Virus record (IMG/VR): IMGVR_UViG_3300020202_000061 | Span: 186,001 to 250,000 of that record | DNA length: 64,000 nt | Direction: 5' to 3' (one strand) | In this document: piece after piece, positions 1 to 64,000 of the stretch | How positions within the stretch are numbered: the stretch's first letter is position 1 | How the letters are laid out: each line of letters starts with the position of its first letter | Made by a program: the position numbers and the translations under genes | The notes under the pieces: generated by a model | Databases searched by the model: none | What the model saw: only the letters and a program-made list of their open reading frames with translations | What the model was told of the DNA's origin: nothing

Positions 1-365
1 TACACCATCCGCTACGGTTTCCAACAGGGCAACTGCTTCGGTGTGGGCTTCGATCCCATCGAAGTCAGCCCGGAAGGTCTGCATGGCGCGTTGAAGGTGC
101 TGACCGGCATCATCGAGCGCACCAAGATCGCGATCACCGAGGCCGAGCAGGACAAGCGCGAGGAATACCCGGATTACAGCGCCGGAACCAACATGTATGG
201 TGGTGCGCTCAAGCAGGCCAAGCGTGGCGAGCCTAACTTTGAGCGGGCTCGCGAGCGGGCCATCCGCACCATGCAGGCCAACCTCAAGCAGGCTCTGCGC
301 GACGAGGTTCACTGGAATGAGCGCATCGTCGAGTGGAAGCCCGGAACCCTTCCTGGAGAACGGAA

Positions 366-656
366 ATGAGCACCAAGAACGATCTCGCCCTCCCCTCGAT
401 CCACGTGAACGGGACCAGTAAGGATGAACTGGTTCGTCAACTCTCTGAGGCGCATCTGCGCCTGCAACAGGCTCGTGAAGCGCTGATGCAGGCTGCGCCT
501 CACCAGCGAGATTACTACGTGCAGAAGGATCAGGGTAACTATTACCGTGCCCGGAAACAGTACGAGGCCCGACTCCTCAAGATCGAGGAAGTGATGAGCG
601 AACTGCTCGATCTCGGCATCCTCATTCAAGATGGTGGCCACAAGGCGGAGGAATAG
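366..656 (+). CDS. hypothetical phage protein
   Basis: ATG overlaps the upstream stop; part of a tightly packed + strand run. Confidence 0.6.
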   Translation: MSTKNDLALPSIHVNGTSKDELVRQLSEAHLRLQQAREALMQAAPHQRDYYVQKDQGNYYRARKQYEARLLKIEEVMSELLDLGILIQDGGHKAEE

Positions 657-798
657 ATGACTCTGGCTGGCCTGATCAAACTGACCTACGTGGCCCAGGG
701 CATGGCTGTGCTATTTGCGCTGCTTGCCGCATTCTCCCTCGGTATGGCCGTCAATGGTCGGAGTCGTGCTCGGCTCCGAACCCAACAGGAGCCCTAAC

Positions 799-1065
799 AT
801 GGATCAGGCAACTCGCGACAAACACAACCTGGACCTCATGTTTGAGGCAACCAGAGCGCTGCGTCATGCGATTGCGCCCAACACACCGATCATCAAGATC
901 GATGAGGCGTGCTTCGTATCGGCTCTTCATATGGCCGTGGTCCAACAGGACGTGGCGACCTTGGAGAAGATCGCCTACGACTGTCGCAAGAACCAGCAGC
1001 GTCTGGACAAGCTTCGGCTGTTGGTGAAGCGAATGGAGATCAACACGCGGGGGTATGCGATATGA
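799..1065 (+). CDS. hypothetical phage protein
   Basis: AGGAG before ATG799; stop overlaps next start. Confidence 0.6.
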   Translation: MDQATRDKHNLDLMFEATRALRHAIAPNTPIIKIDEACFVSALHMAVVQQDVATLEKIAYDCRKNQQRLDKLRLLVKRMEINTRGYAI

Positions 1066-1313
1066 CCCCGGCCGAAGCCCGTTGGGAGCGCATAGCCAGG
1101 GTGACGTTCTTCGTCCTGGAAAAGACCGGCTCCGTGTTCGGGACGTGGCGCGGTCGGATGTCCGCGAAGGATCAACGCGCCCTGTTCGGCCAGTTCCTCG
1201 GCAAGGGTCTGATCGCGATCAACGGTGAGAAAGAGACAATCAAGCACACCCGTAAGGTCTGTTTCGGCTTGGACTTCGACACCACCCACGACATCGCCTG
1301 GAGGGACCTGTGA
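1062..1313 (+). CDS. hypothetical phage protein
   Basis: ATGA overlap coupling on both sides. Confidence 0.55.
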   Translation: MTPAEARWERIARVTFFVLEKTGSVFGTWRGRMSAKDQRALFGQFLGKGLIAINGEKETIKHTRKVCFGLDFDTTHDIAWRDL

Positions 1314-2056
1314 CCGCAATGCTTCGCTCGACTCTGGCCGCCGCTATTGGCTGGGCCGACCCCACTCAGCGTCATCTGGTGGAACCGCCGATGAAGGATG
1401 GTGACTGGATGAAGCCGCTAGAGCGGGCCATCTTCATGGTGTTCGCCATGAACAAGACTGGTCCCAACGCAGACCTGCTGCGCCGAGCCGCCACCCAGTA
1501 TCTCCAAGGTGGTCGGATCGAATTCGACGATCCTGATCATCCTTCGGAGCATCTGGCCGAACAACCCTATCTGGAGTGTCTGGACTGGTACCGGAAGGAA
1601 CAGGAGCGCAAACAGCAGGTTCGGAACAAGCACGAACTGAGCCTCCAGCCTCTGGTTCTGACGCCAGAGCAGCAGGCCGAGATCATGAAGCCGGACTACG
1701 ATTTCCCTCGGTTGAAGAAAAACTCCAGCCGAGTCGTGGCCATGCTCTCGCATGTCATTCCGGAGATCGTGCACACCCACAGCAGTTGGGGTGCGATCTG
1801 GTCGAACAGCGCCAACACCAGCCACATCATGAATTCGATGGTTCGCCACGGAATTCTGGTGGTTGTCGAGGCCGTTCCCGACCGAAGCATCATGGCGGCC
1901 AAGGTCCGCAGCGGTCCGCAGTACGAGCGTGCCCTGGCTAAGTTCGGGATCAAGCCGGATTGGCGACCAACCGGAGTCAAAAAGGGTGTGAACTACGACT
2001 ATTATAATCAGGTCGCCACCGGACAAATCCCGCCGAAATTCCCTCACGGGGCTTGA
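1310..2056 (+). CDS. hypothetical phage protein (248 aa)
   Basis: long ORF ending at the next promoter. Confidence 0.7.
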   Translation: MTAMLRSTLAAAIGWADPTQRHLVEPPMKDGDWMKPLERAIFMVFAMNKTGPNADLLRRAATQYLQGGRIEFDDPDHPSEHLAEQPYLECLDWYRKEQERKQQVRNKHELSLQPLVLTPEQQAEIMKPDYDFPRLKKNSSRVVAMLSHVIPEIVHTHSSWGAIWSNSANTSHIMNSMVRHGILVVVEAVPDRSIMAAKVRSGPQYERALAKFGIKPDWRPTGVKKGVNYDYYNQVATGQIPPKFPHGA

Positions 2057-2081
2057 CAAACCCCGTCGTCTCGGTTATATG
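2053..2081 (+). promoter_or_regulatory. sigma70-like promoter for tRNA-Cys
   Basis: TTGACA-N17-TATATG. Confidence 0.7.
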
Positions 2082-2099
2082 GCGGTAAATAAGCAGTGT

Positions 2100-2176
2100 G
2101 TTGGGGTGGCTCGAAAGGCTAGGCACTCGGCTGCAAACCGTTATTCATGTGGGTTCAAATCCCATCCCCAACTCCA
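2100..2176 (+). tRNA. tRNA-Cys(GCA)
   Basis: GTTGGGG/CCCCAAC acceptor, CT-GCA-AA loop, U73, CCA. Confidence 0.88.
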
Positions 2177-2288
2177 AACCCTAAAATTTCCTTGACACCA
2201 CCCGAAATTGTGCTTGACGGGGAATAAAACCTGCGGTAGTTTACCACCTGAGGTTCATTTACCCCCGCCGTAACACACGGCTAACTCA

Positions 2289-2318
2289 AGCCCACCGGGA
2301 GACTGGTGGGCCTTTTTA
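2289..2318. terminator. intrinsic terminator, probably bidirectional
   Basis: GCCCACCGG-GAGA-CTGGTGGGC then T run; lies at the end of a convergent gene. Confidence 0.7.
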
Positions 2319-4343
2319 TTTGAGTCCGGCACGGCGACGTAGGGACTCGATCATGCGATCCATCCGATCAGGGCCGGGCATTTCGGCACGATCATTATCC
2401 AGGAGTTTCACCAGGATTGAGGCGGCGTCCATCGGATCGAATTCGAACTCCGGAATCACCGGTTTCTTTTTCATTGCCTTGTTGACGCGGTTCACCTTCT
2501 TGGTCGAGTTGGAATCCAGCAGAGTGGCCCATTTCTTGAAGATGGCTTTATCTCTGGGTGTGTCAGCGATGCTGCTGTCATAACCCCGAAGGATATTCTC
2601 ACGATCCTCTTGGACATTATAGTCGTCCATTGCGAGCCACGTATCCGAACTATCACGCACCGCCCTAGCTTCGCGATAGAATTCGTGATCGGGCATTTCA
2701 TCCTCATCATGTTTCAATAGTTCATCCACGGTTTCGGTAAACGTGTCGAGCGGAACATAGTAGGTGACGCCAACTTTGGGATCACCATTCCACACGCGCT
2801 CGCCATTGTCCCAGATCGAATAAACTTGCTGGTGCGTGAATGAATAATCCAGAAGCATCTGCATGTAGCGGAGAAGCTCTTTCTTCTCTTTCGGTGTGGT
2901 TTCGCCCGTGGGTGATCCAGCCTGTTTGATCGACCGGACTAGGATATCCTTGTAACGGCTCTTCTCGATGTTCTGTACCACATGAGCCAAAAGCTTACGA
3001 ATCGGTGCGCGTGAGCGATCCACACCTGCATCTTTGAGGAACATATCCTGGTAGCGATCTGGAAGACGTTCGAGCACGTCAAACAGATCGTGTGCGTCAT
3101 AGGTGAACTCGGGACGAATCATAGTCCAATCGTCCCAGACCTCCATGGCCTTTCTGAGATCATCATCTTGCATGGCCCAGTCCTTGGCGGTTCTCTTATC
3201 GACGACGACCACATATTCTTTATTATCATGCGCGGGATGTTCGGTCACTTCGAAATCATATCCCGGATAGACTCCAGCCTCTTCAGCTTTGAGTTTGAGT
3301 TCGGATTGAACTTCAGCGGTCGGACCATACAGCTTGAGCTTGTCCAACAGCGAGAGGAAGCGAGGATTCTGAGTGATGAGGCGTTCGCGGGTTTCCTCAT
3401 CGAGATCGGTCAGGCTGAAATTGTTCTCGGGCTTGTAGCCGCCACCCTTGATACCGTGAACTCCGGTTTGTTCCTCAGGCGCATCAAGTAGCGCCACGAT
3501 ATAGGGGTGATAACGAGGCACCGGTTTGTCGTTGTTGCGTCCCTTCATCTCACCGAGGTAGCCGCGCTTGTCCAGAATGAACGTCAAGAATGGCACATCC
3601 TGCGGCTTCCCACCGATGACCATGCGCTTGCGCAGGGATAGGACTTTCTCGCCGGGACGACCCATGCCATTGCCGCAGTGTCCCATGGACTTGGCCTCAA
3701 TCGGACATCCACCCACGCCGAGATTCCACCACGCCATCCCATCGGGGAATTCCATGATCTTCTCGGCATCCTGATATGAGTTCTCTGTGGGGTCCATTCC
3801 ACGCGCATCATCCGGACGATTGGTCTGCCAATCCGCCTCGATCTTACCGAACTCCGAGATCAATTGCTCCGGGGTCTGATAGCGCCATACCATGTTCTGC
3901 AAGGCCGGGATGTATTGCATCATCTGAAGGTAGTGCTTGAGGTTCTGTCGGAACTGGCCGCTCAGCGCAGTCGTGACGGCCATGTCAGCCTGCTGCTTGG
4001 TGACCCGTGACATCTTGGCCAGAGCCTCGATATCGCGCTGCACGACCTTCTCCAGTTCTTCATCCCTCGCATACTTCTGAGGATTCTTGTTTGCCATGTC
4101 TGGCTGACCGCCATTGAACAGCGCATCACCCAGGATCGCAGGGCGAGCCCAGCGCAGATACCAGACCACGCGGTCATCACGACGCAGATTCGTGTAGGCC
4201 CAATCCACATACTCGTTGGCACGCTCTGCGATCTCAGGGGCCGCCTGGATGTACTTCTGGAACATCGCACGATAACGATCTACAGCCGCCTCAATGAGCG
4301 GACGAACCCCAGCACGACGTTGAAGTTGCTCGATGAAATCCAC
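2316..4343 (-). CDS. late-type protein with a PcfJ-like domain (675 aa)
   Basis: E..SMGHCG...EMKGRNNDKP motif; TAAATA upstream; RRAG motif at both termini. Confidence 0.65.
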   Translation of the reverse strand: MDFIEQLQRRAGVRPLIEAAVDRYRAMFQKYIQAAPEIAERANEYVDWAYTNLRRDDRVVWYLRWARPAILGDALFNGGQPDMANKNPQKYARDEELEKVVQRDIEALAKMSRVTKQQADMAVTTALSGQFRQNLKHYLQMMQYIPALQNMVWRYQTPEQLISEFGKIEADWQTNRPDDARGMDPTENSYQDAEKIMEFPDGMAWWNLGVGGCPIEAKSMGHCGNGMGRPGEKVLSLRKRMVIGGKPQDVPFLTFILDKRGYLGEMKGRNNDKPVPRYHPYIVALLDAPEEQTGVHGIKGGGYKPENNFSLTDLDEETRERLITQNPRFLSLLDKLKLYGPTAEVQSELKLKAEEAGVYPGYDFEVTEHPAHDNKEYVVVVDKRTAKDWAMQDDDLRKAMEVWDDWTMIRPEFTYDAHDLFDVLERLPDRYQDMFLKDAGVDRSRAPIRKLLAHVVQNIEKSRYKDILVRSIKQAGSPTGETTPKEKKELLRYMQMLLDYSFTHQQVYSIWDNGERVWNGDPKVGVTYYVPLDTFTETVDELLKHDEDEMPDHEFYREARAVRDSSDTWLAMDDYNVQEDRENILRGYDSSIADTPRDKAIFKKWATLLDSNSTKKVNRVNKAMKKKPVIPEFEFDPMDAASILVKLLDNDRAEMPGPDRMDRMIESLRRRAGLK

Positions 4344-4408
4344 AGCTTAGACCCCCACGATATTTAGGAATCCCAGGCCCATCCCGGTCATGACTTGTAA
4401 ATATTAGC

Positions 4409-4840
4409 ATGGGAAGAGCCTGGAAACGACGCAAAGAGAACCATCGCAAGCCACCGAGGCCGATGAGTTGGGACTGTCCGCGAGGCAATTGTCGTTTCTG
4501 TGGCGGGGAGATCATCGAGGACGGAAAGAGAAACAACCGCAAGCATTGGCACCAAAAGTGTGCGGACTTCTGGGGGCTCCTGAACAACCCGGTGGACATG
4601 AAACGCTATGTGTTCGTCCGCGAGAAGGGCACCTGCCAGGGTTGCGGATGGTTCCGGCCACTCATGGGCGACTTCGATGCGGACCATCGTAGACCCCTAT
4701 TTGAGGCTTACGGAGACCTTCGGTACTGGGAACCAATCAACGTCGATCTCCTCTGCAAGGAATGCCATAAGAAGAAAACCAAGGAGGACATGATCCTCTG
4801 GAGGAAACTACAGGAAACCCCTCACACCCCCACTAAGTAG
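4409..4840 (+). CDS. HNH endonuclease with N-terminal Zn-binding motif
   Basis: CRFCG..HQKC; CQGCG...DADHRRPL...NVDLLCKECHKKKT. Confidence 0.85.
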   Translation: MGRAWKRRKENHRKPPRPMSWDCPRGNCRFCGGEIIEDGKRNNRKHWHQKCADFWGLLNNPVDMKRYVFVREKGTCQGCGWFRPLMGDFDADHRRPLFEAYGDLRYWEPINVDLLCKECHKKKTKEDMILWRKLQETPHTPTK

Positions 4841-4844
4841 GAGT

Positions 4845-4934
4845 GGAACTGTGTGTGAGTGGTTGAAACAACTCGCCTCCGACGCGAGCAGGCCCGCAAG
4901 GGCCTCGCGGGTTCGAATCCCGCCGGTTCCGCCA
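4845..4934 (+). tRNA. Ser-type (long variable arm, G73) tRNA with CCG anticodon
   Basis: GGAACTG/CGGTTCC-G-CCA, variable arm GGCCC-GCAA-GGGCC, loop CT-CCG-AC. Confidence 0.8.
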
Positions 4935-4982
4935 ACTTGAAACTCTTAACCCCCCGGATATATTGTTCCGGGGGGATTTTTT

Positions 4983-5213
4983 ATGACCGCATATACCTAC
5001 GAATTCAACGGCGCAATCACTCTGTTTGAGATCGACGGACACACCCACATCAACGTTCGCAATCGCGAACTCGGTGCGAGTGCGATCCTGGCGCTTCCAG
5101 ATTCAATGGAGGCTCCTCCCTATGACGACAAGCTCGGAACCATGTACGCCGGAGGCAGTGTCCGCATCACTGTGGAGATCAATCCCGAAACCGTGGTCCG
5201 CTTGAACAAGTAA
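4983..5213 (+). CDS. hypothetical protein
   Basis: compact ORF after the tRNA terminator. Confidence 0.6.
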   Translation: MTAYTYEFNGAITLFEIDGHTHINVRNRELGASAILALPDSMEAPPYDDKLGTMYAGGSVRITVEINPETVVRLNK

Positions 5214-5226
5214 CCAAGAAGAAACC

Positions 5227-5457
5227 ATGCTCAAAAAATCCATCATCCACGAAGAAGGCGAAGGCTATACCGTTCACACCGGGGACACCCTGACCTACCA
5301 GTTTGTCAGCAACGAAAGCCCGACCACACTCATGCTCAGCCGCAAGGTTGCAGAGATCGCACACGATTCGACCGTGACCCGCTACAAACGAGTCCGTGTC
5401 GAAATCTCGATTCTGCTGGAAGACGAGGAGTACACCGAAACCATCGAATCCGAATAA
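5227..5457 (+). CDS. hypothetical protein
   Basis: compact ORF in series. Confidence 0.55.
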   Translation: MLKKSIIHEEGEGYTVHTGDTLTYQFVSNESPTTLMLSRKVAEIAHDSTVTRYKRVRVEISILLEDEEYTETIESE

Positions 5458-5480
5458 ATATAAATCGGAGGGTTTCGGCC

Positions 5481-6008
5481 ATGAGTAAAAATGAACAGCG
5501 TCTGAGCTACACCGTGGAAAAATCTATTGGTGAGCATGATCCTCATGTTCTGGAGGACATCAAGTCGAGCCGTGAGAAGCTTGGTGAGTTCACCGTAGGG
5601 TTCTTCATGGAAGCGGTCTATGGCGAGGAGTATGCCAGAGCCATCCGTAAGGAAGTGGGTGTGCTCTACGAGAAGAAGCTCAAGGACGTGTCCATGGATG
5701 TGGTCAAGCAGGCCGATGGGTCGATCCGAACCAAGGTTGCAGGGGTCAATACGACACCGGATTCCGAGGAGAAGAAGAAGCACCTGAATGAGGTGTTGGA
5801 ACGACATGAGGACGGAGAGGTAGCGCGTTCGTCGGCCGAGAGCTATCGTCGTGTTCAGCAGACCACGATGGGTGTGAAACCCGAGCCGGAAGAAGATGAG
5901 GATGAGGGCGAGACCGATATGGTTGCGGCACTGAAGGCGCTCGCCAGCATGAGTCCAACAGAAAGAGAAGCCATCATGAAGTTGGCCAAGGCTATGGGGA
6001 AGAAGTGA
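5481..6008 (+). CDS. acidic hypothetical protein, late-type promoter
   Basis: TAAATA at 5455 and GGAGG before ATG. Confidence 0.7.
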   Translation: MSKNEQRLSYTVEKSIGEHDPHVLEDIKSSREKLGEFTVGFFMEAVYGEEYARAIRKEVGVLYEKKLKDVSMDVVKQADGSIRTKVAGVNTTPDSEEKKKHLNEVLERHEDGEVARSSAESYRRVQQTTMGVKPEPEEDEDEGETDMVAALKALASMSPTEREAIMKLAKAMGKK

Positions 6009-6247
6009 TGTCGAATGATTCGAGTTTGCCCGAGGAGATCGAACTAGATCGAGAAGAGGCGCGTGAACTTATTGCGAAGGTGTTGATCGCCACGTTGGTT
6101 GCGATTGTAGTTGGGTCCTTCGCCACGCTTTGGTTCAAGCTGGCTCCGATGACCGACCTCAAGATGCTGCTGGAGATCGTGTTCACGCCGATCATCGGCG
6201 TCATCGGCACCATCCTGGGCTTCTACTACGGAGCCCGCACCAGATGA
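6008..6247 (+). CDS. small two-TM membrane protein
   Basis: two hydrophobic stretches, basic C-terminus. Confidence 0.65.
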   Translation: MSNDSSLPEEIELDREEARELIAKVLIATLVAIVVGSFATLWFKLAPMTDLKMLLEIVFTPIIGVIGTILGFYYGARTR

Positions 6248-6687
6248 AATACGTTTATGACTTACGTGACCTGATCGGGGAGATTGCTCCGATCATTTCG
6301 TATCAGATTCGTTGGGCCTCAGCCACCTACACCAGCATCAAGCCGTTCGTGCGAACTCTGGTCAGGTTGTTTCGCTTCGACTATATGAGGTCCCACCGCA
6401 GGGCTCAGGATTCCTGGATCGCCATGCATATGGCGGATGTCGAGAAGTCTCTGGGTGGAGCAATTCTCGATAATCCACCAGACGTGATAAAACCCGCCAA
6501 CACCCTCATGGAAGAGTGGGAATCCGAACTCCGACTGATCATGGAAAAATGCACTCCGGAGGATTCATTCCAGCGTGATGTGGATTATTGGCGCAAGGAA
6601 CTCACCCAGCAGGACAATGAGAACGGCCATATTACCCCGCAGGTAGTCGATCTGGCCAATCAGTGGCCCTGCATTAAGTCGGAATAA
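6244..6687 (+). CDS. hypothetical protein
   Basis: ATGA coupling to upstream gene. Confidence 0.55.
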   Translation: MKYVYDLRDLIGEIAPIISYQIRWASATYTSIKPFVRTLVRLFRFDYMRSHRRAQDSWIAMHMADVEKSLGGAILDNPPDVIKPANTLMEEWESELRLIMEKCTPEDSFQRDVDYWRKELTQQDNENGHITPQVVDLANQWPCIKSE

Positions 6688-7471
6688 CCATGACCTCGCG
6701 CAGGTAAGAATCCTCCGGAAAATCCGTGAAGCGATCCGAACGAAAATCCATCGGTCGGGAATACCCATTAAGGGTGAGTGGTACCAACCCACTAACCGCG
6801 TGCAATCCTTTGATGCACTCGTTCCAAAACAATGGTGATTTTCCGCCTTTGTCTGTCCGATTGGGCTGTCCCTGGATGATCCATTTATTTGAGAAAGGTT
6901 GGGAACGATCAAACTGAATCATTTTCCCCAGTTCGTCCTGAACACCGAATGGGATACAGTCGAAGTTATCGATGATGACAATGGTATTCTGGACACCTCG
7001 TAGAGTTGTCAAGGCGGCCGTGAAATGCTCATGATGGAAGTGACTCATCTTGGTCACACCGGGCCAACGTAACTCGAAACGCTTCAGGACATCACTGTGA
7101 GACGACTTGGCCACAGAACTGAAGTAGTAGATAGGAATCGTGTTTTGCCTGAGCACCCAATAGAGAGCGTAGGCCAGGAGCAATGTAGTGACACCTAGCT
7201 GACGACCGACGTTCAGGATCGACGAGGGATAATTCTCGACGTGCTCCAGAATCAGTTGTTGAGCCAGTGTCGGACGGAATACCTGAGGTTGGGTATAGAG
7301 GGGATTTTTCACCCCTAGCGTCTCCATAAACTTGATCGGTTGCCAATCGTATTCGAATGGTTTCTGACTTTCTTGGCAGTATTTCTTGAGGTGGGCGAGA
7401 TGCTCGTCACGCTTGGACGGATCAAGATGAGAAGTGACCTCCTCCAGGAGGTCATGCAGAGTTTTTGACAT
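6674..7471 (-). CDS. terminase-large-subunit-like ATPase domain protein, degenerate
   Basis: PTLAQQ (Q motif), VGRQLGVTT (Walker-A-like), IIIDN (Walker-B-like). Confidence 0.55.
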   Translation of the reverse strand: MSKTLHDLLEEVTSHLDPSKRDEHLAHLKKYCQESQKPFEYDWQPIKFMETLGVKNPLYTQPQVFRPTLAQQLILEHVENYPSSILNVGRQLGVTTLLLAYALYWVLRQNTIPIYYFSSVAKSSHSDVLKRFELRWPGVTKMSHFHHEHFTAALTTLRGVQNTIVIIDNFDCIPFGVQDELGKMIQFDRSQPFSNKWIIQGQPNRTDKGGKSPLFWNECIKGLHAVSGLVPLTLNGYSRPMDFRSDRFTDFPEDSYLREVMVIPT

Positions 7472-7543
7472 TTCCAAATCCTATTCGGTTGGTTTCGGAA
7501 TCAGCCTATTCGGGATTCCTGAATCCAAGGTAGACAAAACCTC

Positions 7544-7572
7544 TTGACTTTCAAGATAAGTCAATCTAAATA
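7544..7572 (+). promoter_or_regulatory. composite promoter
   Basis: TTGACT-N17-TAAATA before tRNA-Ser. Confidence 0.7.
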
Positions 7573-7581
7573 CTTGCTCAT

Positions 7582-7671
7582 GGAAGGTGGGCAGGCTGGT
7601 AATGCAGCGGTTTGCTAAACCGTACAGCCCCTTAAAAGGCTGACAGGGTTCGATTCCCTGACCTTCCGCCA
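7582..7671 (+). tRNA. tRNA-Ser(GCT)
   Basis: GGAAGGT/ACCTTCC-G-CCA, long variable arm, TT-GCT-AA. Confidence 0.93.
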
Positions 7672-7940
7672 AATCTCATCACCCCAGGGGTGAAGGAGAT
7701 GAAACCGCCCTCGGGGCGGTTTTCCTTTGAGGATTCCACGATGACCTGACCGATCCGCTTAGCACGACGATGACCCGAAATGGTTCGGGCACGTATGTGC
7801 TGAGGGAAAAGTCATGTCTAAATCAAATGGAACGGTCCGCGAGGTCGCGGAGTATCTCGCCGAAAAGGCCAACCAGGGCTGGAAGGGCTCGAAGTCGATC
7901 CACGGCCGCGAATGGCCTAGGCTGGCCAAGCCGCAATCCC

Positions 7941-7969
7941 TTGACAAACCCAAGGGTTCCTGATATATA
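7941..7969 (+). promoter_or_regulatory. sigma70-like promoter
   Basis: TTGACA-N17-TATATA, followed by non-coding structured sequence. Confidence 0.7.
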
Positions 7970-8176
7970 CCCGCTGCCTCGTAGGAAGGTTGGGCTGAAA
8001 CCCCATCCTCTAAGGAGTGACGAGCGGAAGCAAGTAGGGAGCGCACCCGAAAGCAAGAGGTCCCACTGGGCGATGATCCCGACTGAGATGTCGGGTAGCT
8101 GAATCCACAGGGGTGGGCTTAGAACCGCAGGGAAACTGAAAGGCTAGACGGCAGCGTCGGGTAGTGGGTTTTTTGA
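7968..8176 (+). ncRNA. unassigned structured RNA candidate
   Basis: ends pair (CCCGCTGCC/GGCAGCG..GGG), internal hairpins, T run, no credible ORF. Confidence 0.45.
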
Positions 8177-8402
8177 TTTCCGGGCAACTGGATCAGTTCC
8201 TCCCACAAATGTCTGTGCTGTTCGAGACAAGCCGCCGAGTAGGTGCAGGTAGTTTTGCCCCCGCAGTACGTGAGGAACTGGGGGTTTGATCGGGACGGTA
8301 GATAAACGGATAAGGACCTACCGAGACGACTACCTAAAGCCCTCAGAGTCTTTGGCCTAACTGGCACACCACGCGGCATTCCAGCAATCTCTAAATATGA
8401 GC

Positions 8403-10397
8403 ATGAGATTGCTGGACCTTTTCGAAGATCACAATCATCCAGAACGCGGTGACGTTCGTTGGGCCGTGGGAAAGCATCTTTCCCGCGCCACCCGCGTTGG
8501 CACGAAGGACCAGAACGATCCCGATTACGCCCTGGTTTGGGGCAACATCAAGGACATCATGGACAATGCCGTCCCGAATATGGCGTTGGACCTGAATGAT
8601 CCGATGGGCGGGAAGAACCGGATCGGCCAGCGCGTGCCCAACGCGAAACTGCACTGGTCCGGTGGCAACTACATGGACCCGTCTCTGATCTACATGCGTG
8701 GCTCGAAGGTGGACTTCCAGGATGGTCGTCATCGCCTTGTCGCGGCCTACCAGCTTGGTCATCGCTATGCCCCGGTTTTGGTAGATCGAGAGGGACTCTC
8801 GGCGTTCCAGAAGGTCGTGCGTGTCAGACAGGACGAGGCACTGATCGAGGCCCAGATGATCCAGATTCCGGTGCGAACCCTAGGGGCTCGGCACATCGTG
8901 AAGGTCTGGAAGAATCCCACCCTGAGCCAAACTCGCGCCCTGGTGAACCGCATCCAGCAGGTTCGTGCACTCGATGATCGTCATGGAAACTTCTACTTGT
9001 GGGATGCACGTGATAGTTATCACGGTGCGATCCGTCGCGAACTTGGTCTGGGTCAGGCCGATTCGACCCGGCTCTACATGACCCCTCAGGGCGTGGCGAG
9101 CGATTACCTGGAGTGGAACCAAGACCCGGACTACGTCATCAACGGAATTGGTGTGTGGGCAGAGGACGATGAGTATTGGCGCACCAATAAGGGTACGGTG
9201 CGTGCGCTCGGCTCGGCTCGAATCACCGAGGATGCTAAATCATTCGAGATCACCATGTCCCATCATGGTGGTCAGGTTCGTGTCTGGAAGAATCCCACGC
9301 GTTCGCAAACACAAGCACTGGTCGAGCGTCTCGGCGAGGTTCGCGCGATCTCCACGATGAATGGGGATTTCTATCTGTGGCCTGCATTCCAAGCGATCCA
9401 CGAGACCGTGGCGAAGGAATTGGGTGTCAAAGGCGTACGGTTCTTTTTGACACCGATTGAGGGCGATAAAGAAGCATCGGAGTGGACGGGGCCGCCGTTG
9501 GAGATCAACGGGATTTGGGCCTGGGCCGAACCCGGTGCATATGCGGCCTGGAAATATCCGGGCACGGTTCGTGCACTGGGTCCGGCACGGAGATCGCGGT
9601 ATCCAAAGAATTGGAAAGAGGACATCGATGAGAGCCTGCATATCACCGAAGCACAATCCTTTGAGGTGGTTCTGGGCGACCACGGTTCGTGGAGAGTGCG
9701 AGTCTGGAAGAATCCCACCGCCAGTGAAACTCGCGCTCTGGTTGACCGTTTCAAGGAAGCACGCGGAATGGCCGAGGGTGCAGATTTCTATCTCTGGGAA
9801 GCATTCGAGGCGATCCATTCGACTATCGCTGGAAAGCTTGGCTTCCAGGGGGTTCGGTTCTATCTGACACCGGTTGGTTATGAGAAGTATGCGACCGAGT
9901 GGGATGGTAAACCCGAGACCTACAATGGCCTCTGGGTCTGGGCCAGTGATGAAGAGGGTTGGGGTTATCCTGGTGTACAGCGTGCACTCGGAATGACGCA
10001 ACCACAACTGCCTCAACGACAAATGGCGGCTGAATCCGCACGGATGCAAGTCGTGCAAAATCCGTTCGACCACAACAAGGAGTATCGAGTCTGGGTGAAT
10101 CCAGTTGCCTCGCAGACACGCGCCTTAGTTCATCAACTGGGGCAGGTTCGCGCCATATGTACGGGTAAGAACCTCTACTTGTGGAACGCTAATGACGCCA
10201 CACACGCGGACATGGAATACGCCTTGGATAAGGGTGGTGAACGGCTTTACATGGTCCCCAAAGGCGGGAAGCTCGAAGCCCCCGAGTGGGAAGGTCCGCC
10301 TGATCAGATCGTCAACGGAATCGAGGTCTGGGCGACCTGGGCCAAGACTACTCTGAAATTACCCGGCGTGGCTCGTGCGCTCGGATTGCCTTATTGA
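8403..10397 (+). CDS. late protein: ParB-like N-domain plus four ~120-aa VWKNP repeats
   Basis: DGRHRL motif; four repeats VW(K/V)NP..S.TRALV...YLW...RALG; TAAATA 5 nt upstream. Confidence 0.75.
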   Translation: MRLLDLFEDHNHPERGDVRWAVGKHLSRATRVGTKDQNDPDYALVWGNIKDIMDNAVPNMALDLNDPMGGKNRIGQRVPNAKLHWSGGNYMDPSLIYMRGSKVDFQDGRHRLVAAYQLGHRYAPVLVDREGLSAFQKVVRVRQDEALIEAQMIQIPVRTLGARHIVKVWKNPTLSQTRALVNRIQQVRALDDRHGNFYLWDARDSYHGAIRRELGLGQADSTRLYMTPQGVASDYLEWNQDPDYVINGIGVWAEDDEYWRTNKGTVRALGSARITEDAKSFEITMSHHGGQVRVWKNPTRSQTQALVERLGEVRAISTMNGDFYLWPAFQAIHETVAKELGVKGVRFFLTPIEGDKEASEWTGPPLEINGIWAWAEPGAYAAWKYPGTVRALGPARRSRYPKNWKEDIDESLHITEAQSFEVVLGDHGSWRVRVWKNPTASETRALVDRFKEARGMAEGADFYLWEAFEAIHSTIAGKLGFQGVRFYLTPVGYEKYATEWDGKPETYNGLWVWASDEEGWGYPGVQRALGMTQPQLPQRQMAAESARMQVVQNPFDHNKEYRVWVNPVASQTRALVHQLGQVRAICTGKNLYLWNANDATHADMEYALDKGGERLYMVPKGGKLEAPEWEGPPDQIVNGIEVWATWAKTTLKLPGVARALGLPY

Positions 10398-10422
10398 CAA
10401 ACCCCAGAGTTTCTCATAGATT
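10394..10422 (+). promoter_or_regulatory. sigma70-like promoter for the RNase P RNA
   Basis: TTGACA-N17-TAGATT. Confidence 0.7.
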
Positions 10423-10427
10423 TCCAC

Positions 10428-10774
10428 AGGGATATCCGAACCACCGGGCGGCCCAGTAATGGGAGTCAGGAAAGTCGGGACACCACGTGGTCATCCGAGA
10501 GGTTAACGGCCTCCAACTGAAAGGTTAGGGTAAACCGCACAGAGACAATACAGCCAAGGGGTTTCGGCCCCGGCGATAGGTGAAAAGTTGGGGCCTAAAA
10601 ATCCCTAAGGGTCCCCGTGAGGGTGACTCGTGCGGCACTTCGGTGGTGCAATTCCAGACCGAGCCTGTGACGGACCACGGGAGGCTCAGGTAGGAAGCAA
10701 AGAATCCAGGAGCAATCCTCGGATCAAGTCGAATGGTGGTTTGAGAAACAGAATCCCGCTTATAGGATATCCCT
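10428..10774 (+). ncRNA. rnpB: bacterial-type RNase P RNA
   Basis: P1 AGGGATATCC/GGATATCCCT; CAGGAAAGTCGGGACACC, ACAGAGACAATAC, GGTGAAAAG and ACAGAATCCCGCTTAT match conserved regions CR-I to CR-V. Confidence 0.88.
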
Positions 10775-10826
10775 TGATTTCCACCTCTACGCGCACCAAA
10801 TCGCAACAAACAACTTTGGAGATACC

Positions 10827-11450
10827 ATGAGATACGTTTGGGGTTTGCTGATCGCCATCGCACTGGTCGTGGGTGGTCAATTCAACACGGCGCTGGCTGA
10901 TCCGCCCACTGCTGTGAGCACGGAGGGATTGAAGGCCGAGGACCAGAAGCTGGTCGAGGACATGGTCAAGAAGCTCAAGGACGGCAATAAACCGCCGGTC
11001 GTTGAGAAGGTTGTGGAGAAGGTCGAGAGCCTCACGCCGGAGCAGGTATCCGAGTATGCCAAGGTGGGTCAGGCATACGGCACGGCGTTGGCCGAGACCG
11101 CCAAGTCCCTGGGTGTGGCGGCCGATGCTATCCTCGAATCCACTGCCGGGCAGATCGCCATGGTCATCATCGTGTGGAAGATGATCGGTCGCGATCTCAT
11201 GGAATATGTGATCGGCGTTGGTGGAGGTCTGGTTTGGTTCGGCGTGATGCTGCCGGGTTGGATGTGGTCGCTCCGCAAGTTTGTCCTAGGAGTCCAGGGC
11301 AAGGTCACGGAAAAGGTCAAGGACGGCGTCGTGATCGAGCGCATTGTCGCCCAGCCCGAATGGGATTCTAGCCGTGGTGCGCTCTACGCGGTGCATATGG
11401 CCGCCTTGGTCCTGATCTGCATCTGCGGCTTCATCATGGTGTTTGGCTAA
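10827..11450 (+). CDS. exported or membrane protein
   Basis: signal peptide (TALA-DP) and C-terminal TM helices. Confidence 0.7.
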   Translation: MRYVWGLLIAIALVVGGQFNTALADPPTAVSTEGLKAEDQKLVEDMVKKLKDGNKPPVVEKVVEKVESLTPEQVSEYAKVGQAYGTALAETAKSLGVAADAILESTAGQIAMVIIVWKMIGRDLMEYVIGVGGGLVWFGVMLPGWMWSLRKFVLGVQGKVTEKVKDGVVIERIVAQPEWDSSRGALYAVHMAALVLICICGFIMVFG

Positions 11451-11896
11451 TGGAACACCGATCCATCCTGGAGAAGTTGGCTACCCTCGATCAGCCCGAT
11501 CACAACCTGGATACCGCGATCTACGCGACCTGCCAGGGCTTCAAATACGATCAGGACGAGGATGGGAAGTATCGCTTCTTCCAGGGTGGAAGATGGGTGA
11601 AACCGGGCGAACAGTATCCCGACTCGGGTCAGTTCGTCTTGTGTCCGATCCCCGAATACACCCGGCAGTGGTCGGATGCAGTCTCAGTCATTCCTTATCC
11701 CTGGCGCATCAGCCGGTTATGGGAATCCGACCGCAAGGGGTTGACCTCGTTCTGGTCGGTCGAGATTGGCGGCGTTGTGACATTCCGTGATGATCTGGAA
11801 ACCACAGAGAAATCCGTGGTTCTTTCAGCAGGTGGGTTTCGCTTACCCACCATCGCCATCTGCTTCGTTGGACTCCAAGCCCGAGCCCTGATCTAA
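11450..11896 (+). CDS. hypothetical protein, possible ABA-sandwich-like domain
   Basis: PEYTRQWSDA...AICFVGLQA pattern. Confidence 0.5.
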   Translation: MEHRSILEKLATLDQPDHNLDTAIYATCQGFKYDQDEDGKYRFFQGGRWVKPGEQYPDSGQFVLCPIPEYTRQWSDAVSVIPYPWRISRLWESDRKGLTSFWSVEIGGVVTFRDDLETTEKSVVLSAGGFRLPTIAICFVGLQARALI

Positions 11897-12002
11897 CCCG
11901 TTCGTACTATACCGTACGTTTTCGGGTCCTGTGACAAATATGTGATAGACAAACCTGGGAATTTATGGTAAAGCTATTCACCATAATGAATCAATGTTCA
12001 GG

Positions 12003-12109
12003 TTTGTCCGATCAGAGATAGCGGTCCATACCGAGGAGGGGGAGCCGGTTCGCGGACCGCCGAGCCTTCGTGGGGAACCCCTCCTCGGTAGTTTTTAGAG
12101 ACGGACAAA
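12003..12109 (+). ncRNA. pseudoknotted leader or small RNA candidate
   Basis: outer stem TTTGTCCG/CGGACAAA with interleaved 7-bp and 11-bp helices. Confidence 0.5.
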
Positions 12110-12113
12110 GTTT

Positions 12114-12398
12114 GTGGCCGAGGTAGTTAATCTCCGACATACCAGTGGGTTTACCCCTCCGGGAGCGGTTCGAATCGACCGCAAGACCAAATGGGGAAAC
12201 CCCTTTCGGATTGGCCTCCATGGAGATCGTCAGGAGGTTATTCACCGATATACCGAGTGGATTCTCACCCAGGAGCATCTGTTGCTATGCCTGGGCGAAC
12301 TCCGAGGGAAGGACCTCGCCTGCTGGTGCTGCCCTGAGGAGTGTCATGGGGATATCTTACTGGTTCTGGCCAACTATCCCGAGGTTCTCGCTGCATAA
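12114..12398 (+). CDS. DUF4326 family protein
   Basis: IDRKTKWGNPF...LRGKDLACWC.P..CHGDIL. Confidence 0.88.
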   Translation: MAEVVNLRHTSGFTPPGAVRIDRKTKWGNPFRIGLHGDRQEVIHRYTEWILTQEHLLLCLGELRGKDLACWCCPEECHGDILLVLANYPEVLAA

Positions 12399-12403
12399 AC
12401 GAG

Positions 12404-12432
12404 AAGGGCCGCACAAGGCGGCCCTTCTCTGA
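12404..12432. terminator. bidirectional terminator hairpin
   Basis: GAGAAGGGCCGC-ACAAG-GCGGCCCTTCTC between convergent genes. Confidence 0.65.
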
Positions 12433-12451
12433 GATCACCCGAGGAAGGCGA

Positions 12452-13546
12452 TTACAGGAACTTCGAGTTGCGAGGACGCTTCGCATAGAAGCGCATACCC
12501 TCGTTGAGGGCACGAGTCGCGGTAGCAGCGGCATCATAGCTGGATGCTCCACCACCCTGGTTGAGTTCGGCGAGCATCTTGCGGAACAGGGTGTTCGCGA
12601 AACGAGCCTCACCGGGATTCTCAAGCGTAGCGATATACGAACGAAGAACCTCGACCATCGTCAGCAGACTGCGCTCGTTCACGGACGGGCCAGTACCAGC
12701 ATTCGGAGACAGCAAAGCCTCGAACACAGCATTGCCAGCAGATGCAGTCGCTACCGGAGCCGACGTATAATCGGTACCATTGTTGGTCATCACAACCTGA
12801 GCCACACCCCAAGTCGTATTCAGGTTCGCACCAGTGCCACCGGCCGGAGCCACCGTGGTACCACCGTTGGTGGTCGTCGGTAGAGCCGAGAAGACGCCCG
12901 GATGTGAGATTGCAACCGTGTGCACGCCCTGATTGGCCGTGTGCAAGGTCAGCGTGAAGCCGATTCCGGCACCGCTGCTGCTGGTCTGAGTCAGCGTCGG
13001 ACGATTCGTTGCAGAACCAGTCGATGCAGCAACGTTCATCGTGAATTGGGTAACCACGCCGCTGCTTACCGCAGTCACGGTAATGACGGTTCCGTCATTC
13101 AAAGTGATTGTGTCAGATGGAGCATAACCAGTGCCACCAGCAAACGTACCGTTCGAACCGGTGTTGTTGTAGTTGGCGTGACCCTGCGAAGCGGCCGGAG
13201 CAATTCTTTCAACCCTGTAGTTCGCCGGAGTAGTCGCGGTGCCATCCGAGTGAGATAGAGTCTCGTTGATCTGATAGCCCGAACCACGAGCACTTCCCAC
13301 TACCGCCGTCAGCACCTTCATACGGGCGCTTCCCGCCGCACCAGAACCACCAGTACCGGCGTTGTTGAAGTTCACATTGGGGATCGCCGTGTAGCCGGTA
13401 CCAGCCGAGGTAACTTTCACGGTTACGCCATCACCCTGCACATACTCGGGCGGAACACCGAAGTTACCAGGGCTCTGGTAGTTTGCATCATTGCCAACGT
13501 TGCCCGCGTAAAGCGAGAGAATGTTAGACGTAAAATTGAGAGCCAT
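12452..13546 (-). CDS. Gly/Thr-rich virion structural protein (fibre or baseplate-like)
   Basis: repeated GTGY/GSGY beta motifs; TAAATA upstream on the minus strand. Confidence 0.65.
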   Translation of the reverse strand: MALNFTSNILSLYAGNVGNDANYQSPGNFGVPPEYVQGDGVTVKVTSAGTGYTAIPNVNFNNAGTGGSGAAGSARMKVLTAVVGSARGSGYQINETLSHSDGTATTPANYRVERIAPAASQGHANYNNTGSNGTFAGGTGYAPSDTITLNDGTVITVTAVSSGVVTQFTMNVAASTGSATNRPTLTQTSSSGAGIGFTLTLHTANQGVHTVAISHPGVFSALPTTTNGGTTVAPAGGTGANLNTTWGVAQVVMTNNGTDYTSAPVATASAGNAVFEALLSPNAGTGPSVNERSLLTMVEVLRSYIATLENPGEARFANTLFRKMLAELNQGGGASSYDAAATATRALNEGMRFYAKRPRNSKFL

Positions 13547-13674
13547 CGTAGTTTTTCCTCGTTGAGGTAATCTCGGGAGTATTTACGGTCGGGTTGGAAT
13601 TTCATGACTTTCCCGAAGGTTGAAACCTTAGGATTTCCCTTGCATTTTCAAATGAACATGTTAAATTAAACTCC

Positions 13675-13986
13675 ATGCTTCATCAGGTGTTTACGAACGA
13701 CCACTACCGTTTCGATCCGGACGATCCGAAATCGAAGCTATTGGCGATTCAAGCCGGGATCGATGCGTGGGTCGCGATCAACCAGGGTGTGGCGAACGAA
13801 CAGGGTTGCCGTAGGGGGTTGGCCCGGATCGGAAGCTTCCTCGGGGTGTTGCCGACCTACCGGATTCTCAGCATGCTATGGGTGCAGGAGAATCCCACCC
13901 AGGTTCCTATTGTGGACACGCATCCGGATATTCCCTACGTGGGACGAAATACCGACGAATTACATTCGCACGGCCTCTTGGAATAA
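13675..13986 (+). CDS. hypothetical protein
   Basis: ORF after an AT-rich promoter region. Confidence 0.55.
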   Translation: MLHQVFTNDHYRFDPDDPKSKLLAIQAGIDAWVAINQGVANEQGCRRGLARIGSFLGVLPTYRILSMLWVQENPTQVPIVDTHPDIPYVGRNTDELHSHGLLE

Positions 13987-14023
13987 TCCGAATCCCTCCC
14001 ATATCTGGGGAATAGGGGGACAC

Positions 14024-14260
14024 ATGTCAGTATCGGTTAAAGTCAAAGAGGTTCGCCTCACCAAATCGCTCACCCTGAACCTGGGGAACTTTGAGAGTGC
14101 CCGAATCGAATGCGGGCTTACGGCCGACATCAATACGCCGAGTGGGGCTGCGCCATCGAATCAGGACGTTCAGGACGCCATGATGGACCTGGGCATGCAG
14201 ATCGACCAGCGTCTGCACACGGAAATGGTCGAACTCGGTGTGGAGACTGGGGAGGAATAG
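14024..14260 (+). CDS. hypothetical protein
   Basis: GGGGGA before ATG14024. Confidence 0.6.
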   Translation: MSVSVKVKEVRLTKSLTLNLGNFESARIECGLTADINTPSGAAPSNQDVQDAMMDLGMQIDQRLHTEMVELGVETGEE

Positions 14261-14574
14261 TGGATCAGGATTTCTCCATCCTATCCGGGGCAGAGCGCGA
14301 AACCATCTGGTGCCTGTTCAAGCACGGACCCACTCATGACGGGAATGTCCCGAGCAAATCCACTCGTGATGACCTAGTCTCCAAAGGGTTGGTTCAACGT
14401 GGTCACGGTTACGCATGGTTGACCCTGGCCGGAGTGAAGTCAGCGGTCCTGCTTGGGATGGATTCGAAAAAGGATCGATACCTCAGGGAACTCCATTATC
14501 CCACGATTGACTACGTGGCCCCAAATGAGGTTCGACAGCAGAAATTCCTTGACTTGGACACCACCCAGGGCTAA
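14260..14574 (+). CDS. hypothetical protein, possibly winged-helix
   Basis: GTG overlaps upstream stop; DLVSKGLV..G...LTLAG pattern. Confidence 0.55.
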   Translation: MDQDFSILSGAERETIWCLFKHGPTHDGNVPSKSTRDDLVSKGLVQRGHGYAWLTLAGVKSAVLLGMDSKKDRYLRELHYPTIDYVAPNEVRQQKFLDLDTTQG

Positions 14575-14583
14575 ATACAATCT

Positions 14584-14660
14584 GTTCTCGTAGGCTAACA
14601 GGATAAACCGCTGGTTTCCTAAACCGGATTTGTCGGGTTCGAATCCCACCGAGAACGCCA
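14584..14660 (+). tRNA. tRNA-Arg(CCT)
   Basis: GTTCTCG/CGAGAAC-G-CCA; TT-CCT-AA. Confidence 0.9.
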
Positions 14661-14679
14661 AAAGTTCCTCAAGGTTTCC

Positions 14680-15429
14680 ATGCAAGGCATTTACAAGATC
14701 AACGGTCTGGTCCATTGGACCGAGCGTGAAATTCGTCTGCGTGAGAGATTCATCACGGAGTTCGAATACGATGTCCGTGCATTCCTGCTCGGGACGAATC
14801 CTGCCTGGAACATTTCCCGTGTAGAAGGTCCCCTATTGACCCCGTTGGGGTTGATTTCCGCCGCGTACACTCCGAGTGACGTGTTCGTGCAGGAAACCTT
14901 CGAGAATGAAACACCGCTGGTTCTGCGCCCGGAAACCACTCCTGCGACCTACGCCTGGATGTGCCATCTGATCGAGCAGCAGGAGGCTCGCTTTCCGATG
15001 TGCGTATGGCAGGCCGGTAAATCGTTTCGTCGTGAACAGGATCAGGTCTCCAAGAACATGCGCCTGAAAGAATTCTATCAGATGGAATTCCAGTGCGCGT
15101 TCACGGCCGATTCCGCCAATGACTACCACGGCGCGAGTCTTGAACCGGTTCGTCGCATGCTGGAGAGTGCAATCTGCTTACCCACTCGTCTGGTTGAATC
15201 CGACCGACTTCCCGCATATTCCCAGATCACCATGGATGTCGAAGTTGACAACGGTGACAAATGGATGGAGGTCTGCTCGATTTCTCGCCGTACGGATTTT
15301 CCTATGAAGGCACGATTTGCCAACAAAAAGGGAGAGGTCGTCGAAAAGGAACTGTTGATCTTGGAGATCGCCATTGGTTTGGATCGCTGTGTTTACAATA
15401 GGTTAATTCGTGAATCCAGAATCCAGTGA
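14680..15429 (+). CDS. stand-alone class II aaRS catalytic core (GlyRS/ProRS/ThrRS-like)
   Basis: LRPET, GKSFRRE (motif 2), EFYQMEFQ, IGLDR (motif 3); no anticodon-binding domain. Confidence 0.8.
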   Translation: MQGIYKINGLVHWTEREIRLRERFITEFEYDVRAFLLGTNPAWNISRVEGPLLTPLGLISAAYTPSDVFVQETFENETPLVLRPETTPATYAWMCHLIEQQEARFPMCVWQAGKSFRREQDQVSKNMRLKEFYQMEFQCAFTADSANDYHGASLEPVRRMLESAICLPTRLVESDRLPAYSQITMDVEVDNGDKWMEVCSISRRTDFPMKARFANKKGEVVEKELLILEIAIGLDRCVYNRLIRESRIQ

Positions 15430-15475
15430 AAAACCTCTTGACATTCCTGCGAGAATCGCTAAATACCAGCGTGAT

Positions 15476-15550
15476 GCGGATGTAGCTCAGTGGTAGAGCG
15501 AGACGTTGCCAACGTCTAGGTCGAGGGTTCGATCCCCTTTATCCGCTCCA
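15476..15550 (+). tRNA. tRNA-Gly(GCC)
   Basis: cloverleaf, U73, CCA. Confidence 0.93.
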
Positions 15551-15565
15551 AATTTCTCCTCCCCT

Positions 15566-15640
15566 GCGGGTATGGTCTAGGGGTTGGGCCTCAGCCTTCC
15601 AAGCTGAAGAGGACCGGTTCGATTCCGGCTACCCGCTCCA
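15566..15640 (+). tRNA. tRNA-Gly(TCC)
   Basis: cloverleaf, U73, CCA. Confidence 0.92.
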
Positions 15641-15672
15641 GATGTCAACGGTCCCCGATACGTCGGGTCCAG

Positions 15673-15700
15673 CCCCAGTCTCCGGACTGGGGTTTTTCTT
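15673..15700 (+). terminator. intrinsic terminator
   Basis: CCCCAGTC-TCCG-GACTGGGG-TTTTT. Confidence 0.75.
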
Positions 15701-15751
15701 TGCCTTGAAAATCCCCAGGATTTGCTTACCTCTGCCTTGGGGGAAATTCTA

Positions 15752-16051
15752 ATGCCGCGATATAGAGAAGTCGAACTCACCAAGGAGGAGTGCCGTAAGG
15801 CTGGGCTTTCCTATGGGACTCCCAATTGCAAGCACTACAAGTTGGTCGAGATAAAGCCGAAGAAGCGCAAGGTTAAGCCGAAGAAGAAAGAGACTCTTCG
15901 CGAGAAGGTCAAGCGCCTGGAAGCCCAGGTCAAGCGCCTGAAATCGAAGAAGAAGGTCGAGGTTCACAACCACTACACGGCAAGCCAGCCGCTCTCGGCC
16001 GAGGATATTCTGGCCTGGGGCAAGGTTGGTGGCCCGAGTGGGTTGTTCTGA
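15752..16051 (+). CDS. Lys-rich hypothetical protein
   Basis: basic coiled-coil-like ORF. Confidence 0.55.
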   Translation: MPRYREVELTKEECRKAGLSYGTPNCKHYKLVEIKPKKRKVKPKKKETLREKVKRLEAQVKRLKSKKKVEVHNHYTASQPLSAEDILAWGKVGGPSGLF

Positions 16052-16060
16052 GGGGGATTC

Positions 16061-16336
16061 ATGAAGTTGATCGAGTGGGTTGGGAGGATGACGGAGGGGC
16101 CGTGGTTTGTGAGCCCACGTCAGGAAGATGAGTTTGGCCGATTCTTTTGGACGGTCGGACCACATGAGGGCGAGCACTACGAGGAGACGATCTGCGAGGT
16201 CTTCGACGGCAATAATGATGGCGAAGCCCATGCGAATCTGATCGCGATGGTTCCGGCGATGCTCCTGCACATAGAGACGTTGGAGGCTGAGGTCGAGCGA
16301 CTGGCCCATCTGAATCGGGTATTGGCTCGTGGTTGA
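16061..16336 (+). CDS. hypothetical protein
   Basis: T.GPW...ANLIAMVP.ML pattern common in small phage proteins. Confidence 0.6.
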   Translation: MKLIEWVGRMTEGPWFVSPRQEDEFGRFFWTVGPHEGEHYEETICEVFDGNNDGEAHANLIAMVPAMLLHIETLEAEVERLAHLNRVLARG

Positions 16337-16459
16337 GGGTTTGATTCTGCTCTGGGAGCAGTCGGAAACGGTCGGTCGCACGGGCATAGTTTTGATCGGT
16401 GCGATCTACCTCTCACTGCCTGTGCTTGCGGGGTATTGCTTCTACAGAGCTTGGAGAGC

Positions 16460-16789
16460 ATGGCGAAGATAGATTGGGCTGCGATCCACGCCTTGAACAT
16501 CGAGCACGCGGATAATCCTGTGACCGGGGATTACTGGCATGAGATGTTCTGTCCGATTGCCCGCATCCACAAAGTCACGGCAACTCATGTCCTTGTGGAG
16601 AAACTCACCAAGCCAGTTGTCGAACAGTCGCGCTTTAACATGACGAGATCGGAGTTTGCCCGTTGGATTCGTTACGATTCCATCCCGAATAAGACCTGGG
16701 CCGATGTAAGTCCAGCAGAGCCTGGACAAACTACAGGATTTTCGCTATTCTCGTGGTATGATAATCTACGCAGACGGTTCCTGGGATAA
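16460..16789 (+). CDS. hypothetical protein
   Basis: GGAG before ATG. Confidence 0.5.
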   Translation: MAKIDWAAIHALNIEHADNPVTGDYWHEMFCPIARIHKVTATHVLVEKLTKPVVEQSRFNMTRSEFARWIRYDSIPNKTWADVSPAEPGQTTGFSLFSWYDNLRRRFLG

Positions 16790-17300
16790 TCTGAAACGTG
16801 GCGGCTACGGCTGGGTGATCTTCGCCGGGGGCCAACGCCATTATCGTGGCGCGTCGGTGTTCCCGGCCGAGTCCTCCTCCCTGATGGAATTTACCGCCTG
16901 CATCAGCGCGCTCGAATTCGCCTGGAAATACCTGCTCGGTCGGGGCCAGGGCAACGCCGCACGTGCCAATGAGAAAATCATCATGGTGACAGACGTGGTG
17001 GATTTCCCGCGCACCCTGCCGTTGATCCCGATGATCCGGGACCGTGGGTGGCTCAACGAGAAGGGCGCACCCTTGTTGAATCGCGAACACTGGGAGCGGC
17101 TCCACGAGGTTCACGAACACATTCAACCCCATTGGGAATGGGTATCGGGCAAGCACAATCCGGCGGGAAAGATCGCCCATAAGCTGGACAACTATTACCG
17201 GCTGAAATGTGAGATTTCCCCGGCTCTGCTCGACAACAAAACCCGCAAGCGATTCCGGCGGTATGAGAAGCAGACCGCGTTAATCCTTGACAAACTCTGA
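16758..17300 (+). CDS. RNase H-like protein
   Basis: IYADGS..GGYGWV, MEFTA, WEWVSGKH. Confidence 0.75.
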   Translation: MIIYADGSWDNLKRGGYGWVIFAGGQRHYRGASVFPAESSSLMEFTACISALEFAWKYLLGRGQGNAARANEKIIMVTDVVDFPRTLPLIPMIRDRGWLNEKGAPLLNREHWERLHEVHEHIQPHWEWVSGKHNPAGKIAHKLDNYYRLKCEISPALLDNKTRKRFRRYEKQTALILDKL

Positions 17301-17343
17301 GGTTTCTGGTAGTATCTGGGCTCCACGCAATTAGGAGGATTGC

Positions 17344-17538
17344 ATGAAGCTTTATCAGAACCGATTCGGATTCCTGCTTGGTTTCAGCACCGAGGCGGAA
17401 GCGAATACGGAGGCGAATAAGCGGCGCGGTAAGGGTCATACCGTTGAGGTCACACAACGTACCGAGGGCGGCGAGACATGGTTTGATGTCTACGACAAGA
17501 CCGCTCAGCAGAATCTCATCAATAAACCCCGCCGCTAG
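17344..17538 (+). CDS. hypothetical protein
   Basis: promoter at 17287 and AGGAGG RBS. Confidence 0.7.
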   Translation: MKLYQNRFGFLLGFSTEAEANTEANKRRGKGHTVEVTQRTEGGETWFDVYDKTAQQNLINKPRR

Positions 17539-17560
17539 GTCCCAATCAGGAGGATTACAG

Positions 17561-17992
17561 ATGTCTGTTGTTACTCCGTTCTCTCGCCAGTCGGTCCAGG
17601 CCCTCGCCAAGGATATCCAGGCCGCGCTCGACGAGGTCGCCAAGAAGCATGGCCTCGTGATCCGGATGGACCCCGGCAAGTTCACCAGCCAGGACTATTT
17701 CGGCAAGTTCACCGCCACCCTGAACCAGCAGGACAAATCGCTTCTGGCCGACGCCGACCGCACCTACTACGAGACGGTTGCCCCGAAACTCGGCATCGAT
17801 ATCAAGAAGTTCCCCTTCGGCAAGGTTGTCGAATACGGCCGTGATCGCTACCAGATCACCGGCCTCCAGCCCGGCTCCAAGAAGTTCCCGATCAAGGTGA
17901 TGCGCGTCCGTGACGGCAAGGACGGCTTCGGCTTGCCGCTGCATGTGGTGGTCCAGCCCGGCAAGAACATCCTGCCGGAGGTTCCGGCCTGA
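17561..17992 (+). CDS. hypothetical protein
   Basis: AGGAGG RBS; strongly C-ending codons. Confidence 0.75.
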   Translation: MSVVTPFSRQSVQALAKDIQAALDEVAKKHGLVIRMDPGKFTSQDYFGKFTATLNQQDKSLLADADRTYYETVAPKLGIDIKKFPFGKVVEYGRDRYQITGLQPGSKKFPIKVMRVRDGKDGFGLPLHVVVQPGKNILPEVPA

Positions 17993-18344
17993 TGGGTCTG
18001 ATCGACCGCATCCTAGACTTTCTGTTTCCGCGCCCCGCGCCGATCCCCGTGAGGATTCCGGTGCGGGTTCGCCCACCCCGGAGATAACCATGGTGATCGA
18101 CAACGCGACCAGCAACGGATGATGAAACCTGAGGATATCAGCGAAGGTCGGTATTACGTGCGGCGTGATATGCCGTGGTATTTCCGCCGTGTCGAATTCA
18201 TTCTCGATTCTCCGTCTCGATCTGGTGGTAAGGCCGTCCAATGGTCCACGGATGCCTTTGGCGTTCGAGGCGGACGCCGTGCCGGTCGTTGTAGTCTCCA
18301 GACCTTTGCCCGATGGGCTCAGGAGGAAATGGAGTCACTCGGCA

Positions 18345-18773
18345 ATGATTGATCCTCGCGTTGAGCAGATCGCCCTCAAGACCCGGACCTGGGCGGAGAA
18401 GAAAGCCAACTACGGTTTGTTTTGTCGGGACCTGACAGGGTTTTGCGCCCGAGGCGCGGCTGAACTTCACATACGGCTGAGGCGGGCACGGTTCGCCTCG
18501 CAAATCGGCGTGTTTGATCCGAGAGTCTACGAGGATTCCCAGGCGTTCGGCGGCCACGCCTTCGTGATGGTCCAGGAACACGTCGTGGACATCACTGCGA
18601 CCCAATTCGGTCTGAAACCGGTCGAGATCGTCCCATTTGGACCCTCCAGGAGGGATCGGGAATTCTGGCACGCCACGTTCTCGTTCGAGCGGCTCAAAGA
18701 TTTCATCAACCACATTCAGGAATGGCCGCATTATCAGCGTCCCAAGCACAGAAAAATCCCAGAATTCGCTTGA
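18345..18773 (+). CDS. hypothetical protein
   Basis: C...A...H...GHAFV..VVDITATQF pattern. Confidence 0.55.
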   Translation: MIDPRVEQIALKTRTWAEKKANYGLFCRDLTGFCARGAAELHIRLRRARFASQIGVFDPRVYEDSQAFGGHAFVMVQEHVVDITATQFGLKPVEIVPFGPSRRDREFWHATFSFERLKDFINHIQEWPHYQRPKHRKIPEFA

Positions 18774-18798
18774 CAAACCCTGGGGTTTCTGGTAGACT
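18770..18798 (+). promoter_or_regulatory. early-type promoter with palindromic spacer
   Basis: TTGACAAACCCTGGGGTTTCTGGTAGACT; first 26 nt identical at 38967. Confidence 0.8.
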
Positions 18799-18827
18799 CT
18801 GACCTCGCAATCAGGAGGGCTACCCGA

Positions 18828-19313
18828 ATGTATCAGTTGATTTCCGAGATCGCTCGTGAAGTTGGTGTTGATGCGACGGTGGCCGAGGTAGTGGCGCGGA
18901 AGAACCGCGACGACCTCGCCGTTCACGACAGCTTCCGTGGTCTGGAACTCGGCTACTGGCAGGTCGATCAGTTCAAGGCGATGCTGCGCGGTAAGCCGTT
19001 CGTGCGGCCGGTGACCCAGGACGACATGCTGCGCCTGAACGAGAACATCGCAATCTTCCTGGGTTGGACCACCGAGGAAGAGCGTCGTCTCGCCGCCGAA
19101 GAAGCTCACGCCGAGTGGCTGGCCGAGAACGCTTATGTGATCGCCCAGGAGAACCGTTACGATCCGGAAGCCGAGGCCGACCTTGAGCGGCACAACGAAA
19201 TGTTCCCCTATGGTTATTGCAGCCCCGAGGAGGCCGCGCGTCGTGAGGCCGAACTGGTCGGTGACGAGCAGGCCGACCGCTGGCATGCGGACTCCATGGA
19301 AGAGGGCCGTTAA
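18828..19313 (+). CDS. hypothetical protein
   Basis: AGGAGG RBS after promoter. Confidence 0.7.
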   Translation: MYQLISEIAREVGVDATVAEVVARKNRDDLAVHDSFRGLELGYWQVDQFKAMLRGKPFVRPVTQDDMLRLNENIAIFLGWTTEEERRLAAEEAHAEWLAENAYVIAQENRYDPEAEADLERHNEMFPYGYCSPEEAARREAELVGDEQADRWHADSMEEGR

Positions 19314-19315
19314 TC

Positions 19316-19501
19316 ATGTGGCACAAGGTCGAAACCGTCGTCCAGAACTACCGGCTCGATCCGGTCGTGGCCGCGAAGGTCATCGAGAAGAACCGTGATC
19401 GGTTCAGCATCGTCAACGAGTTCGGCTGGGACGAGATCAGCACGTGGTACGTGAATGACTTCGTCGCCGAAGTTCGCAAACATCAGGAGACACAATCATG
19501 A
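19316..19501 (+). CDS. hypothetical protein
   Basis: coupled ORF; resembles the N-terminus of 18828..19313. Confidence 0.55.
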   Translation: MWHKVETVVQNYRLDPVVAAKVIEKNRDRFSIVNEFGWDEISTWYVNDFVAEVRKHQETQS

Positions 19502-19812
19502 GCAAAATGCCCGAAGTCAAGCGTATGCATTCGGCGCGAATGCCGGATGAACTCACCGAAGTGTTCAGCCCGGCCCGATTCCGAGTGTATCGGACGGACA
19601 AGCCCGATTATTTCGACATCGGTTGGGGCGGTCAACGGGTCGGCATGATCCGTTGGATCGAACAGACGAACGGCTATTTCCTGGGCTCGATGACCGTGGA
19701 GGGTCAGGCATTTCAGGCGCAGTCACACGACATTGAAAGCCTCATGCATTCCTTGCTTGATATGCTGGAGGCTTCGCTCGTCTACGTGAGCCAGAAGTTC
19801 CTCAATGCCTAG
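19498..19812 (+). CDS. hypothetical protein
   Basis: AGGAG RBS, ATGA overlap. Confidence 0.6.
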   Translation: MSKMPEVKRMHSARMPDELTEVFSPARFRVYRTDKPDYFDIGWGGQRVGMIRWIEQTNGYFLGSMTVEGQAFQAQSHDIESLMHSLLDMLEASLVYVSQKFLNA

Positions 19813-20005
19813 GAAGAAGGCCCAACCCACTCTCCAACCGGGTGATGTCGAGCGTAAGCCCGGCTTCTACTGGCTCGACATGGGCCAGGGTAAGTGGGAA
19901 CCCGCCGAATGGACCGGCACAAACTGGTTCCTCATTGGTGGACTCCGCCCGTTCCACACGGACGAGTTCGATCAGATTGGGGATCGCATCGAGCGAAACC
20001 CCTGA
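19805..20005 (+). CDS. hypothetical protein
   Basis: coupled ORF; PGFYW...WEPAEW. Confidence 0.55.
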   Translation: MPRKKAQPTLQPGDVERKPGFYWLDMGQGKWEPAEWTGTNWFLIGGLRPFHTDEFDQIGDRIERNP

Positions 20006-20095
20006 AATCGTTCAAAACCCCTTGACAACATCCCTGTGGTTATCCACATACCGTGGACAGTCACCATGGGGGTGATTCTATTTTGGGGGTTTTTA

Positions 20096-20344
20096 ATGGC
20101 AACGACTCGTACCGTCGCCGGAGTTCTGGCGACCGCAATCCGCAACAACCTGGGCAAGGGTCCGCATACCCTGGAGTCCATCTACAAGGCCACCAGCAAG
20201 ACTTGGCCGTTCTCGCGCAAGTCCCGCAAGGCCGTGATCCGTGCGACTCTCCAGCGCAATTCGGCGACTTCGCCCGCATTCACCGGCAATCAGAACCTGT
20301 TCCGCCACTACAATCAGGGCGTTTGGGGTCTGTCCGGTCGCTAA
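20096..20344 (+). CDS. small winged-helix (HARE-HTH-like) protein
   Basis: LESIYK...VIRATLQRNS...LF...GVWGL. Confidence 0.6.
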   Translation: MATTRTVAGVLATAIRNNLGKGPHTLESIYKATSKTWPFSRKSRKAVIRATLQRNSATSPAFTGNQNLFRHYNQGVWGLSGR

Positions 20345-20410
20345 GTCTGAGGGATTTCTTTACGGAAACCTCTTGACAAGAACAAGGGGTTTCCGTAAAT
20401 ACCCTTTGTC

Positions 20411-20484
20411 GCCCGCATAGGTAAGTGATATACCGTTTCTTTGGTAAGGAAAAATCGGAAGTTTGATTCTTCCTGCGGGCACCA
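20411..20484 (+). tRNA. tRNA-Thr(GGT)
   Basis: GCCCGCA/TGCGGGC-A-CCA; TT-GGT-AA; T-loop TTTGATT. Confidence 0.82.
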
Positions 20485-20487
20485 ATA

Positions 20488-21234
20488 TCAGTTCATGATG
20501 TCCTCGACAATCCCCCGATAATCGACCGGGGGATTTTCGTTTTTGGGCTTCCGAATCTCCTCACGGAGCTTGGCCAGGATCGGATCGTGCTGGAATAGTT
20601 TGTATGCGCCGGGATGCAGATCGATGTGCCGGAGCCCATCAAATCCCACCCAAATATAGTCCACGGCTTTTTCCGAGTTCAGATCGGGATCAAACTCCTC
20701 CTGCACCACATGGAGGTAATTGTGGTAGACGTGGTCCTGATTCTCGTCCACCCACAACGGGAGTAGTCTCCGGTGATCCACGCGGAACCTGCCGTCCTCA
20801 AGCGCCGCCCTTGCGGCTGCAATGGGTGCGGTTTCACCCTGTGCGACCGAACTCCCCCACAGACCCGCCAGCCAGGGATTGTCCTGCTCGGTCCGTCTGA
20901 TCTGCATGAGGAATCGACGAGTTTTGCGGCAGAACACCAGGAGACCACCGACCTGACGTTTCCGAACAGGCGGTGGTAGCAGATCGGTGAATTTCTTCTT
21001 CGAGGTCCGCTCGGGTCGAATGAAATTTTCCAGGTCCTTGCCAACGATGAATTCGATGAACCGAGGTTGGCTCGGATAGATCAGGAACACCGAGCGCAAT
21101 TCCTGAATCTTGTTCTGGTTCAGAAAATCCACCAACAACTTCTGTGCCACGCTGGGATAATCCCGGTAGACACGTGCGACACGCTTGATGTCGTCGTAGC
21201 GAATTGTGGCGTCTTTGGTCCGCAGGCGTTTCAT
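20488..21234 (-). CDS. NUDIX-fold protein with degenerate box
   Basis: GGLLVF..RFLMQIRR..GET..AAARAALED; TAAATA and GGAGG upstream. Confidence 0.6.
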   Translation of the reverse strand: MKRLRTKDATIRYDDIKRVARVYRDYPSVAQKLLVDFLNQNKIQELRSVFLIYPSQPRFIEFIVGKDLENFIRPERTSKKKFTDLLPPPVRKRQVGGLLVFCRKTRRFLMQIRRTEQDNPWLAGLWGSSVAQGETAPIAAARAALEDGRFRVDHRRLLPLWVDENQDHVYHNYLHVVQEEFDPDLNSEKAVDYIWVGFDGLRHIDLHPGAYKLFQHDPILAKLREEIRKPKNENPPVDYRGIVEDIMN

Positions 21235-21290
21235 TAGAGCCTCCGTGATATTTAGGTTGAAACCCCAGGTTTTTCTCTTACATCCCCAAG

Positions 21291-22028
21291 ATGTTCGAGA
21301 TTTCCAATGGGATAGTTCTGCGCACGAGCATTCTGGAGTTTCTTCCAGAATGCTGGCGAGCCCTACCCACACCGGAAGAGTTCTACGGCATCGACTGGCG
21401 CGAGGTGCCGATATCGACAATCTATGCCGACCTCTCTCATCACAGTTACGAGGAGAAATTCCACTATAACTGTGAGAATCGTAGTGGGCAGGCCACGCGC
21501 ATCAGTGAACCCAATTGGGAACGCCAAGAGCTTTGGGGCGCGGCTAAGACGAAAATTCCCACAACTCCACTTCAATGGACCCACAATCGTGGTGTGCTTG
21601 GCTCGCGTTGCTATGAGGGTTTGGTGCAACCGGCCGTGCGCAATTCCTATCTGGGTGTTTTCATGCGGAATGGGATCATCCACAATGATTACTCTCAACG
21701 CGCTGTCAAGAGTCTTGCGGATGATTATCGAGGGATTGTATTACCGCTGGCCCCAGTCGGGACTATGCGAATGACTTTGAATTGCCGAGCTTACAGTGAG
21801 CATTGGATCGATGGCGTGCACAAGAGTGTCATAGCGGAGAATGCTTACGTGGTGTTCTACGACACCCACGGCGTGCGCTTCCGCAGGTATATCCCGCGCG
21901 ACGACATGGACTGGTCCGGATTTTATTTCTCACCCAACGCGGAATACCCAAATGCCACGGACAAGATGATCTTTCTGTCAAAACTCCGGGAATTGACAGA
22001 GAAACCCAAAGCTGTTATGTTTCTTTGA
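21291..22028 (+). CDS. hypothetical protein
   Basis: 245-aa ORF. Confidence 0.55.
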   Translation: MFEISNGIVLRTSILEFLPECWRALPTPEEFYGIDWREVPISTIYADLSHHSYEEKFHYNCENRSGQATRISEPNWERQELWGAAKTKIPTTPLQWTHNRGVLGSRCYEGLVQPAVRNSYLGVFMRNGIIHNDYSQRAVKSLADDYRGIVLPLAPVGTMRMTLNCRAYSEHWIDGVHKSVIAENAYVVFYDTHGVRFRRYIPRDDMDWSGFYFSPNAEYPNATDKMIFLSKLRELTEKPKAVMFL

Positions 22029-22038
22029 GGAGAACCCC

Positions 22039-22554
22039 ATGGAAGTTGTGAATCCGGCCTATCTGTATCTGCTCGTCCGCAACGATCTCCAATCGTTGAA
22101 CGCGGGTAAGGCTGTTGCGCATGGAGCGCACGCCGCCAACCAATTCATGTGGAAGATGGAACGTGCCCTGCACGCGACTACCGCTGAGGCCGAGAGCAAG
22201 CTTCCTTTCCAGGCATATGCGGAGTGGCTCGGTGAGGGCCAGGAACATCGTGCCGATGGATTCGGTACGACCATCGCTCTGTCCGTGAATCTGACCCAAC
22301 TCCAGACCGTCTACAACCTGGGCTCCCGCCTGGGCTTCGAAACGGGTCTGGCCTGGGACCTCTCGTATCCGTACGATGTGACGGCCGAGGTCGCCAAGCT
22401 GATCGAGCGTGTCGAAGCGTATCCGCTGGAGTATCCCCCGATCTACAAGGGTGACCGCGCCACGTGCTTTCGACGTGAAGTCGCGGCCGGATACATCTTC
22501 GGTCGCAAGGATGACCTGCGCCCGCTTCTCCAGAACTTCCCGTTGATGCCGTGA
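22039..22554 (+). CDS. peptidyl-tRNA hydrolase Pth2-like, divergent
   Basis: YLLVRNDL.SLNAGKAVAHGAHAA. Confidence 0.7.
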   Translation: MEVVNPAYLYLLVRNDLQSLNAGKAVAHGAHAANQFMWKMERALHATTAEAESKLPFQAYAEWLGEGQEHRADGFGTTIALSVNLTQLQTVYNLGSRLGFETGLAWDLSYPYDVTAEVAKLIERVEAYPLEYPPIYKGDRATCFRREVAAGYIFGRKDDLRPLLQNFPLMP

Positions 22555-22561
22555 AACACTA

Positions 22562-23134
22562 ATGCTACTACCTGCTCTCCTCAATGAGATCATGGACACA
22601 CCGGCCGAGGACGAGTCGAAGAAGCTCGTTCAGGTTGCCACGATCCTCTATGACCAGGGTTGGATCGACACCTTCACCTATGCCAGGGTGAAGCAGTTGA
22701 TCAATCTGGGAGCGCCGGAGAGTGCCGTCATCTTCATGCGGCCGAAGAACCGGCTTTATTCGATTGGTTCCCGTGTCAAGGTTGGTGGTTTCGTCGGGAT
22801 CACCGATAACTCTGGAGTCTCCTACGACGGTGCTACACCCGCTCTGGCTCTGGCTGCGGCATTTGTCGCAGCCTACTGGAACAAGGGTTGCTACACGCCG
22901 GACGAACTCAAGCAGATTCGTGAGCATCGTCTGGAGGCGCAGAGACGCGCCCGTGAAGAAGCTGAGCGCCGTGGCATTCAGATGGACCCGGAGATTGCTC
23001 GTCTCCAAGAGATCAGAGAGAACGCTCGTAGCGAAGCCTTGGAAATCCTTGATGGCCATAAGGGCGTGATTGCCTCGATGAGTACCGAACAATTCATTGC
23101 CGAATTCGGGGAGTTCGGAGAGCAAGGGTGCTGA
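22562..23134 (+). CDS. hypothetical protein
   Basis: co-directional ORF. Confidence 0.6.
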   Translation: MLLPALLNEIMDTPAEDESKKLVQVATILYDQGWIDTFTYARVKQLINLGAPESAVIFMRPKNRLYSIGSRVKVGGFVGITDNSGVSYDGATPALALAAAFVAAYWNKGCYTPDELKQIREHRLEAQRRAREEAERRGIQMDPEIARLQEIRENARSEALEILDGHKGVIASMSTEQFIAEFGEFGEQGC

Positions 23135-23349
23135 AACCTTGACAATTCCTGGAGTTTCTGGTATATCTGGCTGAGGAGGACCCAAATGCTTTCTCAGAGT
23201 CAGATCGATCAGCTTCCTCGTTGGCCTCAGCGTCAGGACTCCCTGACAGATCAACTTCGTGATCTCGTGATCGTGGCCGATCTCCTAGGTATGCATGATG
23301 CGGCCGATTTCATCCGGTACAACCATGTCAAACGTCCGGAAGCCGAGTG

Positions 23350-24123
23350 ATGCCTGAGAAACCCCACAAACTAACCAAGAGCGAACTGTTCCTGCTGGAC
23401 GAGCTTTCCAAGCCGTTCTCCATGCTGGAGACGACCAGTGGTATGCACAGCAGTATTTCGGTCAGCTATCACGACGAGAATTGGAAACGTCTCGACGAGA
23501 AGGACAAGGTGCGCTGGCCGCATCGTGATTTCTGGAAGTTCGTGACGGAAATCCCCGAAACCGATTATCCCAAGTATGGTCGTGGTCAACGACCGTTCTG
23601 GCTCCGTTTGTATTTGCTCAACGACATGGGTCGAGCCGCGCTCGAAGCCAATCGGCCTGCTCTGGAAAAGTTCAAGCAGGCCGAAGCCGACGAACGTGCC
23701 AAGGCCGAGCGCCTCGTAATCGTCGGCTATTCCCGTGGTTTCGGTGGTGGATACGGCGGGCGGCGCAAGTTCGGTGCTCTGGTCCGGGTCCTGCGCGAGA
23801 CGGACAATCGTCTCTACGTGCAGCCGGTGGCCTCAGCCAGCAAACACAGCGATGGTGCGGCCTACTACGGCAGCACGGCTGTGCGTGGCCGTGGCAAGGA
23901 CCGGTATGTGGAAAAGGATGATATTCTGGTCGATCCCGCCACGGAGGAACAATTCCGTGCCCTGGTCCTGCTGGATGATGAGCGTGGTGCGACAACCGAC
24001 CGCATCAACAAGGCCGAACAGGACGAACTCGCCCCGATCAAGAAGCGTTGGGAGGACTCCCGCAAGCAGCAGGCCGCCATGTATGAGGAACTGGAACAGG
24101 GCCTCATCAAGGGGAAGAAATGA
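23350..24123 (+). CDS. hypothetical protein
   Basis: 257-aa ORF in the promoter-23139 unit. Confidence 0.65.
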   Translation: MPEKPHKLTKSELFLLDELSKPFSMLETTSGMHSSISVSYHDENWKRLDEKDKVRWPHRDFWKFVTEIPETDYPKYGRGQRPFWLRLYLLNDMGRAALEANRPALEKFKQAEADERAKAERLVIVGYSRGFGGGYGGRRKFGALVRVLRETDNRLYVQPVASASKHSDGAAYYGSTAVRGRGKDRYVEKDDILVDPATEEQFRALVLLDDERGATTDRINKAEQDELAPIKKRWEDSRKQQAAMYEELEQGLIKGKK

Positions 24124-24722
24124 AAATCCTTCGGCGTCCTATTGTTTCCGGCAGTGGCTACACCTACATTCTGTCGCCCAGGTGCTTCTACTGGGGTCGG
24201 GGCCGTCTGTACGTGGGCTACAACATCATGAGTAAACTTCATCCAGGGGATGAACCCCTGTGGGACCCGGTACCCGTGGCCCCCTTTACCGTGATGGAAG
24301 CCATGGGGGGTTTCTTCCAACTCACCCAGGTCCAAACCGAAGGTGGCCCGTACTATCGGAAATGGGCAACACTGGAATCTCATTTGGTGATTCAACCGTG
24401 TGACTACGGTGATGGATTTCTCAAGAAGCAGATCGACCAGGGCGAGATCGAATCACACAACGTCTATACTCTGGAACCCAGCACCATGCTCCGGTTCGAA
24501 CACGAATGGGGCCGAGAAACCATCGCCCGCTGGGAAAATCCTGATCGGCTGATCCCGAAAATCGAGCGCCAACTCAGGTTGTCCCGTGAACGCGCAGTCA
24601 ACGGTAAACAACGGAAAAATTTGGAGGAATTGTTCCCCTTCCCTCGCATCCTGGAGAATCGTGCTCGGATGATCGCTCGATACGCGCGTCTCCGAAGATC
24701 AAACAGTAATCATCAGTTCTGA
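24120..24722 (+). CDS. hypothetical protein
   Basis: ATGA-coupled ORF. Confidence 0.6.
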   Translation: MKILRRPIVSGSGYTYILSPRCFYWGRGRLYVGYNIMSKLHPGDEPLWDPVPVAPFTVMEAMGGFFQLTQVQTEGGPYYRKWATLESHLVIQPCDYGDGFLKKQIDQGEIESHNVYTLEPSTMLRFEHEWGRETIARWENPDRLIPKIERQLRLSRERAVNGKQRKNLEELFPFPRILENRARMIARYARLRRSNSNHQF

Positions 24723-25044
24723 TTGCGTGGGCCGGAAAAAAGAGATTCCGGCCCAAATTTTTTGGAACCGAATCCCAGGTTCAGGAGTTTACGGATTCAT
24801 AACGAACCACAATGGAGTGTAAAAAGATTCTTAATCTACATTTTCCCTATTGACGGAATCTAAACGACTCGCTACGATAGGGAACGACTATGGTGTAAAC
24901 TTTCAAAGTGGAGCCGAATTCCCCCCGGCTCCCAACACGAGCCAGGACTCTTCCCCCCAAGGGTCCTGGCTCTTCTTTTCTGGTAAAAGAAAAACTCTTG
25001 ACATTCTCGGGATTCTCGCATAAATACTCCCTGCGACACGGTTT

Positions 25045-25120
25045 GGGGCCTTAGCTCAGTTGGGAGAGCGCAACGCTGGCAGTGTTGAGGTCAGGGGTTC
25101 GACCCCCCTAGGCTCCACCA
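25045..25120 (+). tRNA. tRNA-Ala(GGC)
   Basis: G3:U70, CT-GGC-AG. Confidence 0.93.
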
Positions 25121-25157
25121 AATCAGATTCGAGGGCGGTTCGCCGCCCTTTGTGTTT

Positions 25158-25233
25158 GGGGCCATAGCTCAATTGGGAGAGCAGTAGCTTTGCAAGCTAA
25201 AGGTTCGGGGTTCAAGTCCCCGTGGCTCCACCA
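25158..25233 (+). tRNA. tRNA-Ala(TGC)
   Basis: G3:U70, TT-TGC-AA. Confidence 0.93.
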
Positions 25234-25244
25234 AACATGTGTAA

Positions 25245-25320
25245 GGGGCTTTAGCTCAGTTGGGAGAGCGTCTCGTTCGCAATGAGAAGGTCAGGGGTTC
25301 GACTCCCCTAAGCTCCACCA
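25245..25320 (+). tRNA. tRNA-Ala(CGC)
   Basis: G3:U70, TT-CGC-AA. Confidence 0.93.
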
Positions 25321-25531
25321 AGCACTTCGGTGCTAAGTTCGTGCGGCACGGGATCGTGAAGTGTCTGGCAGCGGCCCCCTTAAAAGGGCACTCAAGCCGG
25401 ATCGCTTGGAGACCTCTTTAATCCGAGAGGTTGTTGAAGGGCATCGGACCGTGGTCTCACCCATGAGGGAGTGGATTCCCGCGTGGGTCCCAAGAAGAGA
25501 CGCCAGAGGTCTAAGAGACGCTGGCACTTTT

Positions 25532-25606
25532 GACTCGTTAGCTCAGCGGGAGAGCATCGCCTTGACATGGCGGGGGCCACAGGTTCAATCCCTGTACGAG
25601 TCACCA
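25532..25606 (+). tRNA. tRNA-Val(GAC)
   Basis: cloverleaf, A73-CCA. Confidence 0.92.
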
Positions 25607-25609
25607 AAT

Positions 25610-25684
25610 GGGTCCTTAGCTCAGCGGGAGAGCGTTCCCTTCACACGGGAAAGGCCACAGGTTCAATCCCTGTAGGACCCACCA
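25610..25684 (+). tRNA. tRNA-Val(CAC)
   Basis: cloverleaf, A73-CCA. Confidence 0.92.
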
Positions 25685-25871
25685 AGCCCCTTAGATGATT
25701 CATGTTACCTGATGAAGGTCGTGCACGACCATTGGGGAACCTGAGCGTCTGAATCGGTCCTCTGGAGAAATACTGCTTTATTGTGGTTGATCTGGTCCGG
25801 CCGCAGCGGTGAATCCGTCTAAGGGGCTTACCTTTTCTCTCCCCCGCGCCTACATACGACGGGGGTCATCA

Positions 25872-26267
25872 ATGAAAATCAGACATCTCACAATGGGCTA
25901 TCAGGCATACTTCGTGCCGCGCACGGTCATCGACACGTTGGCCATAGGGTTTCCGCCGCGATTCCCCAAGTTTGATCCGCACCACGTGACCATCGTCTTT
26001 GGGGTGACCCAGCAGGAACCGCTCCCAGAGGGACTCGCGGAGATCAAGATCGTGGGCTATGCGAGTGACCGTAAGGGAATCGAGGCGTTCGTGTGCTCGG
26101 TGAACGGGACGGAGAAGCGTCCGGATGGTCAAACCTATCATATTACCTGGAGCTACGATCCTGCTCAGGGTTATGCGCCGAAGAACTCGAATGATCTGAT
26201 TCAGAAGTATGGCTGGGTCAAGGTTAATACGGGCGTGCGGTTCCACGCCCAAGCGAAATTCATTTAA
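25872..26267 (+). CDS. 2H phosphoesterase family protein
   Basis: two HxT motifs (HHVTI, YHITW) about 65 aa apart. Confidence 0.75.
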   Translation: MKIRHLTMGYQAYFVPRTVIDTLAIGFPPRFPKFDPHHVTIVFGVTQQEPLPEGLAEIKIVGYASDRKGIEAFVCSVNGTEKRPDGQTYHITWSYDPAQGYAPKNSNDLIQKYGWVKVNTGVRFHAQAKFI

Positions 26268-26689
26268 CGTTGCGGGCGTTGGAGCTTCTGCAAGTCCTGC
26301 GGAGCCAATTTCTCCACGGTGCCAATGGTGATGGAATTGCTAAATGCCTTCACTAGGCTTTCCAGATTGATCGCTCCGACCTCACTCAGCTTGGCCAAAA
26401 CACCCACGGAGACCTCTACGTCATGTAGTTCCACGTCGATCTCAACTTGTCCGGTCTTGGGATCGATATCCACGCTGATCTCCCGGATTTCTCCAGCGAT
26501 TCCTGCCTTCTGGTAGAGACCGAGGTATTTCTGCTTATAGACTTTCTCGATAACAATCTGGCGGTCGAAAATCATGTCGTTCTCGGCGTCGATGCGTGCC
26601 TGTTCATCGTCATCACGGATTGGCGGGATGATTTCCTGGGCTTCGGTGAGCCCAGCCAGTTTACGGATACGTTCGAGTTCCTTGTCCAT
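26264..26689 (-). CDS. late protein with RKLAGLTEA motif
   Basis: TAAATA 5 nt before ATG; MDKELERIRKLAGLTEAQE. Confidence 0.7.
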   Translation of the reverse strand: MDKELERIRKLAGLTEAQEIIPPIRDDDEQARIDAENDMIFDRQIVIEKVYKQKYLGLYQKAGIAGEIREISVDIDPKTGQVEIDVELHDVEVSVGVLAKLSEVGAINLESLVKAFSNSITIGTVEKLAPQDLQKLQRPQR

Positions 26690-26740
26690 GCTCATATTTA
26701 GGGCCTTGATTATTCCTTGGGTTTTGACTAATATTGGTTC

Positions 26741-27070
26741 ATGCCAGTTCAGGAAGTATATTGGGGTGTCCCCTATCAGATCATCGACGGTCGTCAGACC
26801 TACTTCGATATCTACGAGAGGAAGTGGCTGACCGAGGCCAAGGTGAACGGGAACAAGGGCAACGCGCTTCGTCTGAGAATCCACGAGCGCCAACCCGAGG
26901 ACCCACCCAGCACGTACTGGGGCTGGCTTCGTACGGACGATGACGCATACATAATGATCCAGCCGGTGAGGCTTTTCTTTGACATGTGCTTCCCGTACGG
27001 TCCGAAGATCGAAGAGGAAAAGGGTAAAGGTCGCGCCGTGAATCTTCACGTCGAGCCGTGGCCGGAGTAA
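26741..27070 (+). CDS. hypothetical protein
   Basis: divergent ORF. Confidence 0.55.
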   Translation: MPVQEVYWGVPYQIIDGRQTYFDIYERKWLTEAKVNGNKGNALRLRIHERQPEDPPSTYWGWLRTDDDAYIMIQPVRLFFDMCFPYGPKIEEEKGKGRAVNLHVEPWPE

Positions 27071-27137
27071 ATATGAGCATGATCCACGAGAATCACAAGG
27101 CAGGTTTCCAGTAGTGTAAACTACTGAGGAATCTGAA

Positions 27138-27794
27138 ATGTTCACTGCTGATTGGTCCGGTAACCTCGGACCGTGCCGCCTCGTCCGCCACACCGGGGAA
27201 ACCTGGAGCTACGAGAATCTCGACGCGCTGGTTCGCGACAACCACAACATCCTGATCAAGAATCTACTCTCGGACCGCCCTCCGCTACTGAGCGGGGTGC
27301 GCCCGAAGAACGAGTACGTCCGCATCGACGATCACCACGAGTATCGTCGCCGCATGATGAAGGACTACGGCTACGACCCATTCGCTCCGTGGGATCGTCC
27401 CTGGTACGTGGTTCTGGATGAACTCGACCTGATCGTGCCGCCCTGGAAGGTCCTGGAGCGTGCCTACGCCCTGCGTCTGTTCGACCGCTGGTATTGGCCC
27501 TGGTATACACCGGGTGTGGATCGCAAGACGCGCAAGCGCACCTACATGTTCCGTCAGGGCGTGGTGCCCGGCACCGGCCACAGCAGGGGTCGTCACCGCT
27601 GCTACATGCGCCGTCCTCACACCACGGCCGAGCGCCGTCAGTACGAGCGGGACCTTGTCGATGAAGATTTAGAGGATTTCCCCCAGCTTCGCGTGAGGAA
27701 TCGTCACCTGCGTCATTCCTATGACGATATCCCTCGCAACAAGCCTCGGAAGTCCTGGAAAAGCCAGCGCAAAACCCAGTACCGTCCGACTTGA
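27138..27794 (+). CDS. Arg-rich hypothetical protein
   Basis: GAGGA RBS; C-terminal SWK..RKTQY. Confidence 0.65.
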   Translation: MFTADWSGNLGPCRLVRHTGETWSYENLDALVRDNHNILIKNLLSDRPPLLSGVRPKNEYVRIDDHHEYRRRMMKDYGYDPFAPWDRPWYVVLDELDLIVPPWKVLERAYALRLFDRWYWPWYTPGVDRKTRKRTYMFRQGVVPGTGHSRGRHRCYMRRPHTTAERRQYERDLVDEDLEDFPQLRVRNRHLRHSYDDIPRNKPRKSWKSQRKTQYRPT

Positions 27795-27901
27795 CTTCTT
27801 GAAAAACCCCTCTATTTCAGGATTACACACGACACGAAATGAGCGCCTTTTCCAGGTTTTGACGGGGACCCGGAAAGGCGCTCTTCTTTCAAGGGGGAAA
27901 C

Positions 27902-28390
27902 GTGGAGATCGTCTATCAACAGGGCGACCTATTAGAAGCGCCAGAAACGGTTATCGCCCACGGGTGCAATGCCCAGGGTGCAATGGGGTCAGGAGTGGCC
28001 AAGGCGATTCGCGCAAAATATCCCAGCGTCTATCAGACGTATCGAGCCCATTATGAGAATCATAATCTCGGTTTGAAACTGGGTGATGTGATCTGGGTTG
28101 CCCAGACCGATGGCAAGACCATTGCCAACTGCATCACTCAACAACACTACGGCAACGATGGAAAGCGCTACGTCGATTACGACGCGGTGCGTCTGTGCAT
28201 GAAAGAGATCAACGGGGTTGGCCGATCCCTCCAGGAGCAGAAACGAAACTGGTGGGATGAGGTCGATACGTTCTTCCGATTCGCCATGCCTAAGATAGGT
28301 GCGGGACTTGGAGGTGGAAGTTGGGACGAAATCGCCAAGATTGTGGAAGAGGAAACCATTTGGGTGCAAGCCGTGGTGTATGAGATATGA
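27902..28390 (+). CDS. macro domain protein (ADP-ribose processing)
   Basis: IAHGCNAQGAMGSGVAKAI; MPKIGAGLGGG.W. Confidence 0.9.
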   Translation: MEIVYQQGDLLEAPETVIAHGCNAQGAMGSGVAKAIRAKYPSVYQTYRAHYENHNLGLKLGDVIWVAQTDGKTIANCITQQHYGNDGKRYVDYDAVRLCMKEINGVGRSLQEQKRNWWDEVDTFFRFAMPKIGAGLGGGSWDEIAKIVEEETIWVQAVVYEI

Positions 28391-28557
28391 GCAAGAAATT
28401 CACACTCACTGATGAACAGATCGATGCGATTCAGACCGAACTCGTTTATGCGCTGGATCGTCTGAGCGATGAACTGGAAAACTCCGATATTGATGAGATG
28501 GACGAACTCCAGATTCGAATCGCTGCGGTCAAAGAACTTCAAAAGGTGTTTGAATGA
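28387..28557 (+). CDS. small acidic protein (56 aa)
   Basis: fills the gap between macro and metK with overlaps at both ends. Confidence 0.55.
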   Translation: MSKKFTLTDEQIDAIQTELVYALDRLSDELENSDIDEMDELQIRIAAVKELQKVFE

Positions 28558-29657
28558 GTCAGGTCTGGACCAGCGAATGTGTGGCTCCGGGCCACCCCGA
28601 CAAGATCGCCGACCGTATCAGTGATGCGGTGGTGGACGAGGCCATGCGTGGGGACGTGAATTCACGTGTCGCTGTGGAAACCCTGGTGAAATCCGATACG
28701 GTGTATATCGCGGGTGAGATCACCACCAAGGCGGAACTCGACTACCAGCGAATCGTGCGCTCCACCCTGCGTGGTCTGGGTTATGGCGATCCCAAGTGGG
28801 GATTTCCAGCCGATGATGTGACGATTGTCACCAACATTAATGAGCAGGCTCCGAAGCTGCATCAATTGAGTCAGCATAAGGCGGGTGATCAAGGCATCAT
28901 GTTTGGATATGCCTGCACCGAGACGCTCGATTACATGCCATTACCGCTGGTGTTGGCACGAGAGATGCAAATTGAGATGCGTCTCTACTCTCAGCGCAAT
29001 CCTGGTCGTTTCGGTCCGGATGGCAAGTCTCAGGTCACGGTACGCTACTCCGATGAAGGACGCGTAAGTGCTGTGCCGTTGGTGTTGTTGTCGGTCTTGC
29101 ACTCATCTGAGGTGACCCGAGAAGAACTCGATCATCTGGGCGCGAACGTGTTCAAGCTCGCCATATTTAACCTCGGTCTGACTCGTGCGCAGACCGAGCA
29201 CACTCAGGTTCTGGTGAACCCAGACGGTCTGTGGACCCGTGGTGGTCCCCAGGTGGACGCAGGCGTAACCGGCCGCAAGATCATCGTGGACACTTATGGC
29301 GGTCGTGGCCGTCACGGTGGTGGCGCATTCTCAGGGAAGGACCCGAGCAAGCTAGATCGCACCGGAGCCTACGCCGCACGTTATCTGGCCAAACACATCT
29401 GTCGTCGATTCAAACTCCCGGAGGTGGAGGTCCAACTCGCCTACGTGATCGGTCAGGAACAGCCCGTGTCGATCTGGGTCTCTGGAATGGATGAGGTCGA
29501 AGCGCGAAAGGTCGTGCACGATCAGTTACCGGATTTATCCCCGAATGGACTGATCGAACGCTTTCAGTTGAAAACCCCAGGGAAGATGCCCATCTATTCC
29601 TGGTTGGCAAGTGGGGGACATTTTGGTATACCCGACCTGCCATGGGAGAAACTATGA
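28554..29657 (+). CDS. metK: S-adenosylmethionine synthetase
   Basis: GHPDKIAD, AGDQGIMFGYA, DGKSQV, TGRKIIVDTYGG..HGGGAFSGKDPSK. Confidence 0.95.
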   Translation: MSQVWTSECVAPGHPDKIADRISDAVVDEAMRGDVNSRVAVETLVKSDTVYIAGEITTKAELDYQRIVRSTLRGLGYGDPKWGFPADDVTIVTNINEQAPKLHQLSQHKAGDQGIMFGYACTETLDYMPLPLVLAREMQIEMRLYSQRNPGRFGPDGKSQVTVRYSDEGRVSAVPLVLLSVLHSSEVTREELDHLGANVFKLAIFNLGLTRAQTEHTQVLVNPDGLWTRGGPQVDAGVTGRKIIVDTYGGRGRHGGGAFSGKDPSKLDRTGAYAARYLAKHICRRFKLPEVEVQLAYVIGQEQPVSIWVSGMDEVEARKVVHDQLPDLSPNGLIERFQLKTPGKMPIYSWLASGGHFGIPDLPWEKL

Positions 29658-30235
29658 GTGAGATTTACTTTTCCACGGATATCGAATCCGATGGACCTAT
29701 TCCGGGACCCTACTCGATGTTTGCATTCGGGTGTGTTCCTATCTTGGAGAACGGCCAGATTCTACACGGTCGTGGATGGAACCTGAAACACCTGGAGGGT
29801 GCGAATCAGCATCCCGATACTATGGCGTTCTGGAATCGTCCAGAGAATGTCAAAGTCTACAAGCGCCTGCATGAGGCTCAGTTCGAACCCGAAGCAGCGA
29901 TGTTTCAGTTTTCCGATTGGGTGAAGAGCCTCTCGAAGCAGCACAACGCGACTCCGGTATTCGTGGCGTATCCGGCCGGGTTCGACTTCATGTTCGTTCT
30001 TTGGTATTTGAACCACTTCGTCGGAGAGTCGGTATTCTCGCATTCCGCTTTGGATATGAAAACCGCCGCATGGTCCTGGTTCAAGAACCGTGCGTTCCGC
30101 AAGGTCACCAAATCGTTCCTGCGAGAACACTGGCCCAGCGATCACGTCCATGATCATGATCCGGTCAATGATGCGCGTCAGCAGGCGGAGATATTTTCGT
30201 TGATGCTCCAACACCGTCAGAGGATAGCTGCGTGA
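29654..30235 (+). CDS. DEDDh 3'-5' exonuclease
   Basis: TDIESDGP, GFDF, HDPVNDA. Confidence 0.85.
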   Translation: MSEIYFSTDIESDGPIPGPYSMFAFGCVPILENGQILHGRGWNLKHLEGANQHPDTMAFWNRPENVKVYKRLHEAQFEPEAAMFQFSDWVKSLSKQHNATPVFVAYPAGFDFMFVLWYLNHFVGESVFSHSALDMKTAAWSWFKNRAFRKVTKSFLREHWPSDHVHDHDPVNDARQQAEIFSLMLQHRQRIAA

Positions 30236-30552
30236 AACTCCCACTAAGACGTGCCGGGTTTCGTGATTGTGCTGGAGGAGCATTTCGTTGTGTGGTGCCA
30301 GTCGATCTCAAAGCCAACAATAATCTTCGTCAACGCGTGATTCGCGTGCCACATCAGCACACGAAGTCCACCGTGATTGCTCCGTTCAACGAATACACAT
30401 TTAAGCATTCGGATCGCTACGCTGAAGAGCGCGATCTGGCAGAACTTGTCCATATCACACAATCATTCTTTGGTGAGCGTGATGACGAGGAGAGCGATAT
30501 CGAATCGGTCGATATCGAGTGGGGTAGTTACAATGACTTTGGAGATTCCTGA
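30232..30552 (+). CDS. hypothetical protein
   Basis: GTGA coupling. Confidence 0.5.
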   Translation: MKLPLRRAGFRDCAGGAFRCVVPVDLKANNNLRQRVIRVPHQHTKSTVIAPFNEYTFKHSDRYAEERDLAELVHITQSFFGERDDEESDIESVDIEWGSYNDFGDS

Positions 30553-30561
30553 GGGGGAAAC

Positions 30562-30774
30562 ATGCAGGAAACACTTTATGCTTTGATTGCGATTTTCTGG
30601 ATTCTACAACCGGATGGTTCGGTTGTGATGGAGGAAGCTATATCGGATTATTATTATCCGATGGAAGAATGTCTGGACCTCCAAAAGCAAATTCCTAAAT
30701 CTATGGCGATGGAGCCCGTCGCTCACGGTTCGAAGTCACAGTGCGTGCCGATTCAGGTGATTCCGGCGAACTAA
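30562..30774 (+). CDS. small protein with N-terminal hydrophobic segment and two Cys
   Basis: GGGGGA RBS. Confidence 0.5.
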   Translation: MQETLYALIAIFWILQPDGSVVMEEAISDYYYPMEECLDLQKQIPKSMAMEPVAHGSKSQCVPIQVIPAN

Positions 30775-30918
30775 CCGATCCAGAACGGGTCGGGCATAGG
30801 TCCAATAGAACCGCATATGACCGGACCACGAATAGGCATCGCGATCCGGGAATATTCTGGCGTATTTCTGTTTGAGTCGGGTAAGCGGGGTCAAGGGTTC
30901 CTCCGGAACCGCTCCCCC

Positions 30919-31956
30919 TTATTCGGCCGCTGCCTTCTGCTCGACGCGATCCCGGCCATACTGGATACCGGGCTTATTCGTGGCTGAGAAACGCTGCGAC
31001 TTGATCCTGGTCCACCCCTGAGGATCAATGTTCCGGAACCGGATTTGGTTCCCGAGGGTGTGGAACTTGTTGCCCTCGCTGTCGTAGAGCCGAATCTCCT
31101 CACCATCACCGAACAGAAACGATTCTTGATTGTACTTCGCACACAGGTAGATGGCGAACTTCAAAAACGCATTCAGGTTGAGTGTGCCCAGATTCCGTGT
31201 GGGTAGAACCAGAAACCGCTGCTCCTCATGAGGGCGATTCTCTTCCTTCTCTTGATACCCACCCATCACCGGGATATACCGGACTGCCTCCTGAGAGAGG
31301 TCGGTGCGAAGTTGGTGGGTGAGTCTCTTGTTGAGACGATCATTCTTGGGTTTATCCTGGACAAGACCACGCGCCTCGGGGCTACGCGAGGCCGAAATCG
31401 CGAAGAACGGAGTCCCTGCCTTGATCTTCTGCACGATACGTGAGGCACCCGCACCGGCCTCCATCAGACCAGCACGACGACGAATATCAGCGATTTCGAT
31501 GTCCTCGGCGGCCATCCGACCCGGACGCGGCGGCACACCGTGTTTGATGAAGCGCTCGATCCCGTCCTGATCAAGGATACGATGTTCCTCACCACGACCG
31601 ATGGTCGTGCGTGGTGCACGAGCCACGATGATCAGGCGTTGAATGCCTGGAATCTGATCGGCTAGAAACTTTGTGGCCCGACGCAGGTCCTTCCAATCAC
31701 GACCTTCCAGGTTCGAACCCACATCAGGTTTACGACGGTCGAACGCCAGACGCACCCAGCCGTGGCTGAACATCACGTCCAGTGTGACCGGGTCATAATC
31801 GCCCTGGATCGCATCGTCGAGTTCCTCAGGATCGACCCCGTAAACCTCAGGACGCTTTTGCACATCTCCGGTATGGCTGTTCGATCCGAACGGAATCGTC
31901 ACCAATTCCCCGGTTTTCGCGTTATACCAATGACGGTCGGACTGATACAAGCTCAT
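30919..31956 (-). CDS. late two-domain protein with internal RRRAGLMEA linker
   Basis: TAAATA 5 nt before ATG; C-domain GGYQE..EQRFLV..KYNQES pattern. Confidence 0.7.
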   Translation of the reverse strand: MSLYQSDRHWYNAKTGELVTIPFGSNSHTGDVQKRPEVYGVDPEELDDAIQGDYDPVTLDVMFSHGWVRLAFDRRKPDVGSNLEGRDWKDLRRATKFLADQIPGIQRLIIVARAPRTTIGRGEEHRILDQDGIERFIKHGVPPRPGRMAAEDIEIADIRRRAGLMEAGAGASRIVQKIKAGTPFFAISASRSPEARGLVQDKPKNDRLNKRLTHQLRTDLSQEAVRYIPVMGGYQEKEENRPHEEQRFLVLPTRNLGTLNLNAFLKFAIYLCAKYNQESFLFGDGEEIRLYDSEGNKFHTLGNQIRFRNIDPQGWTRIKSQRFSATNKPGIQYGRDRVEQKAAAE

Positions 31957-32027
31957 GAGGATATTTAGGAATTCCGCTTGACGGATACCTATCCGGGAGT
32001 TAAATTTAATCTAGGAGGAGAAATAGC

Positions 32028-32657
32028 ATGAATTTTCAGGATTACAACAAGATTCGAGCCAGTCTGAGATATTGGCTACTGGGGAGAAACTATTTCAAAG
32101 CACTGAAGGCGATGGAAGTCGGTCTGGAATACCATACGGGAACCCGCAAGAACGGGGCTCCGGAGTTTATCCATCAGGTCAGTCAGGTCCAGTACGCGAG
32201 AACCCTCGAATCCCAGCTACTCTATCCGGAGGATACGTTCTGCACGATTTTCCTCCACGACATTGTCGAGGATCACAAGTATCCACGATCCGGCATCAAA
32301 CAGTTCGGCGATTCGGTGTATCGAGCGGTCGAACTCATGACGGATGCGGATGAGACGGGTGAGGATAAAGCCCTGGCTGACTATTTCCGCGCTATGGGCT
32401 ACGATCCCATCGCAAGTTTCGCCAAGGGTTGTGACCGTGTGCACAACTTCCAGACCATGATGGGTGTGTTCAAGCCGGAGAAGAAGGAACGCTACATCCG
32501 GGAGGGGACCGACCTGATTATCCCGATGCTGAAAATCGCTCGCAAGCAATTCCCCGAGCAAGAGCAGGCATATCACAACGTCACGCATATTCTGAGGATG
32601 CAGATCGAACTGATCCAGTATTCCTTAACTTCGGAACTCCAGGAGACAGTTTCCTAA
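32028..32657 (+). CDS. HD-domain protein, RelA/SpoT-hydrolase (Mesh1)-like
   Basis: HTGTRKNG.PEFIH, FLHDIVED, KGCDRVHN. Confidence 0.85.
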   Translation: MNFQDYNKIRASLRYWLLGRNYFKALKAMEVGLEYHTGTRKNGAPEFIHQVSQVQYARTLESQLLYPEDTFCTIFLHDIVEDHKYPRSGIKQFGDSVYRAVELMTDADETGEDKALADYFRAMGYDPIASFAKGCDRVHNFQTMMGVFKPEKKERYIREGTDLIIPMLKIARKQFPEQEQAYHNVTHILRMQIELIQYSLTSELQETVS

Positions 32658-32698
32658 TCTCTTGACAAGGTTTGGGGTTCTGATATATACTCGGATAT

Positions 32699-32776
32699 GG
32701 CGGTGTACTGCTTAGCGGCCTAAAGCGGGTGTCTCTAAAATACTGATCGCGGGTTCGAATCCCGCCACCGCCGCCA
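32699..32776 (+). tRNA. amber suppressor tRNA (CTA anticodon)
   Basis: GGCGGTG/CACCGCC-G-CCA; GGTGT-CT-CTA-AA-ATACT; own promoter at 32662. Confidence 0.82.
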
Positions 32777-32790
32777 AGAAAGGAACTAGA

Positions 32791-33009
32791 ATGCCCTATC
32801 GCCGTCGTTCCGGTCTCAGTGCCGGAGATACAATTTTCGCCGGGATCAGTGCCGTCTGGATTGTTCTCTGGATCGCCTGCATTGCCGCGTGGATCACCCA
32901 CGTGATCACCTGCATTCAGACCGAGCAATGGGTATTGCTGATTGTGGGCGCACTTCTCGCTCCGATTGGGGTCATCCATGGCTGGGGTCTGTGGCTCGGG
33001 ATATTCTGA
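32791..33009 (+). CDS. small two-TM membrane protein
   Basis: hydrophobic; P.GVIHG. Confidence 0.65.
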   Translation: MPYRRRSGLSAGDTIFAGISAVWIVLWIACIAAWITHVITCIQTEQWVLLIVGALLAPIGVIHGWGLWLGIF

Positions 33010-33530
33010 TGGAAAACCGCAAAGGACTTCTCGCGCTGCTCCTGGCCCTGTTGGTCGGAGCTTGCACGAATCAACCCTATCCCCCGGTGACCCACCGGAT
33101 GCAGCCGAACTGGCAGCAGGTCTACCAACAGCAACACGGTCTGGTCTATGTGTGCGAGCCCTCCAGGGGCGTCAGCACCGGCCAGATCATTGGAACCCTT
33201 GGTGGGGCCGCAGCGGGCGGCTACATCGGCTCTGAGGCCATCGGCAGCAAGGCAGGCACCGCTGGTCTGGCTGTGCTTGGCGCGATCATCGGCAATCAAG
33301 CCGGTGCTGCGATGGACCAGCAGCAGAACTGTTACTACACCCAGGGTCCACAGCCCTACGCGGGCGCGGCCACACCCTACTATCTGCGGGAGCCCCAGGG
33401 CTTTGGTCCGGGCGGCCGTATCTGTCGAGAATTCGTCGAGGACGTGACCATGGTCCGTACCAACACGATCACCCAGGCCCACTACATCGCCTGCCAGGAT
33501 TCCCAGGGTTTCTGGAGAATCATGCAGTGA
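33009..33530 (+). CDS. glycine-zipper lipoprotein (17-kDa surface antigen-like)
   Basis: lipobox LVGAC; GTLGGAAAGGYIG; CREF...AC.D..G.W. Confidence 0.8.
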   Translation: MENRKGLLALLLALLVGACTNQPYPPVTHRMQPNWQQVYQQQHGLVYVCEPSRGVSTGQIIGTLGGAAAGGYIGSEAIGSKAGTAGLAVLGAIIGNQAGAAMDQQQNCYYTQGPQPYAGAATPYYLREPQGFGPGGRICREFVEDVTMVRTNTITQAHYIACQDSQGFWRIMQ

Positions 33531-33865
33531 CCGAAATGTATCCGAATCTGGAGAACCCGGCTGTAAACCCGGACGAGCTTCCATATCCGGATCAAAACGA
33601 GGTCTACCAGACCCGTGGCGGCCACAAGGCGCGATTCCTCATGGAATTGCCCAAACATTGTGTGCCGGGTGACGAGACAGTGACCCACAAGCGTTTCCTC
33701 TACGCGGTCGAAACCGGACCCGACTCGGGCTGCTACCAGTATCAAATCTGCCACGAGGACGGTACCCAATTCGGGGTCTCTCAGAGTGGCCCTCTTATGT
33801 TCGATATCATGCCGTTCGCCGATATTCGATGGGGTCGAACATGGCCGCAATGGCGAGGGGAATAG
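33527..33865 (+). CDS. hypothetical protein
   Basis: GTGA coupling. Confidence 0.5.
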   Translation: MTEMYPNLENPAVNPDELPYPDQNEVYQTRGGHKARFLMELPKHCVPGDETVTHKRFLYAVETGPDSGCYQYQICHEDGTQFGVSQSGPLMFDIMPFADIRWGRTWPQWRGE

Positions 33866-34155
33866 GCCGCACGCGTCTGCGTCTGGCCAGGATGATCGAG
33901 GCCAAACTCCGCGATCTCGGCCACTCTGTTCGTGTCGATCCCGCCCGACTTGATCCCGCCCAGGGTTATTGGCGAACGGATTCCCGTGCCGACGTGATGC
34001 GCTGGGAAGGTTGGTTCGAGCGTGAGATCGAACCCGGCCGATGGATGCGCCAGAGCATCTGTTCCTGGGATACCATGACGGACTGTGTCAGGGGTTTCGA
34101 GATTTGGCAGGACACCGGATGGTCGTGGGAAGTCGGCGCTCACAAAAACTCTTGA
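33850..34155 (+). CDS. hypothetical protein
   Basis: ORF ending at promoter 34152. Confidence 0.5.
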   Translation: MARGIGRTRLRLARMIEAKLRDLGHSVRVDPARLDPAQGYWRTDSRADVMRWEGWFEREIEPGRWMRQSICSWDTMTDCVRGFEIWQDTGWSWEVGAHKNS

Positions 34156-34275
34156 CAAACTCCTCGGTTTGACATAAGTATTCATCAACCGTTATCCCCG
34201 CCGAGTGCGGGTTGTGATTTGAAAGCGATTGTGCTGTCAACTTGGGACTATGAGGATCAAACCATGTTGTAGGAT

Positions 34276-34680
34276 TTGACTACCGACACGCGTAACCGGA
34301 GGGATTCTGATCCCCTTCGTCTCTATGCGATCCTCCGAGGCGATCTCGATATGACGCCCGGTAAGATTGCAGCGCAAGCGGGTCATGCATATCTCGACTC
34401 GTTTCTTGCCGCACGGACACTCCGTCCCGATACCATCGACCCTTACAAGACTCTGCACGGGATCAAGATCGCCATGAAGGCGAAGTCCCTGGTGCATCTG
34501 GAAGAGGCCCACGAGAAGCTCGTGCAGGCCGGGATTCCCTGTGCCCTGATCACCGATCTCGGATACTACGGGGTTCGTGAGGACCTCCTGGGCAAGGCCA
34601 CGATCACCGCGCTCGGTGTGGGTCCGGCTCGCCGTGGCGAGGTCGAGAAGATTTTCCATCGCTTCCGCTTGATGGACTGA
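34276..34680 (+). CDS. pth2: peptidyl-tRNA hydrolase Pth2
   Basis: LYAILRGDLDMTPGKIAAQAGHA..KIAMK..ITD.G..TALGVGP. Confidence 0.9.
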   Translation: MTTDTRNRRDSDPLRLYAILRGDLDMTPGKIAAQAGHAYLDSFLAARTLRPDTIDPYKTLHGIKIAMKAKSLVHLEEAHEKLVQAGIPCALITDLGYYGVREDLLGKATITALGVGPARRGEVEKIFHRFRLMD

Positions 34681-34691
34681 GGAGAACAATC

Positions 34692-35075
34692 ATGAAAACC
34701 AAAGAACTCATCCGCCAACTGATGGAGCAGGACCCTACCGGAGAAGAAGAGGTCTGCGTGAACAACGTGGACATCCACTTCGTCCAGCGTGAACCCGCCT
34801 GTCATGACGGTCACCATCAGGTATTGATCCGCGACGAATCCAATCCCTACTACAACATAATCGGCGCGGAGTATCGCTCCGAGGGGATCAAAATCAACAT
34901 CACGCCTCTCTCGATCCAGTGGGCCATCTATAACGATCCGAAAGTCCCGGTAAGTTACGTCGGTGATTACACCGAGGAGGATCACAAAGAACAGGTCGAG
35001 CAATGGCGTGCAGAGACCCGCAAGATTATCAAAGAGATTGCGGCCGAGAAACCCAAGCGTAAGAAAGGAAAGTGA
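34692..35075 (+). CDS. hypothetical protein
   Basis: GAGGAG RBS. Confidence 0.6.
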   Translation: MKTKELIRQLMEQDPTGEEEVCVNNVDIHFVQREPACHDGHHQVLIRDESNPYYNIIGAEYRSEGIKINITPLSIQWAIYNDPKVPVSYVGDYTEEDHKEQVEQWRAETRKIIKEIAAEKPKRKKGK

Positions 35076-35076
35076 C

Positions 35077-35445
35077 GTGAGCGATTTTACTATTCCGACT
35101 CCTGAGCAGGCTCAGTGGTTCATGAACCGCATCGAGCAGTTCTCCTCGAATCGTATTGAGGAAGTGTTCATCAACGAGACGGATGAAATGGTCCATCTGA
35201 CGACCTCTTATGAGGATTACTGTATGGGTTGTCATATGGGCACAGAGCGCGAAAGCTTTGGGATTCCATTTGGAATCTTCTTCTCTCATATCAATCCTAA
35301 ACAGTGGCTCGATGAGAGAAAGGCGCGTCTCGATGCTGAGAAGAAGGCTAAGGAAGAACAGTCTCGCCTGGAACAGCAGCGCATCATCGAGCGATCTGAG
35401 CGCGAAGAGTTGGCGCGACTCTCACGCAAATATAATGAGGCATAA
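35077..35445 (+). CDS. hypothetical protein
   Basis: co-directional ORF. Confidence 0.55.
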   Translation: MSDFTIPTPEQAQWFMNRIEQFSSNRIEEVFINETDEMVHLTTSYEDYCMGCHMGTERESFGIPFGIFFSHINPKQWLDERKARLDAEKKAKEEQSRLEQQRIIERSEREELARLSRKYNEA

Positions 35446-35781
35446 CCATGTCGTAGAAGTGCTCCTGCGATTCTAACGTTGCTTACGGCATCTTCAAGGA
35501 TGATCGACTCTACCGCGTCACGTTCAGTCGCGCGGTAGCCCGTCATATCCTTTCGTATTTCCCGGAACATCACGCGCGTCTGATCGACATCGTGATGGGT
35601 CCGGAACTCCAACCCGGTGAGACTCACGGTCTCCTCGGTATCGTCAATCGCCGAAACAACCGACTCCTCAGGGCCACGTGTATCCCTGGGGTTGCGGAGC
35701 TATTGACGGAAGACCCCTCGCGATACATCGCCAAGTGCTGGATCGCGGGAACTCAACCCCTAACCCAAGAGGAACTCAATC

Positions 35782-36159
35782 ATGACTAACAGCGAAATGA
35801 ATGCGAAGCTCCGTGATTTCTTCAAACTACCCGAACCCAAGGATAGAGAATCATATCTGGCCTGGGTGAAGGAGTGGAAGGCGCTCTACCGCGAGCTTAC
35901 CCTGTTCATCAGGAAACTCCGCACCACCCGTAAGCAGTACATCTGGAAGCGCACGGAGGCCAACGGTTACACCGATCCCAGCGGTAAGTTCATCCGTATG
36001 AACAAGAAGTACGAGCAGGTGGGGCCGAATCCCAACCACGATAGCTCGGCCAACTATTGGATCGCTCGGTTCTCGGCATCAGCCGCAAGTATGCTCGAAC
36101 TTCGTGCGATGCAAAAGGAAAATGCCCGGAAGCGTATGACAGAGAAAAGGGCTGCTTAA
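35782..36159 (+). CDS. hypothetical protein
   Basis: GAGGA RBS. Confidence 0.6.
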   Translation: MTNSEMNAKLRDFFKLPEPKDRESYLAWVKEWKALYRELTLFIRKLRTTRKQYIWKRTEANGYTDPSGKFIRMNKKYEQVGPNPNHDSSANYWIARFSASAASMLELRAMQKENARKRMTEKRAA

Positions 36160-36482
36160 GGGGTGCAAAATAGGGGTTATAAATATTTTTCTTCAAACGA
36201 ATCACATCCAAGTATTTGTGATCCCTCATGTTCCTAAATGTCCAGATAGCGCTAAATTGACGTTATCTGGACATTTTTGCACCCATTTGTAACCCCATGA
36301 AATCCAGGTATTGAATAAATTCAAAACTCTGTTACATCTGGTGAATAGTGGTGGGCCGTAAACAGGGGTCGCCAGAGAGCAATCCATCCAACCTGTGGAA
36401 AACTCTTGACAAACCCTAGGGTTGACAGTATGTTTCTCGGGTAACGAACGGGAATTGATCTCGTTTAACCTGTGGGGGAACC

Positions 36483-37727
36483 ATGTCTGCACCTTTCGAA
36501 AAGGACCTCGACGTTTTGTTCGAGGAATTGAACAAGCGTGAAATACCGGAAGTCGATCCTGCGTTGGGGTATGCTCGTACCTCAAAGCTAACGGTCGGCA
36601 AACTTAGGCAGTATTTTCCGGAGATCGATGATCTTACCTGGAAGAAGCTGGTGTCCGGCAAGATCGAGGACTACTTCACCAAACGTGCACACGATCAAGA
36701 TTTTGGTATCGTTCTTCTATTTGATGCTTGGTACGAGCATCAGCGTTACGTCGCGTCGGATTGGCTCTACACGGTGATGGAGTCGATGGAGGATGGAACC
36801 TACAAGGCAAAGGTCGATCCCATCATCATTGGTTTGCTCGACGGCTACGCCTATCATCTGGCCGGTCGCCATCGTACCGTAGCTACTGTTGCCACTGGTA
36901 AGAGCTACGTTCACAACTACCAGATCATCAACTTCGACAGCTATGAAGAAATGCGGGAGTTCTACGGACACACGCACACCCGTCGTGCTGCGAACACTAA
37001 CACCAAGAACACGTTCTGGCTCGACAAGACCACATGGAAGATGACCGAACGTTTCGTGGACAAGGTCGTCTCGGCTGTGAAGGCTGTTGTCGTTCTGAAC
37101 ATGGACCCGCGCACTGGCTTCACCAAGGACATGCTGATGTCGGATCGCAAGTTTTACAAGGACATCCTGCCGACCTATAAGAAGGCGGCCGAAGCGATCT
37201 ACGAAATTCTGGAGAACGGTGAGCGTGATATTCTCAAGGGTCTGAGCTACGCCGGTCGTTTGGGTTTTATGCTCGTCGCAATGCGCTATCAACCAGCCAA
37301 GGCGTCGGCTCTTCTCATGACGTTGGCCAATCCTCGTCATTTGTCTGAGGATACGCCTGCGTGGTTCATGAATCGTGTGCTCAAGGATTTGAACAAGCCC
37401 ATCGATCCGGTTATTCTCAAAGCCGGTCGTGGCTATTCCACAGGTGTCGGTCAGCAGATCGAGCATGCCAGTGAGTTTTCGGTTCTCTGGTTCCGTTACT
37501 GCAAGCAGGTGACGATGAAGCGATACATCGTTCCGCCGGAACTCGTCAACGCCCCGATTTTTATCGAGGGTGCGCCTGCTCAGCATCAGCAGGGTCGTGA
37601 GCACTACGCGGTTCGTCTCTCGAAGAAAGATGAAGCCAAACAAACATTAGCCAATCGTATGGCCAGGGTTCTCGGAGCGCGTAAGAAGATGATGACTCAG
37701 GCGAAGCGTCTGCAAGCAGCCGAGTAA
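36483..37727 (+). CDS. 414-aa protein with ParB-like (GRHR) motif
   Basis: own promoter (36406) and terminator (37747); LAGRHRTVA. Confidence 0.65.
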   Translation: MSAPFEKDLDVLFEELNKREIPEVDPALGYARTSKLTVGKLRQYFPEIDDLTWKKLVSGKIEDYFTKRAHDQDFGIVLLFDAWYEHQRYVASDWLYTVMESMEDGTYKAKVDPIIIGLLDGYAYHLAGRHRTVATVATGKSYVHNYQIINFDSYEEMREFYGHTHTRRAANTNTKNTFWLDKTTWKMTERFVDKVVSAVKAVVVLNMDPRTGFTKDMLMSDRKFYKDILPTYKKAAEAIYEILENGERDILKGLSYAGRLGFMLVAMRYQPAKASALLMTLANPRHLSEDTPAWFMNRVLKDLNKPIDPVILKAGRGYSTGVGQQIEHASEFSVLWFRYCKQVTMKRYIVPPELVNAPIFIEGAPAQHQQGREHYAVRLSKKDEAKQTLANRMARVLGARKKMMTQAKRLQAAE

Positions 37728-37746
37728 CGTTGGATCGACAACAGAG

Positions 37747-37778
37747 AACCCCCGGCATTTTCTGCCGGGGGTTTTTCA
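37747..37778 (+). terminator. intrinsic terminator
   Basis: AACCCCCGGCA-TTTTC-TGCCGGGGGTTTTT. Confidence 0.75.
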
Positions 37779-37974
37779 TTGGACAATATGGTTTACAGTC
37801 ATGGTTAGTATTCGGGTAGTATAATAGATATCTGTCCATTTACAATACTCAGAGATTTCCACTTAGACTGCATAATTGTGACCGATATGCCACGATCATT
37901 TCACACCATTTCTGGAAATTCTTGACAACCTCTGGATTTCCCCGATATACTCCTGAACAGGAAGGGAGAACCAC

Positions 37975-38382
37975 ATGGCTGAAACACAAGCGGCTCAACC
38001 GAGCCATACTCTGCGAAACATCACGCTTGGCATTTTGCTGATCGGTGCGGTCGCAGGCTCAGTGCTAGGAACCCTCAAGGGGAAAGAGAAGTTCGATGAG
38101 TTTGTGGACGCACGGGTCCAGGCTCGATTCGAGGAACTCTCCAAGAACAACGTGATGGTGGACAAGAACGCCGCCGTTATGACCACGGTCTGGTCCAGTT
38201 CGGACGCGAAAGAGCCGGTGCGTCGAACCATGGCGTTGGACGCGGTCAAATGCCAGGAACTCAAGGAATCCAACACCAAGGCCAGTGCCACCAGTACTCT
38301 CTCGGTGGACTGTCTGCCCGTGGATTCCCTATTCGGGGCGGCTCCGGCTCCGTCCGTAACAACGGCACCAGCCACCAACTGA
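37975..38382 (+). CDS. single-TM membrane-anchored protein
   Basis: N-terminal TM; promoter at 37922. Confidence 0.65.
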   Translation: MAETQAAQPSHTLRNITLGILLIGAVAGSVLGTLKGKEKFDEFVDARVQARFEELSKNNVMVDKNAAVMTTVWSSSDAKEPVRRTMALDAVKCQELKESNTKASATSTLSVDCLPVDSLFGAAPAPSVTTAPATN

Positions 38383-38421
38383 TCGTCCCTCGGGGCGAAA
38401 CCCTGACAACAGGAGTTCGCT

Positions 38422-38970
38422 ATGTCTACGACGACAATCGTAGCGGGGATGTTGCAGTTTCTGCACCCGCTGTTCTTTGATACGACCATCGAGATTAATC
38501 GGGCGGAGATCGAATGTCTGGCTACGAACATCTACTTCGAAGCAGCAGCCGAAGAACGCCTTGGGAAAACCGCCGTCGCCCACGTCACGTTGAATCGTCT
38601 GCGCGATCCCGCATACGAACACAGCGTTTGCAACGTGGTCGAGGAATCGTTCGCCCCTGGCACGAAATCATGCCAGTTTTCCTGGACGTGTGACGGAAAA
38701 TCCGACGTGGTGCCGGTGGATACCAAAGCCGGGGCTAGGGTCTACCAGGAGTGTGTGGAAGAGGCGATCCTCGCCTACTTCGGGCTCACCCCGGACCCCA
38801 CGCAGGGGGCGACCTACTACTACGCGTATGAGTTGGTCACCCCGCATTGGGCATCCAAATTCAAAGAGGTTGCGGTGATCGGCGGTCACCGATTCATGGC
38901 CGACCAAAACGATCTCCGTCGTTACAATAATCCGGTCGAATCCTTACTGGTTCGGGCCAGCTATCCTTGA
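38422..38970 (+). CDS. cell wall hydrolase (SleB/Hydrolase_2)
   Basis: CLATNIYFEA..AVAHVTLNR..CQFSW..IGGHRF. Confidence 0.9.
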   Translation: MSTTTIVAGMLQFLHPLFFDTTIEINRAEIECLATNIYFEAAAEERLGKTAVAHVTLNRLRDPAYEHSVCNVVEESFAPGTKSCQFSWTCDGKSDVVPVDTKAGARVYQECVEEAILAYFGLTPDPTQGATYYYAYELVTPHWASKFKEVAVIGGHRFMADQNDLRRYNNPVESLLVRASYP

Positions 38971-39018
38971 CAAACCCTGGGGTTTCTGGTAGGATCGCGG
39001 AAATCCCAGGAGTCTTTC

Positions 39019-39255
39019 ATGACGTTTACCCGCGAGCAGGTCGATGCCATCACCATCGGTACGATGATCACCAGAGGTATCGATGACCGTTGGAGTGATC
39101 CTCATCCGGTTGTGAGTATTCACGCCAAGCAAAATGACATCGAGGGCAAGCTGTTCGTCTGTGGTTACACCACCTACGGCGAAGATGCTCAGATGAGTTT
39201 CTCCATCAAGGAAGGCGATCCCACGGATTTTCGCCATTACAGGATCGGCGAATGA
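39019..39255 (+). CDS. hypothetical protein
   Basis: AGGAG RBS after promoter 38967. Confidence 0.6.
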   Translation: MTFTREQVDAITIGTMITRGIDDRWSDPHPVVSIHAKQNDIEGKLFVCGYTTYGEDAQMSFSIKEGDPTDFRHYRIGE

Positions 39256-40499
39256 CCCAACCCTTTCCATATCCAGTTCGCCGGGTACTGGCGCGTCTGA
39301 ACCACGCGGGGTTCGAGGCACGTGTGGCGGGCGGCGCAGTTCGTGATCTTCTGCTGGGCCAGACTCCGAAGGATTACGATGTGGCGACCACGGCACGGCC
39401 CGAACAGGTTGTGAAACTGTTCGAACAATGCGGGCTCCAGGTGATCCCCACCGGTATCTTTCACGGAACAGTCACGGTAGTTGTGCCGGACGATGAGCCG
39501 GGCACCCCGACGAACCTCGTCGAGAACGAGGACCTCCGTTTCATGCAGATCGAGATCACCACGTTGCGGGTGGATCGGGAAACCGATGGCCGCCACGCCG
39601 TGGTCGAATTCACCGACGACTGGGAGGCCGACGCCGCCCGCCGAGACTTCACGATCAATGCGATGTTCATGGACGCCGAGGGTGAGGTCTACGACTTCTT
39701 CCACGGCCAAGAGGACCTGGAACATTCGGTGATCCGGTTCGTCGGCAACGCGGATGAGCGCATTCAGGAGGATTACCTCCGTATCTTGCGATTCTATCGG
39801 TTCGCAGCACGCTTCGGCAACAACGACATGTGTCCGATGATGAGCGACCGCGAAGCTATCCGCCGGAACCTCGCCGGGCTCAAACAGATCAGCGGTGAGC
39901 GCATCTGGATGGAACTGACCAAACTGATCCGGTTGCCCGGCGCGAGCATGGCCCTCTACTGCATGTGCCTGGATGGTGTGCATGAGGCTATTGACCTGTC
40001 GATGATCCGGACTGCCGAGTTCATCAACATCCGTTATCATACGGATGATCCGATCACGTGTTTGGTCGGAGCTTGCTCGGCCGACCGTATGCCCCTGGCC
40101 GAGGGCTATCAAACCCTCATGGACACTCTGTGGCATCGCTACAAGGTCAGCAAGGTTGAGGTCGCCCGAGCCCAGTTTCTGATCGCCCATCGTGAACCGG
40201 GACGGTTTCAGTCGCTCCAGGACTATCTGCGGCTGATCACCCAGCAGGACCCGAAGAGCCAGGAGTTCGCAAAGGAATCCGCGCAGTTCCTGGCACTGCT
40301 GCATGATCGACCGGGGATTTCCACGACCATCGCGGTTTGGACAATCCCAACGTTTCCTCTGACCGGGAAGGACTTGATCCAACAGGGTATCCTGCCCGGC
40401 GCGGATATGGGCCGAATGTTGAAACGGGCCAAGGTCTTTTGGATCGATTCCCAATACACCCTTACCACGGAGGAATTGGTAAATTTAGTGAGAACCTGA
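39252..40499 (+). CDS. cca: CCA-adding tRNA nucleotidyltransferase (class II)
   Basis: GGAVRDLLLG..PKDYDVAT, RRDFTINAM, DYLRILRFYRF, SGERI. Confidence 0.9.
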   Translation: MTQPFPYPVRRVLARLNHAGFEARVAGGAVRDLLLGQTPKDYDVATTARPEQVVKLFEQCGLQVIPTGIFHGTVTVVVPDDEPGTPTNLVENEDLRFMQIEITTLRVDRETDGRHAVVEFTDDWEADAARRDFTINAMFMDAEGEVYDFFHGQEDLEHSVIRFVGNADERIQEDYLRILRFYRFAARFGNNDMCPMMSDREAIRRNLAGLKQISGERIWMELTKLIRLPGASMALYCMCLDGVHEAIDLSMIRTAEFINIRYHTDDPITCLVGACSADRMPLAEGYQTLMDTLWHRYKVSKVEVARAQFLIAHREPGRFQSLQDYLRLITQQDPKSQEFAKESAQFLALLHDRPGISTTIAVWTIPTFPLTGKDLIQQGILPGADMGRMLKRAKVFWIDSQYTLTTEELVNLVRT

Positions 40500-40542
40500 A
40501 AAAACCTCTTGACCTTCCGCTCGCAATCCCCTAAGTAGGTGT

Positions 40543-40621
40543 TGCGGGCGGGAGGCATTTAGAGTTTCTCACAGCGCTCATAACGCTGCAAGCCGGGTGC
40601 GATATCCGGGCCTCGCAACCA
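40543..40621 (+). tRNA. tRNA-Met(CAT), initiator-like, atypical
   Basis: fMet-like 3' end CGCAACCA, CT-CAT-AA, T-loop TGCGATA. Confidence 0.72.
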
Positions 40622-40651
40622 AAAGGGACCTCCGGGTCCCTTCTTCTCTTT

Positions 40652-40723
40652 GGCGAATCCTCTGGTGAGGAGTCGGCTCTCATAAGGCTGATAGCGTGAG
40701 TTCGATTCTCCGATTCGCCACCA
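40652..40723 (+). tRNA. tRNA(CAT), Met or Ile2, shortened D arm
   Basis: GGCGAAT/ATTCGCC-A-CCA; CT-CAT-AA. Confidence 0.75.
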
Positions 40724-40735
40724 AAAATCTCCGAT

Positions 40736-40814
40736 GGGTGGTTGAAGGGAATTGGGTATACCTGCCGGTCTTAGAAGCCGGTGTTTGTGGGTTCGAGTCC
40801 CACACCACCTACCA
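40736..40814 (+). tRNA. tRNA-Leu(TAG), short variable loop
   Basis: GGGTGGT/ACCACCT-A-CCA; CT-TAG-AA. Confidence 0.85.
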
Positions 40815-40830
40815 GACCTCTGGAGGCCGT

Positions 40831-41580
40831 ATGCGTGAATATCCTTTCCGTTACATCGGTCCGTCCATCAATCAGACAGTCTGGTTCGTCCTGTGCCAGA
40901 AAGGCAACCCCCAGGTATTCGAGGGGAAGATCGTCGAGATCGCCGATTACGCGGAGATCGCCCGTAGTCATGGCCATTACAAAGACCCGGTCGAGAACTA
41001 CCTAGTGGATTATTGGGTGGAATCCCCAGACTATTCATTCGGCCATGGTGTGACCTTCGGGAATGAAATCTACGAGACGCGTGAGGAAGCCGAGCGGGTT
41101 GCGGCGGATTGGAAAATTGAGATCAATCTGGTTCTCGATCTCTCTCAAAGGCTCATCGGTGAGCCCAAGCTGACCGGCCAAGACCAACTTGATATGGCCA
41201 AAATCCTTGGCAAGGCTCCGTTGAATGCGGAGTTTGACGGTTATGATCCGGAGACGGGTTGGATCAAATGGTCTACCCAGGCGTATCGTGATTGGGATCA
41301 GAACCAGCGCGAATACTTCGAGAAACATCATGATCTTCCGGATGAGTATCCGCCCGAGAACAGCAGCGGGGAGCATCCCTGCTATCTCAGCAATTTCGAT
41401 GCAATCCGTTCATACCTCCCTATGGGCGGGTGGACCCTGGCACAACCGACCGAATCATATTTCGAGGTCGAGTTGACTTCCACTTTTTCCGCAACACCTT
41501 ATAGGGGAACGAGTACGCAGAGCCCAGCACTGGCACTGTGTAGGGCGATCCTCGCTTATGAGATCGCCCAAATAAACTGA
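40831..41580 (+). CDS. hypothetical protein, possible C-terminal ABA-sandwich-like domain
   Basis: GGAGG RBS; PCYLSNFDA...PALALCRAIL. Confidence 0.6.
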   Translation: MREYPFRYIGPSINQTVWFVLCQKGNPQVFEGKIVEIADYAEIARSHGHYKDPVENYLVDYWVESPDYSFGHGVTFGNEIYETREEAERVAADWKIEINLVLDLSQRLIGEPKLTGQDQLDMAKILGKAPLNAEFDGYDPETGWIKWSTQAYRDWDQNQREYFEKHHDLPDEYPPENSSGEHPCYLSNFDAIRSYLPMGGWTLAQPTESYFEVELTSTFSATPYRGTSTQSPALALCRAILAYEIAQIN

Positions 41581-41589
41581 GGGGATTTC

Positions 41590-42120
41590 ATGGAACTGCT
41601 CGACCCACCTGTCGCTGGCCAAGTCTACGCGGCACAACATCCACATGCGGCAACTGGTGCCGAGAACAAATACACAGTTCTGGCGGTGATTGATGATGTC
41701 GTGATCGTCGAGGATTCCTGGAAGGGTGAAGCCTATCTGGAGGAGCGCCATTGGGAGGCTCCGAAGGTGATGAGTCTCAGCCAATTCAACGCGTGGCCTA
41801 AGACGCTGGTCGAGGACGTGGTTGAATTGGAGCTTGTGGATGATATCACCGATATCGATGACACCGATATCGATGACACCGATGTCGATGACACCAATGT
41901 GAGCGCTGATGACGTTAATCTGTCATCAACATGTTGGGTAGTATCATCGAGCTATGATGAGGCTGAGTTCTGGAGCATTCGTGACGGCGGATACTGGACC
42001 AACGATGTTTCGTCCGCCCTGAAATTCTATTCCGCACAGGACGCGGATGATTATGCGAGGTCTGCTCTGGGCACGCACACACGCTTCGTCATTTCCATGG
42101 TCAATGTTGTTCGTGACTAA
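41590..42120 (+). CDS. acidic hypothetical protein
   Basis: GAGGGG RBS; internal TDIDD repeats. Confidence 0.6.
   Translation: MELLDPPVAGQVYAAQHPHAATGAENKYTVLAVIDDVVIVEDSWKGEAYLEERHWEAPKVMSLSQFNAWPKTLVEDVVELELVDDITDIDDTDIDDTDVDDTNVSADDVNLSSTCWVVSSSYDEAEFWSIRDGGYWTNDVSSALKFYSAQDADDYARSALGTHTRFVISMVNVVRD
41851..41895 (+). repeat. 15-bp tandem repeat x3, in frame
   Basis: GAT(A/G)TCGATGACACC x3. Confidence 0.85.
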
Positions 42121-42404
42121 TGATCAGGAAGATAGTTCTGAGTCCGAATGAGATGGATTTCTTCATGTCAGCCGATCTCGATCCTGCTGAGAAGCAGTTG
42201 TTCGCAATCGTGCTCAAGGCAAATCCTGATGAAATCCTCAAGTTCGAACCCAAGACCTATCGCACGAAGAACTCCAAGACCGGTCGTGTCGTAGACTATT
42301 TCGCATGTTCTTCTGATCGTGCACTTGCCCTGGCCTACATGGACCAGGGATGGCATCACCAAATTGATCTCGTTGATCTTGACACGGAATCGAAAGGCTC
42401 GTAA
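42120..42404 (+). CDS. hypothetical protein
   Basis: TAATG coupling. Confidence 0.55.
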   Translation: MIRKIVLSPNEMDFFMSADLDPAEKQLFAIVLKANPDEILKFEPKTYRTKNSKTGRVVDYFACSSDRALALAYMDQGWHHQIDLVDLDTESKGS

Positions 42405-42437
42405 CTCTGGTAATCGGGGACGAGTTTTGGGGGAAGA

Positions 42438-43064
42438 ATGGAGACCTTGGGGAAGGATGCGTACGAGGACGACGTTGTCGTCCGCGATCTCGCACGCATG
42501 AAGAACCACATCGAGACTGCCGTAATTCTGGGTCGTCTCGAAGAATTCTATGTAGCCACCTGTACCTTTCGTAGTCCCAAACATTTCCAGGGCGAACGTC
42601 GTTGCGTGATGCTGCACGATCACGAACGCGTCGTGGCCATGGTTGGTCTAGGTGATTATCAAAGCGGATTGATCTCTGGCTACGATATTCGTTGGGTGGG
42701 GGTACATCCCGATTTTCGTGGCCGTAGGCTGGCGATGAAACTCTACGTGTTCCTGATCATCAAAACCCGCACACGCCTCTGGAGCGGAAGCCAACAGACA
42801 CCAGACGGGCGTAAGCTGTGGTTGAATCTGTCTCGGGAACCCGGTATTGAAATGCGGGTGATCTCTCCGCGTCACGTTGATCATGTCGTTCCCGGACAGC
42901 ACCGCCTGCATGGCGAGACCCACCCACTCTACAATGGGAAGCTCGCTGAGGACACCCGAATTCTGGCATTTCACCAGGATGATCCTGTAGGAAAGTGGAT
43001 CGATCTGATTCCCACTATCTTCGAGGAACGATCTATTTTACGAAGATTCGAAAAAACCGCTTGA
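42438..43064 (+). CDS. GNAT-fold protein
   Basis: VGVHPDFRGRRLAMKLY; QTPDGRKLW. Confidence 0.75.
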   Translation: METLGKDAYEDDVVVRDLARMKNHIETAVILGRLEEFYVATCTFRSPKHFQGERRCVMLHDHERVVAMVGLGDYQSGLISGYDIRWVGVHPDFRGRRLAMKLYVFLIIKTRTRLWSGSQQTPDGRKLWLNLSREPGIEMRVISPRHVDHVVPGQHRLHGETHPLYNGKLAEDTRILAFHQDDPVGKWIDLIPTIFEERSILRRFEKTA

Positions 43065-43398
43065 CGAGACCTAGGGGTTTCCTATATACGGATCGAGAAG
43101 AGGTGCGGTGGAGCCGAAATGACCGTTGTAACCGGATTGCCGGTGGTCGTTGAGGTGTCGGGCGATGCCCGTGAACATCGATAGCCAAATACAACCCAGG
43201 CACTCCTGGAATGGCCGTAGGTCGCTGAACCTCGTCTCGAAACTGACACCGGACCTAAATAGGTCCTAGAGGAATCTGAGATGACCATTCGATTTTATCA
43301 TTATTTGCTTAGTGAGGGCTGGGGCGGATAACGTATCCCAAATACGTTCACGCGTCTCCGGCCACCCAACGCAAGTTCGGTGGTCTTTTTTTGTATCT

Positions 43399-43474
43399 GC
43401 ACCTTTGGTGAAGCTGGTGCTCACAGCGGTCTGAAAAGCCGAAGAAGTTGGTTCGATTCCAACAGGGTGCACCA
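43399..43474 (+). tRNA. tRNA-Phe(GAA)
   Basis: cloverleaf, CT-GAA-AA, CCA. Confidence 0.9.
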
Positions 43475-43548
43475 AGAAGTTGGGCTTTGCGATAGCCTCT
43501 GGATTGGAGCCAGTGACCGTGGTGACGGTCGAACAAAGTCGCAGCTAT

Positions 43549-43625
43549 GGTGGATATAGTGTACTGGTGTGCACGTCAGGCTGTGAACCTGAAAGGCGAG
43601 GGTTCGATTCCCCGTTTCCACCCCA
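43549..43625 (+). tRNA. tRNA-His(GTG) with G-1 and C73
   Basis: G-GTGGATA/TTTCCAC-C-CCA. Confidence 0.9.
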
Positions 43626-43638
43626 AAGTTTTGAGTAT

Positions 43639-43722
43639 GCACGAGCCGTTCCTTGGAGAGATCAAGTGGCTGTAAACCACCCGGCTTCGCCTGAGTAGGT
43701 TCGAATCCTACCTCGTGCACCA
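43639..43722 (+). tRNA. tRNA-Tyr(GTA)
   Basis: GCACGAG/CTCGTGC-A-CCA; variable arm. Confidence 0.85.
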
Positions 43723-43727
43723 ATTAT

Positions 43728-43818
43728 GGGTTTCCTTCTTCACGGCGGTCTGTAAAACCGCTGGCGCAAAATCGAGTGAAGCGGATGCTGAGAGGTTCGA
43801 CTCCTCGGAAACCCACCA
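43728..43818 (+). tRNA. tRNA-Tyr(GTA)-like, lacking a D hairpin
   Basis: GGGTTTC/GAAACCC-A-CCA; only 9 nt in place of the D arm; 28-nt extra region. Confidence 0.65.
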
Positions 43819-43891
43819 AATATCGCAGGTGATTAGCTCCTGAAATTCTTAAAGGCGGGCCGCCAGGAGTCCCCCGCCGCCTGCACAGAAT

Positions 43892-43975
43892 GCGGTCGTG
43901 GTGTAACGGTAGCCACGCTGGTCTCAGAAGCCAGTGCCGAAAGGCGTGGGAGTTCGACTCTCCCCGGCCGCACCA
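43892..43975 (+). tRNA. tRNA-Leu(CAG)
   Basis: cloverleaf with variable arm, CCA. Confidence 0.92.
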
Positions 43976-44112
43976 ACTTCGGGTCGTTTGGATTGGGTTA
44001 TTGCTCCATAAGCACGAGGGTGTAGGTTCGAATCCTACTCTGCCGACCAATACCGGCAGATAGCATAACGGTAGTGCACGTAAAACATCTGGTCCGCCTT
44101 TTATCCGAAGTT
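43976..44112 (+). ncRNA. YrlA-like Y RNA / circularly permuted tRNA module, copy A
   Basis: CTTCGGGT(C)G/TTATCCGAAG bulged stem; T arm, TCTGCCG-ACCA-ATAC-CGGCAGA, then D arm. Confidence 0.72.
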
Positions 44113-44118
44113 GATTTC

Positions 44119-44200
44119 GCGCCTATGGCGAAACTGGTAGACGCACTGGAATGAGAGTCCAGCGAGTAAAATCATGGAGGTTCGAGTCCTCTTAGGCGCA
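44119..44200 (+). tRNA. tRNA-Leu(GAG), no encoded CCA
   Basis: GCGCCTA/TAGGCGC-A then CTA. Confidence 0.88.
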
Positions 44201-44203
44201 CTA

Positions 44204-44339
44204 AACTCGGGTCGTTAGATTGGGTTATCGTAGCCCGTCCCCATCGTGGGTTCGAATCCCACTACCTGTCGTATGACGGGTATAGCCAAGTGGTTAAGGC
44301 AGGGACTTGTATAAACCAGTCGGCCTTTTTATCCGAGTT
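44204..44339 (+). ncRNA. YrlA-like Y RNA, copy B
   Basis: AACTCGGGT(C)G/TTATCCGAGTT; T arm, acceptor closed by GTAT, D arm, GGGAC/GTCCC stem. Confidence 0.72.
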
Positions 44340-44343
44340 GTTT

Positions 44344-44424
44344 GCCCTGGTGGCGTAATGGTAGCCGCGCTGGATTCAAAACCCAGTGCCGAGAGGCGTG
44401 TCGGTTCGAGTCCGACCTGGGGCA
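44344..44424 (+). tRNA. tRNA-Leu(CAA), no encoded CCA
   Basis: GCCCTGG/CTGGGGC-A then CCC. Confidence 0.88.
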
Positions 44425-44477
44425 CCCAGTTGACAAAATCCTCTGTATCTCTTAGATGAGTGCAGGGGATTATTTTT

Positions 44478-45002
44478 ATGACACGCATTGGCATCTACGC
44501 GGGATCGTTTGATCCACCGACCAATGGTCACCAATGGATGATTCAGGAGGGGGCCAAGCTCTTCGACAATCTGATTGTGGCCATCGGTGTAAACCCGGCG
44601 AAACGCCCCATGTTCAGCGTGGCCGAGCGCAAAGCCATGCTCCAGGACATGTTGGTATGTGATCGATATGGTTTGCAAAACGTCCAGGTAACGACGTTCG
44701 AAAACGAGTTCCTCATCGGCTACGCGCGTGAGATCGGAGCCAACTACATTCTCCGTGGAATCCGTTCGGCCGCCGATTACGAATACGAACACAATATGCG
44801 CAACATCAACGAGGATATTGGCTCGGATTGGCCCGAGCGGAACAGAACCACAGTGTTTTTGATTCCACCGAGGGAGGTCTGTGAGATCAGTTCCAGTACG
44901 GTGAAGGGGTTGATCGGCCCCAATGGTTGGGAGGGCATTGTCGCGAAATATGTGCCGCGCAGTGTTTACGAGATTTTGATCAAAAAATCCAGGGAAGGGT
45001 GA
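44478..45002 (+). CDS. coaD: phosphopantetheine adenylyltransferase
   Basis: GIYAGSFDPPTNGH, LRGIRS..DYEYE, EISSSTVK. Confidence 0.9.
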   Translation: MTRIGIYAGSFDPPTNGHQWMIQEGAKLFDNLIVAIGVNPAKRPMFSVAERKAMLQDMLVCDRYGLQNVQVTTFENEFLIGYAREIGANYILRGIRSAADYEYEHNMRNINEDIGSDWPERNRTTVFLIPPREVCEISSSTVKGLIGPNGWEGIVAKYVPRSVYEILIKKSREG

Positions 45003-45003
45003 A

Positions 45004-45240
45004 ATGGCATTGTTCGTGAGTTACGTCTTGAACACGGCTGGTATCACGCAGCACGAATTTGACTGGCGCGTGATTGATTGTCCGACACCAACTTGCAAGG
45101 AAGAGATCGCAGCGCTCCAATCCAGTCTGAAACAGACCATTTGCGGTGAGCGCGACCGAGCCTGCATCGAACGACGGGGCAATAGTGCTCATGTCTACGG
45201 GCTGACCGTGTTGAATTGGAGAGAGATCGGTGCTGGTTAG
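45004..45240 (+). CDS. hypothetical protein
   Basis: coupled ORF. Confidence 0.5.
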   Translation: MALFVSYVLNTAGITQHEFDWRVIDCPTPTCKEEIAALQSSLKQTICGERDRACIERRGNSAHVYGLTVLNWREIGAG

Positions 45241-45694
45241 TGTTTTCGCGGACGCCTCGTACCATCACGAGTCCCGTGCAGGAGGCTGGGCCGGGTGGGC
45301 GAAGTCCGACCGTGGTTCTCATTATGAGGGGGGTCCGATCCGGACCCCTCTTGCCTCATCAACCGAGGCCGAGTTTCTCGCCGTGGTCAATGCCGTCCAC
45401 ATGTCGATCAAAGCCAAGATCACTGAAAAGCATGATTTCATTCTGATCCAATCTGATTGTCAGTCCGTCGAGCACATCCTGTTCAAACCGAACTATGTGA
45501 TGACCTCCATCATTAAGCGGGCTCGTGCCCATTTGATGGCATTACGATTCGAGCATCAACTCTCCTTCTCATATCGTCATGTCAAGGGTCACTCCTACAA
45601 GAACGAACCCAGATACGCGATAAATCGTCTCTGTGACGGTATAGCCGGTCGAGGTATGGTCCAGGCCCGAACCGCACGGGGATGGCGTAGCTGA
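45230..45694 (+). CDS. RNase HI-like protein
   Basis: FADAS, TEAEFLA, QSDC, HVKGH, NRLCD. Confidence 0.85.
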   Translation: MLVSVFADASYHHESRAGGWAGWAKSDRGSHYEGGPIRTPLASSTEAEFLAVVNAVHMSIKAKITEKHDFILIQSDCQSVEHILFKPNYVMTSIIKRARAHLMALRFEHQLSFSYRHVKGHSYKNEPRYAINRLCDGIAGRGMVQARTARGWRS

Positions 45695-45719
45695 ATAAAT
45701 ATCCCATGGAGGAACCCCC

Positions 45720-46184
45720 ATGGATATCCAACTTAGCCCACACTTTCGTATGTCCGAATTGGTACGTTCGGAGACTGCTGCCCGCCTCGGCCTGGACAAT
45801 TGGCCGCGCGAACCCCGAGTGATTGAAAACCTCCGTAGTACTGCCCTTCACATCCTAGAGCCGATCCGTGTTCAGTTCGGTATTCCCTTCGCACCAAATT
45901 CCGGCTATCGTAGTCCTGAGGTGAACAGGGCTACCGGGGGTTCCAAAACACGGCAACACATGATGGGACAGGCAGTCGATATCGAACTGCCGGGCGTTTC
46001 CAATCACTTATTGGCGGAATGGGTGCGGAAAAATCTACAGTTCGACCAAATCATTCTTGAATGCTATCGTCGCGGAATTCCCAACTCCGGATGGGTTCAT
46101 ATCCGGTACGCAAGCTCTTCGAATCGTCATCAAACTCTGACATTCATTCAGGGTCAGGGATATCTGCCGGGATTTGTTATCTGA
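45720..46184 (+). CDS. peptidase M15A family endolysin-like
   Basis: NSGYRS..VN..GG....QH..GQAVD..WVHI; TAAATA upstream. Confidence 0.88.
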   Translation: MDIQLSPHFRMSELVRSETAARLGLDNWPREPRVIENLRSTALHILEPIRVQFGIPFAPNSGYRSPEVNRATGGSKTRQHMMGQAVDIELPGVSNHLLAEWVRKNLQFDQIILECYRRGIPNSGWVHIRYASSSNRHQTLTFIQGQGYLPGFVI

Positions 46185-46558
46185 TAATTCCGAGATATCA
46201 ATCCTGTGACAAAATATTCTTAACGGCAGAAATTACCTACTGCTCAATTGACAACGTGCTTTTTGTGTGATTTGTAGCACTTCGGGGATGTTGTTCAACC
46301 GGGGGATACAGACGGAGACGGGGTATGACTCCAGCACGTATCGAAACGAGACATACGCGTTATGGGACGCGTCTTGATCGGGTCACCATTGAGGAACCCG
46401 ATGTGATCGTGATCCACACTCAGTCGGAGGTGATCACGGTGGATGCGAGACGTAAATCCGAACTGGTTCGGGTCGAGTTCATCCACACCGGAGAAGTCGA
46501 GATCATTCGTTGACATTCTCGGGGTTTCGTGGTATTTCCGGGGAAACGGAGAAATACC

Positions 46559-46738
46559 ATGTCGTTGTCCAATACTGACGAGATTGACCATCGCTGGGCG
46601 AATGCGCTTGCATCGTTGCAGGGCGCATACCGTCATATGCTGGACACCGTGGTCGATGCCGAGGAGGTCCGGTCCCGCAACCGACTGATCGCACTCTGCA
46701 AGCGTATCGCCGAGGATCATAAGGATTCGCCAACATGA
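46559..46738 (+). CDS. hypothetical protein
   Basis: GGAG RBS. Confidence 0.5.
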   Translation: MSLSNTDEIDHRWANALASLQGAYRHMLDTVVDAEEVRSRNRLIALCKRIAEDHKDSPT

Positions 46739-46959
46739 TCGATGGCACCAAGGAACTCTTCCTGGTCACAGCCACGATCTGGCAGCACGGCTACCAGAAT
46801 GAGGAAGAGGCCGCCATCATCACGGAGGTTCGTCTGGTCGAGGCCGACACAACGAGCGATGCCCGCGCCAAATACGAGAAGTATTGGGAGCGGAAGTCCG
46901 AGCCCTTTGGCACGTGGTATGAGCTTCGCGAAGTCGAAGTGACGGACGTGATCCGATGA
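46735..46959 (+). CDS. hypothetical protein
   Basis: ATGA coupling. Confidence 0.55.
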   Translation: MIDGTKELFLVTATIWQHGYQNEEEAAIITEVRLVEADTTSDARAKYEKYWERKSEPFGTWYELREVEVTDVIR

Positions 46960-47249
46960 GCCGGTTCTGTCCGAACGCGATGCTGGCCTGCTACAACCCG
47001 AAGTGCGACAAGGGGTGTGCTCATCCCATGTTCCAGGCTGTTTACACGCTATCGATGGACCACAAGGACAAGAGCGTCCGCAAGGTTGTTGGAACCCTGA
47101 GTGAATGTCTGTCGGCGGCCAGTGAGATCGTGAAGCGCCCACCGCCGGGCACCCTCGACGTGATTCTGACCGATCCCCAGGGCGAGAAATTGTTCACCTG
47201 GGACCTGATCAAACACGCATCCTATCGGGGAAATACCGAGAATACTTGA
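46956..47249 (+). CDS. hypothetical protein, Cys-containing
   Basis: ATGA coupling. Confidence 0.5.
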   Translation: MSRFCPNAMLACYNPKCDKGCAHPMFQAVYTLSMDHKDKSVRKVVGTLSECLSAASEIVKRPPPGTLDVILTDPQGEKLFTWDLIKHASYRGNTENT

Positions 47250-47297
47250 CAATCCCCAGGGTTTCTGGTAGAATCCTCTTGCAATTCAGGAGGACCC

Positions 47298-47606
47298 ATG
47301 CCCGGCACCCGTGCGACCATCCGTCAGATGCTGAACTTCTTCAACGCGAATGTTCGGCTGGCCTTCGCCAAGCATCAAAATCGTGAGCAGTTCCTGGCCG
47401 GGTTCAAGCCGGACCTCCACGAGAAGCTGGGTACGCTCTACGATGACTATCACAAGCGTGTTCTGAACGCGCAGACCCTCCGAGACAAATGGTTGGCCGA
47501 TGGCAACGAGGCGGCAGAGCGCGGCAATCAGAAGCGTGCCGACTATTGCTACGCGAAGTCGCAGACCTGGACCGACCGCTACAACCGGTTGGTCGGTGAC
47601 GCCTAG
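47298..47606 (+). CDS. hypothetical protein
   Basis: AGGAGG RBS after promoter 47246; ends in TAG. Confidence 0.7.
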   Translation: MPGTRATIRQMLNFFNANVRLAFAKHQNREQFLAGFKPDLHEKLGTLYDDYHKRVLNAQTLRDKWLADGNEAAERGNQKRADYCYAKSQTWTDRYNRLVGDA

Positions 47607-47855
47607 ATGTTCACCCTGATCGTCCTCTCCTGCCTGCTCCCGACCACCTGCATCGAGGATCATTCCCCAGCGGATTACATCACGGAGGAACGGTGTTTCG
47701 CCCAGGGTGCGATCCTGGCCGGGATGAATCGGGTCGAATTCGGTAGGATCGGCTGGGACTTTTCCATCGAACACACTCTGATCTGCACAGATCAATTCGG
47801 GGAGCAAATCGTCCGCAAACATACGGATTTGGTTGACAAATCGCTGGGTTTCTGA
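47607..47855 (+). CDS. small exported protein
   Basis: ATG directly after an in-frame TAG; hydrophobic N-terminus with Cys. Confidence 0.55.
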   Translation: MFTLIVLSCLLPTTCIEDHSPADYITEERCFAQGAILAGMNRVEFGRIGWDFSIEHTLICTDQFGEQIVRKHTDLVDKSLGF

Positions 47856-47890
47856 TAGACTTGGCGAACCAAATCAGGAGAAACCACCGC

Positions 47891-48229
47891 ATGATGTTGC
47901 TGACCAAGGAACTGCGCCGCGAGCTTTTGAAGAACGGCACTCTGTCAGAGTCCGAGAAAGAGAAGCTCAAACCCGTCGTGAAGTTCTTCAACCCAACCGG
48001 CGCGGCCACGTGGTTGATCACGGAAATGGACCCGGACGGGGATCGCCTGTTCGGCCTTTGCGATCTCGGCTTCGGGGAGCCCGAACTCGGCTACGTCAGC
48101 CTGACCGAGCTTCAACTCACTCCAGTGCGTTTCGGTTTGGGGATCGAGCGTGATCGCTGGTTCACCCCGAACAAGACCCTCCAGGAATACGCCGACGAGG
48201 CACGCGAGAAGGGTCGCGTCCAGGCATGA
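47891..48229 (+). CDS. DUF2958 family protein
   Basis: PVVKFFNPTGAATWLITE..LFGLCDLG.G.PELGYVSL.EL. Confidence 0.9.
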   Translation: MMLLTKELRRELLKNGTLSESEKEKLKPVVKFFNPTGAATWLITEMDPDGDRLFGLCDLGFGEPELGYVSLTELQLTPVRFGLGIERDRWFTPNKTLQEYADEAREKGRVQA

Positions 48230-48447
48230 GACGCAAGCCGCGCCCCCTCGGTGACTATACTGACAAGGCATGGCTGACCGGCTGGGATTACTGCATCATG
48301 CTCCGCCGGATCAATGAGAATCCCTATACTCGGCGTCCCCAGCATGACGCGTTCCGACGTGGCTACAAGGCGTGTGAAAACAACGCCGTGAGCAGCTTGC
48401 GCACGGTGATGCGGCGGCGATATCCAGAAAGGTTGTTCGCAACATGA
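48226..48447 (+). CDS. hypothetical protein
   Basis: AW..GW....NPY.....AF.RGY (RMF-like pattern). Confidence 0.5.
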   Translation: MRRKPRPLGDYTDKAWLTGWDYCIMLRRINENPYTRRPQHDAFRRGYKACENNAVSSLRTVMRRRYPERLFAT

Positions 48448-48617
48448 CTGCGATTTTCATCATGTTCGTGTTTGCATTCATTCTGGTCCTGATCCTGTTG
48501 TTCGGAGATTTGACCATCGAGCAAGCAGGGGCAATACAGACCTACGGTGTCTCAGTCATGGGTCTGTTTACGGTCGGCGTCCTGATCTACGAAGGCTTGA
48601 AGCTCTAGGAGGCATCC

Positions 48618-49064
48618 TTGTTGAAAGGTCCCTACGAACTCGAACTCTGCCGGTTTCGCATCGGTGAGCGCGTGCGGGTGAAAGAGTCCAGCAAGGCCCG
48701 CTGGTGTCGTGACAAGCCTTTGGTCGTGTTGAACCTGAGCTACGCTGATGGCCAATCAGCAATACCCGGCAAGCTCGTGGTGGGTTGTGCGGTCGAACGA
48801 CCGTTTGAAGCCTACGGGCCGATCATACACGAGTTCGCCCAGGATGATCTGGAACCGAATCCGTTCCCGGCTCTGACCGAGGAACATCTTCCAGATGGTT
48901 GGTTCCCGGCCAGTGGTGGAGCGGAGAAGCCCTTCAAGTCGCGTTCCGGCCGCACCCTGCTCTACTGCTACAATCCGGCCAAGCACGCCCACGCCTACCT
49001 GGATCAGGACAACGACATTATCCTGACCGACAAGGAAGCGGCTGATCTCATGCAGATGACGTAA
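48618..49064 (+). CDS. hypothetical protein
   Basis: AGGAGG RBS before TTG. Confidence 0.6.
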   Translation: MLKGPYELELCRFRIGERVRVKESSKARWCRDKPLVVLNLSYADGQSAIPGKLVVGCAVERPFEAYGPIIHEFAQDDLEPNPFPALTEEHLPDGWFPASGGAEKPFKSRSGRTLLYCYNPAKHAHAYLDQDNDIILTDKEAADLMQMT

Positions 49065-49072
49065 ATATTCGC

Positions 49073-49327
49073 ATGCCAAGATACGTCCTTGAAGTCCCCA
49101 CATTGGCCACGAACGGGAGCATCAATTCCCCGGCTCTGAAATCGTTTGAAGTTCCGAACGATAAGGAAGCGCGTGACTATTGTGTTCTTCACGCCAGAAG
49201 CCTGTATACGCTGTTCCACAGCAGCCAAAACAATCCGTTCAGTTCGGGCGGCACCAACTGGACCAAAATCGCTCAATGCCGCCGTACAGACAACGATAAG
49301 ATCGTCTGGAGATACGGTCAGTATTGA
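49073..49327 (+). CDS. hypothetical late-type protein
   Basis: TAAATA 5 nt before ATG. Confidence 0.55.
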   Translation: MPRYVLEVPTLATNGSINSPALKSFEVPNDKEARDYCVLHARSLYTLFHSSQNNPFSSGGTNWTKIAQCRRTDNDKIVWRYGQY

Positions 49328-49358
49328 CAAATTGCTGATCATCCAACAGATTATTAAT

Positions 49359-49558
49359 CGAGCGATGGCGTAACACACGTCGAACCCGGCCTTAAAGGAT
49401 GCCCCTCGGGGTGGTCGCAACAAGACGTGTGCCAGCCGGGTGGAAGTTCGAATCGTAGGTCGTAGGACCGCTCTTAGCGTCCGCATAGAGGCTTGGTAAT
49501 GCGCAAGCCGGTGGGTAGATTCGAACTCGTGGGACCGGGAACTAAACCGGATCGCTCG
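49359..49558 (+). ncRNA. unassigned ~200-nt structured RNA
   Basis: CGAGCGAT/ATCGCTCG closing stem; ACACGTC/GACGTGT; AGTTCGAATC/GATTCGAACT; promoter at 49324. Confidence 0.6.
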
Positions 49559-49572
49559 CCTTGGGGAGAGCT

Positions 49573-50112
49573 ATGCGTCCTGTCATCTTCTTGGACTTTG
49601 ATGGTCCGCTTCTACCGAAGCGTGGCTTCTACCATCCCGACAATCAGACCGTCATGCCTCGCACGTACGATCCCTACGCGATAGGGATGATCGAATGGTG
49701 CGCCAGCAAGGTCAACGCCCACTACGTGATCAGTTCGACGTGGCGCGATAGCGGACGCGGATGGATCGTCGCGCTGCTCAAAGAGAATAGAGTCTCGGTG
49801 GATCGCCTCCACCCGGACTGGGCCACGCCCCGATATGGTGGTGGCTCTATGGCTACCCGCACCGAAGAGATTCTTCTCTGGCTGAATCAGCACCCTGAGG
49901 TTCAACAGTGGGTGGCCATCGACGATATGGGTGATCCGAAGAAACTTCCCAACCTGATCAAGGTCACCGAGGAGGACGGATTCCTTCTTCGTCATTTCAA
50001 CCAGATGTGCAAACTCCTCAAAATCACCGCTCGAATCGAGGATCAGCTTTTAATCCCGAGTGAGTTCTTGACTTCCTCGGGGATTCCTCCCATAAATATT
50101 ACAGACGGGTAG
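49573..50112 (+). CDS. HAD-domain protein (Swiss-army-knife RNA-repair type)
   Basis: IFLDFDGPL, VISSTWR, EI..WL..HP...WVAIDD. Confidence 0.88.
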   Translation: MRPVIFLDFDGPLLPKRGFYHPDNQTVMPRTYDPYAIGMIEWCASKVNAHYVISSTWRDSGRGWIVALLKENRVSVDRLHPDWATPRYGGGSMATRTEEILLWLNQHPEVQQWVAIDDMGDPKKLPNLIKVTEEDGFLLRHFNQMCKLLKITARIEDQLLIPSEFLTSSGIPPINITDG

Positions 50113-50279
50113 AGTGCCACGTCGCCTATGGCTTTAACCTTGCGGATTTCCCGGCCTTGGCGAAATGTTTACTCGTATATTAAGGGAAGGCGGCTTAGAG
50201 CGGGCAGATGTCGTTCTCGGCGGTGACCCCAGCCGGATCGGGCAGGTCTATAAGAGGTCCCTAGGACTTCGGGTTGTTT

Positions 50280-50355
50280 GGGTCTTGAGCCAGATGGGAC
50301 GGCTGCGGTTTTACACGCCGCTATTGAGCAGGTTCGATTCCTGCAAGACCTACCA
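50280..50355 (+). tRNA. tRNA-Val(TAC)
   Basis: GGGTCTT/AAGACCT-A-CCA; TT-TAC-AC. Confidence 0.85.
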
Positions 50356-50373
50356 ACGACCGAAAGTCAATCT

Positions 50374-50775
50374 ATGCCTACCCTGGCTGAATCTCTTCGT
50401 CGCACTCAAAAGACCGTCGAACGCCGCGCTCATAAGGTTGCAGATGTTGCATCGCGTAAGACGCAAGTCGAGGACAAGAAGCGTTGGGATGCCTACGTAA
50501 CGAAGGTTCGGTCCACCCTTACCGAGAAAGCCAAGAAAGCCGCTAAGGATGGTCAGGACTACATCAGAATCGAATGTCCTGGTGATCTTTCTGGAGCCCA
50601 TAGAGAAAAGCTCATGAAGCTGTTTGAATCGAAGGGGTTTTGGGTTCTGGAAGATACCCGAAAGTATTATCCCTCGGATGATTCTCCGGAGGAAGTTCTT
50701 TTCGCTTTCATCGTGGGATGGGGTGAGAAACCCACATACTCAGCCGGTTTCAATTCGGGTTGGAATTACCGCTGA
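50374..50775 (+). CDS. hypothetical protein
   Basis: ORF after the tRNA. Confidence 0.55.
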   Translation: MPTLAESLRRTQKTVERRAHKVADVASRKTQVEDKKRWDAYVTKVRSTLTEKAKKAAKDGQDYIRIECPGDLSGAHREKLMKLFESKGFWVLEDTRKYYPSDDSPEEVLFAFIVGWGEKPTYSAGFNSGWNYR

Positions 50776-50829
50776 CGCTTCGGGTATTGAAATCCCGCAA
50801 AGAACCCCTAGGTATGCCTGGGGGATTTC

Positions 50830-51243
50830 ATGGAAGAAGAAGTCAAGTCTCACACATTCACGAAGGTGCGTGGCCTCTCCTATGAGGAGTTCGCACCGAA
50901 ACCGCCATTCCTGGGTCGTTACAAGATTGGGGATTGGTGTGCGGTCCGTCCGGTAACGGACAACCCTGAGAATCAAACCTACCTGGGTATCTACCTGGGC
51001 GACCTTCCAACCGGGATCATGCACAGCATCAAGGGTGACGAACTCATCCCGATGGTTGGTGCGTTCAACCGCAACCCTGCGATCTACTGCTTCGAGTTGA
51101 AGCGTGTGGTCATGGGGTATGAGAGTTGGTGGTCCAACATCGAGAGCCCGGACGATCTCAAGCAGATCACCAACACCGACATCGATTCGGTCTGGTACGT
51201 GCAGGCGTTGAAGGCGCTGTCCACGAAGGACGAAGAAGCGTGA
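50830..51243 (+). CDS. hypothetical protein
   Basis: GGGGGA RBS; TYLGIYLG..NPAI..GYESWW. Confidence 0.65.
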   Translation: MEEEVKSHTFTKVRGLSYEEFAPKPPFLGRYKIGDWCAVRPVTDNPENQTYLGIYLGDLPTGIMHSIKGDELIPMVGAFNRNPAIYCFELKRVVMGYESWWSNIESPDDLKQITNTDIDSVWYVQALKALSTKDEEA

Positions 51244-51521
51244 GCCCTGCCCTTGATACCCTCATCCAATACGCGAGGCTCATCCTCGATGATGCCCTGA
51301 TGGAGGAGAACGATGCGGAACTCCGACAGAGTGTGGTCGATGAGATCAGCGAGTATGCGAACGATCTGACCCTGATGGAGGGGTATCAAATCGACGCTTA
51401 TCAGGTGATTTGTGACGACACCAACAATCCATCGAGTGTGATCAACGCGGGAGAAATTCGCGTGACCATCGCGGTCGTTTCCAATGGAAAACGACAAATC
51501 GCAAAGTTGAGGGCACCATGA
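51240..51521 (+). CDS. hypothetical protein resembling a tail-sheath C-terminal segment
   Basis: Y.VICDDTNN.SSVINAGEI.V.I. Confidence 0.5.
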   Translation: MSPALDTLIQYARLILDDALMEENDAELRQSVVDEISEYANDLTLMEGYQIDAYQVICDDTNNPSSVINAGEIRVTIAVVSNGKRQIAKLRAP

Positions 51522-51751
51522 CACGAATTCAGAAGAATATCCGAATCGGCCTGCTCTGGTTGGGTTTGTTCGTGACGTTTTCCCTCAGCATGGCTGGTCT
51601 CGGTGAAGCAGTGGATGAGATTCGCCAACTCTCTGGTTTTTGGGAAACCTTTTGGAAAACCATGCTTACCCTCCTGTTCATGGCTTCGGTGTTCGGACAT
51701 ATCATCGGTGGACTCTTGATGAGCATTGCGATTGACGAGATCAAATCATGA
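51518..51751 (+). CDS. two-TM membrane protein
   Basis: hydrophobic helices. Confidence 0.6.
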   Translation: MTRIQKNIRIGLLWLGLFVTFSLSMAGLGEAVDEIRQLSGFWETFWKTMLTLLFMASVFGHIIGGLLMSIAIDEIKS

Positions 51752-51942
51752 GCATGGACGCAACCCCTACCGGCCGTTGGGAAATCACCCCGTGGTGGCT
51801 CCGCCTGATCGGGAAGCCCAGCTTTCGTATGTTCTATGAGGGTTGGGGCAGTGATTTCATGGGTAGTGTGCCGGACTATTGGGAATACTCTTGGGAGCCT
51901 TGGAAGGAAGAGTTTCTTCACGACAACACAAAAACCCCTTGA
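51748..51942 (+). CDS. Trp-rich hypothetical protein
   Basis: ATGA coupling. Confidence 0.5.
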   Translation: MSMDATPTGRWEITPWWLRLIGKPSFRMFYEGWGSDFMGSVPDYWEYSWEPWKEEFLHDNTKTP

Positions 51943-51977
51943 CATCCCCATGGGGTTCCCCTAAATAGGTCTTGGAT

Positions 51978-52056
51978 AGGACGAGCCGCTTGGTTCGGGT
52001 TATTGCTTGGTGCAACGGGCGTAAGCCCATATCCCGGTCCGCTTTTTGTTCGTCCT
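51978..52056 (+). ncRNA. minimal Y-RNA-like element D
   Basis: GGACGAGC(C)G/TTGTTCGTCC bulged stem; GGGTTATTG; promoter at 51939. Confidence 0.55.
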
Positions 52057-52077
52057 CCTTTTTAGAGGTGCTTTGAG

Positions 52078-52155
52078 ATGAAGTTTGGCGTTAACACTCA
52101 CATCACTCAGATCGCCCGCGATGCTCAGCAACGCGGCGAGGAGAAGTCTGTGTAA
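52078..52155 (+). CDS. 25-aa small ORF
   Basis: GAGGTG RBS; followed by terminator 52185-52208. Confidence 0.4.
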   Translation: MKFGVNTHITQIARDAQQRGEEKSV

Positions 52156-52220
52156 GGCCCCGGATGTACGGGTCATGCACAGGCGCTCCGTTTTGAGCGC
52201 CTTTTTTATTGCTTGAATGA

Positions 52221-52296
52221 TGCCCCTTGGCGCAATTGGTAGCGCAGCGGACTCTGAATCCGAAGGTTCCAGGTTCGACCCCTGGAGGGGCAACCA
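52221..52296 (+). tRNA. tRNA-Gln(CTG)
   Basis: TGCCCCT/AGGGGCA-A-CCA; CT-CTG-AA. Confidence 0.92.
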
Positions 52297-52401
52297 AACA
52301 CGGGCCGACTGGCTTGGATTATTGGATGAAGGCTGAGGACGATGACTCCTCTTGCCGCAGGGCTTCGAAACCCTGGTCCAGGTCTCTAACTTGTCCGTGT
52401 T
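52297..52401 (+). ncRNA. Y-RNA-like element E
   Basis: AACACGGGC(C)GA/TTGTCCGTGTT; GGATTATTG; internal TTCGA hairpin. Confidence 0.6.
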
Positions 52402-52406
52402 CTTGA

Positions 52407-52485
52407 TCCAGTGTTGCTCTGTCGGTATGGGCGACCTGCCTCTGAAGCAGGGAATTCGTAGGTTCGACTCCTACCGCTGGAACCA
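52407..52485 (+). tRNA. tRNA-Gln(CTG), second copy
   Basis: TCCAGTG/CGCTGGA-A-CCA. Confidence 0.82.
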
Positions 52486-52499
52486 AATAGTTGCCGTGA

Positions 52500-52582
52500 T
52501 CCAGAGTTGCTCTGTCGGCAAGGGGCCGCTCGGCTTTGAACCGAGATTAGGGACGTAGGTTCGACTCCTACCTCTGGAACCA
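52500..52582 (+). tRNA. tRNA-Gln(TTG)
   Basis: TCCAGAG/CTCTGGA-A-CCA; CT-TTG-AA. Confidence 0.85.
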
Positions 52583-52643
52583 AACTAATTCTTGAATATT
52601 CCATAATTCCTGTTATATTGGGCTTGACAACAAGGAGCCCATA

Positions 52644-54941
52644 ATGTCAGCGATTCGATTCAAGAATTTCTCCCTCCACACCCAGATCATTCAAGCAGCG
52701 CCGACCAAACTGGTCGAGCCCGCGCTGAACCATGTGATCGTGATCGACGTATCTGGATCGATGTATTCGGACCTGCCCGGACTCCGCACCCAACTCAAGA
52801 ACAAGCTGGTGTCGCTGGTCAAGGACCAGGACACGGTGACGATGATCTGGTTCTCCGGCCGTGACCATTACGGTGTCCTGCTGGAGGGAGAGCCCATCCG
52901 CACCCTGACCGACCTCAGTCAGATTCACAAGGCCATTGACCGCTTCTTGGTCCCGCAGGGTCTGACCGGATTCAAGCAGCCCCTGGAGGAAGTCTCCAAG
53001 GTGATCGGCCGCCTCAGCAAGAAGAACAACCACGGCTTCTCCATGTTCTTCATGACCGATGGCTATGACAATCAGTGGGGACAGACAGAGATTCTCAAGG
53101 CTGCGCAGGCGCTGGAATCGCTCCTGGTCAATGCAACGTTCGTCGAGTATGGCTGGAACTGCAACCGTTCACTGATCACCAAGATGGCCGAGACGGTCGG
53201 TGGCAACTACATATTCTCGGAGAATCTCTCGGCGTATCAGGTGATCTTCGAGAAGGAACTCGCCAAGCGCTCGGGTGGTAAGAAGATCGAGGTTCGACTC
53301 AAGACCCCGGCTGCACATGGGTTCGTGTTCGCTCAGGACAAAGACGGCGGCCTGATCACGTTCGCCGTGGAGAACAATTCCGTGCGTGTGCCGGAAAACA
53401 TCCAGGAGATCGCCTATTTCACCCGTACTCGTGATGGCGACAGTCTTGATCCCACCGAGGATGCGGTACACTGGAGCGTCTATGCGGGCCTCGCCGCGCT
53501 ATCCCAGCGCATGATGTCCACGGAAATCTTCGACATCCTGGCGGACCTCGGCGACGTAGCCCTGGTGAACAAGTTCGTAAACTGCTTCTCCAAGCAGGAT
53601 TACTCAGAATTCGAGGCAATGGCCCTGGCTGGGTCTCGCGATTTCGTACACCAGTTCGTCCAGGGTCGCGATCTCAACGCGGTACCGCCGGAGGACGCCT
53701 ACACCGTGCTGGAGGCATTGCGTGATCTCGCCGATGATGACGAGAACCTTCTCTATCTGAACCACGAGGCGTTCGGCTACAAGCGCATCGGCGCGGCTCG
53801 CGTGGACGTGGCCGACACCGTCACGGACAAGGAAATCAATCTGCTCGCGGAGAAGGTCCGCAACGCCAACAAGGCTGATGACCTCAACGCGATCAAGGAT
53901 GAGATTGACGCGCTCCAGGCCAGCAAGGTCAAGCTGGTGTTCGAGAAGCACGACAAAGACGCGGGTGTTCCGGTCAGCAAGCTGGTCTACAACAGCGACC
54001 GCCCGAACGTCAGCATCCTGACCCGCTCTGAGGGGTCGATCAAACTGCCGGAAAATCAGTTCAAGAAGCTGCCGGAACGTATCGATTCGTTCATCTACCG
54101 TAACTACACGATCATCCGCGACGGTATCGTGCATACCCGCGTGCTGCCGGTGAGCCTCGCTAAGGACACATTCGATCTACTCCAGTCCGAGGGACTTCTC
54201 CAGGGTGAGACCTACAAGACTGGTCGGGTCTATGTGCTCGATCTGAGCCCGCTGCCGGTGATCAACCGCCAGATGGTCAAGAGCGTGACCGCGAAAGACC
54301 TCTGCACGAAGCTCTGGAAGCTCCAGCAGTTGAAGGCGGAGCAGAAGGTGTTCAACGACGCGTTCAAGTCGGACTTCGAGCGTGTCTCGGAGAGCTTCGC
54401 CCTGCTCTACGGCGAGGATGCGGCCGATTGGCTGAAAGAGATCGGAATCACCGACTACAACGGGTTCAACCCCAAGACCGTGGCCGGTGCCTTCGACGAT
54501 GTCTACATCGCGAAGATTCTCAAGACCACCATCAAGGGGCTGAGCAGCCTGCCCAAGGTCGAGGAAGTCCGCAAGAAGCTGGCCACCCTTGGCGGGAAGA
54601 ATCCCAGGGATGTCCTGACCATTTCTCAGTGGGTCATGGTGCCCGCATTGGAACGCCTGGACGAGTTCAAGGCGAGCAAGGCATTCCAGTCCAGCAAGAA
54701 CCAGGACGCTCTTCTGGGCACGTGGTTGGACGCGGAGAAGGCCGAGATCACCAAACAGACCCGTGCCCTGATGCTGGAGATCGCGCAGATCAAATTCGCC
54801 GTCGTGGTCGGTCATGTGTGGTTCCAGGACCTGGGATCGCTCGACAACACTACATACGAACTGGACGTGGGCTTCCGCGAGAAGGCCCTGTTCAACCTCC
54901 TGCTGGAGGACAAAGAGATCGGCGGCAAGGACAAAGACTGA
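52644..54941 (+). CDS. N-terminal vWA-domain protein (765 aa)
   Basis: MIDAS DVSGSM, T, FMTDG. Confidence 0.85.
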   Translation: MSAIRFKNFSLHTQIIQAAPTKLVEPALNHVIVIDVSGSMYSDLPGLRTQLKNKLVSLVKDQDTVTMIWFSGRDHYGVLLEGEPIRTLTDLSQIHKAIDRFLVPQGLTGFKQPLEEVSKVIGRLSKKNNHGFSMFFMTDGYDNQWGQTEILKAAQALESLLVNATFVEYGWNCNRSLITKMAETVGGNYIFSENLSAYQVIFEKELAKRSGGKKIEVRLKTPAAHGFVFAQDKDGGLITFAVENNSVRVPENIQEIAYFTRTRDGDSLDPTEDAVHWSVYAGLAALSQRMMSTEIFDILADLGDVALVNKFVNCFSKQDYSEFEAMALAGSRDFVHQFVQGRDLNAVPPEDAYTVLEALRDLADDDENLLYLNHEAFGYKRIGAARVDVADTVTDKEINLLAEKVRNANKADDLNAIKDEIDALQASKVKLVFEKHDKDAGVPVSKLVYNSDRPNVSILTRSEGSIKLPENQFKKLPERIDSFIYRNYTIIRDGIVHTRVLPVSLAKDTFDLLQSEGLLQGETYKTGRVYVLDLSPLPVINRQMVKSVTAKDLCTKLWKLQQLKAEQKVFNDAFKSDFERVSESFALLYGEDAADWLKEIGITDYNGFNPKTVAGAFDDVYIAKILKTTIKGLSSLPKVEEVRKKLATLGGKNPRDVLTISQWVMVPALERLDEFKASKAFQSSKNQDALLGTWLDAEKAEITKQTRALMLEIAQIKFAVVVGHVWFQDLGSLDNTTYELDVGFREKALFNLLLEDKEIGGKDKD

Positions 54942-55177
54942 TGTCATCGACCACCTACCACACCCAGTGTACCCTCCAGAAGAAAGACGGTTCCACTCAG
55001 ACCAGTTGGATTCCCAGCAAGTTCGCCAACCAGGACAAGTATGTCCAGTTGAAGAAGGACGATGGCACTTGGGATGATGGTTGGAAGGTGATCCAGGTCG
55101 GAACGAAGATGCTTTCCAAATTCATTCAGGAGCGCACGCAGGACTACAAGAACATGCGTAAGATGACCGACATCTAG
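54941..55177 (+). CDS. hypothetical protein
   Basis: TGATG coupling; SWIPSKFA. Confidence 0.6.
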   Translation: MSSTTYHTQCTLQKKDGSTQTSWIPSKFANQDKYVQLKKDDGTWDDGWKVIQVGTKMLSKFIQERTQDYKNMRKMTDI

Positions 55178-55193
55178 TCGGTCGGGGGATTCT

Positions 55194-55442
55194 ATGTGGG
55201 GACTACTCAGTAAATTTTTCACGGATTCGAAAACAACCCGATTTGTTCTTCTAGCTCTGTTCGGGTGTTTCCTGGGTCTGTTGGTGGTTTCGGTTATTGT
55301 CGGTGGGGGTGGGCTCATCGCGATGATGGCGGTCGAACTCGGAGCCAGTGCCGAAGGCCATTCTGCGGCATGGGTGATGTCGTCGCTGTTCATCGGAATC
55401 GCCACTGTTGTGGTTCCACTAATTTACTCGGGGATTGATTAA
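55194..55442 (+). CDS. membrane protein
   Basis: hydrophobic helices. Confidence 0.6.
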   Translation: MWGLLSKFFTDSKTTRFVLLALFGCFLGLLVVSVIVGGGGLIAMMAVELGASAEGHSAAWVMSSLFIGIATVVVPLIYSGID

Positions 55443-55443
55443 G

Positions 55444-55668
55444 ATGTTGACGATTCAGAACCCGGACTTGGCTCCGGATCAGCTAAAGCCGTTCATCCCG
55501 AATGGCGCGAAGTGGTACGCCCTCTATGAGATCGGTGACAATCCGCAGGACTACGCCTACTATCGCAACCTCCTGAACCGCCTGCTCCCTCTGGCCACTC
55601 GTGAGTTCCAGGGCAAGCCTCTCGGTCTCAAGGATAAGAACTATCTGTTTGCGGTCGGAATGACCTGA
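55444..55668 (+). CDS. hypothetical protein
   Basis: coupled ORF. Confidence 0.5.
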   Translation: MLTIQNPDLAPDQLKPFIPNGAKWYALYEIGDNPQDYAYYRNLLNRLLPLATREFQGKPLGLKDKNYLFAVGMT

Positions 55669-55722
55669 TAAATTTTTGACGACCTCCGATAAATAGTATC
55701 GAATTTTCGGAGGACATGAAAC

Positions 55723-56148
55723 ATGGGTTTGGATTTTTGGAATACCTTGACGCGCACGTATAATGCCAACGATTTCTCCGTGGTGTTCACGGACAAGGAC
55801 TGGGAGCCGGGCTGGGACAAGAAGCTGTCGGCTCAGATTGCGTCGGCGTCGTTCAACTTGGTCAGCAAGACCCTGACTATCCGTGTGAGGCAGACCAAGG
55901 ACGATATCGTCCAGGACCTGCTGTTCCATCTGTTGACGCCGGAGACGCAGGAGATCGATTCGGTTGAGTTGAAGCCGATGAGCGGCGACAGTCACTCCTG
56001 GATGTTTGTCAAAGGCAAGTTGGTGGATCACTCCTGTGGGTTCGCCTATGGTGATCCCGATCCGGCCTACCACACGTTGGTGATCCAGTTCGAGGAGATC
56101 AACTTCACCACGGTCATGACCAAGACGGTTCGGCTTAAGAGGGCGTAA
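55723..56148 (+). CDS. late protein, possibly tail-tube-like
   Basis: TAAATA and GGAGG upstream; beta-rich with a final xIQF strand. Confidence 0.5.
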   Translation: MGLDFWNTLTRTYNANDFSVVFTDKDWEPGWDKKLSAQIASASFNLVSKTLTIRVRQTKDDIVQDLLFHLLTPETQEIDSVELKPMSGDSHSWMFVKGKLVDHSCGFAYGDPDPAYHTLVIQFEEINFTTVMTKTVRLKRA

Positions 56149-56373
56149 GTGAGCTACGATATCGAGCGCAAGCTGATCTACACGAAGGAAGAATCCGGCC
56201 TCATTGATGATGGGGTCGAATTCTTTCCGGCCGAAACCATCACGATCTACCTGAATGATCTGGACGAGATCGAAATCACCAAGGTTCTCTATACCAAACC
56301 CGTCCGGATTCAGCATTTCAAGCTGGATCGAGTTCTCCGTGATCTCATCGCCAATGCCAAGTGGGAATCGTGA
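56149..56373 (+). CDS. hypothetical protein
   Basis: coupled ORF. Confidence 0.5.
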   Translation: MSYDIERKLIYTKEESGLIDDGVEFFPAETITIYLNDLDEIEITKVLYTKPVRIQHFKLDRVLRDLIANAKWES

Positions 56374-57005
56374 ACTGGTTCGATCTACCATTCTTCGAAG
56401 TCGAATTTGAGCAGACCCTGCAACGTGTCCTGGATGAGCAGGTTGAAGGCAAGTTGGTGCTGCCCGATCTCGATGATATTCTGAACGCCTACCATACAAC
56501 GCCACTCGACAAGGTCCGTGTGGTGATTCTTGGCCAGGACCCCTATCCGACCCCTGGTCACGCGCACGGATTAGCATTCTCGGTGCGTCCCGAGGTGGAG
56601 ATTCCCGCATCACTCAGAAACATCTACGCGGAACTCCAGGACGATCTGGGTGTAACCAGGGTCACGGGTAATCTCCAGGATTGGGCCGAGCAGGGTGTAT
56701 TCTTGTTGAATACGAGCCTGACCGTGTTAGCGGGTTCGCCGGGTTCCCATCAACGATATTGGACAAGTCTGATTCGGCAGACCTTAGAGGCTGTTAGCAG
56801 CCACCAGGAACACGTTGCGTTCATCCTCTGGGGCAACCCAGCCCAGGGGAAATCCGTCTACATCAACCGTCGCCAAAACCATCTGATTCATCGATCTCCA
56901 CATCCGAGCCCGCTCAGTGCCAGAACTGGATTCTTTGGATCAAAACCCTTCTCTAAGACTAATATTTTCCTTGACAGTCATGGCATTCGTCCGATATTCT
57001 GGTGA
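56370..57005 (+). CDS. ung: uracil-DNA glycosylase (family 1)
   Basis: ILGQDPYP..AHGLAFSV, LLNTSLTV, HPSPLS. Confidence 0.95.
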   Translation: MNWFDLPFFEVEFEQTLQRVLDEQVEGKLVLPDLDDILNAYHTTPLDKVRVVILGQDPYPTPGHAHGLAFSVRPEVEIPASLRNIYAELQDDLGVTRVTGNLQDWAEQGVFLLNTSLTVLAGSPGSHQRYWTSLIRQTLEAVSSHQEHVAFILWGNPAQGKSVYINRRQNHLIHRSPHPSPLSARTGFFGSKPFSKTNIFLDSHGIRPIFW

Positions 57006-57208
57006 TCATGAATTTGCGAAAAACCCTGAGCAATATCGGTTTTACTCTGACCATGGGTGGGTTGGCCTATGGAATGGTATTCTTGATCGGGGCCATCGCA
57101 CATCAAATGAGTCTCTACGAAAATATCGCCTTTTCCGGAGTTTGTGCCCTGATCTCGACGGGCATGACGATGATGGCGATGATCAAGAATCCAAAACTTC
57201 GAGCTTAA
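57005..57208 (+). CDS. two-TM membrane protein
   Basis: hydrophobic helices. Confidence 0.55.
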   Translation: MMNLRKTLSNIGFTLTMGGLAYGMVFLIGAIAHQMSLYENIAFSGVCALISTGMTMMAMIKNPKLRA

Positions 57209-57224
57209 CGCGTAGGGGGAACGA

Positions 57225-57677
57225 ATGCGTACATCACTGCTTGGACTGATGCTGATCGTGTCCGCCTCGACCCCGGTCCTGGCCGACGAATACGATCACG
57301 AGAAGGCGTTGGTCGCGGTGGGCTTCTCGACGTTGGTCGGGAACGACTCAGTCACCTGGGACACCCAGGATGGATTTGGCCGCTCGATTACCGAGGTCAC
57401 AATCACGGAGCCGAACGGACGTGAGTGCACCTATGTGAGTGTTGATCTCTACCCGAGCAATCCCGGCTACATGAACGCAGCTTGCCGCCGGGACAACACC
57501 CAGGATTGGATCGTCAACGAAGCCTACAAGATGGACGTGCAGGAATTACCTGCACCACAGCCGTTGTGCCGTCAAGTCAGGGTCAGCATGATCGGCGTGG
57601 CCACAGGCCTTCTGACCCGCATTGGCACGTTTTGCCAAAACAGTCAGGGTGTGTGGAATCTCCAGGAAATCCGATAA
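57225..57677 (+). CDS. exported protein with 17-kDa-antigen-like C-terminal repeats
   Basis: signal peptide; C......AC....W twice. Confidence 0.65.
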   Translation: MRTSLLGLMLIVSASTPVLADEYDHEKALVAVGFSTLVGNDSVTWDTQDGFGRSITEVTITEPNGRECTYVSVDLYPSNPGYMNAACRRDNTQDWIVNEAYKMDVQELPAPQPLCRQVRVSMIGVATGLLTRIGTFCQNSQGVWNLQEIR

Positions 57678-57719
57678 TTTCCCTTGACAAACCCCGGAGT
57701 TTCCTGTAGACTCCGAGGT

Positions 57720-58394
57720 ATGGAAAATAGCCGCTTCGCCTCCGTCGATCAGTATCTCGCCGCCCTCATCCGGGCTTGGCCCACCCTGTTCGCGAGCCGC
57801 GAGGATGCGCTCCTGCGGGTGGCCACTCAGTCCTGGAACGACAAGACGGGTTGTCCCTATCGGGAGGATGATGACTCCGAGAAGGACCTGAGCCAGACTT
57901 TTGAAGAGATTCTGGCCGAAAAGCGCGGCAAGCTCGGCGGCCGTGATCGCTCGACGCTGATGGATAGCTTCGATCATCGCATGGCCCTGGAACGGATGCG
58001 CGAGAACCACGACGCGCTGTTCACCCGCAACAACGCCGATCTGATCGCCACGCTGGAGGGCGAGTTCACGTCTCCGCCCAATCTGTCCATCTACAATGTC
58101 AATCGTTGGCCTGCTACCATGACTCCGGCCTGGAAGGCTGCGATGGTCGAACTGGCCGACCGCATCCTGGAATACCGGGATGTTCAGGTGGACAAGCACA
58201 CGGAGAGTCCGATCAGTCGTGATCAGTATCGTGCCGGTCTGAAAGAGGCTCAGGCGGCGGCTCGTGAAATCCTCGCCCGGTTCGCGCCGGAGCGCTTCAC
58301 CCAGGCACAGAAGCAGGAGCGCGATCAGGAAGTCCAGAAGCTGCGCTATGCGGCCGAGGCGCTCGGCTACAAGCTGACCCCGGTACAGCAGTAA
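57720..58394 (+). CDS. hypothetical protein
   Basis: promoter at 57684 and GAGG RBS. Confidence 0.65.
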   Translation: MENSRFASVDQYLAALIRAWPTLFASREDALLRVATQSWNDKTGCPYREDDDSEKDLSQTFEEILAEKRGKLGGRDRSTLMDSFDHRMALERMRENHDALFTRNNADLIATLEGEFTSPPNLSIYNVNRWPATMTPAWKAAMVELADRILEYRDVQVDKHTESPISRDQYRAGLKEAQAAAREILARFAPERFTQAQKQERDQEVQKLRYAAEALGYKLTPVQQ

Positions 58395-58711
58395 TGCACA
58401 AGACAGCCGAACAACTCCGTGACAGCCACCCCGCGACCTTTCGACGATTGCTGGAGGCGAGCACCCACACCACACGGATAATTCGAGCGGCTTTGGATAA
58501 GGGAATGTCTGGTCCTTCTTTGATGGACCCCGAATACGCGAAATGGTCAACCATCGAGAACCGCATGGGTGATCGGCTCTACGTCAAGGCGATCAAGCTG
58601 CCGTTGGCCGAAGCCAAGCGGTTCATCGCGTTCTTCCCACCCTGCGTGGAGCGGGCCTTCCTTGCGGATTGGGTCCGGCAACAGGAGAAGGCGAATGAAA
58701 ACCGCCAGTGA
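58394..58711 (+). CDS. hypothetical protein
   Basis: TAATG coupling; paralog-like to 58695..59000. Confidence 0.55.
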   Translation: MHKTAEQLRDSHPATFRRLLEASTHTTRIIRAALDKGMSGPSLMDPEYAKWSTIENRMGDRLYVKAIKLPLAEAKRFIAFFPPCVERAFLADWVRQQEKANENRQ

Positions 58712-59000
58712 ATTTCTTTCGGTGTATCAGACCGATCTGGACACAATGCGTCGTCAGACGAATGTGATGAACCAGATCATCGCCGACTACGAGGCGCTGG
58801 GTCAGGTTGAGCTTCCGGCAGACGATCCCCGATATCGAGCCGCATTCAAGACAAAGCTCCGTCTCGGAAAGGAACTCTTGGCCGAGATCAAGCGACTCCC
58901 GCTGGATGAGGCGATCATCGTCTACAACCATTTCCCTCATGGCGCACACCGGTCGTTTCTGCGGACGTGGATCGCCGATCAGGGAGTTCTGGTCCAATGA
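58695..59000 (+). CDS. hypothetical protein
   Basis: shares IKxLPL.EA...FP....R.FL..WI with the upstream gene. Confidence 0.55.
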   Translation: MKTASEFLSVYQTDLDTMRRQTNVMNQIIADYEALGQVELPADDPRYRAAFKTKLRLGKELLAEIKRLPLDEAIIVYNHFPHGAHRSFLRTWIADQGVLVQ

Positions 59001-59305
59001 AGCAGATCGAGATCATTCCCATTCAACATGGGATTCCGTGCCAACCAGGGAACGCCACAGCATTTCGCTTGGACGTGTTCGGGATGTACGTCGGGAATTT
59101 TTCGACCGAGTCAGAAGCACAGGAAACGGCTGACAATCTGGTCGCCGGAGTGTTTCCGTCGAATTTCTCACGGGAGTTTATCGACCTGTTTCTGAACAAC
59201 AAGAAGGTCTGGCAGGACCAGGAAACAGAACGACTCGCCGATATCCGTTCCGACGCGGATTGGGAGGAATTATTGTGGAATTCCTCAACGGGAGCCCCGG
59301 AATGA
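58997..59305 (+). CDS. hypothetical protein
   Basis: ATGA coupling. Confidence 0.5.
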   Translation: MKQIEIIPIQHGIPCQPGNATAFRLDVFGMYVGNFSTESEAQETADNLVAGVFPSNFSREFIDLFLNNKKVWQDQETERLADIRSDADWEELLWNSSTGAPE

Positions 59306-59568
59306 CCCGCGATTTCCAAAAGTTTCACAACAGCCTCCGCATCATGTACAGCCTCGATTTGGCTGATCTGGTCGAGGCTGACGTGCTCCCGAAGCATGAG
59401 GATGGCAGTTTCAACACGCTCGGCGTGATCCTCTCCTACGAGCAGTTCCACCAGAACCCGATGGGTTGGCTGGTTCAGACCGCCTCCGATGAACAGGTCG
59501 AACGTCTCTGGAACTTGATTGAGTCCCGTCAACCTAACAATCTCAAGGGGGAAGCCAATGTCTCATAA
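59302..59568 (+). CDS. hypothetical protein
   Basis: ATGA coupling. Confidence 0.5.
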   Translation: MTRDFQKFHNSLRIMYSLDLADLVEADVLPKHEDGSFNTLGVILSYEQFHQNPMGWLVQTASDEQVERLWNLIESRQPNNLKGEANVS

Positions 59569-59770
59569 CGGCCATCTGACCGTGCTGTGCGAGGTCGAGC
59601 GCTACTTTCAGCGCACTCGCTGTGTCTCGATCATGCCGGTCCCGCACCCGACTCGTGTTGGCGCGAAGGTGATCCAGGACGAGATCGAGTGGATCGTTAC
59701 TCGCATCATCAATCCGACGCCGATGACGCCGTTCGAGGCAGCGGCGGCCGACGCCCATGCCCACTCTTGA
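59558..59770 (+). CDS. hypothetical protein
   Basis: GGGGGA RBS. Confidence 0.45.
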   Translation: MSHNGHLTVLCEVERYFQRTRCVSIMPVPHPTRVGAKVIQDEIEWIVTRIINPTPMTPFEAAAADAHAHS

Positions 59771-59957
59771 TCAGACCTACCTCCTGTGTGACGTGGCCTG
59801 GAACCACTTGAAGGCTCGCACCTACATCCGCCAGCGTGAGGCGGTGCCGGGAGAAAAAGGGATCAACTTCTTCGGCACCATGTGGGATGTGGTTGCGGTG
59901 GTCGATCCAAATCCGATCACTGAGGAACAACTGAGGCACCAATACTATGGATACTGA
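59757..59957 (+). CDS. hypothetical protein
   Basis: overlapping series. Confidence 0.45.
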   Translation: MPTLDQTYLLCDVAWNHLKARTYIRQREAVPGEKGINFFGTMWDVVAVVDPNPITEEQLRHQYYGY

Positions 59958-60171
59958 GCCACAACGGATCATCCGCCGTGTCATTGCTGGTTTCTTGTTC
60001 GGGAAACCACAGATGGAGATCGCCTGTTCTGATCCCTGCTGCGAGTACCAGCTTGGTGCATATGACCAGGACGAGGAACGGCATCGTGAGGGCAACCCCC
60101 ACTACCAGGGACTCTGTCTGAATCATATCGACGATCAGCGCCGGGCCGACGAGGAAGTCTATTGGCTATGA
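59947..60171 (+). CDS. hypothetical Cys-containing protein
   Basis: GAGG RBS. Confidence 0.5.
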   Translation: MDTEPQRIIRRVIAGFLFGKPQMEIACSDPCCEYQLGAYDQDEERHREGNPHYQGLCLNHIDDQRRADEEVYWL

Positions 60172-60458
60172 GCAAGACCTCCTACGTGATCCACGTGAAC
60201 CGGCAGGTCATCGCGTTCAACGCGAAGCACGGGAAGCCTCTCCTGCCTCCGTATATCGTCCGCAGGGGCTCGAAGCCCTCGGTCTACGGGTTCGGTGTGG
60301 AGATCACCGGCAAGACCATCCTGGTCGATCCTAGGCGGCACAAGCCTCTGAAATGTGGTGCTCGCGCCTGGATCGCATGTGATGGACCCGTAAAGATCAC
60401 CGATCCGATGAGTTTCCGGGAGGTTGAAGCCCTTCGGAAGAAGCACGAGTCCGCGTAA
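60168..60458 (+). CDS. hypothetical protein
   Basis: IHVNRQVI..N...KPLKCGARAWI pattern. Confidence 0.65.
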   Translation: MSKTSYVIHVNRQVIAFNAKHGKPLLPPYIVRRGSKPSVYGFGVEITGKTILVDPRRHKPLKCGARAWIACDGPVKITDPMSFREVEALRKKHESA

Positions 60459-60512
60459 ATACCGTGGTATTTTTTCCTGGATCGGCCAGGAAAACCATGG
60501 TATAATACGCGC

Positions 60513-61028
60513 ATGAGGCGATCTCTAACCACTGCCATAGCACTGGTTCTTGGCTTCCAGGCAATCACCGCCGATCTGGCGAGCGCCGCTGCCAATACAC
60601 CTATCCAGGTCAATTGGGGTGCCGTCGAGTTCTATGGTCAGAATCACGACCAGATGTCTCAGGGAGAGATCAAACCAGCCCAAATTGAACCCCAATTGAT
60701 TGCTGCCGCCCAGGACGTGTTGAATCGGAGGGGCATCTACATTCCCGAACCGAATGGTCGGGACAAATGGAAGATTTCCTGGATCGGTGACTGTGAGGAT
60801 CAGGCTCTGGCAGTGATGAAGTGGCTGAACCAGAAGGGTGTACCGTTGGAGGCGATGAGGATCGTCTATACCCCGCCCACGAAGAAGCGCTTGGGCCACG
60901 CCATGCTATGCATCTGGGACGCCGAACGCGGTCCGATCTGCATCGACAGCCTGAGCAAAACTCCGACCTTTCTCAAGGATAAGCCCGGCAAGTGGTTTGA
61001 GGCTCTCTCGAACAAACGCGTGAAATAA
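60513..61028 (+). CDS. transglutaminase-like cysteine protease (BTLCP-like), exported
   Basis: signal peptide; GDCEDQA...GHAML...ID. Confidence 0.8.
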   Translation: MRRSLTTAIALVLGFQAITADLASAAANTPIQVNWGAVEFYGQNHDQMSQGEIKPAQIEPQLIAAAQDVLNRRGIYIPEPNGRDKWKISWIGDCEDQALAVMKWLNQKGVPLEAMRIVYTPPTKKRLGHAMLCIWDAERGPICIDSLSKTPTFLKDKPGKWFEALSNKRVK

Positions 61029-61097
61029 TTCACTACCTCGTAAAAACCTCTTGACTTCCCTAGGATGCCCCGCTAAATACCCGTTACCAACTTCGTT

Positions 61098-61174
61098 GGG
61101 CGCGTAGAGGAGAGGCCGTCCTCGGCACCCTGTCACGGTGCATATCGCGGGTTCGAATCCCGTCGCGCTCGCCA
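61098..61174 (+). tRNA. tRNA-Asp(GTC)
   Basis: cloverleaf, G73, CCA. Confidence 0.92.
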
Positions 61175-61255
61175 ACGAGGGCCGAACTGAATCGGATTAT
61201 TGTTCTTCCAAAACAAGAGGGATAGCATCCCACCGGTTCTCAAATTTGCCCTCGT
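61175..61255 (+). ncRNA. minimal Y-RNA-like element F
   Basis: ACGAGGGC(C)GAA/TTTGCCCTCGT; GGATTATTG. Confidence 0.62.
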
Positions 61256-61261
61256 GATTTT

Positions 61262-61339
61262 CTGGGTGTAGCTCAGCTTGGTTAGAGTGTCGTGTTCGGA
61301 ACGCGAAGGTCGGAGGTTCAAATCCTCTCACCCAGACCA
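61262..61339 (+). tRNA. tRNA-Pro(CGG)
   Basis: CTGGGTG/CACCCAG-A-CCA; TT-CGG-AA. Confidence 0.92.
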
Positions 61340-61344
61340 GTTTT

Positions 61345-61572
61345 AGTAGGAATCTGCGGGTTCATGTCCCCGAGTGTTGACATGATGGCGGCTGGTAGCC
61401 GAGGCAATGAGATTCATGCAACCACCCTTCGGGGTGTATCTCAGGCCGGTTCTCGGACCTAAACCGAGTGGTGGAAGGAGCGCGAGGACGTGCGAATCTC
61501 GCCCCCGGTTCCCGGACCTAAACCGGGTGGAGACGGTGATCCGTTGGGCGTGCCGGTGCCCTAGTACCGGCG
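61345..61572 (+). ncRNA. unassigned structured RNA with twin ACCUAAA hairpins
   Basis: CTCGG-ACCTAAA-CCGAG and CCCGG-ACCTAAA-CCGGG. Confidence 0.5.
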
Positions 61573-61576
61573 ATTT

Positions 61577-61653
61577 CAGGGTGTAGCTCAGCTTGGTTAG
61601 AGTGCCGTGTCGGGAACGCGGAGGCCGGTGGTTCAAATCCACTCATCCTGACC
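61577..61653 (+). tRNA. tRNA-Pro(GGG)
   Basis: CAGGGTG/CATCCTG-A-CCA; TC-GGG-AA. Confidence 0.88.
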
Positions 61654-61829
61654 AATTAGATCACCTGGATAGGTGGCCCATGAGGGACCGATTCCAGATG
61701 ATATCCACGCCTGCGGTTTACCGTAGGCCCCGGCGGGCAGAGGAAACTCTGGCCCGCCGTTTTCATTAGGGCTTTCTTCACGACCGGTGGCTTACCATCT
61801 ATCCAGTAAATATTCTGGGGGAAACCACC

Positions 61830-62075
61830 ATGAATGAGATCGTCGATCTAAAGCGTCGTGCCGGAATCCACAAAATATCTCGGTTGGATAATCCCGAGGG
61901 GTATCTCCAGGCGGTGCTCGATGCGAAATTGGAACTGGACGACTTCAAGAAGTCTATCCAGCATCTGACCTGGACGCCCGAGTTGGAAGCGAAATTCACC
62001 GAGGTATTCGCGTTCATGGATCAGGCCCTAAAATCGGGGATTGAACAAGCCACGAATCGTCGTCGTAACTCTTGA
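61830..62075 (+). CDS. late protein with KRRAGI motif
   Basis: TAAATA upstream; MNEIVDLKRRAGI. Confidence 0.65.
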   Translation: MNEIVDLKRRAGIHKISRLDNPEGYLQAVLDAKLELDDFKKSIQHLTWTPELEAKFTEVFAFMDQALKSGIEQATNRRRNS

Positions 62076-62110
62076 CATTCCCTCTGATCTGTCCTAAGTA
62101 GGATGTTGAT

Positions 62111-62232
62111 GACGGGTCGTTAGAATTGGGTTATTGTTGCCTTGATAGCAAACGAGTGGGTTCGATTCCCACGCATCCTCGGAAGAGGGTGTCCTTGGCG
62201 GTAGTTCTAGTCCGGTTCGCCTCTTATCCGTC
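62111..62232 (+). ncRNA. YrlA-like Y RNA, copy C
   Basis: GACGGGT(C)G/TTATCCGTC; TGGGTTATTG; T arm then looped acceptor-like stem; promoter at 62072. Confidence 0.68.
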
Positions 62233-62238
62233 TTCTTT

Positions 62239-62316
62239 CTGGGATTAGCTCAGTCAGGTTAGAGTGTCGGTTTTGGAAGCCGAAGGTCGAGGGTTCAAAT
62301 CCCTCATCCCAGACCA
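62239..62316 (+). tRNA. tRNA-Pro(TGG)
   Basis: CTGGGAT/ATCCCAG-A-CCA; TT-TGG-AA. Confidence 0.92.
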
Positions 62317-62389
62317 AAATTGGAAGACCAGTTGAAAAATCCCCACGAAACTCCTATGTGAGTCGTGGGGATTTTCGTTGGGGGAATTC

Positions 62390-62611
62390 ATGATCAGTAT
62401 TTTGATTGTTTCGCTGGTGGCCGGTTTGGTCATCGCTATTGGTTTTTTGATCAACGACTCTCTTCCAGTGAAATACCCCTATCTGGGGTTCCTTGGCGTT
62501 ACAGTGTTTTGGCCCCTCGGGCTGGTTGCGGCTGCAATCTTCGGGCTCGGGTATTTTCTGTTTCAGACTGGGCGTGAGATCGGCGTACTGCTGGGGATGG
62601 TGAAGTCATGA
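62390..62611 (+). CDS. two-TM membrane protein
   Basis: FWPL motif; paralogous series. Confidence 0.6.
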   Translation: MISILIVSLVAGLVIAIGFLINDSLPVKYPYLGFLGVTVFWPLGLVAAAIFGLGYFLFQTGREIGVLLGMVKS

Positions 62612-62862
62612 TCAGTGGGATTCTCGCATATATTTTGGTCGGTGGCTTATGCTGGGCATTCGGGGTTCTGGGGCTTGTTGCTTTCGATGAAAGTGATCAC
62701 GGATTGTTTAGCCAATATCCGTATCTGATCTCGTTGATTCTATTGCTGGGATGGCCTTTGGTTATTCCGAGTGTTATATTGGGACTGATCTGTTATGCGC
62801 TGTATCGCGCCACTAAGGAGATTCAACTGCTCTGGTCACGTCTTTCCGGGAAAGCCCTATGA
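62608..62862 (+). CDS. two-TM membrane protein
   Basis: GWPL motif. Confidence 0.6.
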   Translation: MISGILAYILVGGLCWAFGVLGLVAFDESDHGLFSQYPYLISLILLLGWPLVIPSVILGLICYALYRATKEIQLLWSRLSGKAL

Positions 62863-63104
62863 ATTGGTTTTTTGTTGCACTTGCCTACTCGTTTATAGGA
62901 GCATGCATCATTGCATTTTATTGGTCGGCGTATGACGATGCCCCACTCGATGCGAAACCACCCCTGCCGTTGTGGACCGGAACCCTACTATTTTTGGGCT
63001 GGCCAATTGCAGGAGTTATTGGTATAATTATCGGGTCGTATTTGTTCGGCCGCGCCCTCTACAGGGAAGCCGCAGAGTTCTTCTCCAAAAAGGGAACTAC
63101 CTGA
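62859..63104 (+). CDS. two-TM membrane protein
   Basis: GWPI motif. Confidence 0.6.
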   Translation: MNWFFVALAYSFIGACIIAFYWSAYDDAPLDAKPPLPLWTGTLLFLGWPIAGVIGIIIGSYLFGRALYREAAEFFSKKGTT

Positions 63105-63301
63105 TGCAGTATTTGGTGTTCTTGGTGGTCGGTCTGTTGTGGGGACTCTACGCCTGCTCGATCCAGGCCCACCGCAAACCCGATGTCGGCGCACTCCGTC
63201 AGACATGGACATTCGTGTTGAACTTTGTCGGCTGGTTCATCCTGATTCCAACCGCTGTGATCAGCCGCCTTATCTACAACCGTACCCTTATTGTTGGATG
63301 A
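63104..63301 (+). CDS. two-TM membrane protein
   Basis: GWF motif. Confidence 0.55.
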   Translation: MQYLVFLVVGLLWGLYACSIQAHRKPDVGALRQTWTFVLNFVGWFILIPTAVISRLIYNRTLIVG

Positions 63302-63391
63302 TAAATTTAATCCACGGGGTTTTTCTCATAGGGAATTGACAAACCTCCTGACTGCTCCAAATTTCCTATATAGAGTATAGGGGGTGCGGTC

Positions 63392-63967
63392 ATGATTAAG
63401 AGTTTCTTTGAGAAAACGCAGAACCTTCCAATCTACTCGTGGCTGGTCTGGAATGTATTTGGCCTTGCGCTAATCGGTTATTCGGCTCTCCAGGGTTGGG
63501 TCCAGATGTTTCTGACCCAGGACAACACCCACATCACCAAGATCATTGTCGCGATCTTCCTGATTTTTCAAGGAATCGGTTTCTTCCGAATCCGTGACTT
63601 CTCGAACCAACTCGAAGACTTTCGTACCGGAAAAGTTGATCCGGCCGGGGTGAAGCTGTCTGCGTTGATGACGAGAATGGCCGGTAAGGTTCGTATCTTC
63701 CAGGATGCTGCCGTAGCCCTGGTCACGTTGGGCCTGATTGGAACCGCTGTGGGCTACAAAATCGCGATCTCCGAGGTTGATCCCAACGCGGTGAGTGATC
63801 CCAGTGCGTTGACCGGGATGATCACGACGATGTTCGCCGGAATGAACTACATGCTCTACACCACGATTGCCGGAATGGTGTTCGGAATGTGGTTGATGAA
63901 CACCTATTACATTCTGCGTGGTGCTGGCACGGAAATAGTCGCTCTGGTCCAGGAGAAACAGCCCTGA
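63392..63967 (+). CDS. MotA/TolQ/ExbB family membrane protein
   Basis: LGLIGTAVG...MFAGM..MLYTTIAG. Confidence 0.82.
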   Translation: MIKSFFEKTQNLPIYSWLVWNVFGLALIGYSALQGWVQMFLTQDNTHITKIIVAIFLIFQGIGFFRIRDFSNQLEDFRTGKVDPAGVKLSALMTRMAGKVRIFQDAAVALVTLGLIGTAVGYKIAISEVDPNAVSDPSALTGMITTMFAGMNYMLYTTIAGMVFGMWLMNTYYILRGAGTEIVALVQEKQP

Positions 63968-64000
63968 TGTTCGACTCGAACAGCGATGAGTTTCTAGGAC

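Follow-up and report, generated by a model that had tools for sequence, protein, structure and literature searches.

A jumbo-phage tRNA-Tyr gene with a predicted D-stem relocated to the variable arm

The window analysed (64,000 nucleotides) covered bases 186001-250000 of a 347.5-kb IMG/VR virus record estimated to be 90% complete. ARAGORN detected 55 tRNA genes and one tmRNA in this record, of which thirty tRNA genes were located in the window, all on the + strand. A tight cluster encompassed, in order, tRNA genes for Phe and His, a canonical tRNA-Tyr, the candidate gene described here (91 nt), Leu, a Y-RNA-like element, Leu, a second Y-RNA-like element, and Leu. The elements of the candidate and its neighbour were distributed as follows (window coordinates).

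43639..43722 (+), canonical class-II tRNA-Tyr(GUA), 5 nt upstream of the candidate and not part of it, called by ARAGORN and matching the Rfam tRNA model at 33.8 bits, above the gathering score
43728..43735 (+), 5' strand of the 8-bp acceptor stem (GGGTTTCC), pairing with 43807-43814
43736..43737 (+), two-nucleotide connector UU, where U8/N9 sit in a canonical tRNA
43738..43743 (+), CTTCAC, 5' strand of the helix replacing the D-stem (hereafter HD), pairing with 43776-43781
43744..43744 (+), junction purine (G), like position 26, facing U at 43762, which is like position 44
43745..43761 (+), anticodon arm with a 5-bp stem (GCGGT/ACCGC) and a 7-nt loop (CTGTAAA), anticodon GTA at 43752-43754
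43763..43765 (+), GGC, 5' strand of the variable-arm stem (hereafter HV), pairing with 43787-43789 (G-U, G-C, C-G)
43766..43775 (+), A-rich single-stranded linker of 10 nt (GCAAAATCGA) running from HV back to the base of HD
43776..43781 (+), GTGAAG, 3' strand of HD, inside the variable-arm loop
43782..43786 (+), CGGAT, including the conserved YGG (CGG at 43782-43784), a candidate stand-in for D-loop G18/G19
43787..43789 (+), GCT, 3' strand of HV, crossing HD and separated by GA from the T stem
43792..43806 (+), T arm with a 4-bp stem (GAGG/CCTC) and the canonical loop TTCGACT
43807..43814 (+), 3' strand of the acceptor stem (GGAAACCC)
43815..43818 (+), discriminator A73 and encoded CCA

A sequence-only reading of the window had pointed out a tRNA-Tyr with normal acceptor stem, T arm, GTA anticodon hairpin and ACCA, in which a short strand in place of the D arm was perfectly complementary to the extra region and was followed by GG. 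This observation was correct in each of its elements. Only about 9 nt (UU, 6 nt and 1 nt) were found between the acceptor and anticodon stems, so that the gene lacks the contiguous D stem-loop of a cloverleaf, while it displays an acceptor stem closed by a discriminator base and CCA, a T arm with a UUCRANY loop, and an anticodon arm with U33 and a purine at 37. An identical contig across 43705-43974 was present in an independent soil metagenome from another study, indicating that the sequence is not an assembly artefact. Two features were missed by that reading, namely the 8/4 rather than 7/5 partition of the acceptor/T branch (eighth pair 43735:43807) and the HV helix, which crosses HD and makes the fold a pseudoknot.

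Taken alone, the CUUCAC/GUGAAG complementarity was not beyond chance. Shuffling of the extra region gave a Watson-Crick helix of 6 bp or more with the 10-nt 5' strand in 6.4% of cases. The minimum-energy fold of the single sequence omitted HD and was 5.8 kcal/mol better than the proposed nested fold (-33.2 against -27.4 kcal/mol), with small hairpins and an anticodon stem extended to 7 bp using C43743. Only 30 of 76 family members displayed HD in their minimum-energy fold. Because these energy models cannot score the pseudoknot or tertiary contacts, thermodynamics alone could neither support nor reject the helix, which was shown to be real only by comparison with homologues.

Homologues were retrieved with a pattern made of the anticodon loop, a 30-45-nt gap (too long for any canonical tRNA-Tyr) and the T arm. 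The specific pattern gave 31 viral loci, as well as 44 loci in species-representative bacterial genomes, and a version with a relaxed T stem gave more than 119 viral loci. Parsing these loci gave at least 77 distinct sequences with one layout, from IMG/VR phage contigs of 50-640 kb and from bacterial genomes (tRNA arrays of Planctomycetota and Alphaproteobacteria, and chromosomal copies in a family sampled around Henriciella). The first relative seen (locus L002, loci being numbered with an L prefix) had CCCGCG/UGCGGG where the window has CUUCAC/GUGAAG. A search with the neighbouring cytidylyltransferase-like protein found no loci, and BLAST of the tRNA cluster against deposited phages matched only ordinary tRNA-Leu genes and never the candidate.

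Compensatory changes in the CTTCAC/GTGAAG helix among homologues, which the sequence-only reading had proposed to look for, were found at all six pairs. A covariance model built from two same-length members was used to align 76 distinct members. Across the whole structure, 96.5% of cells were paired, against 69.0% in shuffles and 42-55% when partners were slid, and the covariation score was 0.715, against 0.185 in shuffles and 0.12 or less when partners were slid. HD was 98.2% paired, the controls not being given per helix, and showed double changes at all 6 pairs (one column pair, for example, being CG 37, UA 15, GC 12, GU 6, AU 4). Although this alignment was fitted to a model containing HD, which favours pairing, a test free of that bias gave the same picture. 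Distinct pattern hits were chosen only because their 8-bp acceptor stem ends 14 nt before the anticodon loop, leaving no room for a D arm. All 72 such sequences had HD at 5 or 6 of 6 pairs and 65 were perfect, with 35 different 5' strands, while only 14% were perfect when strands were swapped between members. RNAalifold on the alignment predicted the same acceptor, HD, anticodon and T helices.

The remaining helices also covaried. All 8 acceptor pairs displayed double changes, with 98.5% of cells paired, and the eighth pair was never unpaired (GC 36, UG 21, UA 9, CG 7, AU 3). All 5 anticodon-stem pairs covaried, and the T stem comprised 4 bp, or 3 bp plus a mismatch in 14 members. HV, formed by the first 3-5 nt of the extra region and the 3-5 nt lying 2-3 nt before the T stem, was not in the covariance model, and its signal is thus also free of the fitting bias. 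It was 87% paired, with a middle pair of CG 33, UA 18, GC 11. All 76 members had a contiguous helix of 3 bp or more there, whereas 32% fell below 3 bp when partners were swapped between members. HV is the stem of a class-II variable arm, with one strand of HD inside its loop, but it is short and its support is weaker than that of HD.

Several unpaired positions were conserved across the 76 members. The connector was U in 56 and 65 members at its two columns, and the junction base was a purine in 66, facing mostly U or C, so that the commonest combinations were G-U (42) and A-C (11), as is typical of 26-44. The linker was 6-15 nt long, with a pooled composition of A 316, U 190, C 83 and G 69. 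After HD, Y was present in 75 members, the first G in 71 and the second G in 75. C74, C75 and A76 were encoded in 61, 55 and 57 members, respectively. The search patterns required CTGTAAA and most of the T loop, so conservation of these elements is partly by construction. The discriminator was A in all 73 aligned members with a CUGUAAA loop.

A decayed pseudogene, with a D-arm deletion, a variable-region insertion and a chance complementarity, could be suspected from the lack of an ARAGORN call, the Rfam score below thresholds, the absence of HD from the minimum-energy fold and the 6.4% of shuffles. This reading is contradicted by the covariation, by the shared layout of homologues from unrelated phages and two bacterial phyla, by the 35 helix strands that stay complementary, and by the identical sequence in an independent sample, and it is considered extremely improbable. 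It would require the family alignment to be an artefact, which the selection made without regard to HD argues against. An intron-containing or circularly permuted tRNA gene was rejected on topology, as no single excision or permutation of the observed order of strands gives a cloverleaf with both D strands 5' of the anticodon arm.

Indirect evidence was in favour of a working tRNA. The bacterial tyrosine identity set (PMC9976931), i.e., A73, G1-C72 and the G34-U35-A36 anticodon, was present in the window gene. Across the family, G1-C72 occurred in 75 of 76 members and A73 in 74 of 76, while GUA was required by the pattern. Members with anticodon GCA all had U73, the cysteine identity pair, in five sampled genomes of the family around Henriciella (twice beside a rewired Tyr gene) and in one phage contig, and one member with anticodon UCU had G73. 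A discriminator that tracks the anticodon is expected if synthetases charge these RNAs. Transcription, processing, charging and decoding were not directly evidenced, the RNA-labelled wastewater runs sharing words with the region covering only the canonical tRNAs of related phages and not 43751-43873. A promoter and terminator scan gave nothing above the shuffled background. Neither a TyrRS-family gene nor a Ro protein was found in this phage, so the host synthetase must be used.

The genomic context was also informative. Among 13 phage records at least 90% complete and carrying the gene, with otherwise broad tRNA sets, ten showed only the rewired gene for tRNA-Tyr, although the pattern could miss a canonical gene with an odd T loop. 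The other three, including this phage, had both canonical and rewired genes. In bacterial tRNA arrays of 30-36 genes (L048, L056, L073), the rewired gene was located between ordinary tRNA genes, and ARAGORN found no other Tyr gene in the part of the array that was fetched.

A decoy or inhibitor, which would not be used in translation but would titrate a host factor such as a tRNA-Tyr-directed nuclease, was the second inference of the sequence-only reading. The canonical tRNA-Tyr directly upstream means that in this phage the rewired copy is not needed to read UAY. Moreover, over-expressed tRNA-Tyr neutralises PtuAB toxicity, and the variable loop of a phage tRNA-Tyr is needed to inhibit Retron-Eco7 (PMC12673091). 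However, besides no other Tyr gene having been found in ten of 13 near-complete carrier phages or in the fetched part of the bacterial arrays, the features kept are those that synthetase, EF-Tu and ribosome need (12-bp branch, canonical T loop, 7-nt anticodon loop, A73 and CCA), and the switch to U73 exactly when the anticodon is GCA is expected for charging, not for binding a nuclease. A decoy is thus regarded as unlikely.

Viral carriers ranged from complete genomes of about 52-74 kb, some with terminal repeats, to records of 364, 385 and 640 kb. This phage had a single copy and one phage had two. In bacteria the gene was sparse, with a strong match in 9 of 101 sampled genomes of the family of Henriciella, 0 of 150 other genomes of its class, and 6 of 150 genomes of the phylum of the planctomycete carrier. 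Carriers included the isolates Henriciella aquimarina LMG 24711 and Tateyamaria omphalii KCTC 12333. The five carrier genomes checked also held a canonical tRNA-Tyr-type gene elsewhere (clear in four, less certain in Tateyamaria), and a role as core bacterial tRNA-Tyr was therefore rejected.

Some members were chromosomal, conserved as a Tyr and Cys pair and additional to the canonical genes in one bacterial family, which could suggest an aminoacyl-tRNA donor for a non-ribosomal reaction (peptide, cell-wall or lipid aminoacylation), the odd body keeping it out of translation. Dedicated non-ribosomal tRNA isoacceptors exist in other bacteria. In Henriciella and a second genome of the same family, the Tyr/Cys pair was located beside argG. 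No aminoacyl-transferase, cyclodipeptide synthase or similar gene was found beside the copies examined, whose neighbours were argG, DUF4238, DUF2147, a GNAT and a transposase. Phage and array copies sit among ordinary tRNA genes, and the T arm and T loop used by EF-Tu and the ribosome are canonical, so this possibility is considered very unlikely.

The best reading, held with fairly good confidence, is a genuine tRNA-Tyr whose architecture is not a cloverleaf. The analysis itself established the 8-bp acceptor stem stacked on a 4-bp T stem, giving the usual 12-bp branch that RNase P, the CCA-adding enzyme and EF-Tu read, the normal anticodon arm with GUA, the lack of a D hairpin, the pairing of nucleotides 11-16, which run straight into the anticodon stem, with six nucleotides inside the loop of the long variable arm, and the crossing 3-5-bp variable-arm stem, whereas the following spatial and functional steps were deduced. 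HD would stack on the anticodon stem through a 26-44-like layer (5 bp, one layer, 6 bp), resembling the long D stems of tRNA-Sec and allo-tRNAs. It would replace the D stem with swapped strand connectivity, the 5' strand lying where residues 22-25 lie and the variable-loop strand where residues 10-13 lie. The YGG leaving the top of HD would play the part of G18/G19 and dock on the T loop, closing the elbow of an L, before the chain returns through HV to the T stem. The 3D fold was not modelled, and a hint of this contact came from two related bacterial copies (L234, L235) with a non-canonical T loop (GGCAGUA) and AAG in place of UGG, a single evolutionary event and thus weak support. In this view, the host TyrRS charges the RNA through G1-C72, A73 and GUA, and the RNA then decodes UAY in translation; aminoacylation was not assayed. 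The interpretation given by the sequence-only reading, that the residual D strand pairs with the variable region and that the GG could stand in for G18/G19, was supported by the family-wide covariation, and its non-cloverleaf route to an L shape fits better than a decoy.

The predominance of Tyr versions could be explained, more speculatively, by anti-phage defence. Covariance model R2 scored Cys members at 67-68 bits and the UCU member at 59 bits, yet found essentially only Tyr versions in 50 viral records. A Cys-pattern scan gave 1 rewired gene among 118 hits, against 72 distinct rewired genes among 181 hits for the Tyr pattern, counts from the broad viral scans being lower bounds and ratios rough. 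The PtuA-PtuB nucleases of Retron-Eco7 and Septu target tRNA-Tyr and cut in its variable arm, at U47/C48 (E. coli tRNA-Tyr) and at C48/A49, while a phage tRNA-Tyr with a different variable loop is not cut, that loop being required for the escape (PMC12673091, PMC13096335, PMC11555353). As the variable-arm loop is here locked into HD, the fold may make this tRNA resistant to such nucleases, which would explain why phages and mobile tRNA arrays carry it. This step is entirely inferred, PtuAB having been studied only in E. coli, no such system having been looked for in the unknown host and no such nuclease having been examined. The boldest version, in which these genes form a previously unrecognised natural class of bacterial and phage elongator tRNAs (Tyr, Cys, possibly Arg-UCU), charged and used on the ribosome and spread because the buried variable arm makes them immune to PtuAB/Septu-type nucleases, is not excluded but is only tentatively entertained.

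A 2024 paper states that all known bacterial tRNAs are cloverleaves. This family would be a natural counter-example, located outside mitochondria, under clear purifying selection, and occurring in phages of 50-640 kb and in two bacterial phyla. Full-text literature searches, which left out most subscription journals and the supplement of the closest paper, found no description of this architecture, although prior description cannot be excluded. ARAGORN found 0 of 76 members (tRNAscan-SE was not run), and phage and tRNA-array gene sets therefore wrongly appear to lack tRNA-Tyr. The family offers a concrete structural route by which a phage tRNA could escape nucleases cutting the tRNA-Tyr variable arm. 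It also provides a natural scaffold showing how far synthetases, EF-Tu, RNase P and the ribosome tolerate a rewired tRNA core, useful for building orthogonal tRNAs.

By function-defining features the RNA is a tRNA, but it departs from the cloverleaf definition at the D arm, Rfam reports no match to its general tRNA model (RF00005), and Rfam 15 has no family for it. Canonical bacterial class-II tRNA-Tyr shares the GUA anticodon in a CUGUAAA loop, G1-C72, A73, encoded CCA, a stem at the base of a long variable region and a canonical T loop, but the rewired form has no D hairpin, an 8/4 branch and a variable-arm loop of 17-25 nt that supplies one strand of the D-stem substitute. The (8/4) tRNAs and allo-tRNAs of bacteria and alpha-proteobacterial phages (Mukai et al. 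2017, PMC5389517) share the 8-bp acceptor and 4-bp T stem, a long variable arm, a 6-bp D-type helix, occurrence in phage tRNA clusters and invisibility to standard finders, and an 8/4 tRNA-Ser(CGA) lies beside the rewired Tyr in L005, L009 and L012. Those tRNAs, reported for Ser, His and a few others, keep a contiguous D stem with a tetraloop 5' of the anticodon arm, whereas the two HD strands lie on opposite sides of the anticodon arm, and neither a Tyr species nor a D stem built with the variable loop was found in the text examined.

The best Rfam match was tRNA-Sec (RF01852), sharing the extended acceptor stem, the 6-bp D-type helix and the long extra arm, but at 30.3 bits against a gathering score of 47 and with an alignment skipping the D region. 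The anticodon is GUA rather than UCA, the discriminator A73 rather than G73, and there is no D hairpin. [quoted passage not shown] The mitochondrial forms are shrunken, have degenerate T loops and need co-evolved partners, while this phage and bacterial family is longer than normal (86-98 nt), keeps a canonical T loop, and replaces the D stem with a covarying helix instead of losing it. Finally, tyrosine-accepting tRNA-like structures of plant viruses (bromovirus TLS) use pseudoknotted, non-cloverleaf wiring in a viral RNA to present A73, CCA and tyrosine anticodon-like determinants to TyrRS (PMC9976931). A TLS is the 3' end of an RNA genome, is not used in translation, carries eukaryote-type C1-G72 and is not related in sequence, so that the resemblance is one in principle only.

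Other non-coding and tRNA-related elements were encoded in the same window as the rewired tRNA-Tyr:

43977-44112 and 44203-44337 (+), two paralogous Y-RNA-like (YrlA-like) elements
39252-40499 (+), a 415-aa ORF, probably a phage CCA-adding enzyme
32699-32776 (+), a tRNA with a CUA anticodon
43638-43724, the canonical tRNA-Tyr stretch matched by contigs from RNA-labelled wastewater runs

The two Y-RNA-like elements were interleaved with the tRNA-Leu genes, and each displayed a long terminal stem plus a tRNA-like module with a T arm and a D arm. Their scores against the Rfam YrlA family, 36.8 bits (43994-44110) and 19.1 bits (44244-44300), were both below the gathering score of 69, and no Ro/TROVE protein was found in the phage record. 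The 415-aa ORF harbored the poly(A) polymerase / tRNA nucleotidyltransferase head domain (PF01743, E = 6.8e-33) along with its RNA-binding domain, and was located about 3 kb upstream of the tRNA cluster. The tRNA with the CUA anticodon was called by ARAGORN and labeled 'Pyl', and may be an amber-suppressor tRNA in this phage. ARAGORN also called several unusually long tRNAs for class-I amino acids (window 4845-4934, 52500-52582 and others, as well as genome sequence G000 133337-133428), namely Arg-CCG (90 nt), Gln-UUG (83 nt), Ile-UAU (92 nt) and Thr (86 nt), the structures of which were not examined. Contigs from the RNA-labelled wastewater runs matched the canonical tRNA-Tyr, one of them with no differences, but stopped at 43724 and did not continue into the rewired gene, which could be explained either by the lack of the rewired copy in related phages or by these being short RNA-derived contigs.

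Rewired tRNAs of the same architecture were also obtained with other anticodons. Those at loci L060:2319-2409 (-), L233, L236, L237 and L256, as well as L348, carried anticodon GCA and discriminator U73, and were thus tRNA-Cys-like. They were distributed in five genomes of the bacterial family sampled around Henriciella and in one phage contig, and were found twice within 30-430 nt of a rewired tRNA-Tyr and next to argG. In another phage contig (L022:7970-8057 (+)), a second rewired gene was located about 370 nt downstream of the rewired Tyr. It displayed the loop CUUCUAA (anticodon UCU, Arg-like), discriminator G and a 3-bp T stem, and scored 42-59 bits with the two covariance models.

The rewired Tyr copies themselves showed some variation. 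In loci L234 and L235 (G009:C1:1931966-1932054 and G081:C3:3316706-3316794, respectively), the T loop was GGCAGUA instead of UUCGANU, while the conserved UGG following the D-like helix was AAG, a joint change that fits a GG/T-loop contact or marks decaying copies. Longer subgroups of the rewired Tyr family were found in phages of 88-640 kb (L003, L007, L008 and L017, 98 nt; L089, L100, L104 and L119, 95-97 nt). In these subgroups the linker was UA, the variable-arm stem was 4-5 bp, and the branch could be read as either 7/5 or 8/4. They scored 38-44 bits with covariance model R2, and the L003 group had no encoded CCA.

An 80-nt tRNA-like sequence at locus L289 (G139:C1:65811-65890) harbored anticodon ACG, a normal T arm and GCCA, but too few nucleotides for a D arm. 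It was not called by ARAGORN and scored 36 bits with R2, and although its pairing was not resolved here, it may be another non-cloverleaf type. A normal D arm was present in an 89-nt 8/4-type tRNA-Ser(CGA), located about 85 nt from the rewired Tyr in complete phages of about 70 kb (L005:3473-3561 (-), L009:1487-1575 (-) and L012:4085-4173 (-)). ARAGORN missed this gene in L005, the only copy tested, and it looks like the 8/4 tRNA-Ser reported by Mukai et al. (PMC5389517) in alpha-proteobacterial phages.

What the first reader, a model, noticed from the sequence alone, without database searches (positions are those of the whole stretch)
43976..62232. Family of at least six Y-RNA-like ncRNAs embedded in the tRNA arrays
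Seen: six elements (43976-44112, 44204-44339, 51978-52056, 52297-52401, 61175-61255, 62111-62232) whose 5' and 3' ends pair into a helix with one unpaired C before a G (GGGU(C)G/UUAUCC, GGGC(C)GA/UUG(U/C)CC, GAGC(C)G/UUGUUC). Each is followed by GG(G/A)UUAU(U/C)G. The outer stems differ between copies yet stay complementary. Three copies enclose a tRNA module in permuted order (T arm, looped acceptor stem, D arm) and three do not. Knowledge: a bulged-C terminal helix is the Ro60/Rsr binding site of Y RNAs, and bacterial YrlA RNAs carry this kind of permuted tRNA-like module. Inference: an expanded, diversified Y RNA repertoire co-transcribed with tRNAs. No TROVE/Rsr gene is visible in the window, so the RNAs could serve a distant phage Rsr or decoy host Rsr, tRNA-binding proteins or anticodon nucleases.
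Basis: partly seen in the sequence, partly recalled or inferred. Interest (0 to 1): 0.9.

Follow-up and report, generated by a model that had tools for sequence, protein, structure and literature searches.

The report
Phage Y RNAs inside tRNA arrays
Six small RNA genes scattered among the tRNA genes of a giant phage are real Y RNAs, the partner RNAs of the Ro60/Rsr protein, and the same phage does encode that protein about 100 kb away with a seventh Y RNA beside it; this is an unusually large and dispersed example of a known system.

Summary
A composite 5' motif, G(A/G)G(C/U)CG, 5-12 nt, GG(A/G)UUAU, occurs exactly six times in the 64 kb window. Each closes into a terminal helix with one bulged C, followed by a second co-varying helix.

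Two covariance models were built only from RNAs lying next to Rsr genes in other phages. Between them they recover all six:
- El1: 83 bits
- El2: 74 bits
- El6: 47 bits
- El3: 33 bits
- El4: 29 bits
- El5: 25 bits

The only other significant hit (E below 0.01) is a tandem-tRNA artefact. Rfam YrlA matches only El1, at 36.8 bits, below its threshold of 69.

A close relative keeps five of the six, with compensatory changes.

The window has no Rsr gene. Walking the contig showed that the IMG/VR contig stops 247 bp short of one. A 401 kb assembly that is 100% identical over the 10.8 kb compared carries a 649-aa TROVE + vWA_Ro60 protein. A seventh Y RNA and the phage's tRNA-type promoter lie directly upstream of it, about 100-118 kb from the six.

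Verdict: these are new members of the known Rsr/Y RNA system. The unusual points are the copy number, the separation from rsr and the placement inside tRNA operons. Binding, processing and function are inferred, not shown.

The parts
43976..44111 (+). El1, a YrlA-type Y RNA. Stem 1 is 43976-43984 with 44103-44111; bulged C at 43985; stem 2 is 43989-43997 with 44088-44096. Inside lie a T arm, a 7-bp acceptor-like hairpin with ACCA in its loop, and a D arm. It sits between two tRNA-Leu genes (43892-43975 and 44119-44201).
   Evidence: R2 83.3 bits, E 1e-16, full length. Rfam YrlA 36.8 bits, full model, below the gathering score of 69. Anatomy. An orthologue in L168 shows compensatory changes.
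44204..44339 (+). El2, a YrlA-type Y RNA. Stem 1 is 44204-44212 with 44331-44339; bulged C at 44213; stem 2 is 44218-44223 with 44316-44321. Inside lie a T arm, an 8-bp acceptor-like hairpin and a D arm. It sits between tRNA-Leu 44119-44201 and tRNA-Leu 44343-44428.
   Evidence: R2 74.2 bits, E 1e-14. Rfam YrlA partial match, 19.1 bits. Anatomy. An orthologue in L168 shows A-U to G-C and C-G to U-A swaps in stem 1.
51979..52055 (+). El3, a short (YrlB-type) Y RNA. Stem 1 is 51979-51986 with 52048-52055; bulged C at 51987. Two small hairpins replace the tRNA-like module. It begins 11 nt after its own promoter's -10 element and has no flanking tRNA.
   Evidence: R1 33.4 bits, E 3e-6, full length. 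R2 31.9 bits. 89% identical orthologue in L168.
52297..52401 (+). El4, a short Y RNA with two internal hairpins, the second resembling a T arm. Stem 1 is 52297-52305 with 52393-52401; bulged C at 52306; stem 2 is 52311-52318 with 52377-52384. It sits between tRNA-Gln 52221-52296 and tRNA-Gln 52407-52485.
   Evidence: R1 29.2 bits, E 3e-5. R2 25.5 bits. The orthologue in L168 has a G-C to A-U swap in stem 1 and an A-U to G-C swap in the internal hairpin.
61175..61255 (+). El5, a short Y RNA. Stem 1 is 61175-61182 with 61248-61255; bulged C at 61183; it carries GCCGAA, an exact GNCGAA motif. It sits between tRNA-Asp 61098-61174 and tRNA-Pro 61262-61339.
   Evidence: R1 25.2 bits, E 4e-4. R2 17.5 bits. 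It is absent from relative L168, where tRNA-Asp is followed directly by tRNA-Pro.
62111..62232 (+). El6, a YrlA-like Y RNA with a T arm and an 8-bp acceptor-like hairpin but no clear D arm. Stem 1 is 62111-62117 with 62226-62232; bulged C at 62118. It begins 11 nt after its promoter's -10 element, and tRNA-Pro 62239-62316 follows 6 nt downstream.
   Evidence: R2 47.0 bits, E 1e-8; the D-arm region is skipped by a local end. R1 19.1 bits with filters off. Orthologue in L168.
51938..51967 (+). Phage tRNA-type promoter (CTTGAC, 18 nt, TAAATA) driving El3.
   Evidence: One of 13 matches in the window, all on +, against 0.01 expected by chance. This is a consensus match only; transcription has not been shown.
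61050..61079 (+). The same promoter type, ahead of the tRNA-Asp / El5 / tRNA-Pro unit.
62071..62100 (+). The same promoter type, ahead of the El6 / tRNA-Pro unit.
   Evidence: The same promoter type also precedes the seventh Y RNA next to rsr at L252:45-75.
43060..43088 (+). The same promoter type, about 310 nt upstream of the array Phe-His-Tyr-(Tyr-like)-Leu-El1-Leu-El2-Leu.
   Evidence: That it serves this array is inferred from position only.

Best explanation
The six elements are genes for Y RNAs, the non-coding partners of the ring-shaped RNA-binding protein Ro60/Rsr. El1, El2 and El6 are YrlA-type: the Rsr-binding stem encloses a tRNA-like module in the order T arm, closed acceptor stem, D arm. 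El3, El4 and El5 are short YrlB-type RNAs.

Proposed working. They are transcribed from the phage's own tRNA-type promoters, mostly as parts of tRNA precursors. RNase P cuts at the 5' end of the downstream tRNA and 3' tRNA trimming acts on the upstream one, releasing discrete RNAs whose 5' and 3' ends pair. That terminal helix, with its invariant bulged C followed by G and the adjacent stem 2 ending in GGRUUAUYG, is the docking site for the phage-encoded Rsr, whose gene lies about 100-118 kb away. The variable inner modules then either tether Rsr to other proteins (PNPase in the known bacterial RNP, or tRNA-recognising enzymes for the tRNA-like ones) or gate access to its cavity. This would support turnover or repair of structured RNA and tRNA during infection.

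Shown here: the sequence and structure anatomy; family membership by independent models; covariation; an Rsr gene with a cognate Y RNA on an assembly identical to the source contig over the 10.8 kb compared; and the promoter consensus with flanking tRNAs.

Inferred: transcription, processing, Rsr binding and biological role.
For: - Motif. Exactly six composite 5' motifs occur in the window, each with a terminal bulged-C helix and a stem 2.
- Short model. R1 was built from 34 short RNAs in Rsr loci of other phages. It gives full-length hits to El3, El4 and El5 (33.4, 29.2 and 25.2 bits), with no other window hit under default filters. With filters off it also gives El6 19.1 bits.
- Long model. 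R2 was built from 10 long Rsr-linked RNAs. It gives El1 83.3, El2 74.2 and El6 47.0 bits and also detects El3-El5. The only other significant hit (E below 0.01) is a tandem tRNA-Ala artefact.
- Family covariation. 87.6% of cells are paired against 69.3% in shuffles, with 123 double-change cells against 45. The bulged C and the following G are invariant in 34 of 34 sequences.
- Association with Rsr. Four of four independent IMG/VR relatives found with the window motif lie within about 2 kb of a TROVE + vWA_Ro60 gene. In 120 phage Rsr loci a strict regex finds 70 such elements. Of these, 69 are on the Rsr strand, at a median 571 nt from the Rsr N-terminal motif.
- Close relative. L168 keeps orthologues of El1, El2, El3, El4 and El6 with compensatory substitutions. 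In the ten-sequence alignment 97.1% of cells are paired against 74.6% shuffled and 37-46% when slid, and 15 of 24 pairs show double changes.
- The phage's own Rsr. L252:286-2235 matches TROVE at 4.7e-33 and vWA_Ro60 at 9.6e-34. Its closest solved structures are D. radiodurans Rsr 2NVO at 4e-81 and Ro60 1YVP at 1.6e-71. L252 is 100% identical to the source contig over 10,770 bp.
- The seventh Y RNA. L252:85-149 scores 40.8 bits with R1. It shares GGGUCG, GGGUUAUCG and UUUAUCCG with the six.
- Processing context. The window holds an RNase P RNA and a CCA-adding enzyme, and five of the six elements abut tRNAs.
- Literature. PMC4201824 reports the GNCGAAN0-1G motif, the tRNA-like module and YrlA in 22 phages, and shows that M. 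smegmatis YrlA is cleaved by RNase P and receives CCA.
Against: - Rfam YrlA stays below its gathering score for El1 and finds four elements not at all.
- The Rfam Y_RNA family gave no hit either.
- The six lie about 100 kb from rsr, whereas the criterion used in the literature is within 4 kb.
- My training sets were selected with a regex that required the 5' motif and a stem 1 of at least 6 bp. Stem 1 pairing in A4 is therefore partly by construction, and A7 is fitted to the model.
- Folding energies are only modestly better than shuffles.
- There are no expression or binding data.
- That the 401 kb ENA assembly carries the six elements is inferred, not read directly. It rests on the identical 10.8 kb overlap and on every queried protein of the source contig (two of them from the window) being found on two contigs of 0.2-1 Mb.
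Confidence: 0.8

Rival explanations
1. The RNAs act mainly as decoys, independently of the phage Rsr. The tRNA-like ones would soak up host tRNA-targeting nucleases or tRNA-binding defence proteins, or all of them would titrate a host Rsr.
For: - They sit inside tRNA arrays rather than beside rsr.
- Three carry tRNA-like T and acceptor modules.
- The phage carries many RNA-repair and counter-defence genes: RNA ligase, HAD_SAK_2, an Acb1-like protein and PTH2.
- A phage Ro60-like protein was reported to counter a defence system in Bas63 (PMC11482910).
Against: - The part most conserved among the seven copies and across the family is the Rsr-binding module, not the tRNA-like module; three copies lack the latter.
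- None has an anticodon arm, the usual target of anticodon nucleases.
- The phage has its own Rsr, whose adjacent Y RNA shares the same module.
- The host is unknown, so a host Rsr cannot be assessed.
Confidence: 0.1
2. They are structured spacers or processing signals of the tRNA operons, or decaying copies of the rsr-linked Y RNA, with no function of their own in trans.
For: - Five of the six abut tRNAs.
- El5 is absent from the close relative, and the more distant relative has the tRNA-Gln array without any Y RNA. They are therefore dispensable over evolutionary time.
Against: - Compensatory substitutions maintain stem 1, the T arm, the acceptor hairpin and the D arm between orthologues that are only 64-71% identical.
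- The bulged C, the following G and GGRUUAUYG are kept in all copies.
- El3 and El6 have their own promoters placed to start at the RNA's first paired bases.
- Ordinary spacers in the same arrays are 3-15 nt long.
Confidence: 0.06
3. El1, El2 and El6 are circularly permuted or split tRNA genes that yield functional tRNAs after processing.
For: - The order is T arm, acceptor 3' strand, a loop (ACCA in El1), acceptor 5' strand, then the D arm (sequence).
- The window encodes RNase P RNA and a CCA-adding enzyme.
Against: - There is no anticodon stem-loop. Where it would be, the Y-RNA stems 1 and 2 carry the Rsr motif.
- ARAGORN and the Rfam tRNA model do not call them.
- El3-El5 share the outer module but have no tRNA parts.
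- The homologues next to Rsr genes have the same layout.
Confidence: 0.03

Closest known systems
Bacterial YrlA and YrlB (S. Typhimurium, M. smegmatis; Rfam RF02553; Chen et al. 2014, PMC4201824)
   Same: - A GNCG(AA) motif lies near the 5' end, and the 5' and 3' ends pair.
- YrlA-type copies enclose a T arm, a closed acceptor stem and a D arm in that order.
- Shorter YrlB-type partners exist in the same genome.
- An Rsr gene is present in the genome.
- El1's 7-bp acceptor hairpin with ACCA in its loop parallels M. smegmatis YrlA, which is cut by RNase P and receives CCA.
   Different: - The scores fall below Rfam's gathering threshold.
- Both strands of the bulged-C helix are recognisable, as in Deinococcus and animal Y RNAs; the paper says only the 5' strand is recognisable in Salmonella and Mycobacterium.
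- There are seven copies rather than one to three.
- Six of them lie about 100 kb from rsr, inside tRNA arrays.
Phage Y RNAs next to phage Rsr (22 phages in Chen et al. 2014; at least 384 Rsr-encoding IMG/VR contigs)
   Same: Same family by covariance models R1 and R2. The phage's seventh copy (L252:85-149) has the canonical position, about 140 nt upstream of rsr on the same strand.
   Different: In 120 phage Rsr loci the elements lie a median 571 nt from the Rsr N-terminal motif, and only 4 of 70 are within 30 nt of a tRNA. Here five of six abut tRNAs, and none of the six is near rsr.
Metazoan Y RNAs (hY1-hY5, Xenopus Y3) bound by Ro60
   Same: A terminal helix formed by the two ends, with a single bulged C before G: GGGC(C)GA / UUGUCC in El4 against GGUC(C)GA / UUGACC in vertebrates (the vertebrate sequence is from my own knowledge). 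A second helix and then a GUUAUC-like sequence follow.
   Different: The Rfam Y_RNA model gives no hit. The window elements are driven by sigma-70-like promoters, where vertebrate Y RNA genes use RNA polymerase III (my own knowledge). Three copies carry a tRNA-like module.
Deinococcus radiodurans Yrn1 and the RYPER complex (Rsr / Y RNA / PNPase)
   Same: This is the best-studied mechanism: the Y RNA tethers Rsr to an exoribonuclease and gates its cavity (summarised in PMC4201824). The phage Rsr's closest solved structure is D. radiodurans Rsr.
   Different: No PNPase link has been tested here, and Yrn1's tRNA-like parts are arranged differently.
Phage Bas63 gp130, a Ro60-like protein directly upstream of tRNA genes (PhageMaP preprint, PMC11482910)
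   Same: A phage Ro60-like protein together with a tRNA gene cluster. The authors speculate that some annotated tRNAs are Y RNAs. The protein is reported to counter a defence system (ppl).
   Different: In Bas63 the protein abuts the tRNA genes and no Y RNAs were defined. Here the Y RNAs are defined and lie far from rsr.

Membership tests
Y RNA (Ro60/Rsr-binding ncRNA; bacterial and phage YrlA/YrlB) | The 5' and 3' ends pair into a helix that carries the Ro60 site: a GNCG(AA) motif with a bulged C before G. | tested here: met
   All six have a 7-9 bp stem 1, a single bulged C, then G.U. The same C and G are invariant in 34 of 34 Rsr-linked family members.
Y RNA (Ro60/Rsr-binding ncRNA; bacterial and phage YrlA/YrlB) | Significant match to models of RNAs known or inferred to partner Rsr. 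| tested here: met
   The models were built without window sequences. R1 gives El3 33.4, El4 29.2, El5 25.2 and El6 19.1 bits. R2 gives El1 83.3, El2 74.2 and El6 47.0 bits.
Rfam YrlA (RF02553) | Score at or above the curated gathering threshold of 69 bits. | tested here: not met
   El1 scores 36.8 bits (E 6e-5, full model). El2 scores 19.1 bits (partial). El3-El6 give no YrlA hit at E up to 10.
YrlA type | A tRNA-like module in the order T arm, closed acceptor stem, D arm. | tested here: met
   Met for El1 and El2. El6 has the T arm and acceptor hairpin but no D arm by the model. El3-El5 lack the module, so they fit the YrlB type instead.
Y RNA (Ro60/Rsr-binding ncRNA; bacterial and phage YrlA/YrlB) | A Ro60/Rsr (TROVE + vWA) gene in the same genome. 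| tested here: met
   L252:286-2235 matches TROVE at 4.7e-33 and vWA_Ro60 at 9.6e-34 and PDB 2NVO at 4e-81. L252 is 100% identical to the source contig over 10,770 bp. There is none in the window itself.
Y RNA as catalogued by Chen et al. 2014 | Encoded within 4 kb of rsr. | tested here: not met
   The six lie about 99.5-118 kb from rsr, by coordinates. Only the seventh copy, L252:85-149, meets this.
Y RNA (Ro60/Rsr-binding ncRNA; bacterial and phage YrlA/YrlB) | Structure maintained by compensatory change. | tested here: met
   Family alignment A4: 87.6% of cells paired against 69.3% shuffled. The six plus orthologues, A7: 97.1% against 74.6%, with 15 of 24 pairs showing double changes. Pairwise orthologue comparisons agree. 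Caveat: selection and model fitting bias these counts.
Y RNA (Ro60/Rsr-binding ncRNA; bacterial and phage YrlA/YrlB) | Physical binding to Ro60/Rsr that depends on the conserved helix. | not testable with these tools
   Needs co-immunoprecipitation or a gel-shift assay with the phage Rsr and bulged-C mutants.
Y RNA (Ro60/Rsr-binding ncRNA; bacterial and phage YrlA/YrlB) | A discrete, stable small transcript. | not testable with these tools
   Only promoter consensus and flanking tRNA processing sites are available.
tRNA | A cloverleaf with an anticodon arm, recognised by tRNA finders. | tested here: not met
   ARAGORN and the Rfam tRNA model call the neighbouring tRNAs but none of the six.

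The most novel reading that the evidence does not exclude
A giant phage runs a self-contained Y RNA system. One Rsr is served by at least seven Y RNA adaptors whose different inner modules send it to different partners or substrates. The tRNA-like ones would recruit tRNA-handling enzymes or act as bait for host tRNA-directed defences. Their placement in tRNA operons, together with the phage's own RNase P RNA and CCA-adding enzyme, would couple Y RNA maturation and dosage to the phage's tRNA supply. El1 would be split by RNase P and end in its encoded CCA.
Probability: 0.25. Interest if true: 0.75.

Novelty: new member of a known kind. Interest (0 to 1): 0.55.

Why it matters
Y RNAs are usually searched for only within a few kb of rsr. 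This phage shows that most of a genome's Y RNAs can lie far from rsr, hidden in tRNA arrays where annotation sees only gaps. Surveys restricted to rsr neighbourhoods may therefore undercount them.

The locus also brings several things together in one genome:
- seven paralogous Y RNAs with different inner modules;
- one Rsr;
- a phage RNase P RNA and a CCA-adding enzyme;
- about 50 tRNAs.

That makes it a compact system for asking what the tRNA-like domain of bacterial Y RNAs is for, and whether different Y RNAs programme one Ro60 ring for different jobs.

There is a practical lesson too. The apparent absence of Rsr came from a contig that stops 247 bp short of the gene.

Tried and rejected
- Rfam at gathering stringency gave only tRNAs and RNase P RNA. 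At E up to 10 only El1 and part of El2 match YrlA, and that alignment is out of register: it aligns GGGUUAUUGC to the model's GNCGAAUGC.
- MAFFT on window copies mixed with relatives misaligned the 3' halves (A3). I therefore built the models from larger, length-matched sets.
- The search for related loci with two Rsr proteins returned only the queries.
It would also have missed this phage's Rsr, which reads RFVILG..AR.MY.
- A four-protein Rsr alignment returned 80 of at least 384 loci, without the source contig.
- No relatives were found in GenBank phages by megablast. The VWA protein has only 36-37% identical phage homologues, and IMG/VR holds no relative of it other than the source contig itself.
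- I considered the 765-aa VWA protein just downstream of El4 as a rearranged Ro60. I rejected this: only generic vWA similarity (hhalign probability 34% over 65 columns), PHROG of unknown function, no PDB relative.
- I considered the 533-aa ORF L153:401-2002. It is not TROVE.
- A local HMM of 97 phage Rsr proteins found nothing in six-frame translations of the source-contig DNA fetched by then, about 154 kb. The stretches fetched afterwards were checked only through the precomputed Pfam annotation of their gene calls.
- The generic promoter scan does not list the phage promoters, because their -10 element ends in A. I tested the motif directly instead.
- R2 hits at 25154-25313 and at L161, L163 and L152 are tandem-tRNA artefacts of the kind Chen et al. 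warn about.
- I did not run structure prediction, because the real Rsr was found.

Full report
WHAT IS THERE

The window carries 30 tRNA genes and a class A RNase P RNA, all on the + strand. A regular expression for the composite 5' motif G[AG]G[CT]CG, 5-12 nt, GG[AG]TTAT finds exactly six sites on both strands.

Reading the sequence, every element has the same outer architecture:
- a 7-9 bp terminal helix made by its two ends;
- a single unpaired C;
- a G.U pair, extended by one or two A-U pairs in El4 and El5;
- a small asymmetric internal loop;
- a second helix of 5-9 bp ending in GGR;
- then UUAUYG.

The outer-stem sequences differ between copies but stay complementary. The pair next to the bulge is U-A in El1, El2 and El6 and C-G in El3, El4 and El5. 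Stem 2 shows U-A, C-G and U.G alternatives at the same position.

Inside, El1 and El2 hold a T arm, a closed acceptor-like hairpin and a D arm. El6 holds the first two only. El3-El5 hold small hairpins.

Minimum free energies are only modestly better than shuffles (z from -1.4 to -4.1). I do not rest the case on energy.

IS IT A Y RNA?

Rfam gives limited support. YrlA (RF02553) matches El1 over the full model at 36.8 bits (E 6e-5 in 19 kb). That is well below the gathering score of 69. It matches part of El2 at 19.1 bits and nothing else, and the Y_RNA family gives no hit.

I therefore asked whether the motif is linked to Rsr elsewhere. A scan of IMG/VR with a pattern derived from the window, with no reference to Rsr, gave 30 stretches. 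Four of them are the window's own contig, most of the rest look like chance matches inside ORFs, and five stretches (four distinct phages) are convincing relatives with a closing helix. All of these lie within about 2 kb of a gene with TROVE and vWA_Ro60 domains:
- L013 and L014;
- L001;
- L005 and L008.

A DNA pattern for a conserved Rsr peptide then fetched 116 further phage Rsr loci. A strict regex-plus-stem scan of the 120 loci found 70 elements in 43 of them. Of these, 69 are on the Rsr strand, at a median 571 nt from the Rsr N-terminal motif.

From these Rsr-linked RNAs alone I built two covariance models.

R1 comes from 34 short elements (alignment A4). Its structure is paired in 87.6% of cells against 69.3% in shuffles and 38-50% when slid, with 123 double-change cells against 45. 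Under default filters it finds exactly El3, El4 and El5 in the window, at 33.4, 29.2 and 25.2 bits, full length. With filters off it adds El6 at 19.1 bits.

R2 comes from 10 long elements (alignment A5). It finds El1 at 83.3 bits (E 1e-16), El2 at 74.2 and El6 at 47.0. It also finds El3 (31.9), El4 (25.5) and El5 (17.5). The only other significant hit (E below 0.01) is the tandem tRNA-Ala junction at 25154-25313. Chen et al. warned about exactly this kind of false positive (PMC4201824).

So all six are recognised by models that never saw them.

One caveat applies. My training elements were chosen by a regex that demands the 5' motif and a stem 1 of at least 6 bp. Stem 1 pairing in A4 is therefore partly built in. 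Stem 2 and the tRNA-like arms were not selected for.

RELATIVES OF THIS PHAGE

The window is positions 186,001-250,000 of Ga0196964_10000008, which is IMGVR_UViG_3300020202_000061 (347,504 bp). GenBank phages hold nothing close.

A protein search with the VWA gene downstream of El4 found an 89% identical protein. Its contig, L168, is syntenic with the window. L168 has orthologues of El1, El2, El3, El4 and El6 in the same tRNA contexts. It lacks El5: there tRNA-Asp is followed directly by tRNA-Pro.

Pairwise alignments are 64-92% identical and show compensatory changes:
- G-C to A-U in El4 stem 1;
- A-U to G-C and C-G to U-A in El2 stem 1;
- A-U to G-C in the T arm of El1 and in the T-arm-like hairpin of El4;
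- an entirely different but fully paired acceptor hairpin in El1 and El2;
- C-G to U-A in the El2 D arm.

On the ten-sequence model alignment A7, 97.1% of cells pair against 74.6% in shuffles and 37-46% when slid. Fifteen of 24 pairs show a change on both sides. This alignment is fitted to the model, which favours the structure.

A more distant relative, L169 (VWA 56% identical), has three tRNA-Gln genes and no Y RNA. The insertions are therefore lineage-specific and can be lost.

WHERE IS RSR?

The window has none. Pfam on every long ORF and on 78 further ORFs found no TROVE domain.

I walked the contig through exact-protein look-ups and one promoter-pattern scan. This covered 167,320-340,410. 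A profile of 97 phage Rsr proteins found nothing in any frame of the roughly 154 kb fetched by then. The stretches fetched afterwards showed no TROVE in the precomputed Pfam annotation of their gene calls.

The last look-up returned locus L252 from a longer assembly, ENA ERZ27257313 k141_1739793 (401,308 bp). Over 10,770 bp it is 100% identical to the end of the walked region.

L252:286-2235 encodes a 649-aa protein. It matches TROVE at 4.7e-33 and vWA_Ro60 at 9.6e-34. Its closest solved structures are D. radiodurans Rsr 2NVO (4e-81) and Ro60 1YVP (1.6e-71).

By coordinates, the JGI/IMG-VR contig ends 247 bp before this gene's stop codon. The gene is on the opposite strand to the six elements, about 99.5 kb from El6 and about 118 kb from El1.

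About 140 nt upstream of its start codon, on its strand, lies a seventh Y RNA at L252:85-149. It follows the same CTTGAC-N17-CTAAGTA promoter and scores 40.8 bits with R1 (E 1e-8). It shares GGGUCG, GGGUUAUCG and UUUAUCCG with the six.

No further Y RNAs were found in the roughly 183 kb examined. The rest of the genome, which is at least 401 kb, was not seen.

That the ENA assembly holds the six elements is an inference. It rests on the identical overlap and on every queried protein of the source contig (two of them from the window) residing on two contigs of 0.2-1 Mb.

HOW IT LIKELY WORKS

A phage-specific promoter, CTTGAC, 17-18 nt, TAWRTA, occurs 13 times in the window against 0.01 expected, always on the + strand. 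Its -10 element ends 10-45 nt before the first tRNA of an array. For El3 and El6 it ends 11 nt before the first paired base.

El1, El2, El4 and El5 lie between tRNAs with 0-7 nt to spare, and El6 is 6 nt from tRNA-Pro. RNase P cutting at the downstream tRNA, together with 3' trimming of the upstream tRNA, would release RNAs whose ends form stem 1. This is an inference.

The window itself encodes an RNase P RNA (146.6 bits) and a CCA-adding enzyme.

El1's acceptor-like hairpin has 7 bp and reads, after the 3'-strand equivalent, A-CCA. M. smegmatis YrlA, which also has a 7-bp stem, is cleaved there by RNase P and carries CCA in vivo (PMC4201824). I therefore predict the same for El1.

Binding to the phage Rsr is inferred from three things: the invariant C-G of the GNCG motif, the shared module with the rsr-adjacent copy, and the family association.

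For function I follow the established model. A Y RNA tethers Rsr to PNPase and gates its cavity, and rsr-yrlBA-rtcBA is an RNA-repair operon induced by damaged tRNA (PMC4201824, PMC7790460). A counter-defence role, as reported for a phage Ro60-like protein, is possible (PMC11482910).

COMPARISON AND NOVELTY

Y RNAs next to Rsr in bacteria and in 22 phages are published. TROVE proteins in jumbo phages have been noted (PMC7824862). IMG/VR holds at least 384 Rsr-encoding contigs.

These six are therefore new members of a known family. The unusual points are:
- seven paralogues;
- six of them about 100 kb from rsr;
- five of them abutting tRNAs, against 4 of 70 in other phage Rsr loci;
- both strands of the bulged-C helix recognisable, as in animals and Deinococcus.

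I rate the interest as moderate.

Noticed in passing
window 10428-10778 (+): A full-length bacterial class A RNase P RNA (146.6 bits against a gathering score of 100) is encoded by the phage. It sits directly after a 666-aa ORF of unknown function (8397-10397).
   Followed up: partly
window 7543-62100, 13 sites (for example 15437-15465, 40508-40537, 51938-51967): A conserved phage promoter, (AAcCT)CTTGAC, 17-18 nt, TAWRTA. There are 13 matches, all on +, against 0.01 expected. Almost all lie just upstream of tRNA arrays or Y RNAs. The same type precedes the Y RNA next to rsr (L252:45-75).
   Followed up: yes
window 43727-43815 (+): A tRNA-Tyr-like gene: GUA anticodon loop, T arm, 8-bp acceptor stem and ACCA, but no normal D arm and extra hairpins. 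ARAGORN misses it, and the tRNA-Sec model gives a weak 30.3 bits. The close relative L168 has a normal second tRNA-Tyr at this place.
   Followed up: partly
window 61340-61576 (+); L168:17114-17312: A 237-nt structured spacer between two tRNA-Pro genes, with two copies of a CYCGG-ACCUAAA-CCGRG hairpin. The hairpin blocks are nearly identical in the relative while the flanks differ. There is no Rfam hit. Possibly another ncRNA.
   Followed up: partly
window 32699-32776 (+): A tRNA with a CUA anticodon (ARAGORN labels it 'Pyl'), that is, a candidate amber suppressor tRNA.
   Followed up: no
window 52079-52156 and 52181-52202 (+): A 25-codon ORF with a ribosome-binding site directly after El3. 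It is followed by the strongest intrinsic-terminator match of the region, just before the tRNA-Gln / El4 array, for which no promoter was found.
   Followed up: no
L001:1312-1430 (-), IMGVR_UViG_3300028920_000001 (427 kb phage): A Y RNA in normal tRNA order: acceptor 5' strand, D arm, then the Y stem as a closed hairpin in place of the anticodon arm, T arm, acceptor 3' strand. This is the circular permutation of the YrlA layout. It scores 46.3 bits with R2 and lies beside a short Y RNA, 1.7 kb downstream of Rsr.
   Followed up: partly
window 39252-40499, 28554-29657, 30919-31956 (-); other window ORFs whose coordinates were not resolved (batch scan): The region is rich in RNA and translation genes. 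The three listed ORFs are a CCA-adding enzyme, SAM synthetase and a SAM-lyase-like protein. A batch Pfam scan of 78 further window ORFs also reported PTH2 (twice), the HAD_SAK_2 RNA-repair domain, a Macro domain, a class II aminoacyl-tRNA-synthetase-like core, RNase H and an Rv2179c-like exoribonuclease; that scan does not say which ORF carries which domain.
   Followed up: partly
source contig outside the window: L152:4244-5455, L153:2055-3641, L251:15469-20236, L166:7965-12473, L164:7204-7635: Other cargo on the source contig: an RNA ligase, an Acb1-like anti-CBASS protein, a PrkA / DUF444 / SpoVR triad, an NAD salvage set (NMNAT-NUDIX, NMN transporter, NAMPT), an RF-1-like protein and an IF3_N protein. 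tRNA genes extend from about 178 kb to 293 kb, about 55 in all.
   Followed up: no
L252:2235-2482; JGI contig end at 347,504: The IMG/VR and JGI contig stops 247 bp before the stop codon of rsr. The phage's Rsr reads RFVILG..AR.MY where most phage Rsr proteins read RFLILG..GG.YY, so motif-based DNA scans miss it.
   Followed up: yes

What the first reader, a model, noticed from the sequence alone, without database searches (positions are those of the whole stretch)
43976..44112. Permuted tRNA copy that retains discriminator + CCA and a 4-nt linker
Seen: GTAGG-TTCGAAT-CCTAC (T arm), TCTGCCG-A-CCA, ATAC, CGGCAGA (perfect 7-bp acceptor partner), then TA-GCAT-AACGGTA-GTGC (D arm). An anticodon-like remnant GCTCCATAAGCACG lies upstream of the T arm. 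The other two copies close the acceptor with a plain loop. Inference: this looks like a recent circular permutation of a real CAU tRNA. RNase P (encoded in this window) plus 3' trimming could open it into a two-piece, aminoacylatable RNA, as with permuted two-piece tmRNA of alphaproteobacteria.
Basis: partly seen in the sequence, partly recalled or inferred. Interest (0 to 1): 0.85.

Follow-up and report, generated by a model that had tools for sequence, protein, structure and literature searches.

The report
Phage Y RNA that mimics tRNA
The "permuted tRNA" is a member of the known YrlA family of bacterial and phage Y RNAs (partners of the Ro60 protein with a built-in tRNA look-alike), here placed between tRNA genes of a 347-kb phage with no Ro60 gene found nearby.

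Summary
Two sister copies exist (44203-44340, 62108-62235). This is not a recently permuted tRNA-Met. It is a YrlA-type Y RNA, a family already described as resembling circularly permuted tRNAs. A covariance model built only from 37 RNAs lying just upstream of Ro60 genes in other viral contigs matches the three copies over its full length (79.7, 60.1, 34.2 bits; E 3e-17 to 3e-6). All modules are shared: terminal stem, GGGYCG motif, internal helix ending GGUUAY, V hairpin, T/closed stem/D, return strands. The proposed RNase P opening with a CCA end has a published precedent in Mycobacterium smegmatis YrlA. I also find discriminator+CCA directly after a 7-bp stem in 7 of 56 Ro60-adjacent elements (1.2 expected) and in the closest relative, L102. 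The window supplies RNase P RNA (L15 GGU kept), a CCA-adding enzyme, and tRNA genes with encoded CCA. What is unusual: no Ro60 (TROVE) gene in 121.6 kb around the copies, and placement inside tRNA operons. Aminoacylation is unsupported. New member of a known kind; moderate interest.

The parts
43976..44111 (+). Copy 1, complete YrlA-like Y RNA (the finding)
   Evidence: R1 model built from Ro60-adjacent RNAs: 79.7 bits, E 3e-17, model 1-135. Rfam YrlA RF02553: 36.8 bits, full length. The MFE fold gives the same helices.
43976..43984 (+). Copy 1 terminal stem P1, 5' strand (ACUUCGGGU). It pairs with 44103-44111 and contains the start of the GGGUCG motif.
   Evidence: Two pairs differ compensatorily from copy 2 (C-G/U-A versus A-U/C-G), read directly from the sequence.
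43989..43998 (+). Copy 1 internal helix P2, 5' strand. It pairs with 44087-44096 and is followed by the UUAU (YUAY) motif.
   Evidence: fold. All 8 P2 pairs covary across the family. YUAY check.
44002..44014 (+).
   Evidence: Same position as the V arm of Ro60-adjacent elements. Defined as the V stem-loop in PMC4201824.
44022..44038 (+). T arm
44039..44060 (+). Closed acceptor-like stem (AS): 7 bp TCTGCCG/CGGCAGA with loop A-CCA-AUAC. The predicted RNase P site is between 44053 and 44054.
   Evidence: Position-specific CCA enrichment in relatives. RNase P/CCA precedent in PMC4201824.
44061..44081 (+). U8-A9, D arm (GCAU-AACGGUA-GUGC), A26 and the 3-bp P3 strand CGU, which pairs with 44014-44016
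   Evidence: A15 (44068) with U48 (44021) gives a Levitt pair. Copy 2 has G15:C48, read from the sequence.
44087..44111 (+). Return strands of P2 (44087-44096), internal loop CCUUUU, and P1 (44103-44111)
   Evidence: The same 3' block (CUUUAUCCG-like) occurs in Ro60-adjacent L084 and L102.
44203..44340 (+). Copy 2: YrlA-like with an 8-bp closed stem (loop GUAU), a class-II-like D arm, a 5-bp P3, and no CCA
   Evidence: R1 60.1 bits, E 2e-12, full length. Fold z-score -4.1.
62108..62235 (+). Copy 3: YrlA-like with a 7-bp closed stem (loop CGGAAG) and a degenerate D arm. P1 is 62111-62117 with 62226-62232.
   Evidence: R1 34.2 bits, E 3e-6, full length with the D arm deleted. Sequence.
62072..62100 (+). 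Promoter-like site TTGACA-N17-TAAGTA placing the transcription start about 7-10 nt before copy 3's P1
   Evidence: Motif occurs 9 times against 0.01 expected; most of the other sites lie just upstream of tRNA genes.
51977..52057 (+). Short Y-like RNA (P1, GAGCCG motif, P2, UUAUUG, two small hairpins, no tRNA module), preceded by the same promoter motif at 51939-51967
   Evidence: R1 21.1 bits, E 0.004, full-length model. Sequence. Promoter.
52296..52402 (+). Short Y-like RNA between two tRNA-Gln genes, with a T-loop-like hairpin
   Evidence: R1 19.5 bits, E 0.011. Sequence.
61173..61257 (+). Short Y-like RNA between tRNA-Asp and tRNA-Pro
   Evidence: R1 20.3 bits, E 0.007. Sequence.
43892..43975 (+). 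tRNA-Leu(CAG), which abuts copy 1. Its encoded CCA ends one base before P1.
44119..44201 (+). tRNA-Leu(GAG). Its RNase P site lies 7 nt after copy 1's P1 and would set the Y RNA 3' end.
   Evidence: spacer UGAUUUC; the processing role is inferred.
10428..10778 (+). Phage-encoded class A RNase P RNA with the L15 GGU retained
   Evidence: 146.6 bits. Alignment shows consensus cCGGGUAgg against UCAGGUAGG.
39252..40499 (+). tRNA nucleotidyltransferase (CCA-adding enzyme family)
   Evidence: Pfam PolyA_pol 7e-33. PHROG tRNA nucleotidyltransferase 1e-52. NCBIfam CCA tRNA nucleotidyltransferase 177.5 bits, below the cutoff of 290.

Best explanation
The element is a YrlA-type Y RNA, that is, a Ro60 (Rsr)-binding non-coding RNA. 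Its 5' and 3' ends pair to form the protein-binding module: terminal stem P1, the GGGUCG internal-loop motif, and helix P2. Its middle folds as a tRNA look-alike: V hairpin, T arm, acceptor-like stem closed by a loop, D arm, and a 3-bp remnant of the anticodon stem. The phage carries three such RNAs plus three shorter Y-like RNAs. All are embedded in tRNA operons, so they are made with the tRNAs and released by tRNA processing. Copy 1 belongs to a sub-class whose 7-bp stem is followed by discriminator+CCA. In this sub-class RNase P most likely cuts before C44054 and exonucleases trim AUAC, with the CCA-adding enzyme able to repair the end. That would give a 74-nt and a ~59-65-nt piece that stay together through P1, P2, the 7-bp stem and the D/T-loop contacts. 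The resulting RNP would have a free CCA end, as shown for M. smegmatis YrlA. By analogy with Deinococcus, Salmonella and Thermus phage phiLo, the likely function is to tether or gate a Ro60 ring (host-encoded, or phage-encoded elsewhere in the genome) with an exoribonuclease such as PNPase during infection. Shown here: family membership by sequence and structure, the recurrence of NCCA, and the presence of the processing machinery. Inferred: cleavage, Ro60 binding, and function.
For: A model built only from 37 Ro60-adjacent RNAs of other viral contigs hits copies 1-3 over its full length at 79.7, 60.1 and 34.2 bits. tRNA dimers give only partial hits (model positions 42-103). Rfam YrlA gives 36.8 bits full length, which is more than the published Ro60-adjacent Bxz1 YrlA gets (32.5 bits, partial). 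The family structure is supported by covariation: 22 of 25 pairs are compensatory on a MAFFT alignment. With the window copies included, 95.3% of cells are paired against 64% in shuffles and about 40% when slid, and 31 of 35 pairs change on both sides. L102 has the identical 5' block, two strong hits directly upstream of a TROVE fragment (E 3e-57), and a 7-bp stem followed by U-CCA. CCA lies exactly one nucleotide after a 7-bp stem in 7 of 56 Ro60-adjacent elements, against 1.2 expected (P 2e-4), and at 0 of 157 other loop offsets. RNase P RNA with the L15 GGU is present, as is a CCA-adding enzyme. 29 of 30 tRNA genes have CCA at the called 3' end. The tRNA-type promoter motif precedes copy 3 and one short element. 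Literature: YrlA resembles a circularly permuted tRNA, and the 7-bp M. smegmatis YrlA is cut by RNase P and CCA-tailed, with both halves bound by Rsr (PMC4201824; 10.1101/312249). A phage Ro60 binds phage Y-like RNAs and host PNPase (PMC12135203).
Against: No TROVE/Ro60 gene was found in the window or in contig 167.3-288.9 kb (121.6 kb) by tblastn, profile HMM or precomputed Pfam. Published YrlAs lie within 4 kb of Ro60. The strict GNCGAAN0-1G motif is absent (GUCGUU instead). The Rfam score is below the gathering threshold. There are no expression, cleavage or binding data. The +1 nucleotide is C rather than the more usual G, and -1 is C. Copy 3 lacks a proper D arm.
Confidence: 0.88

Rival explanations
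1. One reading: a recent circular permutation of a genuine tRNA-Met(CAU) gene, which RNase P and trimming convert into a two-piece, aminoacylatable tRNA-like molecule comparable to two-piece tmRNA.
For: The permuted-tRNA topology, 7-bp stem, A73-CCA, RNase P RNA and CCA-adding enzyme are all real.
Against: No window tRNA shares the acceptor or D-arm sequence, and the tRNA-Met genes are not among the best matches. The 'anticodon remnant' is the family-wide V hairpin and has C, not U, at the position corresponding to 33. The flanks are the conserved Ro60-binding module, not tRNA sequence. ARAGORN finds no tmRNA or tag peptide. The Rfam tmRNA model matches only the T arm at 7.5 bits. The acceptor has G3:C70, not the G3:U70 alanine identity pair used by tmRNA.
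Confidence: 0.03
2. A Ro60-independent tRNA decoy. The phage has kept Y-RNA-derived tRNA mimics, one of them opened to a free CCA end, to occupy or distract tRNA-directed enzymes. These could be host acceptor-end or elbow-recognising toxins, modification enzymes, RNase P or the CCA enzyme. No phage Ro60 would be involved.
For: No Ro60 was found within 121.6 kb. The elements sit in tRNA operons next to RNase P RNA, a CCA-adding enzyme, an RNA ligase and an aaRS-core paralogue. Copy 1 follows the phage tRNAs' CCA-A ending.
Against: The Ro60-binding module (P1, GGGYCG, P2) is conserved as well as the tRNA module, and it covaries. That is hard to explain without a Ro60-type partner. The three short elements keep only that module. 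The closest relative is Ro60-linked. 65% of the genome is unread.
Confidence: 0.08
3. An artefact of tandem tRNA genes or tRNA pseudogene debris: the T arm of one tRNA followed by the D arm of the next.
For: Chen et al. warn that tRNA dimers mimic YrlA. The window's Ala-Ala, Val-Val and Gly-Gly dimers do give partial model hits.
Against: Those hits cover only model positions ~42-103. Copies 1-3 match positions 1-135. Their flanks are not tRNA halves, and ARAGORN and Rfam call no tRNA there.
Confidence: 0.01

Closest known systems
YrlA (Y RNA-like A; Rfam RF02553) of bacteria and phages, especially Mycobacterium smegmatis YrlA
   Same: Same module order: terminal stem from the 5'/3' ends, Ro60-site motif, YUAY, V hairpin, T arm, closed acceptor-like stem, D arm. 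The tRNA tertiary-pair nucleotides are the same, including a covarying 15:48 pair. As in M. smegmatis YrlA, copy 1 has a 7-bp stem, the determinant reported for RNase P cleavage and a CCA end.
   Different: No Ro60 gene within 4 kb; none was found in 121.6 kb. The motif is GUCGUU rather than GNCGAA. The discriminator and full CCA are genome-encoded, whereas M. smegmatis encodes one C and has CA added. The RNAs are interleaved with tRNA genes under tRNA-type promoters.
Phage Ro60/Y-RNA systems (mycobacteriophage Bxz1 gp220 locus; Thermus phage phiLo Ro60 with Yrl1/Yrl2)
   Same: Phage-encoded, with multiple long and short Y-like RNAs per genome. In 35 of 131 cases the Ro60-linked elements also lie within 300 nt of tRNA genes.
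   Different: In those phages the RNAs are stacked directly upstream of the Ro60 gene. Here they are dispersed over about 18 kb of tRNA arrays without a detectable Ro60.
Circularly permuted tRNA genes of Cyanidioschyzon merolae and some archaea
   Same: 3' half before 5' half, acceptor initially closed by a loop, and opening by RNase P/RNase Z.
   Different: Those precursors carry a bulge-helix-bulge junction that a splicing endonuclease cuts and a ligase circularises, restoring a true anticodon loop. Here the ends form a long bulged helix with only a 3-5-bp anticodon-stem remnant and no anticodon loop.
Two-piece (permuted) tmRNA of alphaproteobacteria
   Same: A permuted gene giving two base-paired pieces with a tRNA-like acceptor/T domain and a CCA end.
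   Different: No tag reading frame, no pseudoknots, no G3:U70, and no match to tmRNA models beyond the T arm.

Membership tests
YrlA Y RNA (PMC4201824; RF02553) | Conserved T stem-loop and D stem-loop with tRNA-invariant nucleotides | tested here: met
   Copies 1 and 2 have GUUCGAAUC T loops, U8, A14, G18G19, and an R15:Y48 pair that covaries (A:U versus G:C). Copy 3 lacks a proper D arm.
YrlA Y RNA (PMC4201824; RF02553) | [quoted passage not shown] | tested here: met
   7, 8 and 7 bp in copies 1-3.
YrlA Y RNA (PMC4201824; RF02553) | 5' and 3' ends pair into a long bulged stem (the Ro60-binding module) | tested here: met
   P1 and P2 appear in the folds. There are compensatory differences among the copies, and all P1/P2 pairs covary across the family.
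YrlA Y RNA (PMC4201824; RF02553) | GNCGAAN0-1G motif near the 5' end | tested here: not met
   The window copies have GUCGUU(U/A)G. However, only 5 of 37 Ro60-adjacent phage elements meet the strict motif, all 37 and all six window elements meet G[AG]N[CT][CA]G, and Ro60-adjacent L102 has the same GUCGUU.
YrlA Y RNA (PMC4201824; RF02553) | YUAY at the start of the V region, plus a V stem-loop | tested here: met
   UUAU is present in all six elements. Copies 1 and 3 have a V hairpin with a 7-nt loop.
YrlA Y RNA (PMC4201824; RF02553) | Encoded within about 4 kb of a Ro60/TROVE gene on the same strand | tested here: not met
   No TROVE signal in the window or in contig 167.3-288.9 kb, while positive controls score above 700 bits. 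The remaining 226 kb could not be read.
YrlA Y RNA (PMC4201824; RF02553) | Reaches the Rfam gathering score (69 bits) | tested here: not met
   36.8 bits. The criterion is uninformative for phage members, because the published Bxz1 YrlA scores 32.5 bits.
YrlA Y RNA (PMC4201824; RF02553) | Full-length match to a model of Ro60-adjacent RNAs | tested here: met
   R1 gives 79.7, 60.1 and 34.2 bits over model positions 1-135, within the range of Ro60-adjacent hits (33-127 bits).
YrlA Y RNA (PMC4201824; RF02553) | Physically bound by Ro60/Rsr; modified by TruB/DusA | not testable with these tools
   Needs co-immunoprecipitation or EMSA, and modification mapping.
Two-piece tmRNA | Tag-peptide reading frame with resume codon, and an alanine identity pair G3:U70 | tested here: not met
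   ARAGORN finds no tmRNA. The acceptor has G3:C70 (read). The Rfam tmRNA model gives 7.5 bits, on the T arm only.
Circularly permuted tRNA genes (C. merolae type) | Joined ends restore a 5-bp anticodon stem with a 7-nt loop through a bulge-helix-bulge junction | tested here: not met
   The ends form P1/P2 with internal loops. The P3 remnant is 3 bp in copy 1 and 5 bp in copy 2, with no anticodon loop.

The most novel reading that the evidence does not exclude
This jumbo phage has no Ro60 of its own. It uses Y-RNA-derived tRNA mimics as free-standing parts of its tRNA toolkit. Copy 1 is opened by the phage's own RNase P to a two-piece molecule with a genuine ACCA end. That end is then charged (for example by the anticodon-domain-less class II synthetase-core protein at 14680-15429), or it serves as bait for host enzymes that attack tRNA acceptor ends. 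This would be a new, Ro60-independent function for the YrlA fold.
Probability: 0.1. Interest if true: 0.7.

Novelty: new member of a known kind. Interest (0 to 1): 0.35.

Why it matters
It removes a tempting false lead: this is not a newly permuted tRNA or a tmRNA-like device. It also adds three points to the Y RNA picture. First, a 347-kb phage carries six Y-like RNAs inside its tRNA operons, far from any detectable Ro60. That raises the question of whether phage Y RNAs can work with the host's Ro60 or without one. Second, an encoded discriminator+CCA right after a 7-bp stem is a recurrent, position-specific sub-class of phage YrlAs. This suggests that the RNase P-opened two-piece form seen once in M. 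smegmatis is a selected state rather than an oddity. Third, Rfam's YrlA threshold misses phage members, so these RNAs are probably under-annotated in phage tRNA arrays.

Tried and rejected
- Stop-codon recoding: reading through TAG, TGA or TAA does not merge ORFs cleanly, so the standard code fits.
- Megablast of 12 kb against the phage collection: no match.
- Exact 5'-block search in viral contigs: only the window's own contig.
- Ro60 on the source contig, four attempts. The TROVE profile scan listed only the best 80 of 455 hits, so absence from the list is uninformative. The L102 Ro60 bait returned 64 loci, all listed, and the contig was not among them. Walking with the look-up of encoding contigs covered 121.6 kb with no TROVE.
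- Divergent Ro60 among large unannotated ORFs: the 666-aa protein looks ParB-N-terminal-like, and the 414-aa protein has no solved relative.
- The 765-aa VWA protein: its VWA domain is N-terminal and there is no TROVE signal.
- Supplementary tables of PMC4201824 are not held, and the review PMC10870794 is not held.
- Most of the 15 metagenome contigs with the 5' block look like chance or coding matches. Only L102 and L113 were informative.
- Natural variants of copies 1 and 2 in other assemblies: places with the same neighbouring proteins were collapsed and not shown.

Full report
**Observation.** The window is a one-strand phage region packed with 30 tRNA genes and a class A RNase P RNA. It comes from a 347,504-bp viral contig, at approximately positions 186,001-250,000. 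A simple descriptor, a 5-bp T arm followed directly by a self-closed 7-bp stem, finds exactly three sites in the window. All are on the + strand, at 44022, 44246 and 62156. This confirms two sister copies whose closing loops are plain. Its outermost 9 nt on each side pair with each other, and two of those pairs differ compensatorily between copies 1 and 2. Copy 3 has a further compensated 7-bp version.

**What it is.** Rfam's YrlA model (Y RNA-like, RF02553) matches 43994-44110 over its full length at 36.8 bits, below the gathering score of 69. To judge whether that shortfall matters, I located the published Ro60-adjacent YrlA of mycobacteriophage Bxz1, just upstream of gp220 'Ro-like RNA binding protein'. 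It scores only 32.5 bits, and only partially. The Rfam threshold therefore does not discriminate phage members.

I then fetched about 150 viral loci encoding TROVE/Ro60 proteins. Running the same descriptor on the first 90 of them finds tRNA-like elements stacked just upstream of Ro60, one to four per locus. Their flanks share every module of the window's copies:
- a terminal stem;
- a GGGYCG motif;
- an internal helix ending in GGUUAYC;
- a V hairpin;
- T arm, closed stem and D arm;
- a YUAAAC junction;
- return strands.

I aligned 37 non-redundant Ro60-adjacent elements, none from the window. RNAalifold found compensatory changes at 22 of 25 pairs. I added the internal helices and built covariance model R1. 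With filters off, R1 matches the three copies over its whole length:

| Copy | Bits | E-value |
|---|---|---|
| 1 | 79.7 | 3e-17 |
| 2 | 60.1 | 2e-12 |
| 3 | 34.2 | 3e-6 |

Tandem tRNA genes, the false-positive mode Chen et al. warned about, give only partial matches over model positions ~42-103. Ro60-adjacent elements themselves score 33-127 bits. With the window copies included, 95.3% of cells are paired, against 64% in shuffles and about 40% when partners are slid. 31 of 35 pairs change on both sides (this alignment is fitted to the model).

A metagenome scan for the copies' exact 5' block found contig L102. There, two strong full-length hits lie directly upstream of a TROVE gene fragment. 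The window's particular GUCGUU sub-type is therefore Ro60-linked elsewhere.

'Recent circular permutation of a real CAU tRNA' is not supported. No window tRNA shares the acceptor or D-arm sequence, and the tRNA-Met genes are not among the best matches. The supposed anticodon remnant is the family's V hairpin. The architecture is shared with unrelated viral contigs, so it is old.

The permuted-tRNA look itself is already in the literature. [quoted passage not shown]

The proposed mechanism also has a direct precedent. M. smegmatis YrlA has a 7-bp stem and is cut by RNase P in vitro and in vivo. It then acquires CCA, and both halves co-precipitate with Rsr (PMC4201824).

I add that discriminator+CCA placed exactly after a 7-bp stem recurs in 7 of 56 non-redundant Ro60-adjacent elements. 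Only 1.2 are expected (P about 2e-4), and CCA occurs at none of 157 other loop offsets. It also occurs in L102. The remaining loops are mostly GAAA or UUCG caps.

The window supplies the processing machinery:
- an RNase P RNA that keeps the L15 GGU, which pairs with CCA;
- a CCA-adding-enzyme homologue;
- tRNA genes of which 29 of 30 have CCA at the called 3' end, 25 of them followed by A, as in copy 1's ACCA-A.

Cleavage at 44053/44054 and trimming would give a 74-nt and a 59-65-nt piece. Cleavage remains an inference. Aminoacylation has no support: there is no G3:U70, no tmRNA features, and no anticodon.

**Context and expression.**
- Copy 1 starts one base after the CCA of tRNA-Leu(CAG) and ends 7 nt before tRNA-Leu(GAG).
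- Copy 2 sits in the same way between Leu(GAG) and Leu(CAA).
- No promoter-like or terminator-like site separates them from the tRNAs on the + strand.
- A motif TTGACW-N16-18-TAARTA occurs nine times against 0.01 expected. Six sites lie just upstream of tRNA genes, one just upstream of copy 3, and one just upstream of a short Y-like RNA.
- Three weaker full-length R1 hits (51977-52057, 52296-52402, 61173-61257) keep the terminal stem, motif, P2 and UUAU but lack the full tRNA module.
- Comparable 68-82-nt hits lie next to Ro60 in other loci.
- Proximity to tRNA genes is not unusual for the family: 35 of 131 Ro60-upstream elements are within 300 nt of a tRNA.

**What is unusual.** No Ro60 was found. 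The searches were tblastn with Bxz1 Ro and a TROVE profile against all ORFs of the window. The same profile was run against six-frame ORFs of contig 167.3-288.9 kb, reached by walking. Nothing scored better than E 0.56, while Ro60 proteins not used to build the profile score above 700 bits. Large unannotated ORFs are not Ro60-like. About 226 kb of the contig could not be read, and collection scans were capped. A distal phage Ro60 or a host Rsr therefore remains possible.

**Verdict.** This is a bona fide YrlA-family Y RNA, a new member of a known kind. The RNase P/CCA two-piece form is plausible for copy 1. The most novel reading still open is a Ro60-independent role in the phage's tRNA toolkit.

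Noticed in passing
window 10428-10778 (+): A phage-encoded class A RNase P RNA (146.6 bits, full-length model) with the L15 GGU retained. No RnpA protein was looked for.
   Followed up: partly
window 7544, 14549, 15438, 20373, 24998, 34152, 51939, 61051, 62072 (+): Promoter-like motif TTGACW-N16-18-TAARTA, 9 copies against 0.01 expected, all on the + strand. Six lie just upstream of tRNA genes and two just upstream of Y-like RNAs. The site at 34152-34180 has no annotated RNA downstream.
   Followed up: partly
window 51977-52057, 52296-52402, 61173-61257 (+): Three short Y-like RNAs (terminal stem, G[AG]GCCG motif, P2, UUAUUG) without a full tRNA module. They are reminiscent of YrlB and of the 68-82-nt hits next to Ro60 in L025, L056, L068, L071 and L084.
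   Followed up: partly
window 43727-43815 (+): A tRNA-like sequence with an 8-bp acceptor, T arm and ACCA that ARAGORN does not call. The tRNA-Sec model gives 30.3 bits, below its cutoff of 47. Its identity is unknown.
   Followed up: no
window 32699-32776 (+): A tRNA with anticodon CUA (amber suppressor; ARAGORN labels it 'Pyl'), although the ORFs fit the standard code.
   Followed up: partly
window 14680-15429 (+): A 249-aa class II aminoacyl-tRNA-synthetase catalytic core only. It is closest to dimeric GlyRS (64.8 bits against a cutoff of 312) and has no anticodon-binding domain. It sits beside two tRNA-Gly genes.
   Followed up: partly
window ~61447-61530 (+): A roughly 26-nt motif (ccggttcYcggacctaaaccgRgtgg) occurs twice between two tRNA-Pro genes, with compensatory-looking differences. 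Its nature is unknown.
   Followed up: no
L302:3548-4759 and L303:2055-3641 (same contig, upstream of the window): An Rnl-type RNA ligase (PF09414) and a 528-aa protein with an N-terminal anti-CBASS Acb1 domain lie 5-17 kb upstream of the window. These are RNA-repair and counter-defence functions near the tRNA region.
   Followed up: no
L056 (IMGVR_UViG_3300020202_000892): A different phage contig from the same metagenome carries a Ro60 gene preceded by four Y-like RNAs. One has a 7-bp stem followed by C-CCA, and tRNA calls abut two of them.
   Followed up: partly
L113:~1970-2040 (-): A 64-nt mini Y-like RNA with the same GGGTCGTT...GGGTTAT block sits inside a 13-tRNA array on a 2.8-kb metagenomic contig. 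This suggests that tRNA-array-embedded Y-like RNAs occur in other phages.
   Followed up: no
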